A stretch of DNA of 64,000 nucleotides from Squalus acanthias (lineage: Eukaryota), in contig JASTWF010000034.1 in assembly GCA_030390025.1 (NCBI GenBank), forward strand, positions 4,650,001-4,714,000. The letters run 5' to 3'. Under the pieces are notes generated by a model. That model did no database searches and was not told the origin of the DNA. It worked only from the letters and a program-made list of their open reading frames with translations. A program made the translations under genes and the position numbers. Shown in pieces: positions 1 through 64,000 of this stretch; the first letter of the stretch is position 1; every line of letters starts with the position of its first letter.

Positions 1-35
1 GCGGCCAAGCCCCTCCCAATCCCCCTGGGGCAGGT

Positions 36-3000
36 ACATAACGAACATACGAATTAGGAGCAGGAATAGGCCATTCGGACCCTCAAGCCTGTTCCGCCAT
101 TCAATAAGATCATGGCTGATCTGATTACTCCACATTCCCGCCTACCCCCGATAACCTTTCACCCCTTGCTTATCAAGAATCTATCTACGTCCGCCTTAAA
201 ATATTCAAAGACTCTGCTTCCACCGCCCTCTGAGGAAGAGAGTTCCAAAGACTCACGACACTGAGAAAAAACATTCTCCTCATCTCTGTCTAAAATGGGC
301 GCTCCATTATTTTTAAACAGTGACCCCTAGTTCTTGATTCTCCCACAAGAGGAAACATCCTCTCCGCATCCACCCGGTCAAGACCCCTCAGGATCTTATA
401 GGTTTCAATCAAGTCACCTCTTACTCTTCTAAATTCCAGTGGATACAAGCCTAGCCTGTCCAACCGTTCCTCATAAGACAACCCGCCCATTCCAGGTATT
501 AGTCGAGTAAACCTTCTCTGAACGGCTTCCAACGCATTTACATCCTTCCTTAAATAAGGAGACTAATACTGTACTCAGTACTCCAGATGTGGTCTCACCA
601 ATGCCCTCTATAACTGAAGCATAAACTCCCTACTTTTGTATTCAATTCCCCTCGCAATAAATGATAACATTCTATTAGCTTTCCTAATTACTTGCTGTAC
701 ATGCATACTAACCTTTTCCGATTCATGCACTAGCACACCCAGAACCCTCTGCATCTCAAAGCTCTGCAATCTCTCACCATTTAGATAATATGCTTATTTT
801 TTATTTTTCTTGCCAAAATGCACAATTGCACATTTTCACACATTATACTCTATTTGCCAGATCTTTGCCCACTCACTTAACCAATTTAAATACCTTTGTA
901 GACTCCATATGTCCTCTTCACAATTTACTTTCCTACCTATCTTTGTCATCAGCAAATTTAGCAACCATACCTTCGGTCCCTTCATCCAAGGCATTTATAT
1001 AAATTGTAAAAAGTTGAGGCCCCAGCATTATCCCTGTGGCACACTACACGTTACATCTTGCCAACCAGAAAATGACCCATTTATGCCTACACTCTGTTTC
1101 CTGTTAGCTAGCCAATCTTCTATCCATGCCAATATGTTACCCCTACACCATGAGCTTCTATTTTCCGAAATAACCTTTGATGTGGCACCTTATCAAATGC
1201 CTTCTGGAAATCTAAGTACAGTACATCCACCGCTTCCCCTTTATCCACAGCACATGTTACTTCCTCAAAGAACTCCAATAAATTGGTTAAACATGATTTC
1301 CCTTTCACAAAACCATGCTGACTCTGCCTGATTACCTTGAACTTTTACAAGTGCCCTGCTATAACGTCTTTAATAATAGTTTCTAGCATCTTCCCCAAGA
1401 CAGGTGTTAAGGTAACTGGCCTGTAGTTTCCTGCTTTCTGTGTCCCTCTCTTTTTGAATAAAGGAGTTACAATCGCTATTTTCTAATCTAATGGAACCTT
1501 CCCCGAATCTAGGGAATTTTGGAAAATTAAAACCAACGCATCAACTATCTCACTTGCTACTTATTTTAAGACCCTAGGATGAAGTCCATCGGGACCCGGG
1601 GACTTGTCAGCCCGCATCTCCAACAATTTCCTCAGTACTACTTCCCTGGTGATTGTAATTTTCTTGACTTCCTCCCTCCCTTCCATTTCCTGATTTACAG
1701 CTGTTTCTGGGATGTTACTTGTATCCTCTATAGTGAAGACCGATGCAAAATACCTGTTCAATTCAACTCCCATCTCCTTATTTTCCATTAATTCCCCAGA
1801 CTCACTTTTTATAGGACCAACGCTCCCTTTGTGAACTCTTTTCTTTTTAGAATATCTATAGAAACTCTTACTATCTGTTTTTATATTCCTAGCTAGCTTT
1901 CTCTGGTACTCTAATTTTTCTCTCCTTATTAATCTTTTATTAATTCTTTGCTGTTTGTTTATATTCTGTCCAATCTTCTGACCTGCCACCCATCTTTTCA
2001 CAATTATATGCTTTATCTTTAAGTTTGATACTAACTTTATCTTTTTTAGTTAACCACGGATGGTGGGTCCTCCCCTTGGAATTTTTCTTTCTCGTTGGAA
2101 TGGATCTATTCTGTGTATTCTGTAATATCCCATTAAATGTCTGCCACTGCAGCTCTATTGACCTATCGCTTACTCTAGTTTGCCAGTTCACTTTAGCTAG
2201 CTCTGCTATCATGCCCTCATAATTGCCCTTATTCAAGTTAAAAAAACTAGTCTTGGACCAAATCTTCTCTCCCTCAAACTGAATGTAAAATTCAATCATA
2301 TTCTGATCACTGCGACCTAGGGGCACCTTCACTATGTGGTCATTAATTAATCTTATCTTGTTTCACAATACCAGGTCCACTATAGCCTGCGCTCTGGTTG
2401 GCTCCAGAACGTGCTGTTCTAAGAAACTGTCCCAAAAACATTCGATGTACTCCTCATCTAGGCAACCTTTGCCCATCTGATTTGTCCATCTATATGTAGA
2501 TTATAATCCCCCATGATTATTGCCGTACCTTTCTGACAAGCTCCCATTATTTCTTCCTTGATACTCCATCCTAACGTGTGGTTACTGTTAGGTGGCCTGT
2601 ACACCACTTCCACAAGTGACTTCTTGCCTTCATCATTTCTCATCTCTACCCAAACCGCTTCTACATCCTGGTTTCCTGAACTTAAGTCATCCCTCTATTG
2701 CGCTAATACCATTATTAATTTACAGAGCCACCCCTCCACTTTTTCCTAAATATCATGTACCCTTCAATATTCAGGTCCCAATGTTTATCATCCTGCAGCC
2801 ATGTCTCTATAATGGCTATCAGATTGTACTTATTTAATTCTATTTGCGCCATCAGTTCTTCTGTTTTGTTTCGAATGCTTCGTGCATTCAGATACAGAGC
2901 CTTTAGTTTTGTCCTTTTCTTATTTTTGTAACCTTTAGCCTTATCTGTTGATTTACTCTTAGATTTGTACTCTCTATCCCTTCCCGTCACGGTCTGTTTA

Positions 3001-3278
3001 TCATTTCCCATATTAATACCTTTCTCGCTTGTCTTGTTTCTACTCTTTGATTTACCACACCTTCCCAGATTTGATCCCTGGCCCCCAATATTTAGTTGAA
3101 AGCCCTCTCTACCGCCCTAGTTATATGACTCGCCAGAACACTGATCCCAGCACGGTTCAGGTGAAGACCAACCCAACGGTACAGATCCCACTTTCCCCAG
3201 TACTGGTGCTAGTGCCCCAGGAAGCGAAACCAATTTATCCCAGACCAGTCTTTGAGTTACGCATTCATCTCTCTAATT
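36..3278 (-). mobile_element. CR1 LINE, near full-length ORF2 (APE endonuclease + RT), degenerate
   Basis: ORF fragments [84 protein letters not shown]. Short-repeat 3' tail at 36-55. Multiple stops and frameshifts. Confidence 0.95.
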
Positions 3279-3284
3279 TGAAGT

Positions 3285-5515
3285 AACAGGGTAGAGGGAG
3301 CTTTACTCCGTATCTAAACCGTGCAGTATCTGCCCTGGGAGTGTTCGATAGGTCTTTGTAGAGGGAGCTTTACTCTGTATCTAACCCGTGCTGTATCTGC
3401 CCTGGGAGTGTTTGATGGGTATTTGTAGAGGGAGCTTTACTCTGTATCAATCCCTGTGCTGTACCTGCCCTGGGAGTGTTCGATAGGTCTTTGTCAAGGG
3501 AGCTTTACTCTGGACCTAACCCGTGGACTACCTGCCCTGCGAGTATTTAATGCGACAGTGATGAGGGAGCTTTACTCTGTATCCAACCCGGGCTGTACCT
3601 GCCCTGGAAATGTTTGATGTCAGTGTCCAGCAAGCTTTACTCTGTATCTAAACTGTTCTGTGACTGCCCTGGCACTTTTTGATAGGACAGTGTAAAGGGA
3701 GCTTTACTCTGTACCTTACCCATGCACTACTTGCCTTGCGAGTGTTAGATGGGACAGTGTAGAGTGAGCTTTACTCTGCATCTTACCTGTGCTGTAACTG
3801 CCCTGGGAGTGTTTGATGGGACAGTGTAGAGGGAGCTTGACTCTGTAACTAACCCATGCACTAACTGCCCAGCGAGTGTTTGATGGGACAGTGTAGAGGG
3901 TGCTTTATTCTATATCTAACCATTGCAGTACCTGCCCTGGGAGTGTATGATGGGAATCTGTAGAGGGATCTTTACTCTGCATCTGACCTGTGCTGTAACT
4001 GTCCTGGGAGTGTTTGATGGGACAGTGTCAAGGTAGCTTTACTCTTCATCTTACCTGTGCTGTACCTAAACTGGGAGTGTTTGATGGGACAGTGTAGAGG
4101 GAGCTTTACTCTGTAACTAACCCATGCACTAACTGCCCAGCGAGTGTTTGATGCGACAGTGTAGAGGGAGCTTCACTCTGTATCTAACCTGTGCTGTACC
4201 TGCCCTGGGAGTGTTGGATGCAACAGTGCAGAGGGAGCTCTACTCTATATCTAACCATTGTTGTATCTGCACTAGGTGTGTTTGATGGCACAATGTATTG
4301 TGAGCTATACTCGGTATCTAACCCGTGCAGTACCTGGCCTGGGAGAGTTTGTTGGAACAGGATAGAGGGGTCTTTACTCTGTATCTAACCCGTGCTGTAC
4401 CTGCCCTGGGAGTGTTTGATGGGACAGTGTAGAGGCAGCTTTACTCTGCATCTTACCCGTGCAGTGCCAGGCCTGGGAGTGTTTGATGTGATAGTATACA
4501 AGGAGCTTTACTCTGTACCTAACCAATGCACTAACTGCCCTGCGAGTGTTTGATGGGACAGTGCTGTGGGAGCTTTACTCGATATCTAACCCGTGCTGTA
4601 ACTGGCCTGAGAGTGTTTGATGCAACAGTGTAGAGGCAACATTACTCTGTATCTTACCTGTGCTGTACCTGACCTGGGAGTGTTTGAAGGGATAGTATAG
4701 AGGGAGCTTTATTCGGTATCTTACCCTGTGCTGTAGCTGCCCTGGGAGTGTGTGATGGGTCCGTTTAGAATGAGATTTAATCTGCAGCTAAACTGTGATA
4801 TACCTGCCCTGTCAGGTATTGAAACGACAGTGCAGAGGGAGCTTTACTCGGTATCTAAGCCGTGCTGTATCTGCCCTGGGAGTCACTGATGGGACAGTGT
4901 AGAGGGAGCTTTACTCTGTATCTAAACCGTACCTGTTCCTGCCCTGGGAGTGTTTGTTGGGACAGTATAGAGGGAGCTTTACTCTGGATGTAACCCGTGC
5001 TGCACATGACCTGGGATTGTTTGATGTCATAATGTGGAGAGAGCATTACTCAGTATCTAACCCGTACTCAACCTGCCCTGAGAGTGTGTGTTGGGACAGT
5101 GTAGAGGAAGCTTTACTCTGTATCTAAACATTGCTGTACCTGCCCCGGGAGTATGTGTTGGGACAGTGTAGAGGAAGCTTTACTCTGTATCTAAAACTTG
5201 CTGTACCTGCCCTGGGAGTATGTGTTGGGACAGTTTAGAGGAAGCTTTACTCTGTATCTAAACCTTACTGTACCTGCCCTGGGAGTGTTTGATGGGATTG
5301 TGTAGAGGGCTCTTTACTCTGTATCTGAATATTGCTGTACCTGCCCTGGGAGTGCAAAAACGGGCAGTGTATTGTGCGCTTTACTGTATATCTAACCCAT
5401 GCTGCACCTAACCTGCGAGTGTTTGATGGGACAGTGCAGAGGGATCTTTACTAAGTATCTAACAACTGCTATACCTGCACTGGGACTGTTTGATGGGACA
5501 GTGTAGTGGGAGCCT
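3285..5515 (+). repeat. 67-bp tandem minisatellite array (GGGACAGTGTAGAGGGAGCTTTACTCTGTATCTAACCCGTGCTGTACCTGCCCTGGGAGTGTTTGAT), diverged copies
   Basis: Recurring GGGAGCTTTACTCTGTATCTAACC about every 67 bp. Confidence 0.95.
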
Positions 5516-5842
5516 TATAACTCTTTATAACGTTAGAATCCTTAATAATCATTTACAAAAGGTGTATAACGGGTTAATAAGGATTATATTGATTTATAAA
5601 GGGTCATGTCCCTTTATCTTATTTTGCATCACTTTGTACCCCATTCAATACCCTTTATAATACTTTGTCAATCATTATAACACTTTATAAGCCTTTGTCG
5701 ATCATTACAACCCTTTATATTCCTTAACAATTCATCATAACACTTTATATTCTATTATCAACCTTTATATATCAATATGATACTTTATATTCATTTATAA
5801 TAATTTATAATCCAGCATAATCCTTTATAACCCTTTATAAAG
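5515..5842. repeat. AT-rich degenerate repeat (CTTTATA/TTATAA-rich); mirrored at ~34515-34840
   Basis: Repeated CTTTATA motifs with loose ~32-bp spacing. Confidence 0.6.
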
Positions 5843-6906
5843 CGTCAGGATACAGCGTAGGGATAATGGGTAGGTACTCAAATTGGCAGGATGTGACTCC
5901 TGGTGTCCGGCAGGGCTGTGTATTGGGGCCTAAGCTATTCACAATATTTATTAATGACTTAGGTGATGTCATAGAAAGTCATATACCCAAATGTGCCGAT
6001 GACACAAAGATAGGCAGCATTGAAGGCAGTGTAGATGAAACCATAAAATTACAAAGGGATATTGACAGATTAAGGGAATGGGCAAAACTATGGCAAATGG
6101 ATTTCAATGTAAGCAAATGTGAGGTCAATCACTTTGGACCCGAAAAGGATAGAACAGGTTACTTTCTAAATGGTGAAAAGCTAAAAAGAGTGGATGTCCA
6201 AAGAGACTTGGGGGGTCCAGGTACATAGATCATTAAAATGTCATGGACAGGTACAGAAAATAATCAAAAAGGCTCATGGAAAGCTGCTCTTTATATCTAA
6301 AGGACTAGATTACAAGAGGTAGAAGTTATTTTGCAGCTATACAAAACCCTGGTTAGACCACACCTGGAGTACTGTGAGCAGTTCTGGGCCCCACACCTTA
6401 GGAAGGATATATTGGCCTTGGAGGGAGTGCAGCGCAGGTTTACCAGAATGATACCCAGACTTCAAGGGTTAAGTTACGAGGAGAGATTACACAAATTAGG
6501 GTTCTATTCCCTAGAATTTAGAAGGTTAAGGGGTGATCTGAGCTAAGTTTTCAGGATATTAAGGGGAACAAATAGAGTAGATAGTGAGAAACTATTTCCA
6601 TTGGTGGGGTTACTAGGACTGGAGGCACAGTCTAAGAATTAGAGGCAGTCCTTTCAGGAGTGAAATTAGGAAACACTTCGACACACAAAGTGGTAGAAAT
6701 TTGGAACTCTCTTCCACAAACGGAAGTGGATGCGAGATAAATTGTTAATTTTAAATCGGAGATGTATTGCTTTTTGTTAACCAAAGGTATGAAGGGATAT
6801 GGGCCAAAGGTGGGTTTATGGAGTTAGATCGCAGATCAGTCAATGATCGCATTGAATGGGGCAACAGGCTCGAGGGGCTGAATGGCCGACTCCTCTTCCT
6901 ATGTCC
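5843..6906 (+). mobile_element. CR1 LINE 3' fragment (RT C-terminal part and 3' UTR)
   Basis: [47 protein letters not shown]; typical CR1 3' terminus. Confidence 0.93.
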
Positions 6907-7009
6907 TCAGTGTAGGATCCGTTGACTTGTTAGCCCTCCCCAAATGCATTACCTCACACTTCTCCGGATTGAATTCCATTTGTCACAATCTTCCTGCATG
7001 TAGCATGAG

Positions 7010-7350
7010 TTATACACAGAGTAAAGCTCCCTTTACACTGCCCAATCAAACAGTCCAAGGGCAGGTATAGCACGGGTTAGATAGAGATACAGACTAAACC
7101 TTCCTCTGCACTGTCCACTCAAACACTCGCAGAGCAGGTACAGCGCGGGTGACATGCAAAGCTCCCTCTAATACAGCATGTGCAGCGTACAGCTCCCTTG
7201 ACACGACCCAATGAAGCACAACCAGCTCGGGTACAGCATGGGATGAATACAGAATAAAGATCTCACTACATGTAAGTGTCAAACACTCCCGGGTGAGGTA
7301 CGGGCAAGGTTTATCTCCGAGTTAAGCTCCGCTCAACTTGCCACATCAAA
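7010..7350 (-). repeat. Short degenerate block of the 67-bp minisatellite
   Basis: AGAGTAAAGCTCCC and GGGCAGGTATAGCACGGGTTAGATA motifs. Confidence 0.75.
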
Positions 7351-7405
7351 GGCCGAGCCTGATGGCAGATGTTAACCAGCTCCCAGTATTTGGTTAGACT
7401 CTTAC

Positions 7406-7900
7406 CTCAGCAATATCCTGGACTGATGTGATTCTCAGTAAAGTTCCTCACCTTTCCAATCATTGTTGAAGCTTCTCGTTTTATCCCGTCTCCGACACTG
7501 GAGGTCTCGATCCCACCATATCTGCTCTGTGAACCCAGCCACATTTCTCCAGTCCCAGTCAGTGAGGCGATGATTCGACTTCTCTCTCTCCACCTTCCTG
7601 AGATATTGCTCACTCCCAGAGACTGTCAATAGAAAAATGATTCATATTAATCCCAGAATACAGGGGGAGCATTTTTCTGACCATAATTATATTCAATTTG
7701 ATTATTTTTGCAATTAATCAGTGTGTTTGAATTACTTACTTTAATATTGAATAGTTCTTTTCTGTCCATTGCCCTGTTTATTGGGACTAAACTCACCCCC
7801 AGTGTCAGCTGTCACTCCAGCTCCTCCCACACCGACATCGCACTGATGGGCCGTAGCCAGGGGCGGGGCCCTGTCTCCAGGTGACATCACACAGCAGCTA
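7406..7900 (-). pseudogene. 5' cassette of unidentified gene, copy 1: promoter-like region, exon 1 ending 7797, intron, exon 2 7622-7406 with ATG 7544 and in-frame TGA just before the donor
   Basis: GGG|GTGAGT donor, AT-rich intron, TTGACAG acceptor, GAG|GTAAGA donor, GC box GGGCGGGG at ~7861. Splice signals are conserved in three copies. The product is not recognised. Confidence 0.5.
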
Positions 7901-8269
7901 GGAATGATGTCACAAAGCGGCCGGAGCCCCTCCCACTCGAGGTGTCACAGGGTCACATTGACCAGGCTCTGCTCCTGGTGTCCAGTCTCACTGGGCATGA
8001 ACACAAGGTGTACAATCAGCCACATCTCCGGGAATGAACCGGGATCCTGCCCTACATCTCTCCCGAGTTTTATTTCCATCGGTGTAAAATGGGTGGCTGA
8101 TTCACAATTACCCAGTTTGTACTATAGCACCTACTAATCGTCAAACTCTACCCCAGTATTTCTTTCCTTCTCTACGTATCTGCTCCCTCACTGCCTCTCT
8201 CTCTCTCTCTCTCCACAGTGAGGGATACGTCTGGGGCTGGGATCATACTGTGCGGAAAGGATCAGAATA

Positions 8270-9350
8270 TCAGTCAGCCTCTCTTCCTGCTCCCGCATCG
8301 TTACCTCTGGTGTCCCCCAAGGATCTGTCCTTGGCCCCCTCCTATTTCTCATCTACATGTTGCCACTTGCTGACATCATCCAGAAACACAGTCAGTTTCC
8401 ACATGTACGCTGACGACACCCAGCTCTACCTCACTCCCTCTTCTCTCGACCCCTCCACGGTGTCTAAATTGTCAGACTGCTTGACCGACATGAGCAAAAG
8501 TTTCTCCAAGTAAATATTGGGAAGACCGAAGCCGTTGTTTTCGGTCCCTGCCACCAACACCGTTCCCTCGCCACAGACACAATCCCTCTACCTAACATCT
8601 GTCTGCGGCTGAACCACACTGTTCACAACATTGGTGTCATATTTGACCCTGAAGTGAGCCTCCGACCACATATCCGCAGCATAACAAAGGCCGCCTACTT
8701 CCACCTCCGTAACATCGCCCGTAACCACCCTTGCCTCATCTCATCCGCTGCTGAAACCCTCATCCATGCCTTTGTTACTTCTAGACTTGACTATTCCAAC
8801 GCACTCCTGGCTGGCCTCCCACATTCCACCCAACGTAAACTTGAGGTCATCCAAAACTCGGTTGCCCATGTCCCAACTCGCACCAAGTCCCGTTCACCCA
8901 TCTCCCGTGCTCGCTGACCTACACTGGCTCCCGGTTAAGCAGCACCTCGATTTCAAAATTCTCATCCTTCTTTTCAAATCCTGCCACGGCCTCACCCCTT
9001 CCTATCTCTAATCTCCTTCAGCCCCACAACCCCCCAAGATATCTGCGCGCCTCTAATTCTGCCCTCTTGAGCATCCCTGATTATAATCGCTCAACCATGT
9101 AGGCCGTGCCTTCTGTTGCCTCGGCACTAAGCTCCGCAATTCACTGCCGAAACATCTCCGCCTCGCTACCTCTCTTTCCTCCTTGAAGACGCTCATTAAA
9201 ACCTTCCACTTTGACCAAGCTTTTAGTCACCTGTCCGATTTATCCTGATGTGGCTCAATGTCAAAATTGTTTGTCTTAAAATACTCCTATGAAGCGCCTT
9301 AGGACGTTTTACTACGTTAAAGGCGCTATTTAAACACAAGTTGTTTTTGT
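8270..9350 (+). mobile_element. L2 LINE 3' fragment
   Basis: [49 protein letters not shown]2-type 3' end with GTT tail. Confidence 0.93.
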
Positions 9351-9473
9351 ACACCTCTGGCTCTATAGAATCATAGAATGGATACAGCACAGAAGGAGGC
9401 CTTACGGCCCATCGAGCCCGTGCCGGCTCTCTGCAAGAGCACTTCAGCCAGTCCCACTTATCCAATCCCCTTT

Positions 9474-10325
9474 TGATATACTCCACACCCCTCACTGTAA
9501 CACTGATATACCCCACACCCCTCACTGTAACACTGATATACCCCACACCCCTCACTGCAACACTGATATACCCTGCACCCCTCACTGTAACACTGATATA
9601 CTCCACACCCCTCACTGTAACACTGATATACCCCTCACTGTAACACTGATATGCTCCACACCCCTCACTAACACTGATATACCCCTCACTGTAACACTGA
9701 TATACCCCACACCCCTCACTGCAACACTGATATACCCCACACCCCTCACTGTAACACTGATATACCCCACACCCCTCACTGTAACACTGATATACCCCAC
9801 ACCCCTCACTGTAACACTGATATACCCCGCACCCCTCACTGTAACACTGATATACCCCGCACCCCTCACTGTAACACTGATATACCCCGCACCCCTCACT
9901 GTAACACTGATATACCCCGCACCCCTCACTGTAACACTGATATACCCCGCACCCCTCACTGTAACACTGATATACCCCACACCCCTCACTGTAACACTGA
10001 TATACCCCACACCCCTCACTGTAACACACTGATATATCCCACACCCCTCACTGTATTACTGATATACCCCACACCCCTCACTATAACACAGCAGTACCCC
10101 ACACCCCTCACTGTAACACTGATATACCCCACACCTCTCACTGTAACACTGATATACCCCACACCTCTCACTGTAACACTGATATACCCCGCACCCCTCA
10201 CTGTAACACTGATATACCCCGCACCCCTCACTGTAACACAGATATACCTTATACCCCTCAATTTAACACTGTGATATACCTCACTATAACACACGGAAAT
10301 ACCCCACAGGCCTCACAGTAACACT
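9474..10325 (+). repeat. 30-bp minisatellite (CTCACTGTAACACTGATATACCCCACACCC)
   Basis: Directly visible tandem units; gives the YSEGCGVYQC repeat ORF. Confidence 0.97.
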
Positions 10326-10332
10326 ATGCTTC

Positions 10333-10805
10333 AGTGGGGAGGTGAGCTGCTGGTTTAGTGGGGAGGTGAGCTGCTGGTTTAGTGGGGAGGTGAGCTGCTG
10401 GTTTAGTGGGGAGGTGAGCTGCTGGTTTAGTGGGGAGGTGAGCTGCTGGTTTAGTGGGGAGGTGAGCTGCTGGTTTAGTGGGGAGGTGAGCTGCTGGTTT
10501 AGTGGGGAGGTGAGCTGCTGGTTTAGTGGGGAGGTGAGCTGCTGGTTTAGTGGGGAGGTGAGCTGCTGGTTTAGTGGGGAGGTGAGCTGCTGGTTTAGTG
10601 GGGAGGTGAGCTGCTGGTTTAGTGGGGAGGTGAGCTGCTGGTTTAGTGGGGAGGTGAGCTGCTGGTTTAGTGGGGAGGTGAGCTGCTGGTTTAGTGGGGA
10701 GGTGAGCTGCTGGTTTAGTGGGGAGGTGAGCTGCTGGTTTAGTGGGGAGGTGAGCTGCTGGTTTAGTGGGGAGGTGAGCTGCTGGTTTAGTGGGGAGGTG
10801 AGCTG
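10333..10805 (+). repeat. 24-bp perfect minisatellite (AGTGGGGAGGTGAGCTGCTGGTTT) x ~19.7
   Basis: Identical tandem units from 10333 at 24-bp period. Confidence 0.99.
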
Positions 10806-11163
10806 TTATCATTCGTTGTTCTTGCCCATTGATCTCTATCAGTTTGTTCTTTACTCTCCCACACAGGAGTGTTAATTACCTGCTTCTGTAACCTTCAAAC
10901 CCTCACAGCTTCCAATTTCCTTTACAAAAGGGACTGATTCTCTGCCCACACAGCCCAGCAGTCCTCCAGACACCCTGCTGGCATTAAATTCAATCTTCAC
11001 ACTCACCTATGCTCGGCAGCAGATGTGCATCTTTCTGGAGTGTATTCTAACCTAACTTAATCCCTGGTTATTCTAGCTTAATATTGATATAATTCCATAT
11101 TTCAACCAGTGTATTATATTTAATAATCTATACATACCAATACTTACAAGAACTTTTAAAAGG

Positions 11164-11697
11164 TCAGCTTTCAGAGTGCATTCGCTTGCGCTTCAGTAGA
11201 CTGGATGACCTTGTGAATCTCTCCACACACATGGAGTGGGTCAACAGCCTCTCCCCAGTGTGTCTGCGCCGATGAATTTGCATCGGAGACGGATAATTGA
11301 ACCCCTTCTCACAGTCCCCACATTCCCACGGTTTCTCCATGGTCCATCTGTCTCTCCAGGTTGGACGATCGTTTGAAGCCTCGTCCACACACATAACACG
11401 TGTACGGTTTCTCCCCGCTGTGAATGGTGTGAAGTTTTTTCAGGCTGTGTAGCTGGTTACAGCTCTTTCCACAGTCAGTGCACTGGAACACTCTCGCTCA
11501 AGTGTCAATGGGTCTCAGTGCTTTCCCAGTCGCATGATGTGTAAAATCCTTTCCCACACACAAGAACCCGAGAAAGATTTCTCCTTCCTCATTCAAAGGC
11601 CGATGATATTCAGGTCCTGATGAATCGAGTGACTCTCAGATCTTGGCGTGATGTTTGTTTTGAGTTTCTTGTCTACAAATCCTCCCCTTCTAATACC
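11164..11697 (-). pseudogene. C2H2 zinc-finger gene terminal exon, frameshifted pseudogene
   Basis: [38 protein letters not shown] and [27 protein letters not shown] lie in different frames. Polypyrimidine/CAG acceptor at 11698-11700. Confidence 0.88.
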
Positions 11698-11913
11698 CTG
11701 AAAAAGGAGATTACAAAAGTCATCACTAAGTGCAGGACATAAATTCAGAACAGACAATTCTACTTTCTATGGAACAATCTTTCCTCTCTTGTTTCCCCCA
11801 AAAGCTGTAAATTCCTGTCCCACACACTCTCCCTCTCCCTGTGCTGAAATCCCTACCCATTGCACCATATTTTTGCCCCAACCCACTCTCTCCCTCCCTC
11901 TGCTCTCCAGCCC

Positions 11914-12447
11914 CTGTGTGCGAGGAGTGTGATGGAATACTCTCCACTTGCCTGGATGAGTACAGCTCCAACAACACTCAAGAAGCTCGACGCCATCCAG
12001 GACGAATCAGCCCGCTTGATTGACACCCCATCCACCACATGAAACATTCACTCCCTCCACCACCGGCGTACCGTGGCTGCAGTGTGTACCATCTACAAGA
12101 TGCACTGGAGCAACTCGCCAGGTCGTGATCGGTAGCAACTCCCAAACCCGCGAACTCTTCTACACAGAAGATCAAGGACAGCAGGCTCATGGGAACACCA
12201 CCACCTCCAGGTTCCCCTCCAAGTCACACACCATCCTGACTTAGAAGTATATCGTCAATCCTTCATCATCGCTGGGTCAAAATCCAGGAACTCCCTATCT
12301 AACAGCAAAGTGGGAGTACCATCACCACACGGACTGCAGCGGTTTAAGAAGGCAGCTCACCACCACCTTCTCAAGGGCAATTAGGGATGGGTAATAAATT
12401 CTGGCCTTGCCAGCGACTCCCACATCGCATAAACGAATATAAAAAGC
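11914..12447 (+). mobile_element. 3' end of a second CR1-group LINE lineage
   Basis: RSVMEYSPLAWMSTAPTTLKKLDAIQ, and a 3' end CACCACCTTCTCAAGGGCAATTAGGGATGG...ATAAAAA shared with other copies in the window. Confidence 0.8.
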
Positions 12448-12469
12448 AGCTTCTGCTGCACCTGCTCTG

Positions 12470-12990
12470 GGAGTGGGCGGCGCATGCGCCCTGATCCCGC
12501 CCTGTCCAAGATGGCGGCGCGGGGACAAGTCCCGCCTTCCTTCACCAAGATGGCGGCCGGTTGCCGGGGTAACCCGGGCCTGTCGCCGCGGAGAAATCCT
12601 CTCACAAACGGGCGGACAGTCACCCGCTCAACCCGGCGGCCGGGCCTGGCTCCGCGGCGCAAACACGGCACCCGCGGCGTCTTATTCGGGGCCTGAGCCC
12701 TACGCCCGGTGGTTTTGAAGCTCCCCAGCCCCGCCGCGGCGACTATTCCTCCCCGGCCCCCACAATGTCTTCCCACCTCTCGAGCCGCCTTTTCGGCCAT
12801 TAGTTCAACAGAAAATGACCTGAACCGTTCGCTCTGATTCTCTCGGCCCGCTGCTTTTATTGTTGTCCGCCATTACTCTTGACGTCACCACGCGTACTGC
12901 GCATGATCAGAGCACGCCCCGGTCTCGCGCCTGCGCAGTGGAGACTTGCAGTCATTGATAGGGCACTTTCTGCCGCGTGGTGGATCCTGG
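12470..12990. promoter_or_regulatory. CpG-island promoter with NRF1, YY1 and CRE motifs
   Basis: CpG-dense in a CpG-poor background. GCGCATGCGC 12480-12489; CAAGATGGCGGC 12507-12518 and 12546-12557; CCGCCATT 12867-12874; TGACGTCA 12880-12887; TGCGCATG 12898-12905; GCGCCTGCGCA 12927-12937. Confidence 0.8.
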
Positions 12991-13159
12991 GTAAACACAC
13001 TGCCATTGAAAGTTCCAATTGCTGAAGAGATCATTCACATTTTCAGATTGGGCCTTTGTTCACTACCTGTAGGCGGCTAACATTAAGTTGCCCCATTTTC
13101 ACTAGACGTGGACATAAACCAATAAGGCAAGTGTCCCAGCACACCACAAATATCCAGTA

Positions 13160-13263
13160 ACAGTTCTGACGAAGGGCCCTGGACCCGAAACGTTGACTCT
13201 GTTTCTCTCTGCTCGATGCTGCCTGACCTACTGAGTGTTTCCGACATGTTCTGTTGTTATTCC
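13160..13263 (+). ncRNA. Solo Penelope-like terminal repeat with minimal hammerhead ribozyme motif
   Basis: AGTT-CTGACGA-AGGGCCCTGGACCC-GAAACGTT-GACT matches the CUGANGA/stem II/GAAA/palindromic stem III layout. The downstream sequence is homologous to the Penelope 3' end at 23340-23445. Confidence 0.65.
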
Positions 13264-13728
13264 TGTAATAAGTATGTACAATACACCCAAACACACAAAT
13301 AATAATTAAATCACAATGTGACAGTGAGGATCGATTATCACCTCACTGAGCTACGGTGCCCACCGGGCACCTCAGGTAATGATACAGAGGCTGCAACCTC
13401 TCACACTGAAAATACATATGGATCATGGACTCCTCAAGGCCGTAAAAACACGGCTGGAATTGTGCCTACCTGGCAGGTCCGGTGCGGGCGGTGGCAATCG
13501 CGGGTCGTCAGCCCGCTGCTGAAAATGACTTTACGTTAGTCGGACCTATTGAGCCCACCCAGCGTGTTACCCGGTCCAATTAAATGATGCGGGTCTGGAC
13601 TGTTGACATCGTTGATTAAGCGTTTTCAGCCGGGATCTTTAAGGGGCCATGGCCACATTGGACTTGAATGTCAATGTAACATACTGCTGTCAGTGCACTA
13701 CAGCATTGGATTGCTGCAAACACTAACA

Positions 13729-15270
13729 ATGACTGCACAGAGGCAGAGGGCTGCACCCAGGTTGTCTGATGGCTCCCTCCATATGCTTATGAAGGGAGTC
13801 AAAGCATTCAGGGTGGTCCTCTTCTCTTCCAATGGACAGATGTGACCTCCCCAGGACACTAAAACAGCCTGGTTGGAGATTGCAGAGGGGGTCACCAGCA
13901 GGGATGTTGTCAGCAAGACCTGGGTGCAGTGCCGCAAACGTTACAATGATCTCATTAGATCAGGAAACGTGAGTACAAAGCCACACTCACCTTCCTCTTG
14001 CTATGCCTCTCATCACACCCCCATCACTCTGCCTTCCCAACCCTACCCCTGCACATTCTTACTCACACCAACATACCCTGCACGTCCACCCGTCCCTCTC
14101 TTTCTATTTACATTATCACATCCCCATTTCAATAGCCACCGCTCACACTGACACTCACCCTTGTGCAATCATACCAACTAACAACACACAAGGAGGCCAC
14201 TTGTATTTGGCACCCCACTCCATCATAGTCACCATCTAAATATCTACCACATCCATTCCTTACATTCATTCCATCAGTCTCACTCAAACTTCTCTTTTTT
14301 CCCTCCTTGCAGGAAAAGAGAGCCCACAATAACAGGGAGAAGGGGTGAACCGGCGGTGTCAGTCCATCATTTACAAACCTTACAATAGCAGAGGAGGCTG
14401 CTTTAGAAATATCTGGAGTCGCTGAGCAGCTGGAGGTGGGAGATGGAGCGAGGGGGACATCTCAGCAACCGGGTGACAGAATTACATATCATACAGCAAC
14501 ATGGCATACATCCATCACTCAAATGGGCACTGATCTCACTGAATGGTCATCATGTACATAATGGTATCTGTACCCATTGTTCATATGACATATCTAACTC
14601 ATATCTTCACTCTCCCACAGGTCCATCAAGAGTTTCCCCCCCCCCTCCAATGTCCAGGAGGAAGAGGAAGATGACTCCTCAGAGGAGCCTCAGCCGCTGA
14701 GGGTTCACCATCACAAGAATTAGATAGAGTAGTGTTGTCAACTGGTGTCTCCCAATTCACAAGTGTGCAAGAGGAGATGGTGGAGAGAGGGAGAGCAGTG
14801 GAGTCTCCTTGCTAGAGGGCGCAGGACGCTCCCAGCTCTGCTCAGCTGCATGCAGACGCTGAGCCTCGGGGGCCATCTAGAAAGAGGGCGACCCTGGAGA
14901 TGCAGCAAGAAGTGCAGGGGGCTCTGACAGGTATTGCGAGCGCGATGTCTGCAAATTTTCAGAGAATGGAGTAGTCAATCACCAACATGAGCACCACCTT
15001 GTCACAGGCGATGGTGACTGTAGGCTCCTCCATGGATAGGATGGGCAGCTGCATGGAGCAGCTAATGCGCCACTCAGAGGAGCACATGGTCTTTATGGAG
15101 GATAGATGGCTATTTATAGAGAATAGATGGCAGAGGCTCATAGACCTCCTCTCTAACAGGGATGTCAGCATAGACGTGGGTCCTCATGGCCTCACTGCTG
15201 TGCAATAAGGTGCTCTACACCTCCTTGGCAGCAGGGAAGTGAGCAGGCTGCCTTTACCTCTGCTGAAGCC
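13729..15270 (+). pseudogene. Myb/SANT-like DNA-binding protein gene of Harbinger type, 3 exons (13729-13968, 14313-14472, 14621-~15270), with premature stops
   Basis: MTAQRQRAAPRLSDGSL...AWLEIAEGVTSRDVVSKTWVQCRKRYNDL, then GTGAGT donor and TTGCAG acceptor, EKRAHN...TGG. In-frame TGA at 13843-13845 and in exon 2. Confidence 0.8.
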
Positions 15271-15321
15271 ACAGGGCTATCTCCTCGTAGATGCATGCAG
15301 AAGAGAAAGATGACACAGAAG

Positions 15322-15998
15322 TTTAAGAGCTTTATGATCTCTCAGAGTTCTTGGACAAGACACCAATAGGCAGCAGCCAGTATGTTTGATCAATAGATAA
15401 AGATTTATTAAGCTTACAGCGTAATAGACTGAACAGCAGGCGATAGTTTAACGAGTAGCTCGCAGCCCTTGGACTCTGGAACCTCTCGGACACAAGTGAC
15501 GTCGTCTTCAGTCCGTTCCTTTGTTCTTGCAGTGGGTCTGTGTAATGTTGTTGTTCCAGTTTTCAGTGTTTAACCCATTTCTTATCAAAAGTTCGTTTGG
15601 TCTTTGTCCATATATGGTCTTTAACAAAATCACTATTTTAATTGGTTCTAATGAACAAAATACCATTGTCACTCAGACTATGTTTAGCATCCTGGCGTCA
15701 CCTTTCCAGTATTTTTCCTACAACGTTACCCTGTTCATCGTTATCTTGTTTATAGTTCTTCACCCCATTGGAATTGACCTTATCTCTCACATTTCTAGCT
15801 TCCCTGGTACAGGCAGTACAAGAACTCATAAACTGCGTAAGCTGCGATACTGTCCGTTATCAGAGCTAGTCTTGACTAGTCCTGGCTGTCTTTGCAGTTA
15901 CATTTTGAGCAAGCCTCAGCAATTTATGCACAAGTCATTACAGGTCACACTGAATATAGATATTTGGTTAATGTGAAGATCACTATTCTACACTCACA
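15322..15998 (-). mobile_element. Probable solo LTR inserted in the Harbinger element
   Basis: The mirror copy 24614-25290 begins TG and ends CA with short inverted termini and has AATAAA ~90 bp from its end. No clear target-site duplication. Confidence 0.45.
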
Positions 15999-17127
15999 CT
16001 AAAACATGTTATTGCTAAAAACAACCAAGTATCAGTCTTTTCTACACACGTATGATTCACAAGGGTAGCCACTTGGGTGTTTTATCGAATGTTTATGTAA
16101 AGTTTCCATTAATGTGCTGTCAAACATCAAAATCCATATTTTCAACACTTTCCGGTCTTGGACAGATGTGTGTGCACCTTTGCAAGTGGGTTCATGAGTT
16201 GCAGTGAATGGTGAGACATAACGGTACCTCCAGCAATGGTGGTGAGTGTGAAAGGAATGCCTTGGTCTTTGCAGGGATGCTTTTCGGTGTTGCTGTGGGG
16301 TAGTGCCATCCTGGAGCATCATATGGCAGCTGTAAGGGTGTACAGCATCAAGTGAAGTAAATCTGGCCATGGTGAGCACAGCCCTAGCCTGCCGGACAGC
16401 AATGTGCTCGGGTGCTGATGCGCTCTGTCCTCTGCAGCATCAAGTAATTGCGGAGAATGTTGGTGTTGTTGGTGCTGATGGTGTGCCTGATGCTGCTGGT
16501 GTTGGGGCTCATCGTGATCAGATTCTGAGGACCAAGGTGAGACAGTATAAACGGCATCCATGCTGATGGAATCGATGGCAGGTGAAGTAGAGATGACAGA
16601 AGCAATCTGACAATGTGGGAGAGGTTCCTCCAATGAGGTGACACTGGATGGAGACTTTGCTGGAAAGACTGCAGCCTGCAGAATCTGTGCTGGGAATGCA
16701 ATGAGAAACAGCTTCTGCTGAGGAAAGTGATCATCTGTCAGGTGGGAGTTTTTATACTATATTTGATGCTGACAAGTAATCAGCTGGAGCAATGGCCACT
16801 GAACTCCCGCCTCAGGTGGACAGACGTGGTTCCCGAACAGCGAGCATACCGTGGCCATCCTGTTCAATTTAAAAGGTAAGGTTAAAACCAGTCTTAAAGG
16901 TCTGACAACTAGCTACTGATAATTTAAACAGAAAATGGTGGAAATCAGCATTTTCTGTGGTGGTAGCGGGCGTGATCGGAGGCGGGTCCGGTGGGAAAGT
17001 TGTTATTTCTGTGAACGGGTCGGGACCCCACTGTCATCCCGCTCCCACGCACCTGTCCCCCAGGTGCGTCTGTCAGCGTGGATCCGCCCTGACCGGCAGA
17101 GGTGGGCGACCCAATTTCAATTATTGT

Positions 17128-18141
17128 ACAAAAGCAAAATACTGCGGATGCTGGAAATCTGAAATAACAACAGAAAATGCTGCAAGTACTCAGCAGGTCA
17201 GGCAGCATTTGTGGAGAGAGAATCAGACTTCATGTTTCAGGTCGAGGACCCTTCGTCAGAACTGGAAAAAGTTGGAGATGGAACAGGTTTTTAAGTCAGT
17301 CTAGGGGCAGGGAAAGGGGGAGGGGAGAAAAGAACAAATGTGAAGGTCTGTGATAGGATGGAAGGCAGGAGAGATTAAGAGACAAAAGGGATGATGGTGC
17401 AAGTCAAAAGGAGATGGTAATGGGACAAATTAAGAAACAAAAGATGACTCTAGATGAAGTGTAAATGGCAATGGCAGAATGATCGAGAGCTGCCGTGTGA
17501 GAGAGAGAAAAAATGAACAAAATGGTAGGAGCAGAGGTTATGGTCTGAAATTGTTCAACTCGATGTTGGATTCAGAAAACTGTAAAGTGCCTAATCGAAA
17601 GATGATGTGCTGATCCTTGAGCTTATGTTGAGCATCATTGGAACAGTAGAAGAGGCCGAGGATGGAGAGATCAGAGTGGGAGTGGAGCGGAGTTTAAGGT
17701 GACAGGCGACCGGAATCTCGGGGTCACACTTGCAGACTGAACAGAGGTGTTTCGCAAAGCGATCACCCAATGTACGTTTGGTCTCCACAGTGTACAGGAA
17801 ACTGCATCGTGAGCAGCGAATACAGTATACTAAATTGCAAGAAGTACAAGCAAATCGCTGTTTCACCTGAAAGGAGTGTTTGGGGCCCTGGACAGTGAGA
17901 AGGGAGGAGATAAAAGGGCAGGTGTTGCATCTCCTGTGCTTGCACGGGAAGGTGCCTGGCGAAGGGGAAGGGGTGTTGGCGGTGAAAGAGGAGTGGACCA
18001 GGGAGTCGCGGAGGGAGCGGTCCCTTCAGAATGCTGAAAGGGGAGGTGAGAGGAAGATGTGTTTGGTGGTGGGATCATGCTGGAGGTGGCGGAAATGGCG
18101 GAGGATGATCCGCTGAATGTGGAGGCTGGCGGGGTAAAAGG
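17128..18141 (-). mobile_element. Penelope-like element 3' part (GIY-YIG endonuclease region, hammerhead-type terminus, tail)
   Basis: FACTSCNLVYCIRCSRCSFLYTVETKRTLGDRFAKH; rc CTGACGAAGGGTCCTCGACCTGAAAC at ~17234-17259. Confidence 0.88.
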
Positions 18142-18149
18142 TTTTTTTT

Positions 18150-18236
18150 TTCAATATCCTCTCTGACCTTTCCCTCTCTGACCCCGAAGGCCGAGCTTCA
18201 TTCTCTTACGCCCCCAGTTCAATAAGTTTTAAGCTC
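18150..18236 (+). mobile_element. Penelope-like element N-terminal fragment (5' piece of the element resuming at 21409)
   Basis: Translates as FNILSDLSLSDPE...SFILLRPQFNKF, resembling the LSxxE..GLxFxP motif upstream of Penelope RT. Confidence 0.55.
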
Positions 18237-21200
18237 AGCATTCGGAACAAGGTGGATGAATTAGCTGCGCAAATACAGGTAAATTAACATGATTTGATTG
18301 GGATTACCGAAACAAGGCTCCAGGTTTGCCAAGGCTGGGAACTCAACATCCAGAGGTACTCAATATTCAGGAAAGATAGGCAAACTGGAAAGGGAGGTGG
18401 GGTAGCATTGCTGGTTAAACAGGGGATTAACACAATTGAAAGGAAGGATATTAGCTCTGATGATGTGGAATCTGTATGGGTTGAACTGAGAAATAACAAG
18501 GGGTAGAAAACGTTAGTGGGAGTGATATATAGATCTCCAAACAGTAATGCGGAGGTTGGGGATGGCATTAAAAGGGAAATTAGAGATGCGTTCAATGAGG
18601 GCACAGCAGTCATCATGGGTGACTTTAATCTACATATAGATTGGACTAACCAAATTAGTAACAATACTATGGAGGAGGAATGCCTGGAGTGTTTAGGGGA
18701 TGGTTTCCTGGACCAATATGTCGAGGAACCAACCAGAGATCAGGCCATCTTACACTGGGTATTATGCAATAAGAAAGGATTAATTAGCAATCTTGTTGTG
18801 CGAGGCCCCTTGGGTCGGAGCAATCATAATATGATAGAATTCTTCATTAGGATGGAGAGTGAAGTAGTTGACTCAGAGATTAGGGTCCTGAATTTGAATA
18901 AAGGAAACTAGGATGGTATAAGGTGCGAGTTGGGTAGGATTAATTTGGGAATGTCACTCAAAGGGTTGATTTGTGGATAGGCAATGGCAAACATTCAAGG
19001 ACTGCATGGACGACCTACAGAATTTGGTCATCCCAGTTTGGCATAAGAATAAAACAAAAAGGGTGACTCAACCGTGGCTAACAAGGGAAATTAGGGATAG
19101 CATAAGATCTAAGGAGAGGGCATATAAATTGGCCAGAAAAAGCAGTAACCCTGAGGATTGGGAGCAATTTAAGATTCAACAAAGGAGGACAAAGGGATTA
19201 ATTAAGAAAGGGAAAATAGAATATGAGAGTAAGCTTAAAGGGAACATTAAAACTGACTGTAAAAGCTTTTATAGATATGTGAAGAGAAAAAGATTAGTGA
19301 AATCAAGCATAGGTTCCTTGCAGTCACAATCAGGGGAACTTATAATGGGGAACAAAGAAATGTCACACCAAATAAATACATATTTTGGTTCTGTCTTCAC
19401 AAAGGAGGACACAAATAACCTCCCAGATATGTCGGGGAACATAGGGTCTAATGAGAGGGAGGAACTGAAAGAAATCAGTAATTGTAGGGAAATGGTGTTA
19501 GGGAAATTGACGGGATTGAAGGCCGATAAATCCCCAGGGCCTGATAATCTACATCCTAGGGTACTTAAGGAAGTGGCCCTGGAAATAGTAGATGCATTGC
19601 TGATCATCTTCCAACATTCGATGGAATCTGGAACAGTACCCATGGATTGGAGGGTAGCTAATGTTACCCCACTATTCAAAAAGGGTGATAGAGAGAAAAC
19701 ATGGAATTACAGACCGGTAAGCCTGACATCAGTAGTGGGGAAAATGCTAGAGTACATTATAAAAGATGTAATAGCAGAGCACTTGGAAAACAGTGACAGG
19801 ATCGGACAAAGTCAACATGGATTTACAAAACTTAAATCATGCTTGACTAATCTACTGGAACTCTTGAGGATGTAACTAATAAAATAGATAAGGGAGAAAC
19901 AGTAGATGTGGTGGATTTGGACTTGCAAAAGGCTTTTTAATAAGGTCCCGCATAAAAGATTAGCGTGTAAAGTTAAGGCATATGGGTTTGGGGGCAAGGT
20001 ATTGATTTGGATAGATAACTGTTTGGCAGACAGAAAGCAAACAGTTAGAATAAATGGGTCTTTTTCCGAGTGGCAGGCAGTGACTAGTGGGGTACCGCAG
20101 GGGTCGGTCCTTGGACCCCAGCTCTTCACAATATACATTAATGATCTAGTCAAGGGAACTGGATGTACTATCTCCAAGTTTGCAGACGACACAAAGCTGG
20201 GTGTGCTGCGAGGAGGATGCCGAGAAACTCCAGGATGATTTGGACAGGTTGGGTGATTGGGCAGCAGCGTGGCAGATGCAATATAACGTGGATAAATGCG
20301 AGGCTATCTACTTTGGTGTCAAAAGCAGAAAGTCAGATTATTATCTCAATGGCAATAGATTGGGAGAAGGGGAATTGCAACGACCTGGGTGTCCTTGTGC
20401 ACCAGTCGCTGAAGGTAAGCATGCAGGTGCAGCAGGCGGTTAAGAAGGTAAATGGCATGTTGGCCTTCATAGCGAGAGGGTTTGAGTACAGGATCAAGGA
20501 TGTCTTGCTGCAGCTGTACAGGGCCTTGGTGAGACCACACCTTGAGTACTGTGTGCAGTTTTGGTCGCCTTATCTGAGGAGGGATGTTCTTGCCATGGAA
20601 GGAGTTCAGCGAAGATTCACAAGGCTGATACTCGGGATGGCAGGAATGACATATGAAGAGAAATTGGTTTGATACTCACAGAATCCCCACAGTGCAGATA
20701 GAGGCCATTTCGGCCCATCGAGCCTGCACTGACACATATCCCACCCTATCCCCGTAACCCCACGTGTTTAATCCCATCCTAACACTAAGGGTCAATTTAT
20801 CATAGCCAAATCAACCTAACCCGCACATCTTTGGACTGTGGGAGGAAACCGGAGCACCCGGAGGAAACCCACGCAGACACGGGGAGAATGTGCAAACTCC
20901 ACACAGACAGTCACCTGGGTCCGGATTCGAACCCGGGTCCCTAGCGCTGTGAGGCAACAGTGCTAACCACTATGCCACCGTACTCGCTGGAGTTTAGAAG
21001 AATGAGAGGGGTTCTCATTGAAACTTATAAAATTCTGACAGGACAGGAAAAACTAGATGCAGGAAGGATGTTTCCAATGGTCGGGGAGTCCAGAACCAGG
21101 AGTCACAGTCGAAGGATAAGGGGTAAGCCAGTTAGGACAGAAATGAGGAGGAATTTCTTCACCCTGAGAGGGGAGAACCTGTGTAATTCTCTGCCACAGA

Positions 21201-21408
21201 AGGCAGTAGAGGCCAATTCATTAAATATATTCAAGCAGGAGTTGGATATATTTCATAATGCTAAAGGGTTCAAGGGATATGGGGAGAAAGCAGGGACAGG
21301 GTACTGAATTTGGATGATCAGCCATGATCGCATTGAATGGCAGAGCAGGCTAGAGGGGCCGAATGGCCTACTCCTTCTTCTATCTTCTATGAGTCTATGA
21401 GTCTATGA
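18237..21408 (+). mobile_element. CR1 LINE ORF2, degenerate, inserted in the Penelope element within the palindrome spacer
   Basis: [56 protein letters not shown]; (GAGTCTAT)n tail ending ~21408. Confidence 0.95.
20678..20980 (-). mobile_element. tRNA-derived SINE (HE1/V-SINE type) nested in CR1
   Basis: A box TGGCATAGTGG, B box GGTTCGAATCC, V-domain-like TGCGTGGGTTTCCTCCGGGTGCTCCGGTTTCCTCCCACA. Flanked by TACTC direct repeats at 20673-20677 and 20981-20985. Confidence 0.9.
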
Positions 21409-23477
21409 GATCCAAACCCCAACATTGTCATTAAACCTGCTGACAAGGGTGGTGCTGCTGTTGTTTGGCGAACCGACCTCTACCGTGCGGAGGCTGAACG
21501 CCAATCTCCGACACCTCCTCCTCTGACCTCCGCCTGGACAATGGCCCCACCACCGAACATCAAGCCACCATTTCCTAGACTATCACTGGCCTCATCTCCT
21601 CTGGAGATCTTCCCTCCACGGCCGACAGCCTCATAATTCCCCAACCCCGCACAGCCCTCTTCTACCTCCTTCCCTAGATCCACAAACAGGTCTCCTGGTA
21701 GACGCATCGTTTTAGCCTGTCCTTGCCCCACGGAAAGTAACTCTTCCGATCTCGACTCTATTTTTTCTCCACTTGTCCACTCTCTTCCCTCTACATCCGC
21801 GACTCTTCCGACGCCCACTGCCACTTTAACAGTTTCCAGTTTCCTGGCCCCAACCGTCTCCATTTCACAATGGATGTCCAATCCCTCTACACCTCCATCC
21901 CCCACCAGGACGGCCTGAGGGCTCTCCGTTTCTTCCTTGAACAGAGGCCCAACCAGTCCCGATCCACCACCACCCTCCTCCGCCTGGCTGAACTTCTTCT
22001 CACATTGAACAACTTCTCCTTTGACTCCTCTCAGTTCCTCCAAATCAGAGGTGTTGCTATGGGAACCCGTATGGGTCCCAGCTATGCCTGCCTTTTCGTG
22101 GGATATGTGGAACATTCTTTGTTCCAGTCCTACTTAGATCCCCGCCCTCACCTCTTTTTCTGGTACATTGATGAATGTATCGGTGCTTTTTTACTGCTCT
22201 CGCCCTGAACTAGAAAATGTCATTCCCTTTGCTTCCAATCTCCACCCTTCCCTCACCTTCACATGGTCCATCTGTGGCTCTTCCCTGCCCTTCCTTGACT
22301 TCCCCGTCTCCATCTCTGGGGATAGGTTATTAACAAACATTCACTGTAAGCCCACTGACTCCCACAGCTACCTGGACTACACTTCCTCACACCCCGCTTC
22401 CTGTTAGGACTCTATTCCATTCTTCCAATTTATCTGTCTCCTCTGCATCTGCTCTGACGATGCCACCTTCCATACTAGTGCTTCCGACATGTCTTCCTTT
22501 TTCAACAACCGAGGATTCCGCTCTACTGTGGTTGACACGGCCCTTGACCGTGTCCGTTCTATTTCCCGCACTTCTGCTATCACCCCTTTCCCTCCCTCCT
22601 GGAACCACGATAGGGTTCCCCTTGTCCTCATCTTTCACCCCACCAGCCTCCACATTCAACAGATCATCCTCCGCCATTTCCGCCACCTCTAGCGTGATCC
22701 CTTTCAGCATTCCAAAGGGAATACTCTCTCCAAAACATCCTGGCCCACTCCTCTATCACCCCCAACAACCCGCTGCACTTCCCACGGCAGCTTCCATGGA
22801 AGCCTGTACACTGGGGAGATCAAACGCACATTGGGTGACCGCTTTGCGGAACACCTCCCTGCAGTCTGTAAGGGTGATCCCGAGCTTCCGGTCGCCTGTC
22901 ACCTTAATTCTCCGCTCCACTCCCACTCTGACCTCTCCGTCCTCGGCCTCTTATACTGTTCCAATGATGCTCAACGTAAGCTCAAGGATCAGCACCTCAT
23001 CTTTCGATTAGGCACTTTACAGCTTACTGGACTCAACAATAATTTCAACAATTTCAGACCATAACCTCTGCCCCTACCATTTTGTTCATGTTTTCTCTCT
23101 CTCACATGGCAGCTGTCGATCATTCTGCCATTGCCATTTACACTTCATCTAGAGTCATCTTTTGTTTCTTAACTTGTCCCATTACCATCTCCTTTTGCCT
23201 TGCACCATCATCCCTTTTGTCTCTTAATCTCTCCTGCCTTCCATCCTAACACAGACCTTCACATTTGTTCTTTCCTCCCCTCCCCCCTTTCCCTGCCTCT
23301 ACACCTGCTTAAAAACCTGTTCCATCTCCAACTTTTTCCAGTTCTGACGAAGGGTCATCGACCTGAAACATGAACTCTGATTCTCTCTCCACAAATGCTG
23401 CCTGACCTGCTGAGTACTTCCAGCATTTTCTACTTCTACTTCAGATTTCCAGCATCCGCAGTATTTTGCTTTTGTAC
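21409..23477 (+). mobile_element. Penelope-like element (RT, partly deleted GIY-YIG, hammerhead-type 3' terminus), degenerate
   Basis: NIVIKPADKGGA, MDVQSLYTSIPH, GVAMGTRMGPSYACLF, WYIDE, LPFLD, KPTDSHSYL, LGDRFAEH; CTGACGAAGGGTCATCGACCTGAAAC at ~23344. Confidence 0.92.
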
Positions 23478-24613
23478 TAATAATTGAAATTGGATCGCTC
23501 GCCTCTGCCGGTCAGGGCGGATCCACGCTGATAGACGCACCTGGGGGACAGGCGCGTGGGAGCGGGATGACAGTGGGGTCCCGACCCGTTCGCAGAAATT
23601 ACAACTTTCCCACCGGACCCGCCTCCGATCGCGCCCGCTACCACCCCAGAAAATGAGTATTTCCAGCATTTTCTGTTTAAATTATTAGTAGTTAGCTGTC
23701 AGACCTTTAACAGTGGGTTTAACCTTACCTTTTAAATTGAACTGGATGGCCACGGGTTGCTCGCTGTTCGGGAACCACGTGTGTCAACCTGAGGCAGGAG
23801 TTCAGTGGCCATTGCTCCAGCTGATTACTTGTCAGCATCAAATGTAGTATAAAAATTACCACCTGACTAATGATCACCTTCCTCAGCAGAAGCTGTTTCT
23901 CACGGCATTCTCAGCACAGATTCTGCAGGCTGCAGTCTTTCCAGCAAAGTCTCCATCCAGTGTCACCTCATTGGGAGAACCTTTCCCACATTGACAGATT
24001 GCTTCTGTCATCTCTACTTCACCTGCCATCTATTCCATCAGCATGGATGCCGTTTATACTCTCTCACCTTGGTCCTCAGAATCTGATCACGATGAGCCCC
24101 AACACCAGCAGCGCCAGGCACACCATCAGCACCAACAACACCACCAACCTTCTCCGCAATCACTTGATGCTGCAGAGGACAGAGCGCATCAGCACCCGAG
24201 AACATTGCTGTCCGGCAGGCCAGGGCTGGCTCACCATGGCCAGATTTACTTCACTTGACGCTGTACACCCTTACAGCTGCCACATGATGCTCCAGGTTGG
24301 CACCACCCCACAGCAACACCGTAAAGCATCCCTGCAATGACCAAGCCATTCCTTTCACACTCACCACCATTGCTGGAGGTACCGTTATGTCCCACCATTC
24401 ACTGCAACTCATTAATCCACTTGCAAAGGTGCACACACATCTGTCCAAGACCGGAAAGTGTTGAAAATATGGATTTTGATGTTTGACAGCACATTAATGG
24501 AAACTTTACATAAACATTCGATAAAACACCCAAGTGGCTACCCTTGTGAATTATACTTGTGTAGAAAAGACTGATACTTGGATGTTTTTAGTAATAACAT
24601 GTATAAGTATAAG

Positions 24614-25290
24614 TGTGAGTGTAGAATAGTGAACTTCACATTAACCAAATATCTATATTCAGTGTGACCTGTAATGACTTGTGCATAAATTGCTGAGGCT
24701 TGCTCAAAATGTAACTGCAAAGACAGCCAGGACTAGTCAAGACTGGCTCTGATAACGGACAGTATCGCAGCTTACGCAGCTTATGAGGCCTTGTACTGCC
24801 TGTACCAGGGAAGCTAGAAATGAGAGAGATAAGGTCAATCCAATGGGGTGAAGAACTATAAACAAGATAACGATGAACAGGAAAAAGTTGTAGGAAAAAT
24901 ACTGGAAAGGTGAGGCCAAGATGCTGAACTTAGTCTGAGTGACAATGGTATTTTGATCATTAGAGACAATTAAAATAGGTGATTTTGTGAAAGACCATAT
25001 ATGGACAATGCCCAAACGAACTTTTGATAAGATATGGGTTAAAACCTGGAAACTGGAAAAACAACTTTACACAGACCTACTGCAAGAACAAAGGAACAGA
25101 CTGAAGATGACGTCACTTGTGTCCGAGAGGTTCCAGAGTCCAAGGGCTGCGAGCTACTCGTTAAACTATCGCCTGCTGTTCAGTCTATTACGCTGTAAGC
25201 TTAATAAATCTTGATCTATTGCTCAAACATACTGGCTGCTGCCTATTGGTGTCTTGTCCAAGAACTCTCAGAGATCATAAAGATCTTACA
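24614..25290 (+). mobile_element. Probable solo LTR (mirror copy)
   Basis: TGTGAG...CTTACA termini, AATAAA at ~25203. Confidence 0.45.
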
Positions 25291-25334
25291 CTTGTGTGTC
25301 ATCTTTCTCTTCTGCATGCATCTACGAGGAGCTA

Positions 25335-26878
25335 GCCCTGTGGCTTCAGCAGAGGTAGAGGCAGCCTGCTCACTTCCCTGCTGCCAAGGAGGTGTAGAGC
25401 ACCTTGTTGCACAGCAGTGAGGCCATGAGGACCCACGTCTATGCTGACATCCCTGTTAGAGAGGAGGTCTATGAGCCTCTGCCATCTATTCACTATAAAT
25501 AGCCATCTATCCTCCATAAAGACCATGTGCTCGTCTGAGTGGCGCATTAGCTGCTCCATGTAGCTGCCCATCCTATCCATGGAGGAGCCTACAGTCACCA
25601 TCGCCTGTGACAAGGTGGTGGTCATGTTGGAGATGGATTCCTCCATTCTCTGAACATTTGCAGACATCGCGCTCACAAAACCTGTTAGAGCCCACTGCAC
25701 TTTTGCTGCTCCTCCAGGATCGCCCTCTTTCTGGATGGCACCCGAGGCTCAGCGTCTGCATGCAGCTGAGCAGAGCTGGGAGCATCCTGCGCCCTCCGGC
25801 AAGGAGACTCCACTGCTCTCCCTCTCTCCACCATCTTCTCTTGCACACTTGTGAGTTGGGAGACACCAGTTGACAACACTACTTTATCTATGTCTTGTGA
25901 TGGTGCACCCTCAGCGGCTGAAAGCTCCTCTGAGGAGTCATCTTCCTCTTGCTTCTGGACATTGGAGGGGGGAACTCTTGATGGACCTGTGAGAGAGTGA
26001 AGATATGAGTTAGATATGTCATATGAAGAATGGGTACAGATACCATTATGCACATGATGACCATTCAGTGAGATCAGTGCCCATTTGAGTGATGGATGTA
26101 TGCCATGTTGCTGTATGATATGTAATTCTGTCACCAGGTTGCTGAGATATCCCCCTCGCTCCATCTCACACCTCCAGCTGCTCAGCGACTCCAGATATTT
26201 CTAAAGCAGCCTCCTCTGCTATTGTATGGTTTGCAAATGATGGAGTGCCACCGCCGGTTCACCCCTTCTCCCTATTATTGTGGGCTCTCTTTTCCTGCAA
26301 GGAGGGAAAAAAGAGAAGTTTGAGTGAGACTGATGGAATGAATGTAAGGAATGGATGGGTTAGATATTTAGAGGGTGACTATGATGGAGTGGGGTGCCAA
26401 ATACATGTGGCCTCCTTGTGTGTTGTTAGTTGGTATGATTGCACAAGGGTGAGTGTGAGTGTGAGGGGTGGCTATTGAGATGGCGATGTGATAATGTAAA
26501 TAGAAAGAGAGGGACGGGTGGACGTGCAAGGTATGTTGGTGTGAGTAAGAATGTGCAGGGGTAGGGTTGGGAAGGCAGAGTGATGGGGGTGTGATGAGAG
26601 GCATAGCAAGATGAAGGTGAGTGTGGCTTTGTACTCACGTTTCCTGATCTAATGAGATCATTGAAACGTTTGGGGCACTGCACCCAGGTCTTGCTGACAA
26701 CATCCCTGCTGGTGACCCCCTCTGCAATCTCCAACCAGGCTGTTTTAGTGTCCTGGGGAGGTCACATCCGTCCATTGGAAGAGAAGAGGACCACCCTGAA
26801 TGCTTTGACTCCCTTCATAAGCATATGGACTGAGCCATCAGACAACCTGGGTGCAACCCTCTGCCTCGGTGCAGTCAT
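25335..26878 (-). pseudogene. Myb/SANT-like Harbinger gene, mirror copy, same premature stops
   Basis: MTAPRQRVAPRLSDGSV...EIAEGVTSRDVVSKTWVQCPKRFNDL. Confidence 0.8.
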
Positions 26879-27343
26879 TGTCTGTGTTTGCATCACTCCA
26901 GTGCTGTGGTGCACTGACAGCAGTATGTTCCATTGACATTCAAGTCCAATGTGGCCATGGCCCCTTAAAGATCCCGGCTGAAAACGCTTAATCAACGATG
27001 TCAACAGTCCAGACCCGCATCATTTAATTGGACCGGGTAACACGCTGGGTGGGCTCAATAGGTCCGACTAACGTAAAGTCATTTTCAGCAGCGGGCTGAC
27101 GACCCGCCATTGCCACCGCCCGCACCGGACCTGCCAGGTAGGCACAATTCCAGCCGTGTTTTTACGGCCTTGAGGAGTCCATGATCCATATGTATTTTCA
27201 GTGTGAGAGGTTGCAGCCTCTGTATCATTACCTGAAGTGGCCGGTGGGCACCGCAGCTCAGTGAGGTGATAATCGATCCTCACTGTCACATTGTGATTTA
27301 ATTATTGTTTGTGTGTGTGGCTGTATTGTACATACTTATTACA

Positions 27344-27447
27344 GGAATAACAACAGAACATGTTGGAAACACTCAGCAGGTCAGGCAGCATCGAGGAGAG
27401 AGAAACAGAGTCAACGTTTCGGGTCCAGGGCCCTTCGTCAGAACTGT
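27344..27447 (-). ncRNA. Solo Penelope terminus with minimal hammerhead motif (mirror copy)
   Basis: Reverse complement of 13160-13263; core motif identical. Confidence 0.65.
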
Positions 27448-27619
27448 TACTGGATATTTGTGGTGTGCTGGGACACTTGCCTTATTGGTTTATGTCCACG
27501 TCTAGTGAAAATGGGGCAACTTAATGTCACCCCACTACAGGTAGTGAACAAAGGCCCAATCTGAAAATGTGAATGATCTCTTCACCAATTGGAACTTTCA
27601 ATGGCGGTGTGTTTACCCA

Positions 27620-28140
27620 GGATCCGCCGCGCGGCAGAAAGTGCCCTATCAATGACTGCAGGATTCCACTGCGCAGGCGCGTGACCGCGGCGTGCTCTGA
27701 GCATGCGCAGTACGCGTGGTGACGTCAAGAGTAATGGCGGACAACAATAAAAGCGGCGGGCAGAGAGAATCAGAGCGAACGGTTCAGGTCATTTTCTGTT
27801 GTACTAATGGCCGAAAAGGCGGCTCGAGAGGCGGGAAGACATTGTGGGGGCCGGGGAGGAATAGGCGCCGCGGCGGGGCTGGGGAGCTTCAAAAACACCG
27901 GACGTAGGGCTCAGGCCCCGAATAAGACGCCGTGGGTGCCGTGTTTGCGCCGCGGCGCCAGGCCCGGCCGCCGGGTTGAGCGGGGTGACTGTCCGCCCGT
28001 TTGCGAGAGGATTTCTCCGCGGCGAGAGGCCCGGGTTACCCCGGCAACCGGCCGCCATCTTGGTGAAGGAAGGCGGGACTTGTCCCCGCGCCGCCATCTT
28101 GGACAGGGCGGGATCAGGGCGCATGCGCCGCCCACTCCCA
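27620..28140. promoter_or_regulatory. CpG-island promoter (mirror copy)
   Basis: TGCGCAGGCGC, GCATGCGCA, TGACGTCA (27720-27727), AATGGCGG, two GCCGCCATCTTG and GCGCATGCGC. Confidence 0.8.
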
Positions 28141-28159
28141 GAGCAGGTGCAGCAGAAGC

Positions 28160-28695
28160 TGTTTTTTATATTCGTTTCTGCGATGTGGGCGTCGCTGGCA
28201 AGGCCAGAATTTATTACCCATCCCTAATTGCCCTTGAGAAGGTGGTGGTGAGCTGCCTTCTTAAACCGCTGCAGTCCGTGTGGTGATGGTACTCCCACAT
28301 TGCTGTTAGTTAGGGAGTTCCTGGATTTTGACCCAGCGATGATGAAGGATCGGCGATATACTTCTAAGTCAGGGTGGTGTGTGACTTGGAGGGGAACTTT
28401 GAGGTGGTGATGTTCCCATGAGCCTGCTGCCCTTGTTCTTCTATGTAGAAGAGTTCGCGGGTTTGGGAGGTGCTACCGATCACGACCTGGCGAGTTGCTG
28501 CAGTGCATCTTGTAGATGGTACACACTGCAGCCACGGTACGCCGGTGGTGGAGGGAGTGAATGTTTCATGTGGTGGATGGGGTGTCAATCAAGCGGGATC
28601 ATTTGTTCTGGATGGCGTCGAGCTTCTTGAGTGTTGTTGGAGCTGTACTCATCCAGGCAAGTGGAGAGTATTCCATCACACTCCTCGCACACAGG
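28160..28695 (-). mobile_element. 3' end of second CR1-group LINE lineage (mirror copy)
   Basis: Reverse complement of 11914-12447. Confidence 0.8.
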
Positions 28696-28919
28696 GGCTG
28701 CAGAACTGGAGAGCAGAGGGAGGGAGAGAGTGGGTTGGGGCAAAAATATGGTGCAATGGGCAAGGATTTCAGCACAGGGAGAGGGAGAGTGTGTGGGACA
28801 GGAATTTACAGCTTTTGGGGGAAACAAGAGAGGAAAGATTGTTCCATAGAAAGTAGAATTGTCTGTTCTGAATTTATGTCCTGTACTTCGTGATGACCTT
28901 TTGTAATCTCCTTTTTCAG

Positions 28920-29615
28920 GGTATTAGAAGGGGAGGATTTGCAGACAAGAAACTCAAAACAAACATCACGCCAAGATCTGAGTCACTCGATTCATCAGGA
29001 CCTGTTTATCATCGGCCTTTGAATGCGGAAGGAGAAATCTTTCTCTGTTCTTGTGTTTGGGAAAGGATTTTACACATCATGCGACTGGGAAAGCACTGAG
29101 ACCCATTCACACTTGAGCGAGAGTGTTCCAGTGCACTGACTGTGGAGAGAGCTGTAACCAGTTACACAGCCTGAAAAAACTTCGCACCATTCACAGCGGG
29201 GAGAAACCGTACACGTGTTCTGTGTGTGGACGAGGCTTCAACCGATCGTCCAACCTGGAGAGACAGATGGACCATGGAGAAACCGTGGGAATGTGGGGAC
29301 TGTGAGAAGGGATTCAATTATCCGTCTGAGATGCAAATTCATCGGTGCAGTCACACTGGGGAGAGACTGTTGACCTGCTCTGTATGTGGGAAGGGATTCA
29401 GTCGGTCACCCATCCTGCTGAAACATCAGCGAGTTCACACTGACGAGAGACCGTTCAGTTGCTTTCACTGTGGGAAGAGATTCACTTATCCCACCTCATT
29501 GAACACCAGCATGTTCACACTGGAGAGAATCCGTTCACCTGCTCCATGTGTGCGAGGGGATTCACAAGGTCATCCAGTCTGGTGAAACGCAAGCGAATAC
29601 ACTCTGAAAGCTGAC
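28920..29615 (+). pseudogene. C2H2 zinc-finger terminal exon, frameshifted pseudogene (two more fingers than left copy)
   Basis: CTTTTTCAG acceptor 28918-28919; [32 protein letters not shown] and [16 protein letters not shown] in broken frames. Confidence 0.9.
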
Positions 29616-29972
29616 CTTTTAAAAGTTCTTGTAAGTATTGGTATGTATAGATTATTAAATATAATACACTGGTTGACATATGGAATTATATCAATATTAA
29701 GCTAGAATAACCAGGGATTAAGTTAGGTTAGAATACAGTCCAGAAAGACGCACATCTGCTGCCGAGCATGGGTAAGTGTGAAGATTGAATTTAATGCCAG
29801 CAGGGTGTCTGGAGGACTGCTGGGGAGTGTGGGCAGTGAATCAGTCCCTTTTGTAAAGGACATTGGAAGCTGTGAGAGTTTGAAGGTTACAGAAGCAGGT
29901 AATTAACACTCCTGTGTGGGAGAGTAAAGAACAAACTGATAGAGATCAATGGGCAAGCACAACGAATGATAA

Positions 29973-30229
29973 CAGCTCACCTCCCCACTAAACCAGCAGC
30001 TCACCTCCCCACTAAACCAGCAGCTCACCTCCCCACTAAACCAGCAGCTCACCTCCCCACTAAACCAGCAGCTCACCTCCCCACTAAACCAGCAGCTCAC
30101 CTCCCCACTAAACCAGCAGCTCACCTCCCCACTAAACCAGCAGCTCACCTCCCCACTAAACCAGCAGCTCACCTCCCCACTAAACCAGCAGCTCACCTCC
30201 CCACTAAACCAGCAGCTCACCTCCCCACT
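29973..30229 (-). repeat. 24-bp perfect minisatellite x ~10.7 (mirror copy)
   Basis: CAGCTCACCTCCCCACTAAACCAG units. Confidence 0.99.
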
Positions 30230-30236
30230 GAATCAT

Positions 30237-30447
30237 AGTGTTACTGTGAGGCCTGTGGGGTATATACCTTACAGTGAGGGGTGTGGGGTATATCAGTATT
30301 ACAGTGAGGGGTGTGGGGTATATCAGTGTTACAGTGAGGGGTGTGGGGTATATCAGTGTGTTACAATGAGGGGTGTGGGATATATCAGTGTTACAATGAG
30401 GGGTGTGGGGTATATCAGAGTTACAGTGAGGGGTGTGGAGTATATCA
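30237..30447 (-). repeat. 30-bp minisatellite (short mirror copy)
   Basis: TACAGTGAGGGGTGTGGGGTATATCAGTGT units. Confidence 0.95.
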
Positions 30448-30617
30448 AAAGGGAATTGTATAAGTGCCCGAAGGAAAGCAATTGCAGGGCTCTGGGGAAA
30501 GGGCGGGGGAGTGGGACTTGCTGAAGTGCTCTTGCAGAGAGCCGGCACGGGTTCGACGGGCCGTAAGGCCTCCTTCTGTGCTGTAACCATTCTATGATTC
30601 TATAGAGCCAGAGATGT

Positions 30618-31700
30618 ACAACAACAATAACTTGTATTTAAATAGAGCCTTTAACGTAGTAAAACGTCCCAAGGCGCTTCACAGGAGTATTTTCAGACAA
30701 ACAATTTTGACATTGAGCCACATCAGGATAAATTCGGACAGGTGACTAAAAGCTTGGTCAAAGTGGAAGGTTTTAATGAGCGTCTTCAAGGAGGAAAGAG
30801 AGGGGGCGAGGCGGAGAGGTTTAGGCTAGGAATTCCAGAACTTAGGGCCCAGGCAACAGAAGGCACGGCCACCAAATGTTGAGTGATTATAATCAGGGAA
30901 GCTCAAGAGGGCAGAATTAGAGGAGCGCAGATATCTCGGGGGTGTTGTGGGGCTGAAGGAGATTCGAGATAGGAAGGGGCGAGGCCATGGAGGGATTTGA
31001 AAACAAGGATGAGAATTTTGAAATCGAGGTGCTGCTTAACCGGGAGCCAGTGTAGGTCAGCAAGCACAGGGGAGATGGGTGAACGGGACTTGGTACGAGT
31101 TAGGACATGGGCAGCCGAGTTTTGGATGGCCTCAAGATTACATAGGGTGGAATGTGGGAGGCCAGCCAGGAGTGCGTTGGAATAGTCAAGTCTAGAAGTA
31201 ACAAAGGCATGGATGAGGGTTTCAGCAGCGGATGAGAGGAGGCAAGGGCGGAGACGGGCGATGTTACGGAGGTGGAAGTAGGCGGTCTTTGTTATGCTGC
31301 GGATATGTGGTCGGAGGCTCATTTCAGGGTCAAATATGACACCAATGTTGCGAACAGTGTGGTTCAGCCTCAGACAGATGTTAGGGAGAGGGATTGAGTC
31401 TGTGGCTCGGGAACGGTGTTTGTGGCAGGGTCGAAAACAGTGGCTTCGGTCTTCCCAATATTTATTTGGAGAAACTTTTGCTCATGTCCGTCAAGCAGTC
31501 TGACAATTTAGACACCGTGGAGGGGTCAAGAGAAGAGGTAGTGAGGGAGAGCTTGGTGTCGTCAGCGTACAGATGGAAACTGACTGTGTTTCTGGATGCT
31601 GTCACCAAGGGGCAACATGTAGATGAGAAATAGGAGGGGGGCAAGGAGAGATCCTTGGGGGACACCAGAAGTAACGATGCAGGAGCAGGAAGAGAGGCTA
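30618..31700 (-). mobile_element. L2 LINE 3' fragment (mirror copy)
   Basis: AETLIHAFVTSRLDYSNALL, HLYADDT. Confidence 0.93.
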
Positions 31701-32084
31701 ACTGATATTCTGATCCTTTCCGCACAGTATGATCCCAGCCCCAGACGCTTCCCTCTCTGTGGGGAGAGAGAGAGAGAGGCAGAGACAGTGAGGGAGCAGA
31801 TACGTAGAGAAGGAAAGAAATACTGGGGTGGTGTTTGACGTTTAGTAGGTGCTATAGTACAAACTGGGTAATTGTGAAACAGCCACCCATTTTACACCGA
31901 TGGAAATAAAACTCGGGAGAGATGTAGGGCAGGATCCCGGTTCATTCCCGGAGACGGGGCTGATTGTACACCCTGTGTTCATGCCCAGTGAGACTGCACA
32001 CCAGGAGCAGAGCCTGGTCAATGTGACCCTGTGACACCTCGAGTGGGAGGGGCTCCGGCCGCTTTGTGACATCGTTTCTGGCTG

Positions 32085-32571
32085 CTGTGTGATGTCACCT
32101 GGAGACAGGGCCCTGCCCCTGGTTACGGCCCATCAGTGGGATGTCAGTGTGGGAGGAGCTGGAGTGACAGCTGACACTGGGGGTGAGTTTAGTCCCAATA
32201 AACAGGGCAAAGGGCTGAAAGGAACAATTTAATATTAAAGTAAGTAATTTAAACACACTGATTAATTGCAAAAATAATGAAATTGAATATAATTATGGTC
32301 ACAAAAATGCTCCCCCTGTATTCTGGGATTAATATGAATCATTTTTCTATTGACAGTCTCTGGGAGTGAGCAATATCTCAGGAAGGTGGAGAGAGAAGTC
32401 GAATCATCGCCTCACTGACTGGGACTGGAGAAATGTCGCTGTGTTCACAGAGCAGATCTGGTGGGATCGAGACCCCCAGTGTCGGAGACGGGATAAAACG
32501 GGAAGCTTCAACAATGATTGGAAAGGTGAGGAACTTTACTGAGAATCCCATCAGTCCAGGATATTGCTGAG
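32085..32571 (+). pseudogene. 5' cassette of unidentified gene, copy 2 (exon 1 ends 32182; exon 2 32357-32571; ATG 32433; in-frame TGA 32568-32570)
   Basis: GGG|GTGAGT, TTGACAG|, GAG|GTGAGA; mirror of 7406-7900. Confidence 0.5.
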
Positions 32572-32624
32572 GTGAGAGTCTAACCAGATACTGGGAGCTG
32601 TTCAACATCTTCCATCAGGCTCGG

Positions 32625-33345
32625 CCTTTGATGAGGCAAGTTGAGCGGAGCTTAACTCGGAGATAAACCTTGCCTGTACCTCACCCGGCAGTGTTTGACA
32701 CTTGCATGTAGTGAGATCTTTATTCTGTATTCATCCCATGCTGTACCCGAGCTGGTTGTGCTTCATTGGGTAGTGTCAAGGGAGCTGCACGCTACACATC
32801 CTGCATTAGAGGGAGCTTTGCATGTCACCCGCGCTGTACCTGCTCAGCGAGTGTTTGAGTGGGCAGTGCAGAGGAAGGTTTAGTCTGTATCTCTCTATCT
32901 AACCCGTGCTGTTCGTGCCATTGGACTGTTTTGATTGGACATTGTAAACGGAGCTTTATTCTATGTATCTCTATCTAACCCGTGCTGTACCTGCCCTTGG
33001 ACTGTTTGATTGGGCAGTGTAAAGGGAGCTTTACTCTGTATGTCTCTATCTCCCCCGTGCTATACCTGCCCTTGGATTATTTGATTGTGCAGTGTAAAGG
33101 GAGCTTTGCTCTGTATCTCTCTATCTAACCGGTGCTATACCTGCCCTTGGACTATTTGATTGGACAGTGTAAATGGAGCTTTACTCTGTATCTCTCGATC
33201 TAACCGGTGCTATACCTGCCCTTGGACTGTTTGATTGGACAGTGTAAAGGGAGCATTACTCTGTATCTCTCTATCTCACCCGTGCTATACCTGCCCTTGG
33301 ACTGTTTGATTGGGCAGTGTAAAGGGAGCTTTACTCTGTGTATAA
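32625..33345 (+). repeat. 67-bp minisatellite block with locally expanded ~71-bp variant
   Basis: Repeated CTGTATCTCTCTATCTAACC...CCTGCCCTTGGACTGTTTGATTGG units. Confidence 0.85.
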
Positions 33346-33449
33346 CTTATGCTACATGCAGGGAGATTGTAGCAAATGGAATTCAATCCGGAGAAGTGTG
33401 AGGTGATGCATTTGGGGAGGGCTAACATGTCAACGGATCCTACACTGAG

Positions 33450-34515
33450 GAACATAGGAAGAGGAGTCGGCCATTCAGCCCCTCGAGCCTGTTGACCCAT
33501 TCAATGCGATCATTGACTGATCTGCTATCTAACTCCATAAACCCACCTTTGGCCCATATCCCTTCATACCTTTGGTTAACAAAAAGCAACAAATCTCCGA
33601 TTTAAAATTAACAAATTATCAAGCATCCACTTCCGTTTGTGGAAGAGAGTTCCAAATTTCTACCACTTTGTGTGTCGAAGTGTTTCCTAATTTCACTCCT
33701 GAAAGGACTGCCTCTAATTCTTAGACTGTGCCTCCAGTCCTAGTATCCCCACCAATGGAAATAGTTTCTCGCTATCTGCTCTATCTGTTCCCCTTAATAT
33801 CCTGAAAACTTCGCTCAGATCACCCCTTAACCTTCTAAATTCTAGGGAATAGAACCCTAATTTGTGTAATCTCTCCTCGTAACTTAACCCTTGAAGTCCG
33901 GGTATCATTCTGGTAAACCTGCGCTGCACTCCCTCCAAGGCCAATATATCCTTCCGAAGGTGTGGTGCCCAGAACTGCTCACAGTGCTCCAGGTGTGGTC
34001 TAACCAGGGTTTTGTATAGCTGCAGAATAAATTCTACCCTCTTGTAATCTAGTCCTTTAGATATAAAGACCAGCTTTCCATTAGCCTTTTTGATTATTTT
34101 CTGCACCTGTCCATGACATTTTAATGATCTATGTACCTGGACCCCCCAAGTCTCTTTGGACATCCACTCGTTTTAGCTTTTCACCATTTTAGAAAGTAAC
34201 CGGTTCTATCCTTTTAGGGTCCAAAGTGAATGACCTCACATTTGCTTACATTGAAATCCATTTGCCATAGTTTTGCCCATTCCCTTACTCTGTCAATATC
34301 CCTTTGTAATGTTATGGTTTCACCTGCACTGCCTACAATGCTGCCTATCTTTGTGTCATCGGCACATTTGGGTATATGACTTTCTATGACATCACCTAAG
34401 TCATTAATAAATATTGTGAATAGCTGAGGCCCCAAAACACAGCCCTGCTGGACACCACGAGTCACATCCTGCCAATTTGAGTACCTACCCATTATCCCTA
34501 CGCTGTATCCTGACG
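33450..34515 (-). mobile_element. CR1 LINE 3' fragment (mirror copy)
   Basis: [40 protein letters not shown]. Confidence 0.93.
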
Positions 34516-34842
34516 CTTTATAAAGGGTTATAAAGGATTATGCTGGGTTATAAATTATTATAAATGAATAAAAAGTATTATGGTATATAAAGTTTGATAA
34601 TAGAAGATAAAGTGTTATGATGAATTGTTAAGGAATATAAAGGGTGGTAATGATCGACAAAGGCTTATAAATTGTTATAATGATTGACAAAGGATTATAA
34701 AGGGATTTGAATGGGGTACAAAGTGATGCAAAATATGATAAAGGGACATGACCCTTTATAAATCATTATAATCATTAATAACCCGTTATACACCTTTTGT
34801 AAATGATTATTAATGATTCTAACGTTATAAAGAGTTATGAGG

Positions 34843-37600
34843 CTCCCACTACACTGTCCCATCAAACAGTCCCAGTGAAGGTACAGCATTTGTTAGATAC
34901 TTAGTAAAGATCCCTCTGCACTGTCCCATCAAATACTCGCAGGTTAGGTACAGCATGGGTTAGATATAGAGTAAAGTGCAAATACACTGCCCGTTTCAGC
35001 ACTCCCAGGGCAGGTACAGCAAGGTTTAGATACAGAGTAAAGCTCCCTCTACACAATCCCATCAAACACTCCCAGGGCAGGTACAGCAAGGTTTAGATAC
35101 AGAGTAAAGCTTCCTCTGCACTGTCCAAACACACTCCCAGGGCAGGTTGAGTACGGGTTAGATACAGAGTAATGCTCCCTCCACATTATGCCATCAAACC
35201 ATTCCAGGTCATGTACAGCACGGTTTACATACAGAGTAAAGCTCTCTCTACACTGTCCCAACAAGCATTCCCAGGCAGCTGCAGCACGAGTTAGATGCAG
35301 AGTAGAGCTCCCTCTACACTGTCCCATCAAACACTGAGAGGTCGCACAACACCAGGTTATAGTCCAACAGTTTTATTTTAAATCACAAGCTTTCGGAGTT
35401 ACAACTCCTTCGTCCGAAAGCTTGTGATTTAAAATAAAACTGTTGGACTATAACCTGGTGTTGTGCGACCTCTCAATTTTGTCCACCCCAGTCCAACACC
35501 GGCATCTTCGCATCATGACCATCAAACACTCCCAGGGCAGGAACAGTACGGTTCAGATACAGATTAAAGATCCCTCTACAGTGTCCCATCAAACATTTCC
35601 AGGGCAGGTACAGCACGGGTTAGATACAAAGTAAAGCTCTCGCTACACTGTCCCATCAAACACTCACATGTCAGGTACAGTACAAGTAAGATACAGAGTA
35701 AATCTGCCTCTACACTTTCCCATCAATGACTCCCAGGGCAGATACAGCACGGTTTAGATACCGAGTAAAGCTCCCTCTACACTGTCGTTTCAATACCTTC
35801 CAGGGCAGGTATATCACAGTTTAGCTGCAGAGTAAATCTCATTCTAAACGGACCCATCACACACTCCCAGGGCAGCTACAGGACAGGGGAAGATACAGAG
35901 TAAAGCTTTCTCTACTCTGTCCCATCTAACTGTCCCAGGCAAGTACAGCCCGGGTTAAATACCGAATAAAGCTCCCTCTAAACTATCCCTTCAAACACTC
36001 CCAGGTCAGGTACAGCACAGGTAAGATACAGAGTAAGGTTGCCTCTACACTGTTGCATCAAACACTCTCAGGCCAGTTACAGCACGGGTTGATGCAGAGT
36101 AAAGATCCCTCTACAGAATCCCATCAAACACGCCCAGGGCAGGTACAGCAATGGTTAGATATAGAGTAAAGCTCCCAATGCACTGTCCCATCAAACACTC
36201 GCAGGGCAGTTAGTGCATGGGTTAGTTACTGAGTAAAGCTCCCTGTATACTATCACATCAAACATTCCCACGTCTGGAACAGCACAGGTTAGATACAGCA
36301 TAAAGACACCTCCATCCTGTTCCAACAAACACTCCCAGGCCAGGTACTGCACGGGTTAGATACAGAGTATAGCTCACTATACATTGTGCCATCAAACACA
36401 CCAAGGGCAGATACAACAATGGTTAGATATAGAGTAGAGCTCCCTCTACACTGTCCCATCAAACCCTCCCAGTTTAGGTACAGCATGGATTAGATATGGA
36501 ATGAAGCTCCCTCTACACTGTTGCATCAAACACTCCCAGGGCAGGTACAGCACAAGTTAGTTACAGAGTAAAGTTCCCTCTACACTGTCACATCAAACAC
36601 TCCCAGTTTAGGTACAGCACAGGTAAGATCCAGAGTAAAGCTCTCTCTACACTGCCCCATCAAACACTCGCAGGGCAGGTAGTTCACGGGGTTAGATACA
36701 GAGTAAAGCTCCCTCTACACTGTCCCATCAAACACTCGCAGGGCAGGTAGTGCACGGGTTATCTAAAGAATAAAGCTCCCTCTACACTGTCCCATCAAAC
36801 ACTCGCAGGGCAGGTAGTGCACGGGGTTAGATACAGAGTAAAGCTCCCTCCACACTGCCCCATCAAACACTCGCAGGGCAGGTAGTGCACGGGGTTAGAT
36901 ACAGAGTAAAGCTCCGTCTACACTGTCCCATCAAACTTTCTCAGGCAGCTACAGCCCGCGTTAGATACCGAATAAAGCTCCCTTTACACTGTCCTATCAA
37001 AAACTGCTAGGGCAGGTACAGCAAGGGTTGGATACAGAGTAAAGCTTCCTATACACTGTCCCATCAAACAGCCCCATGGCAGGTACAGCACGGGTTAGAT
37101 ATAGAGTAAAGCTCCCACTACACTGTCCCTTCAAACACTCCAAGGGCAGGTACAGCACAGGTTGGATACAGAGTAAAGCTCCCTCTACACCGTCCCATCA
37201 AACACTTCCAGGGCAGGTACAGCACTGCTTTGAAAGAGGAAAGCTCCCTCATCACTGTCGCATTAAATCCTCGCAGGGCAGGTAGTGCACGTGTTAGGTA
37301 CAGAGTAAAGCTCCCTCTATAAAGACCTATCGAACGCTCGCAGGGCAGGTACAGCACAGGGATTGATGCAATGTAAAGCTTCCTCTACACTGTCCCTTCA
37401 AATATTCCCAGGAAGATACAGCACGGGTTAGATACAGCCAAAGCTCCCTCTACAAAGACCCTTCAAATATTCCCAGGGCAGGTACAGCACGGGTTAGATA
37501 CAGAGTAAAGCTCCCTCTACAAAGACCCATCAAACACTCCCAGGGCAGATACAGCACGGTTTAGATACAGAGTAAAGCTCCCTCTACCCTGTTCCATCAA
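34843..37600 (-). repeat. 67-bp minisatellite array (mirror copy, longer)
   Basis: AGAGTAAAGCTCCCTCTACACTGTCCCATCAAACACTCCCAGGGCAGGTACAGCAC units. Confidence 0.95.
35336..35518 (+). mobile_element. 183-bp fold-back miniature Penelope-type insertion with 12-bp target-site duplication
   Basis: Perfect 62-bp inverted repeat (35336-35397 / 35413-35474), 15-nt loop, 44-nt 3' tail. CCATCAAACACT at 35324-35335 and 35519-35530. Partial hammerhead GACGAAGGAG..CTCCGAAA on the minus strand. Confidence 0.85.
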
Positions 37601-40600
37601 ATTAGAGAGATGAATGCTTAGCTCAAAGACTGGTATGGGAGAAATTGGTTTCGCTTCCTGGGGCACTAGCGCCAGTACTGGGGAAAGTGGGATCTGTACC
37701 GTTGGGTTGGTCTTCACCTGAACCGTGCTGGGACCAGTGTTCTGGCGAGTCATATAACTCGGACGGTAGAGAGGGCTTTAAACTAAATATTGGGGGCCAG
37801 GGATCACATCTGGGAAGGTGTGGTAAATCAAAGAGTAGAAACAAGACAAGAGAGAAAGGTATTACTATGGGAAATGATAAACAGACTGTGACGGGAAGGG
37901 ATAGAGAGTACAAATCTAAGAGTAAATCAACAGATAAGGCTAAATGGTACAAAAATAATAAAAGGACAAAACTAAAGGCTCTGTATCTGAATGCACGTAG
38001 CATTCGAAACAAAACAGATGAACTGATGGCGCAAATAGAATTAAATAAGTACAATCTGATAGCCATTACAGAGACATGGCTGCAGGATGACAAACATTGG
38101 GACCTGAATATTGAAGGGTACATGATATTTAGGAAAAAGTGGAGGGGTGGCTCTGTAAATTAATAATGGTATTAGCGCAATAGAGGGATGACTTAAGTTC
38201 AGGAAACCAGGATGCAGAAGCGGTTTGGGAAGAGATGAGAAATGATGAAGGCAAGAAGTCACTTGTGGAAGTGGTGTACAGGCCCCCTAACAGTAACCAC
38301 ACGTTAGGATGGAGTATCAAGGAAGAAATAATGAGAGCTTGTCAGAAAGGTACGGCAATAATCATGGGGGATTTTAATCTACATATAGATGGAAAAATCA
38401 GATGGGCAAAGGTAGCCTAGATGAGGAGTTCATAGAATGTTTTTGGGACAGTTTCTTAGAACAGCACGTTCTTGAGCCAACCAGAGAGCAGGCTATAGTA
38501 GACCTGGTATTGTGAAACAAGATAAGATTAATTAATGACCACATAGTGAAGGTGCCCCTAGGTCGCAGCGATCAGAATATGATTGAATTTTACATTCAGT
38601 TTGAGGGAGAGAAGATTTGGTCCAAGACTAGTTTTTTTTAACGTAAATAAGTGCAATTATGAGGGCATGATAGCAGAGCTAGCTAAAGTGAACTGGCAAA
38701 CTAGAGTAAGCGATAGGTCAATAGAGCTGCAGTGGCAGACATTTAATGGGATATTTCAGAATACACAGAATAGATCCATTCCAACGAGAAAGAAAAATTC
38801 CAAGGGGAGGACCCACCATCCGTGGTTAACTAAAAAAGTTAAAGATAGTATCAAACTTAAAGAAAAAGCATATAATGGTGAAAGATGGGTGGCAGGTCAG
38901 AAGTTTGGACAGAATATAAACAAACAGCAAAGAATTACTAAAAGATTAATAAGGAGAGAAAAATGAGAGTACGAGAGAAATCGAGCTAGAAATATAAAAA
39001 CAGATAGTAAGAGTTTCTATAGATATTCAAGAAAGAAGATTTAACAAAGGGGTCGTTGGTCCTATAAAAAGTGAGTCTGGGGAATTAATAATGGAAAATA
39101 AGGAGATTACAGTTGAATTGTACAGGTATTTTGCATCGGTCTTCACAAAAGAGGATACAATTAACATCCCAGAAACAGCTGTAAATCAGGAAATGGAAGG
39201 GAGGGAGGAAGTCAGGAAAATTACAATCACCAGGGAAGTAGTACTGAGGAAATTGTTGGAGCTGCGGGCTGACAAGTCCCCGGGTCCTGATGGACTTCAT
39301 CCTAGGGTCTTAAAAGAAGTAGCTAGTGAGATAGTTGATGCGTTGGTTTTAATTTTCCAAAATTCCCTAGATTCGGGGAAGGTTCCATTAGATTAGAAAA
39401 TAGCGATTGTAACTCCTTTATTCAAAGAGGGAGGGAGACAGAAAGCAGGAAACTACAGGCCAGTTAGCTTAACACCTGTCTTAGGGAAGATGCTAGAAAC
39501 TATTATTAAAGACGTTATAGCAGGGCACGTGTAAAAGTTCAAGGTAATCAGGCAGAGTCAGCATGGTGGTGTGAAAGGGAAATCATGTTTAACCAATTTA
39601 TTGGAGTTCTTTGAGGGAGTAACATGTGCTGTGGATAAAGGGGAACCGGTGGATGTACTGTACTTAGATTTCCAGAAGGCATTTGATAAGGTGCCACATC
39701 AAAGGTTATTTCGGAAAATAAAAGCTCATGGTGTAGGGGGTAACATATTGGCATGGATAGAAGATTGGCTAGCTAACCGGAAACAGAGTGTAAGCATAAA
39801 TGGGTCATTTTCTGGTTAGCAAATGTAATGTGTAGTGTGCCACAGGGATAATGCTGGGGCCTCAACTTTTTACAATTTATATAAATGACTTGGATGAAGG
39901 GACCGAAGGTATGGTTGCTAAATTTGCTGATGACAAAAAGATAGGTAGGAAAGTAAATTGTGAAGAGGACATATGGAGGCTACAAAGGTATATAAATAGG
40001 TTAAGTGAGTGGGCAAAGATCTGGCAAATAGAGTATAATGTGTGCAAATGTGCAATTGTGCATTTTGGCAGGAACAATAAAAAATAAGCATATTCTCTAA
40101 ATGGTGAGAGATTGCAGAGCTTTGAGATGCAGAGGGTTCTGGGTGTCCAAGTGCATGAATCGCAAAAGGTTACTATGCAGGTACAGCAAGTAATTAGGAC
40201 AGCTAATAGAATGTTAACGTTTATTGCGAGGGGAATTGAATACAAAAGTTGGGAGTTTATGCTTCAGTTATAGAGGGCATTGGTGAGAACACATCTGGAG
40301 TACTGAGTACAGTATTAGTCTCCTTATTTAAGGAAGGATGTAAATGCGTTGGAAGCAGTTCAGAGAAGGTTTACTAGACTAATACCTGGAATGGGCGGGT
40401 TGTCTTATGAGGAAAGGTTGGGCAGGCTAGGCTTGTATCCACTGGAGTTTAGATGAGTAAGAGGTGACTTGATTGAAACCTATAAGATCCTGAGGGGTCT
40501 TGACAGAGTGGATGCGGAGAGGATGTTTCCTCTTGTGAGAGAATCTAGAACTAGGGGTCACTGTTTAAAAATAATGGAGCGCCCATTTTAGACAGAGATG

Positions 40601-40852
40601 AGGAGAATTTTTTTTCTCTCAGAGGGTCGTGAGTCTTTGGAAGTCTCTTCCTCAGAGGGCGGTAAAAGCAGAGTCTTTGAATATTTTTAAGGCGGACGTA
40701 GATAGATTCTTGATAAGCAAGGGGGTGAAAGGTTATCGGGGGTTGGACGGGAATGTGGAGTAATCAGATCAGCCATGATCTTATTGAATGGCGGAACAGG
40801 CTTGAGGGGCCGAATGGCCGACTCCTGCTCCTAATCCGTATGTTCGTTATGT
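37601..40852 (+). mobile_element. CR1 LINE near full-length ORF2, degenerate (mirror copy)
   Basis: LKALYLNARSIRNK, AITETWL, KSCLTNLLEFF, KFADD. Confidence 0.95.
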
Positions 40853-40904
40853 ACCTGCCCCGGGGGGATTGGGAGGGGCTTGGCCGCTTTAACCTTTTTC
40901 CTGG

Positions 40905-41433
40905 CTGCTCTTTGATTGATTGGCTCCCTGCTCCTGTGTGATGTCACTTGGAAACAGGGCGCCGCCCCTGGTTACGGCCCATCAGTGGGATGTCAGTGTG
41001 GGAGGAGCTGGAGTGACAGCTGACACTGGCAGTGAGTTTAGTCCCAATAAACAGGGCAAAGGGCTGAAAGGAACAATTTAATATTAATGTAAGTAATTCA
41101 AATACACATTAATTGCAAATATAATGAAATTAGATACAATCCCAGTCAAAAAAACAGCTCCACTGTATTCCAGGTACTGGATCTGGGATTAATATGAATG
41201 ATTTTTGTATTGACAGTCTCTGGGAGTGAGCAGTATCTCAGGAAGGTGGAGAGAGAGAAGTCGAATCATCGCCACACTCACTGGGACTAGAGAAATGTCT
41301 CTGGTTTCACAGAGCAGATCTGGTGGAATCGAGACCCCCCGTGTCGGAGACGGGATAAAACGGGAAGCTTCAACAATGATTGGAAAGGTGAGGAACTTTA
41401 CTGAGAATTCCACCAGTCCAGGATTCTGCCGAG
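40905..41433 (+). other. 5' cassette of unidentified gene, copy 3, reading frame open to the donor (exon 1 ends 41031; exon 2 41217-41433; ATG 41295)
   Basis: ATTGG box ~40919, GCA|GTGAGT, TTGACAG|, CGA G|GTGAGA; encodes MSLVSQSRSGGIETPRVGDGIKREASTMIGKVRNFTENSTSPGFCR. Direct repeat of 32085-32790. Confidence 0.5.
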
Positions 41434-41529
41434 GTGAGAGTCTAACCAGATATTGGGATTTGTTCAGCATCTGCCGTCAGGCTCGTCCTTTGATGCAACA
41501 AGTTGAGCGGAGCTTAACTCGGAGATAAA

Positions 41530-41910
41530 CCTTGCCCGTACCTCACCCGGGAGTGTTTGACACTTACATGTAGAGGGATCTTTATTTTGTATTCATCCCA
41601 TGCTGTACCCGAGCTGGTTGTGCTTCATTGGGTAGTGTCAAGGGAGCTGTACGCTGCATAGAACACATGATGCATCACAGAAGGTTGTGTTGATGAACCA
41701 AATTGGAGGGAACTTTATTCTGTATCTAATCCGTGCTGTACCTGCCCTGTGACTGTTTGGTGGGGCAGTGCAGAGGGAGCTTTACTCTGTATCTAACCCG
41801 TGCTGTACTGCCCTGGGACTGTTTGGTGGGGCAGTGTAGAGGGAGCTGAATTTTGTATCTAACCCACTGTACCTGCCCTGGAGGTATTTGATGAGAGCTT
41901 TACTCTGTAA
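41530..41910 (+). repeat. Degenerate 67-bp minisatellite block
   Basis: GAGGGAGCTTTACTCTGTATCTAACCCGTGCTGTAC motifs. Confidence 0.8.
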
Positions 41911-41914
41911 CAGG

Positions 41915-42660
41915 GGATTACATGGGGTACACAGCACAGAACCAGGCCATTCGGCCCAAACAGTCCATGCCAGCGTTTATGCTCCACTCGAGCCTCCTCC
42001 CGTCTTACCTCATCTAATTCTATCAGCGTAACCCTCTATTCCCTTCTCCCACATTTGCTTATCTAACTGCCCCTTAAATGCATCAATACTATTCGCTTCA
42101 ACCACTCCCTGTGGTAGCGAGTTCCACATTCTCACCACTCTCTGGGTAAAGAGGTTTCTTCTGAATTCCCTATTTGATTTCGTGGTGACTACCTTATATT
42201 GATGGCCTCTAACCCTCAGCCTTCAAGAGAAAGGAGATTTAGCCTGCACTTCCTTTCCTGACATTGCCTTACCTTGATTTTCTGGTATTATCCATGTAAA
42301 TCTTCTCTGCTCCCTCTCCAGTGCCTCTATATCCTTTTTAGAATATAGCGACCAGAATTGTACGCAACACTCCAAGTGTGGTCTAAACAAGGTTCGATAC
42401 AAGTTTAGCATAAATTCACTACTTTTCAATTCTACCTTTCGAGATATAAACCCGAGTGATTGGTTTGCTTTTTATGGCCTTATTAACCTGTGTCGCTACT
42501 TTCAGTGATTTGTGTATTTGTACTCCGAGATCCCTTTGCTCCTCTACCCCATTTATATTCTTATTTTCCAAGTAATATGTGACCTCTCGACATTTCTTAA
42601 CAAAATGTAATACCTCAGATTTATCTGTGTTAAATTTCATTTGTCAATTATATGCCCATT
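41915..42660 (-). mobile_element. CR1 LINE 3' part (host of the 47-bp array)
   Basis: MKFNTDKSEVLHF, RDLGVQIHKSLK, LYRTLFRPHLECCVQFWS. Confidence 0.88.
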
Positions 42661-42742
42661 AAAGAGCTATTAGAAATACATAATTAATAATATCAATCAG
42701 TAATGGAAATGTATGGCTAAAACTATAATATTTATGTCTCCC

Positions 42743-44537
42743 CCCTGTACTGAACCCTGGGGAACTCCACTGTATACCTCCCTCCAGACCCAATATTGAT
42801 TCCTGGGGAGCTCCACTGTATACCTCCCTCCAGACCCCAGTACTGAACGATGTGGAACTCCACTGTATACCTCCCTCCAGAGCCCAGTACTGAACCCTGG
42901 GAAATCCCACTGTATACCTCCCTCCAGACCCCAGTACTGAACCCTGGGAAATCCCACTGTATCCCTCCCTCCAGACCCCAGTACTGAACCCTGGGGAACT
43001 CCACTGTATACCTCCCTCCAGACCCCAGTACTGAACCCTGGGGAACTCCACTGTATACCTCCCTCCAGACCCCAGTACTGAACCCTGGGAAATCCCACTG
43101 TATACCTCCCTCCAGACCCCAGTACTGAACCCTGGGGAACTCCACTGTATACCTCCCTCCAGTCCCCAGTACTGAACCCTGGGGAACTCCACTGTATACC
43201 TCCCTCCAGACCCCAGTACTGAACCCTGGGGAACTCCACTGTATACCGCCCTACAGACTCCACGACTGAACACTGGGGAACTCCACTGCCTACCTCTCTC
43301 CGGACCCCAGTACTGAACCCTGGGGAACTCCACTGTATAACTCCCTCCAGACCCCAGTACTGATCCCTGGGGAACTCCGCTGTATACCTCCCTCCAGCCC
43401 CCAGTACTGAACCCTGGGGAACTCCACTGTACACCTCCCTCCAGACCCCAGTACTGAACCCTGGGGAACTCCACTGTATACCTCCCTCCAGACACCAGTA
43501 CTGATCCCTGGGGAACTCCACTGTATACCTCCCTCCAGACACCAGTACTGAACACTGGGCAACTCCACCATATACCTCCCTCCAGACCCCAGTACTGAAC
43601 CCTGGGGAACTCCACTGTATACCTCCCTCCAGCTCCCAGTACTGAACACTGGGCAACTCCACCATATACCTCCCTCCAGACCCCAGTACTGAACCCTGGG
43701 GAACTCCACTGTATACCTCCCTCCAGCTCCCAGTACTGAACACTGGGCAACTCCACCATACACCTCCCTCCAGACCCCAGTACTGAACACTGGGCAACTC
43801 CACCATATACCTCCCTCCAGCCCACAGTACTGAACACTGGGCAACTCCACCATATACCTCCCTCCAGACTCCAGTACTGAACACTGGGCAACTCCACATA
43901 TACCTCCCTCCAGACCCCAGTACTGAACCCTGGGAACTCCACATACACCTCCCTCCAGCCCACAGTACTGAACACTGGGCAACTCCACAGTATACCTCCC
44001 TCCAGACCCCAGTACTGAACACTGGGCAACTCCACCATATACCTCCCTCCAGACTCCAGTACTGAACACTGGGCAACTCCACTGTATACCTCCCTCCAGC
44101 TCCCAGTACTGAACACTGGGCAACTCCACCATATACCTCCCTCCAGACCCCAGTACTGAACCCTGGGGAACTCCACTGTATACCTCCCTCCAGCTCCCAG
44201 TACTGAACACTGGGCAACTCCACCATATACCTCCCTCCAGCCCACAGTACTGAACACTGGGCAACTCCACCATATACCTCCCTCCAGACTCCAGTACTGA
44301 ACACTGGGCAACTCCACCATATACCTCCCTCCAGACCCCAGTACTGAACACTGGGCAACTCCACCATATACCTCCCTCCAGACTCCAGTACTGAACACTG
44401 GGCAACTCCACCATATACCTCCCTCCAGACACCAGTACTGAACCCTGGGGAACTCCACTGTATACCTCACTCCAGCCCACAGTACTGAACCCTGGGGAAC
44501 TCCACTGTAAACCTCCCCACAGACACCAGGACTGAAC
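42743..44537 (-). repeat. 47-bp tandem array derived from CR1 RT motif, block 1 (~38 units)
   Basis: Unit CAGTACTGAACCCTGGGGAACTCCACTGTATACCTCCCTCCAGACCC; minus strand reads [15 protein letters not shown]. Confidence 0.97.
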
Positions 44538-47458
44538 TTAGAAGATAGGAGTAGGCCGTTCGTCCCCTCGAGCCTGCTCCGCCATTCAATGCGATCATGA
44601 CTGATCATCCAAATTCAGTACCCTGTCACTGCTTTCTCCCCACCTCCCTTGATCCCTTCAGCCTTAAGAAATATATCTAACTCCTTCTTGAATATATTTA
44701 ATGAGTTGGCCTTAACTGTCTTCTATGGTAGAGAATTCCACAGGTTCACCACTCTCTGGGTGTAGAAATTCCTCCTCATCTAAGTCCTAAATGGCTTATC
44801 CCTTATCCTTAGACTGTGACCCCTGGTGCTGGACTCCCCCGCCATCGGGAACATCCTTCCTGGTCCTAGTCTGTCTAGTCCTGTTAGAATTTTATAAGTT
44901 TCAATGAGATCCACTCTCATTCTTCTAAAATCCAGCGAGTATAAGCCCAATCGACCCAATCTCTCTTCATACGTTATTCCTGCCATCCCATGTATAAGTC
45001 TGGTGAATCTTCGCTGCACTCCCTCCATGGCAAGAACATCCTTCCTCAGATAAGGCAACCAAAACTGCACACAATACTCAAGATATGGTCTCACCAAGGC
45101 TCTGTACAACTGCAGCAAGACATTCTTGTTCCTGTACTCGAACCCTCTCGCTACGAAGGCCAACATACCATTTGCCTTCTTAACCGCCTGCTGCACCTGC
45201 ATGCTTACCTTCAGCGACTGGTGCACAAGGACTCCCAGGCCTCGTTGCACTTCCCCTTCTCCCAATCTATTGCCGTTCAGGTAATAATATGCCTCCTGTT
45301 TTTGCCACCAAAGTGGATAACCTCGCATTTATGCACATTGTACTGCATTTGCCATGCTTCTGCCCAATCACCCAACCTATCCAAATCATACTGGAGTTTC
45401 TCGGCATCCACTTCACAGCCCACACGCCCACCCAGCTTTGTGTCGTCTGCAAACTTGGAGAGATTACATCGAGGTCCCTCGTCTAGATCATTAATATATA
45501 TTGTGAATAGCTGGGGTCTTAGGATCGATCCCTGCGGTACCCCACTAGTCACTGCCTGCCAGTCGGAAAAATACTCATTTATTCCAACTGTATGCTTCCT
45601 GTCTGCCAACCAGTTCTCTATCCAAGTCAGTACAATGCCCACAATCCCATGTGCCTCACCTTTACACGATAATCTCTTATGCGGGACCTTATCGAAAGCC
45701 TTCTGAAAGTCGAAATACACCACATCCACTGGTTCTCCCTTATCTATTTTACCAGTTACATCCTCAAAAAATTCCAGTAGATTAGTCAAGCACGATTAAC
45801 CTTTTGTAAATCCATGTTGACTTTGACCGATCCTTTCACTGTTTTCCAAGTGCTCTGCTATTACATCTTTTATAATGGACTCCGACATTTTCCCCACTGC
45901 CGATGTCAGGCTTCCCGGTCTATAATTCCCCGTTTTCTATCTCCCACCTTTTTTAAATAGTGGGGTAACATTAGCTACCCACCAATACATGGGAATTGTT
46001 CCAGTGTCTATAGAATTTTGGATGACTAGCAATGCATCCACTATTTCTAGGGCCACTTCCTTAAGTACCCTAGGATGTAGATTATCAGGCCCTGGGGATT
46101 AATCTGCCTTCAATCCCGTCAAATTCCCTAACACCATTTCCTACAATTACTGATTTCTTTCAGTTCCTCCCTCTCATTAGACCCTATGTTCCCCGACATA
46201 TCTGGGAGGTTATTTGTGTCCTCCTTTGTGAAGACAGAACCAAAGTATGTATTCGATTGGTCTGCCATTTCTTTGTTCGACATTATAAATTCCCCTGATT
46301 CTGACTGCAAGGGACCTACGCTTGACTTCACCAATCTTTTTCTCTTCACATATCTATAGAAGCTTTTACAGTCAGTTTTTATGTTCCTCACAAGCTTACT
46401 TTCATACTTTATTTTCCCCCTCTTAATTAATCCCTTTGTCCTCCTCTGCTGAAACCTAAAGTGCTCCCAATCCTCAGGTTTGCTGCTTTTTCTGGCCAAT
46501 TTATGTGTCCTCTCTTTGGATCTTATGCTATCCCTAATTTCCCTTGTTAGCCACGGTTGATTCACATTTTTTGTTTTATTTTTATGCCATACAGGGATGA
46601 ACAAATTCTGTAGTTCATCCATGCGATCTTTAAATGTTTGCCTTTGCCTATCCACCATCAACCCTTTGATTAACATTCCCCAATCAATCCTACCCAATTC
46701 GCGCCTCGTACCATCGTAGTTTCCTTTATTTAAATTCAGGACACGAGTCTGAGAGTCAAATACTTCACTCTCCATCTTAATGAAGAATTCGATCATATTA
46801 TGATCGCTCCGCCCCAAGGGCCCTCGCACAACAAGACTGCTAATTATTCCTTTTTGAATTGCATAATACCTAGTCTAAGATGGCTGATCTCGAGTTGGTT
46901 GCTCGACATATTGGTCCAGGAATCCATCCCGTATACACTCCAGGCATTCCTCCTCCAGAATATTGTTACTAATTTGGTTTGCCCAATCTATATGTAGATT
47001 AAAGTCACCCATGATAATTGCAGTGCCCTTATTGCACACGTCTCTAATTCCCGTTTAATGCCATCCCCAACCTCCGCATGACTGTTTGGTGGTCTGTATA
47101 CAAATCCCACTAACGTTTTCTGTCCCTTTGTATTTCTCAGCTGTACCCATACAGATTCTACATCACACAGCTAATATCCTTCCTAATAATTGTGTTAATC
47201 TCCTCTTTAAACAGCAATGCTCCCTGATTCCTTTTCCTTTTTGCCTGTCTTTCCTGAATATTGAATACCCCTGGATGTTGAATTCCCAGCCTTGGTCACA
47301 CTGGAGCCATGTTTCCCTAATCCCAATCATATCATATCCGTTTACATCTATTTGCGCCGCTAATTCATCCACTTTATTACGAATGCTCCTCGCATTCAGA
47401 CACAAAGCCTTCAGGCTTGTTTTTTTTAACAATCTTAGACCTTTTAGAATTATTATTT
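44538..47458 (-). mobile_element. CR1 LINE ORF2, degenerate, inserted in the 47-bp array
   Basis: [58 protein letters not shown]. Confidence 0.95.
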
Positions 47459-47459
47459 A

Positions 47460-48855
47460 CCAGGTAACTCCACTGTATACCTCCCTCCAGCCCCCAGTAC
47501 TGAACCCTGGGGAACTCCACTGTATACCTCCCTCCAGACCCCAGTACTGAACCCTGGGGAACTCCACTGTATACCTCCCTCCAGACTCCAGTACTGAACC
47601 CTGGGGAACTCCACTGTATACCTCCCTCCAGACCCCAGTACTGAACCCTGGGGAACTCCACTGTATACCTCCCTCCAGACCCCAGTACTGAACCCTGGGG
47701 AACTCCACTGTATACCTCCCTCCAGCCCCCAGTACTGAACCCTGGGGAACTCCACGGTGTACCTCCCTCCAGACCCCAGTACTGAACCCTGGGTAACTCC
47801 ACTGTATAGCTCCCTCTAGACTCCAGTACCGAACCCTGGGGAACTCCACTGTATACCTCCCTCCAGACCCCAGTACTGAACCCTGGGTAACTCCACTGTA
47901 TAGCTCCCTCTAGACTCCAGTACCGAACCCTGGGTAACTCCACTGTATACCTCCCTCCAGACCCCAGTACTGAACCCTGGGGAACTCCACTGTATACCTC
48001 CCTCCAGACACCAGCACTGAACCCTGGGGAACTCCACTGTATACCTCCCTCCAGACCCCAGTACTGAACCCTGCGTAACTCCACTGTATCCCTCCCCCCA
48101 GACCCCAGTACTGAACCCTGGGTAACTCCACTGTATACATCCCTCCAGACACCAGTACTGAACCCTGGGGATCTCCACTGCATACCTCCCTCCAGACACC
48201 AGTACTGAACCCTTGGGAAATCCACTGTAAACTTCCCTCCAGACCCCAGTACTGAACCGTGGGGAAATCCACTGTATGCCTCCCTCCAGACCCCAGTACT
48301 GAACCCTGGGGAACTCCACTGTATACCTCCCTCCAGACCCCAGTACTGAACCCTGGGGAACTCCACTGTATACCTCCCCCCAGACCCCAGTACTGAACCC
48401 TGGGGAAATCCACTATTTACCTCCCTCCAGCCCCCAGTACTGAACCCTGGGGAACTCCACTATATACCTCCCTCCAGACCCCAGTACTGAACCCTGGGGA
48501 ACTCCACTGTATACCTCCCTCCAGACCCCAGTACTGAACCCTGGGGAACTCCACTGTATACCACCCCCCAGACCCCAGTACTGAACCCTGGGGAACTCCA
48601 CTATATACCTCCCTCCAGACCCCAGTACTGAACCCTGGGGAACTCCACTGTATACCACCCTCCAGACCCCAGTACTGAACCCTGGGGAAATCCACTATTT
48701 ACCTCCCTCCAGACCCCAGTACTGAACCCTGGGGAACTCCACTATTTACCTCCCTCCAGACCCCAGTACTGAACCCTGGGGAACTCCACTATTCACCTCC
48801 CTCCAGACCCCAGTACTGAACCCTGGGGAACTCCACTATTTACCTCCCTCCAGCC
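47460..48855 (-). repeat. 47-bp CR1-derived tandem array, block 2 (~30 units)
   Basis: Same unit as block 1. Confidence 0.97.
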
Positions 48856-49115
48856 CGAAGACAGCCATTCAACACAATTCTGTGTTTTCTGTCCCTGATC
48901 CAATTTGTATCCATGCTGCCTCTGCCCCTTTTATCCCACGGGCTTTAATTTGCTAACAAGCCTAATATGTGTAACTTTATCAAACGCCTTTTGAATTTCC
49001 GTATACAGAACATCAACTGCACAGCCCTCATCAACCCTGTTACCTCATCAAAACTCTCAATCAGTTTAGTCAAACACGATTTGCCTTCAACAAATCTGGG
49101 CTGGCTCTCCCTGAT
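48856..49115 (-). mobile_element. CR1 LINE segment immediately upstream of the amplified motif
   Basis: Reverse complement matches the QHGF/KSCLTNL/FQKAFDKV/WIQNW region that precedes SGVPQGS in CR1 ORF2. Confidence 0.8.
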
Positions 49116-49249
49116 AATAAATACACAGTGGAATAATGATCTAGTGAATTGGTAAATTGGGCTTGATCAACAAGACACAGGGCAATAAATTTATCATTAA
49201 TTGTTAACTTGAACATGACAACCAACACAGAGGGGAATAGAGCGAGAGA

Positions 49250-50275
49250 TTTCTCATCTACTCGTTGCCGCTTGGTGACATCATCCCAAAACACAGCGTC
49301 AGTTTCCACATGTACGCTGACGACACCCAGCTCTAACTCACTATCTCTTCTCTCGACCCCTTCACAGTGTCTAAATTGTCAGACTGCTTGACCGAGATAC
49401 AGTTCTGAATGAGCCAAAAGTTTCTCCAATTATATATTGGGAAAACCGAATCCATTGTTTTCGGTCCCCGCCACGAACACCGTTCCCTCGCCACTGACTC
49501 AATCCCTCTCCCTAACATCTGTCTAATGCTGAACCACACTGTTCGCAACATTGGTGTCCTATTTGACCCTGAAGTGAGACTCCGACCACATATCCGCAGC
49601 ATAACAAAGGCCGCCTACTTCCACCTCCATAACATCGCCCGTCTCCGCCCTTGCCTCATCTCATCCGCTGCTGAAACCCTCAATCATGCCTTTGTTACTT
49701 CTAGGCTTGACTATTCCAACGCACTCCTGGCTGGCCTCCCACATTCCACCCTATGTAAACTTGAGTTCATCCAAAACTCGGCTGCCCGTGTCCTAACTCA
49801 CACCAAGTCCTGTTCACCCATCTCCCCTGTGCTCGCTGACCTGCACTGGCTCCCGGTTAAGCAGCACCTCGATTTTAAAATTCTCATCCTTGTTTTCAAA
49901 TCCCTCCATGGCCTCGCCCCTTCTATCTCTAATCTCCTTCAGCCCCACAACCCCCCGAGATATCTGCGCTCCTCTAATTCTGCCCTCTTGAGCATCCCTG
50001 ATTATAATCGCACAACATTTACTGGCCGTGCCTTCTGTTGCCTCGGCCCTAAGCCCTGGAATTCCCTGCCTCAACCTCTCCGCCTCGCTACTTCTATTTC
50101 CTCCTTGAAGACGCTCCTTAAAAACTACCTCTTTGAAAAAGGTTTTGGTCACCTGCCCTAATTTATCCTTATGTGGAACGGTGCCAATTTTGTGTCTTAA
50201 ACTCCTGAGCAGCGCCTTGGGACGTTTTACTCCGTTAAAGGCGCGATATAAATACACATTGTTGTTGTTGTTGAT
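49250..50275 (+). mobile_element. L2 LINE 3' fragment with 250-aa open stretch
   Basis: ORF 49409-50161 GKTESIVFG, VRNIGVLFD, SRLDYSNALL, LHWLPV, GRAFCCLGPKPWNSLP; (GTT)n tail. Confidence 0.94.
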
Positions 50276-50509
50276 GTGGTTTTAAAATGGAAGTGGTAAC
50301 CAATACACCGAGGAACAAAGGCACTGTTGACTGATAAATTGGACATGAAAACTAATAAACAGGTGGCAGCGCAGGACCTACTCCTGATCCTATTAATTAT
50401 TTTATTCAGAACGTTGCAATTATTTGTAAAAATTAATAAATTAAGCAACAGAGGGGAAACAAGAGCTAGTTATTTAAATTTGATTTGATAAATAATACAC
50501 AAGTCAATA

Positions 50510-51085
50510 AAGTTAGTTAATTGTTAAATTGGGTTTGATAACCAATACACAGGGTGAAACTGTCAGTTATTGTTAAATTGGGTTTGATAACCAATACACA
50601 GGGTGAAACTGTCACAGTTAATTGTTAAATTGGTATGATAACCAATGCTCTTGTTAAAACTGTCACAGTTAATTGTTAAATTGGTTATGATAACCAATAC
50701 ACAGTGTAAAACTGTCAGTTAATTGTTAAATGGGGTTTGATAACCAATACATAGGGTAAAACTGTCACAGTTAATTGTTAAATTGGGTATGATAAACAAT
50801 ACACAGGGTAAAACTGTCACAGTAAATTGTTAAATTGGGTATGATAACCAATACACAGTGTAAAACTGTCACAGACAATTCTGAAATTGTGTATGATAAC
50901 AAATACACAGGGTAAAACTGTCAGTTAATTGTTAAATTGGGTATGATAACAAATACAAAGGGTAAAACTGTCACAGTTAATTGTTAAATTGGGTATGATA
51001 ACAAATACACAGGGTAAAACTGTCACAGTTAATTGTTAAATGGGGTATGATAGCCAATTAACAAGGGAGTAAAGTTAATTGTTAA
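50510..51085 (+). repeat. AT-rich ~50-52-bp tandem repeat (AATTGTTAAATTGGGTATGATAACCAATACACAGGGTAAAACTGTCACAGTT)
   Basis: About 11 visible units; degenerate relatives at 49115-49250 and 50280-50510. Confidence 0.92.
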
Positions 51086-51109
51086 TTCTTAAATTGGAAA
51101 TAAGCAAAA

Positions 51110-51380
51110 CACAACAACAACTTATATTTATAAAGCGCCTTTAACGTAGTAAAACGTCCCCAGGCGCTTCACATGAGTTTATCAAACAACATTTGACATC
51201 GAGCCACATAAGGAGATATTTGGGCAGATAACCAAAAGCTTGGTCAAAGAGGTAATTTTTAAGGAGCGTCTTGATGGAGGAGAGAGTGGCAGAGAGGTTT
51301 ATGGACAGAATTCCAGAGCTTCGGGCCCAGGCAGCTGAAGGCATGGCCACCAATGGTGGAGTGATTAAAATCAGGGATAC
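51110..51380 (-). mobile_element. L2 3' end fragment followed by GA-rich low complexity to ~51630
   Basis: AAAGCGCCTTTAACGTAGTAAAACGTCCC terminus; KTLLKNYLFDQAFG. Confidence 0.85.
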
Positions 51381-51634
51381 ATTGAGAGGGACATTGAGAG
51401 AGACATTGACTGAAATATAGAGCGAGACATTGGGAGGGTCATTGAGCGGGCCACAGAGAGAGTCAGACAGACACAAAGAGAGAAATAGAAACAATGAGAG
51501 TGGGCAGATTGAGAGATAGAAATAGAGAGACAGAAAGTCAGGGGGAGAGCCACAGACAGCCAGAGAGAGACAGACAGGCTGAGAGAGGCAGAGGGAAGAG
51601 AAAGACAGGGATAGATATTGAGAGTTAGAAAATA

Positions 51635-53120
51635 GCAACATATGAAATAGGAGCAGGATTAGGCCATTTGGCCCATCGATCCTGCTCCGCCGTTCAATAA
51701 GATCATGGCTGATCTTCTACCTCAACACCACTTTCCTGAACTATCCCCATATCCCTTGATTCCCTTAATATTCAAAAATCTTTCAATCTCTGTCTTGAAT
51801 ATACTCAACGACTGAGCATCCACAGCCCTCTGGGGGAGAGAATTGCAAAGATTCCCCACCCTCTGAGTGAAGAATTTTCTCCTCATCTCGGACCTAACTG
51901 GCCGACGTCTTTTGCTGAGACTGTGACCCCTTGTTCTAGACTCCCGAGCCAGGGGAAACATCCTCCCTGCATCTACCCTGTTAAGCCCTGTAAGAATTTT
52001 ATATTTTTCCATGAGATTACCTCTCATTCTTCTAAACTCTAGAGAACATAGGCCTAGTCTACTCAATCTGTTCTCATAGGACAATCCCAACATCCCAGGA
52101 ACCAGTCTGGTGAACCTTCGTTGCACTCCCTCTTTGGCAATTATATCCTTCCTGAGGTAAGGAGACCAAAACTGTACACAATACTCCTGGTGTGGTCTCA
52201 CCAGGGCCTTATATAATTGCAGTAAGACGTCTTTACTCTTATGTTCAAATCCTCTTGTAATAAAGGCCAACATACCATTTGCTTTCCTAATTATTTGCTG
52301 TACCTGCATGTTACCTTTCAGTGATTCATGTACAAGGACACCCAGGTCCCTCTGAACACCAACATTTCCCAATCTCTCAACTTTTAAAAAATACCTTGCT
52401 TTACTATTTTTCCTAACTGCACATTTCTCCACATTATATTCCATTTGCCATGTTCTTGCCCACTCACTTAGCCTGTCTATATCCCCTTGAAGCTTCCTTG
52501 CATCCTCCTCACAACTTACATTCCCACCCAGCTTTGTATCATCAGCAAACTTGGATATATTGCATTTGGTCCCCTCATCCAAATCATTGATATATATCGT
52601 AAATAGCTGTGGCCCAAACACTGATTCTTGCGGTACCCCACTAGTTACAGCCTGCCAAACCGAAAATGACTCGTTTATTGCTATTCTCTGTTTTCTGTCC
52701 GTTAACCAATCCTCAACCCATGCTAGAATATTACCCCCAATCCCAGTTTGTTTAATAACCTCTTGTGCGGCCCCTTATCGAATGTCTTCTGAAAATCCAA
52801 ATCCACCAGATCTACTGTCTCCCCCTTATCTGTTCTGCTAGTTACAACCTCAAAAAACTCTAACAAATTTGTGAAACACGATTTCCCTTTCATAAATCCG
52901 TGTTGACTCTGCCCAATCCTATTATAATTTTCTAAGTGCCCTGTTACAACGTCCTTAATATATTTTAGCATTTTCCCTACTACTGATGTCAGGAAAACTG
53001 GTCTGTAGTTCCCCGTTTTCTCTCTCCCTCCTTTCTTAATTATTGGGGTTACATTTGCTACATTCCAATCCGCGGCAAACGTTCTAAAATCGATGCATTT
53101 TATGGAATTTCATCTGCCAT
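51635..53120 (-). mobile_element. CR1 LINE 3' half
   Basis: ORF 51722-52621 [49 protein letters not shown]. Confidence 0.95.
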
Positions 53121-53134
53121 CTATTTTGTTTCTC

Positions 53135-53520
53135 TTTTGTATTCATTCATGGGCTGTGGTCATCGCTGGCACACCTTGCATTTATTGCCCATCCCTAGTT
53201 GCCCTTGAGAAGTTGGTGGTGAACCGCTGCAGTCGGTGATGGAAAGGCACTCCCACAGTGCTGTTATGGAGGGAGTTGCAGGATTTTGACCCAGCGACAA
53301 TGAAGGAATGGTGATATACTTCCAAGTCAGGATGGTGTGTAACTTGGTGGGGAAGTTACAGGTGAAGATGTTCCCATGCTCCTGCTGCCCTTGTCCTTCT
53401 AGGTGGTAGAGGCTGCATGTTTGGGAGGTACTGCCGAAGAAACCTTGGCAAGTTGCTGCAGTGCATCTTGTAGATGGTACACACTGCAGCCTCGGTGCTA
53501 CGCTGGTGGAGGGAGTGAAT
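53135..53520 (-). mobile_element. 3' end of second CR1-group LINE lineage
   Basis: Homologous to 12050-12447. Confidence 0.78.
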
Positions 53521-53679
53521 TTTTAAGAACATAGCATAAGAAATAGGAGCAGGAGTAGGCCTCCTCTGTTCCAAGGAAAACAAACCCAGCTAATCCCAGT
53601 TAATATTGGGGTAGTTCAAATCTCCTACTATTACTACCCTATAGTTTTTGCACTTCTCAGAAATGTGTCGACATATTTG

Positions 53680-55347
53680 AACATAACATAAGAACATAAG
53701 AAATAGGAGAACATAAGAAATAGGAGCAGGAGCAGGCCAATCGGCCCCTCGAGCCTGCTCCGCCATTCAATAAGATCATGGCTGATCTGATCCTAACCGC
53801 CAATCTACTATCTATCACAGAACCATCTCCTGCATCTAACAGAATTGCACACACGAAATAGGAGCAGAATCAGGCTACACAGTCCCTGGGCCCGCTCCAC
53901 TACCCACAGGGCCATGACCGATCCGAACCTAGACTCATGTCCAAATTCCTGCCCGCTCCCCGTAACCCTTAATGCCCTTTACTTCTAGGAAACTGTCTAT
54001 TTCTGTTTTAAATTTAATTAATGTTGTAGCTTCTACAGCTTTTTGTGGCAGCATATTCCATGGACCTACCACCCTCTGAGTGAAGTAGTTCCTCCTCATC
54101 TCAGTTTTGAAAGAGCAGCCCCTTATTCTAAGACTATGTCCCCTAGTTCTCGTCTCACCCGTCATCGGGAACATCCTCCCCGCATCCACCCGATCCAACC
54201 CCTTCACAATCTTATATGTTTCAATAAGATCGCCTCTCATTCTTCTGAACTCCAATGAGTAGAGTCCCAATCTACCCAACCTCTCCTCATATGACCACCC
54301 CCTCATCCCCGGGATTAACCGAGTGAACCTTTTTTGCACTGCCTCGAGAGCAAGGATGTCTTTCCTTAAGTAAGGACACCAAAACTGTATGCAGTATTCC
54401 AGGTGCGGTCTCACCAATACCTTGTACAACTGAAGCAATACCTCCCTATTTTTATATTCTATCCCCCTAGCAATGAAAGCCAACATTCCATTTGCCTTCT
54501 TAATCACTTGCTGCACCTGCATACTAACCTTTTGAGTTTCGTGCACCAGGACCCCCAGATCCCTTTGCACTTCAGTACTCTCCAGTTTCTTGCCATTAAG
54601 ATAATAAATTGCTCTAGGATTTTTCCTGCCAAAGTGCATCACCTCACACTTTCCAGTGTTGTATTCCATCTGCCAAATCTCTGCCCACTTACTTAGCCTG
54701 TCTATGTCCCCTTGCAGGTTTTTTATGTCCTCCTCACTCACTACTTTCCCTCCCATCTTTGTATCATCTGCAAATTTTGATATGTTACACTTGGTCCCTT
54801 CCTCCAAATCGTTAATATAGATTGTGAAGAGTTGGGGACCCAGCACTGACCCCTGTGGAACACCACTAGTTACTGATTGCCAGTCTGAGAATGAACCATT
54901 TATCCCAACTCTTTGCTTTCTGTTAGATAGCCAATCCTCTATCCATGCCAGAATATTACCCCCAATCCCGTGATTTTTTACCTTAAGCAATAATCTTTTG
55001 TGTGGCACCTTGTCAAATGCCTTTTGGAAGTCTAAATACACTACGTCCACTGGTTCCCCTTTATCCACTCTATATGTTACTTCCTCAAAGAACTCCAGCA
55101 AATTTGTCAAACATGACTTCCCCTTCGTAAAACCATGCTGACTTTGTCCTATTAAATTATGATTATCCAAATGTCCTGTTACTGTTTCCTTAATAATGGA
55201 CTCCAAAATTTTACCTACCACAGATGTTAGGCTAACCGGTCTATAGTTACCAGCCTTCTGTCTACTGCCCTTTTTAAATAAGGGTGTTACATTAGCAGTT
55301 TTCCAGTCTGCCGGGACCTTAGCGGAATCCAGGGAGTTTTGAAAAAT
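53680..55347 (-). mobile_element. Young 5'-truncated CR1 with uninterrupted RT frame, 6-bp TSD, inserted in an older CR1 endonuclease fragment (53585-53679 and 55348-55545)
   Basis: TATTTG at 53674-53679 and 55348-55353; long (TTCTTATG)n-like tail; no stops from IFQNSLDS to the natural stop at 53935. Confidence 0.92.
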
Positions 55348-55470
55348 TATTTGCTCTTCTATCTCCCTCTCACTGTTTGGGGGTCGAGAGTACACTCCCA
55401 GCAGTGTGGTCACCCCTGTTTTGTTTTTCCATTCGGCCCATATGGCCTCGTTTGATGATCCCTCCAACAT
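53935..55470 (-). CDS. Chimeric retroelement ORF (~511 aa from ATG 55470): short APE endonuclease remnant fused to complete CR1 RT domain; expression unknown
   Basis: MLEGSSNEAIW..LGVYSRPPNSEREIEEQI joined in frame to [41 protein letters not shown]. Confidence 0.45.
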   Translation of the reverse strand: MLEGSSNEAIWAEWKNKTGVTTLLGVYSRPPNSEREIEEQIIFQNSLDSAKVPADWKTANVTPLFKKGSRQKAGNYRPVSLTSVVGKILESIIKETVTGHLDNHNLIGQSQHGFTKGKSCLTNLLEFFEEVTYRVDKGEPVDVVYLDFQKAFDKVPHKRLLLKVKNHGIGGNILAWIEDWLSNRKQRVGINGSFSDWQSVTSGVPQGSVLGPQLFTIYINDLEEGTKCNISKFADDTKMGGKVVSEEDIKNLQGDIDRLSKWAEIWQMEYNTGKCEVMHFGRKNPRAIYYLNGKKLESTEVQRDLGVLVHETQKVSMQVQQVIKKANGMLAFIARGIEYKNREVLLQLYKVLVRPHLEYCIQFWCPYLRKDILALEAVQKRFTRLIPGMRGWSYEERLGRLGLYSLEFRRMRGDLIETYKIVKGLDRVDAGRMFPMTGETRTRGHSLRIRGCSFKTEMRRNYFTQRVVGPWNMLPQKAVEATTLIKFKTEIDSFLEVKGIKGYGERAGIWT

Positions 55471-55549
55471 ATCATCTCTCCTCACAGCTGTAATAGTTTA
55501 TTTAATCAATACCGCGACACCCTCCCTTTTTACCACCCTCTCTACCCCT

Positions 55550-56500
55550 TTATGGTGATGGATGAGTACCAATCAAGTGGGCTGCTTTGTCCTGGATGAT
55601 GTCGAGCTTCCTGAGTGTTGTTGGAGCTGCACTCATCCAGACAAGTGGAGAGTATTCCATCACACTCCTGACTTGTGCCTTGTAGATGGTGGAAAGGATT
55701 TGGGGGGTCAGGAGGTGAGACACTCGCCGCAGAATACACAGCCTTGACCTGCTCTTTTAGCAACAGTATTTATGTGGCTGGTCCAGTTAAGGTTCTGGTC
55801 AATGGAAACCCCCAGGATACTGATGGTGACGGATTTGGCGATGGTAATCCCATTGAATGTCAAGGGGATGTGGCTCTTGTTGGAGATTGTCATTGCCTGG
55901 CACTTGTTTCGTGTGATTATTACTTGCCACTTATCAACCCAAGGCTGAATGTCATCCAGGTCTTGCTGCATGCGGGCATGGACTGCTTCATTATCTGAGG
56001 AGTTGTGAATAGAACTGAATACTGAGCAATCCTCAGCGAACATCCCCAATTCTGACCATAGGATGGAGGGAAGATCATTGATGAAATAGCTGAAGATGGT
56101 TGGGCCGAGGACACTGGCCTGATGTACTGCTGCAGCGATGTCCTGTGGCTGTGATTATTGACCTCCAAAAACCACAACCATCTTCCGTTGTGCCGGGTAT
56201 GACTTGAGCCAGTGGAGAGTTTTCCACCTGCTTTCCATTGACACAATTTTACTGGGGCTCCTTGATGCCGCACTCAGTCCAATGTTGACTTGATGTCAAG
56301 GGCAGTCACTCTCACCTCACCTCTGGAATTCAGCTCCTTTGTCCATGTTTGGACCAAGGCTGTAATGAGGTCTGGAGCCGAGTGGTCCTAGCGGAACTGA
56401 AACTGGGCATCGGTGAGAAGGTTATTAGTGAGTAAGTGCCACATAATTGCACTGTCGACGGCACCTTTCATCAATTTGCTCATTTCACCAGTCTGTCTAT
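55550..56500 (-). mobile_element. Second CR1-group LINE lineage, RT region fragment
   Basis: GMFAEDCSVF, QQDLDDIQPWVDKWQV, ILGVSIDQNLNWTSHI. Confidence 0.82.
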
Positions 56501-56589
56501 GTCCTCCTGAAGCCTACCTTATCCCGTTATGTGTGTGTATATATATGTATATGTCTATATATATGTCTATATCATTAATATGTCAAAAA

Positions 56590-57170
56590 GAGCAGTTGTC
56601 CGAATAGCGACATCTGGGGGATACCACTGTACACTTCCCTCCAGTCTGAACAACAACCGTTCACCACTACTCTCGGTTTTCTGTCCCTTAGCAAATGTCA
56701 GATCCCCACTGCCACTGTCCCTTTGGTCCTAACAAATTGATTCAATTGTACTTCATCAAATGCATTTTGAATGTCCATATACACAACATCAACCGCACTA
56801 CCCTCATCAACCCTCTCCGTTACTTCATCAAAGAACTTAATCAAGTTTGTCAGACACACTTTGCCGCTAACATATCCATGCTGGTTGTCATTTATCAATC
56901 CATGTTTTTTCCAAAGATAGATACTTTTCTCTGTGAATATGGCCTCTAGACGTTTCCCCACAACTGACGTTAGGCTGACTGGTCTGCAGTTACAGGGTTT
57001 ATCCCCCTCTCCTATTTTAAACAGGGTATAACATTTGCAACCCTCCAGTCCTCTGGCTCCACTCCCATATCCGAGGATGATTGAAATATTCTGGCCAGAG
57101 CCTGCGCTATTTCCACCATTCCTTCCCTCAGCAATCCTCATACTTCCCATCCGGAGCGGGTAAATGTTCT
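56590..57170 (-). mobile_element. CR1 RT fragment, old
   Basis: NCRPVSLTSVVGKRLE, NQHGYVSGKVCLTNLIKFFDEVT. Confidence 0.88.
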
Positions 57171-57205
57171 ACTTTACTGTGGTACAAAAAGTGTTGGATT
57201 GAAAG

Positions 57206-57310
57206 GGGTTAACTGAAGCTGTTTGTTCAGTGACTGTAATTAATGTCAGTCTCCACGGGTTAACTGAAGATGTTTGTTTAGTGACTGTAATTAATGTCAG
57301 TCTCCATGGA
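57206..57310 (+). repeat. 51-bp tandem duplication in putative promoter of the GPCR gene, with TATA-like TATTAATAA at ~57344
   Basis: GGGTTAACTGAAG.TGTTTGTT.AGTGACTGTAATTAATGTCAGTCTCCA twice. Confidence 0.75.
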
Positions 57311-57480
57311 CTCTAATTGTATCAGTGCAGGGTTTCCCTCTTCTATTAATAAGGGACTCCTTTCAATGTGTTATCCATAGTGTCAGTGAGAGCATCACCT
57401 CCGGCACTGACAGGGATCAGCGCGCTGCTCCACAGAGAGGGAGTCGGAATCTGAGAAGAGTAGATGAGAATGTTACAACA

Positions 57481-57661
57481 ATGGATCAGAATCTGAGAAC
57501 AGTAGATTGGAATGCTGCAACAATGGGCAGGAGTTTCAGCTGGGATATTCAATTTCTTTCAGCACTTTATGATGGACTATCATTAGACCATCGGATAGAT
57601 TTGGCGCTTGTGATTATTCAATACATTTACTATCCGCTCCTTGCTGCTGTTGGTGTTCCTG
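57481..57661 (+). CDS. GPR139-like: First coding exon of a GPR139/GPR142-like class A GPCR (N-terminus and first half of TM1); second exon not in window
   Basis: MDQNLRTVDW...IIQYIYYPLLAAVGVP followed by a phase-1 G|GTAAGT donor. YYPxLAAVGVP is the TM1 signature of the chondrichthyan GPR139-like family (recognised from memory, not searched). Confidence 0.8.
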
Positions 57662-57914
57662 GTAAGTCTCTCTATCCAGCTATTCTGTTAACCATGTTTG
57701 ACTGTATTACTGTTCGTGTCATTTACTCTCCCCTCCTTGCTGCAGTTGTTGTTCCTGGTAAGTCTCTCTATCCAGCTATTAACCCTGCAAAGCTTTGCTA
57801 ACTGTATTACTATTCTTCATTCTTTGCTGCTGTTGGTGTCCTTGGTAAGTCTCCATATCCAGCAATTGGATCTGTAAACCACGTTTCACTGTGCTATTAT
57901 TTTTGTCATTTAAT

Positions 57915-58400
57915 TCTTGGGAAGAGCGAAGCCATTGTCTTCGGTCCTAGTCACAAACTCCATTCTCTATCTACCGATTCAGGCCCCTCCCTGGTCAATG
58001 TCTGAGGCTGAACCAGGCTGTTTGCAACCTCTGCGATCTCTTTGTCCCTGAGCTGAGTTCCGAACTCATATCCTCTGAATCACCAGTCCTGCCGACTGCC
58101 ACCCCCAAAATTTCACCCATCTCCGCTCCACCTCAGCCCTACCGCTGCATAAACCCTCATCCGTGCCTGTGTTAAATCCAGACTCGACTATTCCAATACT
58201 CTCCTGGCCGGCCTCCCAGTAACAAGCCTCCATAAACTAGAGCTCATCCAAAACTCTGCTGCCCCTATCCTAACACACATCATGTCCCGTTCACCCATCA
58301 CCCCTGTGATCACTGACCAACATTGGCTGCCGATCCGGCAACAACTCGATTTAAATATTCTTCTCCTCTTGTTCAAATCCCACCATGGCCTCACCCCTGC
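57915..58400 (+). mobile_element. Old L2 fragment (intronic)
   Basis: SRLDYSNTLLAGLP, SRSPITPVITDQHWLPIRQQLDLNILLLLFK. Confidence 0.85.
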
Positions 58401-58959
58401 AATTAGTCCCATTCCCTTGCTGTTATCCCATAGTCCTGCAAATTGTTCCCCTTCAGGTATTTATCCAATTCCCCTCTTAAAGTTAATTTCTTTCCCTCTG
58501 TACCTCTCCCTGTCTTTCAGTCTCTATTTTTATTTCTCGCTTTCTCCCTTTCTCTCTCTCCCCCTCTTCTCTCTCCCTCTTCTCTCTCTCTCTGTCTCTT
58601 GCTCATAGAACGGTACATCACATACAGAGACCATTCGTCCCATCGTGTCCATGCCGTCTCTTTGAAAGAGTTATTTATTCAGTCCTACTCTTTAATCAGA
58701 GCCCCATAAAATATTCCCCTTCATCTAATTACCCCATTCCCTTTCGAAAGTTACTATTGAATCTGCTTCCACCACGTTCTCAGTCAGTGCATTCTAGATC
58801 ACATCTCACTGCGTAAAGAACATTCTCATCTCTCCTCTGGTTCTTTTGCAAATTACTTTAAATTTGTTTCCTCTGGTTACCCACCATTCTGCCTCTGGAA
58901 ACCGACTTACTTACTCTATCAAAACCCATTACAATCTGGAACATCTATATTAAATCTGC

Positions 58960-61150
58960 CCTAATGGAAAAGGACAAAGAAAGACCAGGTTTAAAAGTTT
59001 TCAATTGGGGATGGGCCAAATTTACTAAGCTGCGATGTAATTTAAGAAAGTGGACTGGAAACAGCTTCTTAATTGGAAATCAGTTCGGAGCCGTGGGAAG
59101 CATTCAACGAGGAGATAGTGAGGGCTCAGAGCAAATATATTCCCAAAAAGATAAAGGATGGGACTTCCAAATCTAGAGTCCCCTGGATGTCAAGGGGAAT
59201 ACAGGGTAGGATAAGGGAACAAAAAGGGAAGCTTTTGTCAGATACCGAGAGCTCAATACTACAGAAAGCCTAGAGGGGTATAGAAAGTGCAGGGGTGAAA
59301 TTAAAAAGGAAATTAGGAAAGCAAAGAGAGGGCATGAAAAAATATTGGCAAGGAAAACCCAAAGATGTTTTATACATACATCAAGAGCAAGAGGATAACT
59401 AAGGAAAGAGTCTGGCCTGTTAAAGACCAAACAGTGAATCTGTGTGTAGAGGCGGAAGACGTGGATATGGTTCTTAATAAATACTTTGTGTCTGTCTTCA
59501 CAGAAGAGTGAGACGATGCAGACATTGTAGTTAAGGAGGAGGTGTGTGAAATATTAGATGAGACAAACATAGTGAGAGAGGAAACATTAAGGTGTTTAGC
59601 ATCTTTGAAATTAGATAAATCACGAGGATCGGATGAAATGTTTCCCAGGCTTTTAAGGGAGGAAATAGCGGAGGCTCAGACCATCATTTTCCAATCCTCT
59701 CAGGCTGCAGGCGTGATGCCAGAGGACTGGAGGACTGCTAACGTTGTACCATTGTTTCAAAAGGGTAAAAAGGGATAGACCGAGTAATTACAGGGCAGTC
59801 AGTCTAACCTTGGTGGTGGAAAAAAAATTGAAAGATTCTGAGGGGCAGTATAAATCGGCATTTAGAAAGGCACAGATTAATCAAGGACAGTCAGCATGGT
59901 AATATTAAGGGAAGGTCGTGTCTGACTCACAGGATTGAATTTTTGGATGAGGTAATGAGGAGGGTCGATGAGGGGAGTGCATTTGATGTAGTCCACGTAG
60001 ATATTAGTAAGGCCTTTGACAAGGTCCCACATGACAGGTTGGTCATGGGATCCAAGGAAAAGTGGCAAGTTGGATCCAAAATTGGCTCAGTGGCAGGAAG
60101 CAAAGGGTAATGTTTGATGTGTGTTTTTGTGAGTGGAAGGCTGTTTCTAGTGGGGTTCCACAGGGCTCAGTACTAGGTCCCCTGCTATTTGTGGTATATA
60201 TTAATGATTTAGACTTCAATGTTGGGGCCATGATGAAGAAGTTTGCACATGATACAAAAATTGGCCGTGTGGTTGATAGTGAGGAAGAAAGCTGTAGACT
60301 GCAAGAAGATATCAATGGACTGGTCAGGTGGGCAGAACAGTGGCAAATGGACTTCATTTCGGAAAAGTGTGAGGTAAAGGATTGGTGGAGGAGTAAAAAA
60401 GAGGGAATACACAATAAATGGTAGTATACTGAGAGGTGCAGTGGAACAGAGGGACCTTGGAGTAAATTTCCACATATCGATAAATATATCGGGACATATA
60501 GATAGGGTGGTTAAGAAGGCATGTGGGATACGTTGCTTTATTAGCCGAGGCATAGGATATAAAAGCAGGGAGGTTATGTTAGAGCTGTATAAAACACTAG
60601 TTAGGCCACTGCTAGAATACTGTGTAAAGTTCTGGTCACCACATTACAGGAACGATGTGATTGCACGAGAGACATTATAGAGGAGATTTACGTGGATGTT
60701 GCCAGGACTGGATCATTTTAGCTATGAGGAAAGATTGGATAGCCTGGGGTTGTTTACTTTGGAACAGAGGAGGCTGAGGGAAGATTTAATTGAGGTGTAT
60801 AAAATTATGAGAGGCCCAGCTTGAGTCGATAGAGAGGAACTATTTGCCCTGACAGGGAGGTCAATAACCGGGGGTCATAGATTTAAATTAATTGGTAGAA
60901 GGATTAGAGGGGAGATGGGGAGAAATGTTTTCACCCAGAGGGGTGCGTGGGTCTGAAACTCAAGGCCTGAAAGTGTGGTCGAGGCAGAAACCCTCATCAC
61001 GTTTAAAACGTACTTGGATATGCACTTGAAATGCTGTAACCTTCAGGGCTAAGGACCAAGAGCTAGAAAGTGGGATTAGGGTGCAGAGCTCTATTTCGAC
61101 CACGGATAACACAATGGGCCAAATGGCCTCCTTCTGTGCCGTAAATTTCG
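58960..61150 (+). mobile_element. CR1 LINE, degenerate (intronic)
   Basis: [52 protein letters not shown]. Confidence 0.93.
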
Positions 61151-61169
61151 ATGATACTACAATTCTGTG

Positions 61170-61940
61170 ATTCTTAACCTTCGCTGCACTCAAATGAACA
61201 ATCCCAGCTTCTTCTGTCTCTCCACGTAATTGAAGTCCCAGATCCCTGGTACCATACCGATAAATCTCTTCTACACCTTCTCTCATCCTTGACATGCTTG
61301 CCAAAGTGTGGTGCTCAGAATTGGACACAATACTCCAGCTGGGGTCCAACCAATGATTTTTAAAAGGTTAGCATTTCTACCTGGATTTTGTTACTCTGTG
61401 ACTATGTTTGTAAACCCAAAGACTCCGTATGCTTTAACAGCCATCGCTACTTCTCCTGCCACCTTCAATGATTTGTGTAAGTACACCCCAGGTCTGTCTG
61501 ATCGTGCACCCGCTTTGAAATTGTACCGTTTAGTTTATAGTACCTCTGCTCATGCTTCCTATCAACATGTATCACTTCACCCTTCTCTGCGTTGAATTGT
61601 ATCTGCCATGTGTCTGCCCATTTCACCAGTCTGTCCATGTCCTCCTGAGGTCTGTTACTGCCATTCTTACTGTTGATTAGCATTTCTGAGTTTCTTGTCA
61701 TCTTCAGACTTTCAAATTAGGCGCTGTATACCCAAGTCCACAACATTGATAAACATGAAATGAGCAATGGTCCCAACACCGACCCATGAGGAACACCACT
61801 CTATATTGAGTCTGAAAAAATTCCGTTTACCACTAATCGCTGCCTTCTGTTTTTTAGCCAATTTCCGAGCCATGTTGCCAATGCCACTTTAATCCCATGG
61901 GCTTCAATTTTGGTATTATGTGGACACTTTACCAAGCACC
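61170..61940 (-). mobile_element. Old CR1 3' fragment
   Basis: DRLVKWADTWQIQFNAEK, WLGNWLKNRRQRLVVNG. Confidence 0.85.
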
Positions 61941-62299
61941 TTTTTAAAGGATAGGGAAATTGGGAAAGTATGCGCAGTAACAATCAAAGAATCATTGAAT
62001 TGGTGAGCCAAGTTGTGAGACAATTTGTTTAGCGGAACATGACGACCCGCTCTGATCTCAGGCCTCGCCTGGATTCAAATCATTGATTTTATTATGTCTA
62101 TCATTTATTCTCAAGATATCGGTCTTGCTTTCATGGCCTGTATTCTTGCCCATCCCTAGTTACCCATGAGAAAATGGTGGGCCTTCAAATTGAGCCACTG
62201 CAGTCCCTGTGGTGAAGGTGCTCCCACAATACTATTATGGAAGAAATTTCAGGCTTTTGACCGAGTGACGATGAAGGAACGGCGATATATTTGAAGGGT

Positions 62300-62688
62300 A
62301 CGGAAGCATAGTGGTAATGTTGCTGGACTAGTAAACCAGATGACTGGAAAAATGATCCAGAGTTCAAGTCCCACCAGCTGGGGAATTTAAATTCAATTAA
62401 TTAAACAAATCTGGAATGAAAAGCTAATATCAAGAATGGTGACCATGAAACTACGGGATTTTTATAAAAACCTATCTGGGAAGGAAATCTGCCGTCCTTA
62501 CCCAGTCTGGCCGAAATGTGACTCCAGACCCAGAGCAATGTGATTAACTTTTAACTGCCCTCTGAAATGGCCTAGCAAGCCATTCAGTTTTATAAGGCGG
62601 CTCACCACCACCTTCTCAAGGGCAATTAGGAATGGGCAATAAATGTGGCCTTGCCAGCGACGCCCACATCCCATGAATGAATAAAAAA
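62300..62688 (+). mobile_element. tRNA-headed SINE with LINE-derived 3' tail, nested antisense in a LINE 3' fragment (~62100-62730)
   Basis: A-box-like AGCATAGTGG, B-box-like GAGTTCAAGTC; tail CACCACCTTCTCAAGGGCAATTAGG...ATGAATGAATAAAAAA matches 12360-12447. Confidence 0.75.
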
Positions 62689-62929
62689 TTGTTCCAGCCT
62701 GGATGGTGTGTGACATGAAGTTGGAACTTGGTTGTGATGTTGTTTTGTGCGACAGTCCGAGCCGAACTCTAACCCCTCCCTGTGCCCCTTGATGCCAATA
62801 GTAGAAATTCACCTTTGACCCTGGGGATGAGACATACTTACGGTAAAATACTAAATACAAACAAAGTAACGTTTGGCATTTTCGGGATGCAAATCCTTTA
62901 CTGGACACTTGGCAATGTGTTGGGGCTCA

Positions 62930-63060
62930 ACACGGGGATGAGAATTATAAAATCAAAGCATTGCCGGACCGGGAGCCAATGTAGGTCAGCGAGCACAGGG
63001 GTGATGGATGAACGGGACTTGATGCGAGTTAGGACACGGACAGCAGAGTTTCGGATGAGA
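62930..63060 (-). mobile_element. L2 internal fragment
   Basis: RNSAVRVLTRIKSRSSITPVLADLHWLPV. Confidence 0.85.
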
Positions 63061-63587
63061 CAGAAATGCTTGTAATTAATTTTAGATACAACTCTTATAT
63101 CTCCCCACCCCTCGAGCAATCTGTCTCGGATGATAACAAATGTCTCTGAATGGGTTCAAGCCGAGCCCTTGAGCAAGTCTTAGTCCAATTCACCAGCACG
63201 CTGTGACATTTGATATTTGCCGATGTCTACTGACAGGAGCCGAGAAATTTGTCTCGGGCGTGGGTTAAACGGGTGGTATCGGATCGGGCGCCCGTTACAC
63301 GCACCGCCTGATATTCAGTTCCACTGCACTCAATGACGGGTTTCTTGTCCTTGGGCTTCGATTCTTCACACTACTTTTCCAGCAAAGCTTTCTCCGTAAC
63401 TCAGTGAAGTGACTTCAGTGTCAAAGAACTAATCTCAGTGATCCTGCACCATCAACACCCCTGTGGTAACAAAATCCATGGGCCCCTGTTTAAAAAAAAA
63501 ACACATCCATTCCAACACCTCTTAATTGTATAACATGCGATGAACACCTAAACAAGAGCCACAGTCAGTGACAAAAAACATTCACAA

Positions 63588-64000
63588 AGGCTTTTTAGAG
63601 AGACAGGACCAGTCAGACAGGCTTTCTAAAGAGACAGGAGCAGTCACACAGGCTTTTTAAAGAGACAGGACCAGTCGCACAGGCTTTTTAGAGAGACAGG
63701 ACCAGTCACACAGGCTTTTTAAAGAGACAGGACCAATCACACAGGCTTTTTAGAGAGACAGGTCCAATCACACAGGCTTTTTAAAGAGACAGGACCAGTC
63801 ACGCAGGCTTTTTAAAGAGACAGGACCAGTGACGCAGGCTTTCTAAAGAGACAGGACCAATCACACAGGCTTTCTAAAGAGACAGGGCCAGTCACACAGG
63901 CTTTTTAAAGAGACAGGACCATTCACAGAGATTTTTAAAGAGACAGGGCCAGTCACACAGGCTTTTTAAAGAAACAGGACCAGTCACACAGGCTTTTTAA
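63588..64000 (+). repeat. 31-bp minisatellite (AGGCTTTTTAAAGAGACAGGACCAGTCACAC), runs off window end
   Basis: Directly visible 31-bp period. Confidence 0.97.

Follow-up and report, generated by a model that had tools for sequence, protein, structure and literature searches.

A probable old inverted segmental duplication with at least 16 diverged copies among broken GPR139-like receptor genes in a repeat-rich region of the Squalus acanthias genome

The 64,000-nucleotide stretch of Squalus acanthias DNA analyzed here (the window; contig JASTWF010000034.1, positions 4,650,001 to 4,714,000 of the forward strand) contains a large palindrome. It is an old inverted duplication, present in at least 16 diverged copies within a repeat-rich region that also holds broken receptor genes. 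Two inverted arms flank a spacer, and a single novel junction marks the duplication. The structure belongs to a multi-copy family in which a deletion of the centre is common, and sister arms are absent from the two-armed loci sampled. The explanation that we consider probable is an old inverted segmental duplication, for which a single fold-back-type event inside a transposable element (TE) is the likely source; the duplication would then have spread, along with the DNA around it, to at least 16 distinct places, and is now likely drifting without arm-to-arm correction.

Architecture of the palindrome

Self-BLAST with the upstream DNA included resolves two inverted arms on either side of a spacer of about 4.5 kb (Table 1; negative coordinates lie upstream of the window). 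A repeat search returned 89 inverted repeat pairs in the window, far above chance, the longest being 2,021 nt at 97% identity. Five self-BLAST blocks form one anti-diagonal chain (bit scores up to 10,346), pairing 1-5354 with 40887-35527, 5018-7150 with 35333-33203, 7012-9669 with 32968-30273, 10549-11262 with 30229-29516, and 11192-17798 with 29422-22803; inclusion of the upstream DNA moves the start of the first block to -685, paired with 41574. The arm/spacer boundary was at first read as 17798/22803, but that break is a deletion of about 140 bp and the true boundary is 18142/~22630.

When the arms (18,484 versus 18,772 bp) were aligned with MAFFT, 982 of 17,648 aligned pairs were mismatched, or 5.56%. 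In 1-kb bins, arm identity is 93-97.7% outside the satellites, with neither a gradient nor a converted island. All 13 indels of at least 30 bp, among 61 indels overall, fall in tandem arrays or in the zinc-finger array, and a 75-bp array of 6.8 copies was called in the right arm only, in agreement with 378 extra base pairs there. These measurements bear out an earlier sequence-only reading of the window, which had described two inverted arms of at least 18 kb around a ~4.5-kb spacer, about 5% substitutions, satellites of unequal length in the two arms (their copy numbers differ in the tandem-repeat calls of Table 1) and an indel in the zinc-finger exon, found here to be 164 bp, or approximately two fingers, additional in the right arm. 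The same reading correctly noted that the left arm reaches the window edge; the arm does not stop there, however, as collinearity extends to at least -50330, paired with +83840.

Beyond the well-preserved arms, 16 anti-diagonal blocks of 84-95% identity pair -50330..-4576 with 83840..41773, and the degraded mirror symmetry remains collinear to at least -50 kb on one side and +84 kb on the other, i.e., over 134 kb or more. On the left, it is interrupted by a private 3.7-kb LINE insertion (-4410..-688), beyond which mirror homology resumes.

Table 1. Features of the palindrome and its surroundings in window coordinates
Feature	Position	Strand	Basis and remarks
Left (B) arm, well-preserved part	1..18142 (starts at -685, upstream of the window)		Collinear inverted alignment with 22630-41574; end set by 6/6 dispersed TE copies
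Right (A) arm, well-preserved part	22630..41574		Self-BLAST and MAFFT; inner limit approximate, from dispersed TE copies
Outer right arm, degraded mirror continuation	41575..64000, on to at least +83840 beyond the window		Collinear anti-diagonal blocks
Spacer, ~4.5 kb, wholly TE-derived	18143..22629		No inverted partner inside the palindrome
TE T, truncated copy at inner end of left arm	17118..18142	+	18142/18143 is the sole novel junction of the inverted duplication
TE T, whole copy across spacer/right-arm boundary	21402..23486	-	Unbroken save for a ~140-bp deletion at 22803; dispersed copies on C10, C20, C14, C25, C3 and C4
Centre segment gone from 15/19 sampled loci	16670..21050 (4.38 kb)		Inner 1.47 kb of left arm plus 2.9 kb of spacer
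67-bp satellite, left arm	3286..5517		Tandem-repeat call, 33.3 copies
67-bp satellite, right arm	34842..37601		Tandem-repeat call, 41.4 copies
30-bp and 24-bp arrays, left arm	9474..10805		Tandem-repeat call, 27.4 and 19.7 copies
24-bp and 30-bp arrays, right arm	29973..30447		Tandem-repeat call, 10.7 and 7.0 copies; shorter than left
47-bp satellite, outer right arm	42742..44537		38.3 copies; mirror array ~-11574..-7337
C2H2 zinc-finger pseudo-exon, left arm	11000..11450 (approximate)	-	Motif scan, three-frame translation; two fingers fewer than right
C2H2 zinc-finger pseudo-exon, right arm	29100..29700 (approximate)	+	Pfam zf-C2H2, E = 5e-13 on 29274-29582
GPR139-like receptor N-terminal fragment (aa 1-72), outer right arm	57472..57687	+	tblastn with P0006, 57-58% identity; mirror copy -16679..-16464

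A single novel junction and two forms of the centre

Within the spacer, positions 18237-20673 contain reverse-transcriptase fragments and have an inverted copy at 44950-47387 (87.8% identity), and the stretches 20000-21500 and 21400-22800 are matched by dozens of dispersed copies on large contigs. The interval 21051-22802 had been considered as a family-specific centre; it is dispersed TE sequence, and this candidate was discarded. The boundaries of the spacer are defined by the TE designated T, of which 24 dispersed copies were found at 86-92% identity. In all six dispersed copies compared (6/6), the match to 17118-18142 continues directly into the reverse complement of 22701-21402. T is whole at the right edge of the spacer and cut at 18142, i.e., there is one novel junction and the other spacer edge is continuous with the original sequence, the pattern of a fold-back duplication.

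Junction 18142/18143 is common to four loci that diverge from one another by 5-7%: the window, a second place on the window's own scaffold (C2671, ~2.02 Mb), C3707 at ~1.03 Mb and C625 at ~77 kb. Every other sampled locus (15/15) carries the same second junction, 16669/21051, at which the centre segment listed in Table 1 is missing. A division into three centre types was ruled out, since the supposed 16343-type consists of the 16669/21051 junction with an insertion of about 308 bp. The 18142/18143 form is the ancestral centre and the 16669/21051 form is derived.

Copies of the palindrome in the genome

The sequence-only reading had described one giant palindrome; instead, the structure belongs to an amplicon family of which 19 copies were sampled, at least 16 of them distinct. 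All are located on the window's 6.1-Mb scaffold, C2671, and on nine small contigs, namely C643, C283, C1934, C625, C3707, C3259, C3469, C40 and C2672. The layout is of identical design at all 16 loci first sampled, and several copies exceed 10 kb at more than 90% identity with the same internal junctions. Across the 19 loci, the 2.9-kb centre segment has a median pairwise identity of 95.7%, with values of 99% or more in only 4 of 171 pairs. Genome searches were performed with 40 candidates scored for each query; copy numbers are accordingly lower bounds, and the restriction to certain contigs is drawn from samples. For the query 12600-15600, all 40 listed places match: besides the query and the corresponding right arm of the window (96%), there are 38 further places at 89-98%, of which four reach 98%; the queries 5600-8600 and 57440-60040 gave the same pattern. 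None of the listed matches to these three queries lies on a large contig: the amplicon contigs measure 74 kb to 6.1 Mb, and C3, C4, C10, C14, C20 and C25 measure 48-209 Mb.

A family of this size could also be the product of a giant mobile element, the palindromic unit being a very large transposon, or a passenger in one, inserted at many places. The spread of at least 16 distinct copies over 10 contigs, their irregular spacing on C2671 and the remnants of Harbinger-type transposases in both outer arms are compatible with such an element. However, the analysis defined neither ends of the unit nor terminal repeats nor target-site duplications, the coding remnants are those of ordinary decayed LINEs and a broken DDE_Tnp_4, and the distance from the centre to an outer marker varies between copies from 25 to 42 kb. 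Moreover, all sampled copies fall on a single group of contigs, unlike the true TEs within them, which occur genome-wide. We therefore regard mobility of the whole unit as highly improbable.

Assembly error was considered as well, either as paralogous copies or two haplotypes joined head to head or as a join seeded by a chimeric fold-back read. The region is among the most repetitive of the assembly and many copies sit on small unplaced contigs; in addition, some segments are 99.8% alike between loci and adjoin segments that are not, which could reflect switching between copies. Nevertheless, fold-back chimeras have near-identical arms and lack a spacer, in contrast to the 5.6% divergence and 4.5-kb spacer observed here, and the 264 kb around the palindrome contain no N gap. 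The joint 18142/18143 recurs at four diverged loci, and 15 further loci carry the derived one; an error in a single instance would therefore leave the existence of the design in the genome untouched, and an artefact is very unlikely. Divergence and recurrent joints thus uphold the sequence-only view of an old structure that is no read fold-back product. In four public runs compared over 12001-20850 (likeness 98), contigs were 56-185 bp long, and none reaches across a junction with 31 letters on each flank; two of the four runs had low depth in 12591-13180, a signal too weak to bear on presence in other species.

Evolution of the arms

Sequence matches relate each window arm more closely to arms elsewhere (97-98%) than to its own partner (96%). 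In a tree of 28 arm segments, sister arms were recovered at 0 of 12 two-armed loci, and forcing the window arms to be sisters was rejected by the AU test (delta lnL 113, p-AU 0.0003). The side label (A or B) changes twice on this tree against a shuffled mean of 9.4, and none of 500 shuffles gave a value as low. The backbone is star-like and the arms are not cleanly separated into an A clade and a B clade, with the A arm of C283 placed among B arms (support 85/100); consequently, it is chiefly the shared junctions that support a single formation followed by amplification. The B arm of the window falls among those of deletion-type loci, a placement compatible with an ancestral centre in the window only given later exchange of arms. 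The arms are likely drifting apart without arm-to-arm correction, unlike those of mammalian sex-chromosome palindromes.

Kinship with the latter had been implied by the sequence-only reading. A palindrome of that type would be subject to arm-to-arm gene conversion and preserved for selected (e.g., gonad-expressed) genes. In the part of the study of Jackson et al. (2021, Genome Res, PMC8327919) drawn on here, primate X and Y palindromes have arms of 8-140 kb, whose average divergence is kept below 0.2% by ongoing gene conversion and whose genes are under selection and often expressed in the testis, and the typical instability of the X palindromes consists of deletions of the spacer plus inner arm. 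The window palindrome is comparable in having arms of similar size whose length falls within this range, a kb-scale spacer, and centre deletions across spacer and inner arm that resemble those of primate X palindromes (PMC8327919); its scaffold is also hard to assemble, as is often the case with sex-linked amplicons. In contrast to the primate palindromes as described in that source, its arms are 5.6% apart, are not sisters and hold only dead or truncated genes (PMC8327919). No intact gene was found in the palindrome by Pfam searches of open reading frames (ORFs), motif scanning, translation or tblastn. Considering also the absence of an identity gradient or converted island and the dN/dS of the receptor bodies discussed below, a palindrome of the sex-chromosome type is extremely improbable, and the implied kinship is not supported. 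The uncorrected, amplified inverted duplication favored here provides a clean non-mammalian counter-example, in which repeated copying and long persistence of a large palindrome were not accompanied by homogenization of its arms, although its centre shows the deletion instability of primate X palindromes.

Comparison with known duplications and proposed origin

Segmental-duplication amplicon fields occur around large tandem gene families and comprise many copies of more than 10 kb, at 93-98% identity and in both orientations. Such a field occupies one genomic compartment and combines gene fragments, TEs and satellites, in mosaics arising through exchange between copies. The structure in the window is of this ordinary kind, an old inverted segmental duplication within a repeat-rich amplicon field; compared with those fields, the repeated unit in the shark is the palindrome itself, with an exact junction and two centre forms (4 ancestral, 15 deleted).

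Regarding formation, the closest comparison is with human fold-back inverted duplications, for which the portion of Hermetz et al. (2014, PLoS Genet, PMC3907307) used here gives spacers of 766-70,466 bp (median 3,428 bp), one new junction with the other spacer side continuous with the original sequence, and, in some cases, interspersed repeats at the spacer edge. The ~4.5-kb spacer of the window lies within that range, and its single novel junction corresponds to theirs (PMC3907307). Unlike the de novo patient rearrangements presented there, the event in the window is old, germline-fixed and was later amplified to at least 16 distinct copies, and it has no visible tie to a terminal deletion (PMC3907307). 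Any junction microhomology, a hallmark of fold-back events, would be masked in the window palindrome by the ~5-8% divergence of the inner arm.

We suggest that the starting DNA corresponded to the right (A) side, on which the arm, the whole TE T and the spacer would have followed one another unbroken. After a break at present position 18143, the free end could have folded back, or a replication fork could have switched template, and the A side would have been copied outward from ~22630, which would have produced the B arm together with the single novel joint 18142/18143. The palindrome would then have been duplicated inside a much larger unit, of at least ~40 kb per side, in a region occupied by GPR139-like receptor genes and pieces of such genes. 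One lineage presumably lost 4.38 kb, consisting of the inner B arm and a portion of the spacer, and the deleted form may subsequently have become the commonest; later exchanges between copies could account for the mosaic arms. The single junction in a TE and the two nested centre forms are discrete markers by which amplification events in this compartment can be ordered.

Receptor fragments and other coding content

The receptor pieces are situated in the degraded outer arms, outside the 41 kb originally reported as the palindrome. They include two mirrored receptor bodies, at -47092..-46166 and 80336..81349, with open frames of 309 and 338 codons, which share 71-79% identity with the GPR139-like family across the whole conserved body, and a polypyrimidine-CAG, splice-acceptor-like motif lies upstream of one of them. 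Given the open frames and this motif, an upstream exon, and with it a live receptor gene, may exist. The family is very large in sharks, with 2,646 public proteins at E <= 0.001, and one could accordingly envisage an amplicon multiplied under selection for working GPR139-like genes, with the palindrome doubling their dose. Against this, both bodies are without a start codon and half of TM1 is missing. The separate N-terminal fragments lie 23-30 kb from the bodies and overlap them by at least 9 residues, hence they are not simply a first exon. The two bodies, moreover, differ by 5.7 synonymous versus 38.3 nonsynonymous differences (dN/dS = 2.16), and the location of the receptor pieces beyond the well-preserved arms likewise argues against selection for a functional receptor, which we consider unlikely. 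The cargo of the window copy appears to be non-functional, and the palindrome itself would have no role beyond being a side effect of amplification.

Receptor copies at -46.6, +80.9 and +154.1 kb alternate in orientation, a pattern that is only suggestive of a breakage-fusion-bridge history. As a tentative and rather doubtful extension, the palindromic amplicon might have driven the duplications that gave rise to the giant GPR139-like family of sharks: repeated cycles of fold-back or breakage-fusion-bridge type in one chromosome compartment would have produced units in alternating orientation over several megabases, and the 19 copies with their two datable centre forms would constitute a fossil record of the growth of the repertoire to thousands of genes. 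In the literature searched, no description was found of the shark GPR139-like family or of shark palindromes of this kind. The association links hard-to-assemble scaffolds to a very large receptor family, and bears on the expansion of that family and on the distinction between sex-linked and heterochromatic scaffolds.

The Pfam domains found were restricted to TE domains, zf-C2H2 and 7tm_1. Among 34 long ORFs of the window that were searched, 28 had no Pfam match and five matched RVT_1 (three of these below the Pfam cut-off). One further match, to the Spt5 CTD (1/34 ORFs), falls within the 30/24-bp tandem arrays and was taken as a repeat artefact. The zinc fingers of the right arm are split over two reading frames and contain stops; the stops and the frameshift of this pseudo-exon are common to both arms.

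Structure and origin of the palindrome

In its features, the structure in the window resembles a fold-back inverted duplication drawn afterwards into segmental amplification. The window (G000:C2671:4650001-4714000) is part of a 6.12-Mb scaffold, C2671, within an assembly that totals 3.71 Gb in 3,882 contigs, and no N bases occur in the 264 kb of window and flanks. An inverted-repeat search and self-BLAST paired positions 1-17798 with 40887-22803 in a collinear chain of inverted blocks; with 100 kb added per side, the first block begins at -685, its partner at 41574. Global alignment of the left (B) and right (A) arms (18,484 and 18,772 bp) gave 982 mismatches in 17,648 aligned pairs, or 5.56% (427 transitions and 555 transversions, 162 in CpG context). 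Outside the satellites, identity by kilobase is 93-97.7%, and a centre-ward gradient is absent from the alignment. Among 61 indels, all 13 of at least 30 bp fall within tandem arrays or the zinc-finger array, and the satellite arrays called on both sides are all unequal in copy number. The sequence-only reading had proposed inverted arms around a ~4.5-kb spacer, with ~5% substitutions and satellite differences, and proved substantially correct; the indel it noted in the zinc-finger exon measures 164 bp, about two fingers. Each arm has two direct repeats of a ~730-bp element, ~8.85 kb apart (89-92% identity), on either side of the 67-bp satellite; because these repeats resemble LTRs, a single old LTR element may make up the outer third of each core arm.

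The centre was resolved by comparison with a transposable element, T, in six of its dispersed copies: there, window 17118-18142 leads straight into 22701-21402 in reverse complement. The right side holds a whole T (about 21402-23486, reverse strand), which has a ~140-bp deletion at 22803 and crosses from arm to spacer without interruption; on the left, T ends at 18142 in 6/6 comparisons. The limit of the symmetry thus falls within a transposable element, leaving one novel junction, 18142|18143. The same joint, contiguous across it, was found at C2671 ~2.02 Mb and, on two other contigs, at C625 ~77 kb and C3707 ~1.03 Mb, at 93-95% identity to the window. Human fold-back inverted duplications have one new joint and a kilobase-scale spacer continuous with the original side (766-70,466 bp, median 3,428 bp), sometimes with interspersed repeats at the edge (PMC3907307); the window is alike in its one joint and in a ~4.5-kb spacer that continues the original side. 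The palindrome would have been created by a fold-back or template switch, any junction microhomology being unreadable after such decay, and segmental amplification would have taken it up afterwards. Within the spacer LINE, a ~307-bp piece (20674-20980), probably a short nested insertion, occurs also at C2671 ~2.03 Mb and is missing from C625 ~77 kb and from most dispersed LINE copies.

Coordinates of features (window positions, negative or above 64000 in the flanks; L codes, flank pieces; registers of the flanking arrays estimated from BLAST offsets only)
Feature	Position	Strand	Remarks
Spacer	18143-~22629		about 4.5 kb; from comparisons with T
~730-bp element	7181-7902; 32081-32793; 40927-41658; -685..~40		
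67-bp satellite			33.3 copies left, 41.4 right
30-bp satellite			27.4 copies left, 7.0 right
24-bp satellite			19.7 copies left, 10.7 right
75-bp array			6.8 copies, right arm only; 378 bp extra there in alignment
LINE	about -4410..-688 (L018:5506-9021 = window -4494..-979)		3.7 kb; just outside left arm
Receptor body	-47092..-46166 (L014:2908-3834)	reverse	outer left arm, outside window
Receptor body	80336..81349 (L020:6336-7349)	forward	outer right arm, outside window
Receptor body, third copy	153687-154583	inverted (-)	
DDE_Tnp_4 remnant	-43924..-43406 (L014:6076-6594)	+	E = 9e-17
DDE_Tnp_4 remnant	77752..78243 (L020:3752-4243)	-	E = 1e-25
Tandem array, ~21 kb	-96256..-75033 (L009-L011)		~24-bp register; flanks palindrome
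Tandem array, 5.6 kb	63576-69151		~31-bp register
Tandem array, 4.8 kb	72637-77394 (L019-L020)		~54-bp register

A family of diverged copies

Each genome search scored 40 candidates. With window 12600-15600 as query, 40/40 matched: the query, the right arm of the palindrome (96%) and 38 other places at 89-98% identity, four of which reach 98%. Searches with window 5600-8600 and with an outer segment, 57440-60040, gave an equally multi-copy picture. Among the matches listed, arm DNA is confined to C2671 and to small contigs (74 kb to 1.4 Mb), several of which carry their own inverted pair, whereas transposable elements inside the region match contigs of 48-209 Mb. The C2671 centres among the matches listed, which are a sample, share one orientation (5/5).

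The 18 other loci examined share one layout: B arm, TE-derived centre, and an A arm whose inner segment measures 1.1 kb. At four of these, the B arm was not found in the DNA examined, up to ~10 kb past the centre. Over a 2.9-kb centre segment, pairwise identity across the 19 loci has a median of 95.7% (range 93.9-99.9%), and only 4 of 171 pairs are at least 99% alike, which implies at least 16 distinct lineages. What had been taken for a single giant palindrome is thus one of 19 sampled loci alike in layout. Copies of the outer segment, oriented as expected, occur at 25-42 kb from a centre on C283, C84, C3259 (twice) and C3707, so the amplified unit reaches at least ~40 kb per side. On C2672, copies of centre plus A arm at ~142.7 kb (-) and ~412.8 kb (+) are inverted, 270 kb apart and 99.86% identical; they would represent either a far larger, much younger palindrome or an assembly duplication.

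In 15/15 remaining loci, the equivalent of 16669 is joined to 21051, in some with an additional ~308-bp insertion at 16343. Missing from this form are 1.47 kb at the inner end of the B arm and 2.9 kb of spacer. The lost stretch of arm has its homologue in the inner segment of the A arm, so the simplest reading would be that the window-type form lost 4.38 kb in a single deletion. In agreement with such a deletion, the inner segment on the window's left has 92.7-93.9% identity to its B counterparts at the three other window-type loci, slightly above the 88.9-93.4% that it has to most A inner segments. Deletions removing spacer and inner arm are also the characteristic instability of primate X palindromes (PMC8327919), and the deletion proposed here would resemble them. 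Since both junction forms recur at many diverged loci, the design is real in the genome; this recurrence is not proof for the window instance. Public sequencing runs of the organism (two samples), in the form of 56-185-bp contigs, span none of the junctions.

Relations among arms

A maximum-likelihood tree was built from 28 arm segments (16 A, 12 B; window 13000-16300 and equivalents, 3,297 columns). Sister arms were found in 0/12 two-armed loci; arms group by side instead, with 2 label changes against a shuffled mean of 9.4 (0/500 shuffles that low). Forcing the window arms together made the best tree 113 log-likelihood units worse (p-AU 0.0003), in a test done after the tree was seen, on a question posed by the finding itself. 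Judged from these sequences, there is no arm-to-arm homogenisation. The backbone is star-like, and divergence between copies about equals that between arms, so amplification came close after the inverted duplication. C643, C2671_2.31M and C3707c have almost the same B arm, yet their A arms fall in three clades, and the C283 A arm is placed among B arms. We read these partly discordant partnerships as later exchange between copies, the alternative being assembly switching between near-identical copies.

Extent beyond the core

Beyond the LINE outside the left arm, 16 more blocks pair -50330..-4576 with 83840..41773, strictly collinear on the anti-diagonal (84-95% identity, ~19 kb aligned altogether), and thinner mirror matches extend to -75 kb and +114 kb. 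From these collinear blocks, the mirror structure covers no less than 134 kb. The 41 kb given earlier as a minimum is its best-preserved core. The LINE carries three large open ORFs (esterase-type GDSL/OSK ORF1, endonuclease and reverse transcriptase). Because its partner is absent from the mirror position on the right and a 96.5% identical copy lies 130 kb off (127404-131136), it was probably active after the duplication. A second inverted set (79525-81448 with 155505-153585, 94.7%; 88633-92168 with 145148-141600, 87.5%) is centred near +117 kb, which gives the region the look of several inverted duplications in a chain rather than one.

Gene content

Apart from a spurious Spt5-CTD match that falls on repeat sequence, Pfam searches of the long ORFs submitted (34 in the window, 76 in the flanks) named nothing beyond two 7tm_1 frames and domains of TEs (RVT_1, endonuclease, GDSL/OSK-type esterase, DDE_Tnp_4). 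The zinc-finger exon is real (zf-C2H2, E = 5e-13), its fingers split between two frames with stops; both arms have identical defects, so the exon was dead before duplication.

The 7tm_1 frames belong to the sharks' 'probable G-protein coupled receptor 139' family (2,646 public proteins at E <= 0.001; the best 120 all shark, 56-83% identity), which also confirms that the genome is of shark type. These receptor bodies cover the whole conserved body, with the start codon absent and TM1 half only; separate N-terminal fragments, overlapping the bodies, lie 23-30 kb closer to the centre in both arms. An upstream exon may lie unseen before the bodies. The mirrored bodies differ by 5.7 synonymous and 38.3 nonsynonymous changes, and this dN/dS of 2.16, as estimated, shows no purifying selection between them. 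The suggested kinship with conversion-maintained sex-chromosome palindromes fails on identity (5.56% mismatches), sister arms (0/12) and selected genes alike. A literature search in a limited collection found nothing on shark palindromes or shark GPR139-like receptor amplification; a bolder possibility is that the amplicon is an engine of GPR139-like receptor family expansion.

The three bodies, start-less and otherwise open, alternate in orientation (-, +, -) at distances of 127 kb and 73 kb, and this alternation hints at successive inverted duplications. Mirrored remnants of a Harbinger/PIF-type transposase (DDE_Tnp_4) adjoin the mirrored bodies, one each.

Follow-up and report, generated by a model that had tools for sequence, protein, structure and literature searches.

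The large palindrome in the window (the whole stretch of 64,000 nucleotides analysed here) is centred on two dead copies of a Penelope-like element (PLE), placed head to head. In the reading that we favour, an older head-to-head PLE provided a 1-kb inverted repeat that much later templated the duplication of the flank; we give this a probability of roughly 45%. The architecture, the divergence gradient and the shared target site can be read directly from the DNA, and from these we infer the timing. The parts of the locus are as follows.

1..17125, no strand: left arm outside the PLE; mirrors 23479-40887 and continues beyond the window
11164..11700, minus strand: fragment of a C2H2 zinc-finger gene that is broken in each arm; the left copy lacks 164 bp
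12400-12950: CpG-rich promoter-like stretch near the C2H2 fragment
13450..17125, no strand: Myb/SANT-coding element, the target flank of the PLE (Myb_DNA-bind_5, E 9e-4, below cut-off)
17127..18142, minus strand: inverted 3' PLE copy with tail, hammerhead-like remnant, GIY-YIG domain and linker; one stop and a frameshift
17918..17944, minus strand: CX4CxxC linker zinc-finger motif, seen in the translation upstream of the GIY-YIG core
18142..18151, no strand: head-to-head junction, a T10 run, from the sequence and a loose contig end at 18142
18143..18236, plus strand: 5' piece of the forward PLE (N-terminal region), covered by family contigs in 4/4 runs
18237..21408, plus strand: 5'-truncated CR1 LINE coding for a broken endonuclease and reverse transcriptase (RT), 11.5% diverged from its relative at 44539-47387
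20678..20980, no strand: insert of 0.3 kb within the CR1, flanked by 5-bp direct repeats
21409..22629, plus strand: RT region of the forward PLE, unmirrored spacer, from protein comparison
22630..23477, plus strand: 3' part of the forward PLE, mirror of 17127-18142 without 31 bp and 140 bp
22790..22803, no strand: perfect 14-bp palindrome at the junction of the 140-bp deletion; the left copy has only a quasi-palindrome
23340..23376, plus strand: degraded hammerhead-like core with stem II, fold z 0.86, not better than shuffles
23479..40887, no strand: right arm outside the PLE, mirrors the left arm

The limits of the two copies were set with family contigs from four public runs aligned to 16700-18330, runs with a word share below 0.2 being left out. 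These contigs end at 17127-17130 and carry other letters past 18142, so the minus copy has its natural 3' end and is 5'-truncated, and the minus-strand 3' part that the first-pass annotation had placed beside a T10 run is refined to 17127-18142, with the run itself at 18142-18151. One contig has a G at 18144 and two fewer T in the junction run, which probably combines T runs native to each copy with slippage rather than being a poly(A) tail. The plus-strand 5' piece, proposed to begin at 18150, is borne out by protein comparison: 18150-18229 is colinear with aa 75-87 and 96-107 of protein P0001, a score reached by 0/300 shuffles, in a best-hit heuristic in which one of five proteins gave a colinear match and the four others none. 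In a 919-aa relative the DKG motif lies at aa 328; about 130 aa precede this motif in the forward copy, which is therefore 5'-truncated too. It does pick up again at 21409 (about aa 196) after the CR1, as proposed, but the insertion was not clean: some 85 codons (about 250 bp) of PLE were lost at the 5' junction of the CR1. The CR1 holds a further 0.3-kb insert, which we take to be SINE-like and which had no database match. The 140-bp deletion in the right copy removes the GIY/CxxC endonuclease core, and the 14-bp palindrome at its junction looks like the product of snap-back templated repair. Both 3' tails point outward, as had been claimed, and are joined to a single flanking sequence at sites that agree to within 1 bp. 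About 1 kb of inverted repeat encloses a spacer of 4,487 bp, of which 1,315 bp are PLE, the spacer having measured about 1.6 kb before the CR1 arrived. Palindromes of the Tetrahymena rDNA type arise from a short repeat with a short spacer, and the proposed analogy with them fails on these dimensions.

The DKG motif in 21409-21633 identifies a PLE-type RT, which shares 67-76% identity with chondrichthyan PLE-type proteins, the closest coming from sharks and rays, and on this basis the DNA was treated as chondrichthyan-like. The GIY-YIG domain is recognized in the left copy: this aligns by tblastn to the GIY-YIG part of protein P0010, which hits Pfam PF01541 above cut-off, and its translation shows the CxxC and both His of the CCHH motif, while the window's ORFs alone gave no GIY-YIG Pfam match. 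A CX2-5CxxC linker between RT and endonuclease is described as a trait of Neptune and Nematis that is absent in Penelope and Poseidon (PMC8557442), and because a CX4CxxC linker precedes the GIY-YIG core here, the motif points to a Neptune/Nematis-type element rather than a Penelope/Poseidon one. The Rfam comparison of the window gave no hammerhead match and nothing at gathering level, with two chance hits at the centre.

The head-to-head layout itself is ordinary for these elements. Among the best 80 of 361 related loci, taken from metagenome contigs and not evidently from sharks, 17 had enough sequence on both sides, and five of those 17 carry such a unit, with 7-20% divergence between its copies. 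The first-pass claim that PLEs often integrate with an inverted partial copy at their 5' end thus agrees with our counts and with the literature, where the arrangement is called typical (PMC3846280, PMC8557442). In all five units symmetry ends 154-223 bp past the ORF end and the flanks are never mirrored (0/5), a weak negative because short-read contigs would hide long palindromes; by these comparisons the layout appears to be common and usually inert. Canonical inverted-pLTR units (Pen2a_Av, Naiad/Neptune) resemble the present one in having an inverted, 5'-truncated copy at the forward 5' end and 3' tails that point outward, but as described in these two sources they have a different flank on each side and often a target-site duplication, whereas here a single flank is mirrored for at least 17 kb. 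Outside the 17 eligible loci, an inverted copy (91%) lies 4.8 kb upstream of one related PLE (L068:3376-14513), whose 3' part holds an insert with inverted ends and whose symmetry appears not to reach the flanks. The PLE DNA pattern had 0 matches in metagenome contigs, a comparison of the PLE protein alignment with viral contigs turned up no relative, and the other genomes scanned held no look-alike stretch of the locus.

By self-BLAST the inverted arms pair window positions 1 to about 17800 with 22803-40887; with the PLE copies included, the full mirror pairs 1-18142 with 22630-40887, which gives arms of at least 18 kb, the left one running off the window. Outside tandem arrays the arms differ by 4.25% over 13,800 columns (587 substitutions, 95.75% identity), with a substitution spectrum that resembles that of other repeat pairs, no bin above 9% and a longest run without difference of 177 bp. 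Indels between them consist of tandem-array copy number, small gaps and the 164-bp loss in the zinc-finger fragment, and no arm-specific transposon insert was seen in the roughly 14 kb aligned per arm. Besides the zinc-finger fragment and the Myb/SANT-coding element, the arms contain old CR1 pieces and an L2-like element that has a third copy. Measured against that copy, the L2-like element has 31 left-private and 33 right-private changes, a balance that argues for two real, aged arms and not an assembly fold-back, and 59 further sites are shared by the arms or specific to the third copy, so the element had aged before the arms parted. The arms are mildly patchy (five divergence clusters against a shuffled mean of 1.1 and maximum of 4; variance ratio 2.0 versus 1.5 for an unpaired CR1 pair), as gene conversion between them would give.

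The symmetry had been thought to break exactly inside the PLE. The centre is indeed PLE, but there is no single break point: the symmetry runs through the whole minus copy, across the 140- and 31-bp deletions of the right copy, and fades in steps to L18142/R22630. A change point at L17554 (2dLL 60.8) separates 4.25% divergence outside from 14.15% in the inner 417 columns. From the flank inward, mismatches number 21/430 (17126-17555), 10/24, 6/136 and 12/82, then 24/101 and 7/72 in the innermost zones; with the ambiguous deletion alignment left out, the innermost count is 21/137 (p 4e-7), and inner divergence is about 15-18%. The 24 columns at 17556-17579, with their 10 mismatches amid otherwise arm-level sequence, are either an island spared from copying or a mutation cluster. 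A crossover at the 17554 change point was considered and rejected, as five of the eight polarised sites in 17556-17799 are shared and 17580-17715 lies at arm level; the mosaic of this interval means that no single clean crossover fits.

Whether a stretch was copied late can be judged from shared mutations, as copies made at insertion share no later mutation and copied stretches do. The left copy departs from the family majority at 131 places, of which family contigs allowed 40 to be polarised; 36 of these 40 lie in 16700-18142, and six of the 36 fall in stretches absent from the right copy. Shared and left-private sites number 2 and 3 in the flank, 4 and 8 in 17126-17555, 5 and 3 in 17556-17799, and 0 and 5 in 17930-18142. 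The innermost part thus has 0/5 shared sites against 11/25 further out (one-sided p 0.08, not significant). At codons conserved among 18 relatives, shared changes number 0/30 innermost and 5/40 in the middle zone (p 0.054), and some of these calls may be species differences. Innermost codon changes are lopsided, with nine right-private and no left-private among the 30 codons, an excess that may partly reflect local damage or hypermutation beside the two deletions. Shared derived sites reach 17795, well within the repeat, and stop at the 140-bp deletion. This pattern is suggestive, short of significance, of copying that reached inward to about the 140-bp deletion and of an innermost 170 columns that have been independent since approximately the time of insertion. 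The proposal that the inverted PLE predates the arms and may have seeded them therefore gains from the divergence step and the missing innermost shared changes, but the tests reach only p 0.05-0.08 and conversion can mimic the result.

Under the favoured two-step history, a Neptune/Nematis-type PLE would first have inserted head to head, as an inverted, 5'-truncated 3' copy plus a 5'-truncated forward copy, leaving a 1-kb inverted repeat around a 1.6-kb spacer that the CR1 would later have entered. Long afterwards, one side would have suffered a break or a stalled fork that let the two copies anneal, through sister-strand annealing or a long-loop fold-back, and synthesis would have run outward through the PLE tail into the flank, so that a mirror of at least 17 kb would have replaced the other original flank. 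The exchange point would fall within the repeat, with the surroundings of the 140-bp deletion (L17800-17940) as its probable site; further outward, repair would have been patchy or conversion would have followed later. The PLE would have acted as passive DNA homology, its own endonuclease not being required. In yeast, inverted repeats with 1-kb spacers are reported to form inverted dimers, mainly by annealing between sisters, with spacing or heterology of up to 25% tolerated in single-stranded DNA (PMC6103520, PMC10164571).

The two-step history draws on the divergence step together with the lack of any innermost shared derived change, on the absence of an original second flank with both tails at the same site, on the ageing of the L2-like element before the arms parted, and on the frequency of head-to-head units in the clade. 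The two inserts in the spacer and none specific to an arm likewise fit arms younger than the PLE unit; the chance of such a distribution is about 0.007, a rough figure that holds if all parts were equally exposed and unconverted. Against it, a similar pattern would result from arm-to-arm conversion combined with rearrangement of the centre, and the shared-change tests are not significant, being based on those 40 places. The lopsided inner excess, the mosaic at 17556-17799, the patchiness of the arms and the abundance of the PLE family weigh against it as well.

The strongest competitor, which we regard as unlikely though a serious contender, makes the PLE a bystander: a plain aged element in which a chance fold-back break fell, or an older palindrome whose centre was deleted with ends in two PLE copies, conversion and local damage accounting for the gradient. 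Palindrome centres are described as prone to rearrangement, with spacer deletions that mostly end in the arms (PMC8327919). The family is also very abundant (at least about 2,500 contigs with loose ends at the PLE 3' terminus among the matches listed for run X1), so a chance hit would not be rare; derived sites are shared as far in as 17795, the inner excess sits mostly on the right copy beside its two deletions, the arms show their mild patchiness, and the region has other duplicated units (7006-7898 resembling 40930-41866). Yet with a bystander PLE, derived changes should be shared as far in as the junction, where the innermost counts are 0/5 and 0/30, and this reading needs both break ends to fall in one 2.5-kb element and to yield exactly the canonical PLE layout found in 5/17 relatives.

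A formation of the palindrome during the insertion itself seems to us improbable. The PLE endonuclease would have cut one site, and the replicated sister ends, each elongated from the element's 3' end, would have been joined head to head, giving arms as old as the PLE that conversion later homogenised. Such an event would place both tails at one target site and leave the innermost parts with no shared derived change; in the cell models described, L1 gives rise to fold-back junctions that contain reverse-transcribed inserts (PMC11702581), and an anole PLE is reported to cleave and extend both strands in vitro (PMC11167929). Conversion would, however, have had to lower some 15-18% divergence to 4% over 18 kb and equalise every later insert, and this is hard to match with a longest identical run of only 177 bp and no non-array arm bin above 9%. 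An assembly artefact, whether from a read folded back on itself or from two haplotypes joined in opposite orientation, is very improbable given the 587 substitutions with an ordinary spectrum, the 164-, 140- and 31-bp indels and array copy-number differences between the arms, and the balanced private changes, even though the T10 junction with 31 letters on each side is spanned by no contig among the matches listed (32 of about 191,800), a lack that we did not count against the structure.

Each ingredient of the two-step history has already been described (head-to-head PLEs, repeat-mediated fold-backs and retroelement-filled fold-back junctions). Our searches of the open-access literature brought up no account of a large palindrome centred on a PLE. 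Inverted dimers and fold-backs in yeast likewise show spaced, diverged inverted repeats templating a large inverted duplication by annealing, but from engineered repeats and with unstable dicentric products in the work cited (PMC6103520, PMC10164571), whereas the present case is natural, assembled and aged, with its outer junction beyond the window. In the L1 fold-back junctions, too, an inverted duplication has retroelement-derived sequence at its centre, in one case as two inserts in inverse orientation, but those reported (PMC11702581) are somatic, involve an APE-type enzyme and poly(A) and are made at insertion; here the element is a GIY-YIG PLE and the insert looks older than the arms. 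Mammalian sex-chromosome palindromes share arms above 8 kb, a kilobase spacer and a rearranged centre, but they are described as holding above 99% identity by ongoing conversion around intact genes (PMC8327919), against 95.75% and broken zinc-finger copies here, so that the identity falls below the primate X definition of conversion-maintained palindromes (arms above 8 kb, identity above 99%). In Drosophila virilis, Penelope is likewise tied to rearrangement and has copies with long inverted repeats, but the account drawn on here reports a cytological coincidence with inversions and describes no palindromic flank duplication (PMC3681739).

The origins of large palindromes are poorly documented because their centres are usually erased, and if the two-step history is true, the locus would be a readable germline case of a retroelement inverted repeat seeding a palindrome and would offer a cheap genome-wide test in sharks; at present it is one locus with dead genes. 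The earlier suggestion that PLEs are a palindrome-generating system is accordingly kept as a testable lead resting on this one locus. It is a long shot that head-to-head PLE units, which insertion makes routinely and which abound in sharks, repeatedly seed large germline palindromes and inverted duplications of genes (here in a zinc-finger cluster), in which case PLE content would predict where inverted segmental duplications occur and an active PLE endonuclease, cutting the tail of the element in trans, might supply the break.

The flank element at the insertion site is presumably Harbinger-like, and its left boundary (13450) was set by eye. In 4/4 runs, contigs connect 16917/16928 with 17125/17114 of the opposite strand, and the element therefore has inverted ends there, one of which lies at most 3 bp from the PLE 3' end. 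An origin of the palindrome by alternative transposition of a DNA transposon was set aside on the reasoning that, in each arm, the ends of the element border the PLE tails and do not mark the outer limits. Runs X1 and X6 each have one contig that aligns over 16950-17156 and crosses from the flank-element end into the PLE tail (by 27 and 31 letters); over about 205 bp these contigs show 33-34 differences, versus 14/208 for the right arm, and they are possibly a third, older copy of the junction or an independent insertion, and a candidate ancestral allele. No orthologous pre-duplication allele was present among the contig pieces listed.

Further repeats surround the centre. A promoter-like unit occurs in three copies of mixed orientation (7006-7898, 32081-32796 and 40930-41866; 83-90%), which mark the region as duplication-rich, with earlier duplications. 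A 24-bp tandem array at 10333-10805 has 19.7 copies at 100% identity and 10.7 copies in the other arm; it is a minisatellite that is young or actively turning over. The CR1 copy at 44539-47387 lies between two 47-bp tandem arrays (42742-48856) and was apparently inserted into one array. A 100-bp piece of PLE tail only is present in both arms (13161-13261 and 27346-27446), with 81-84% identity to the central tails.
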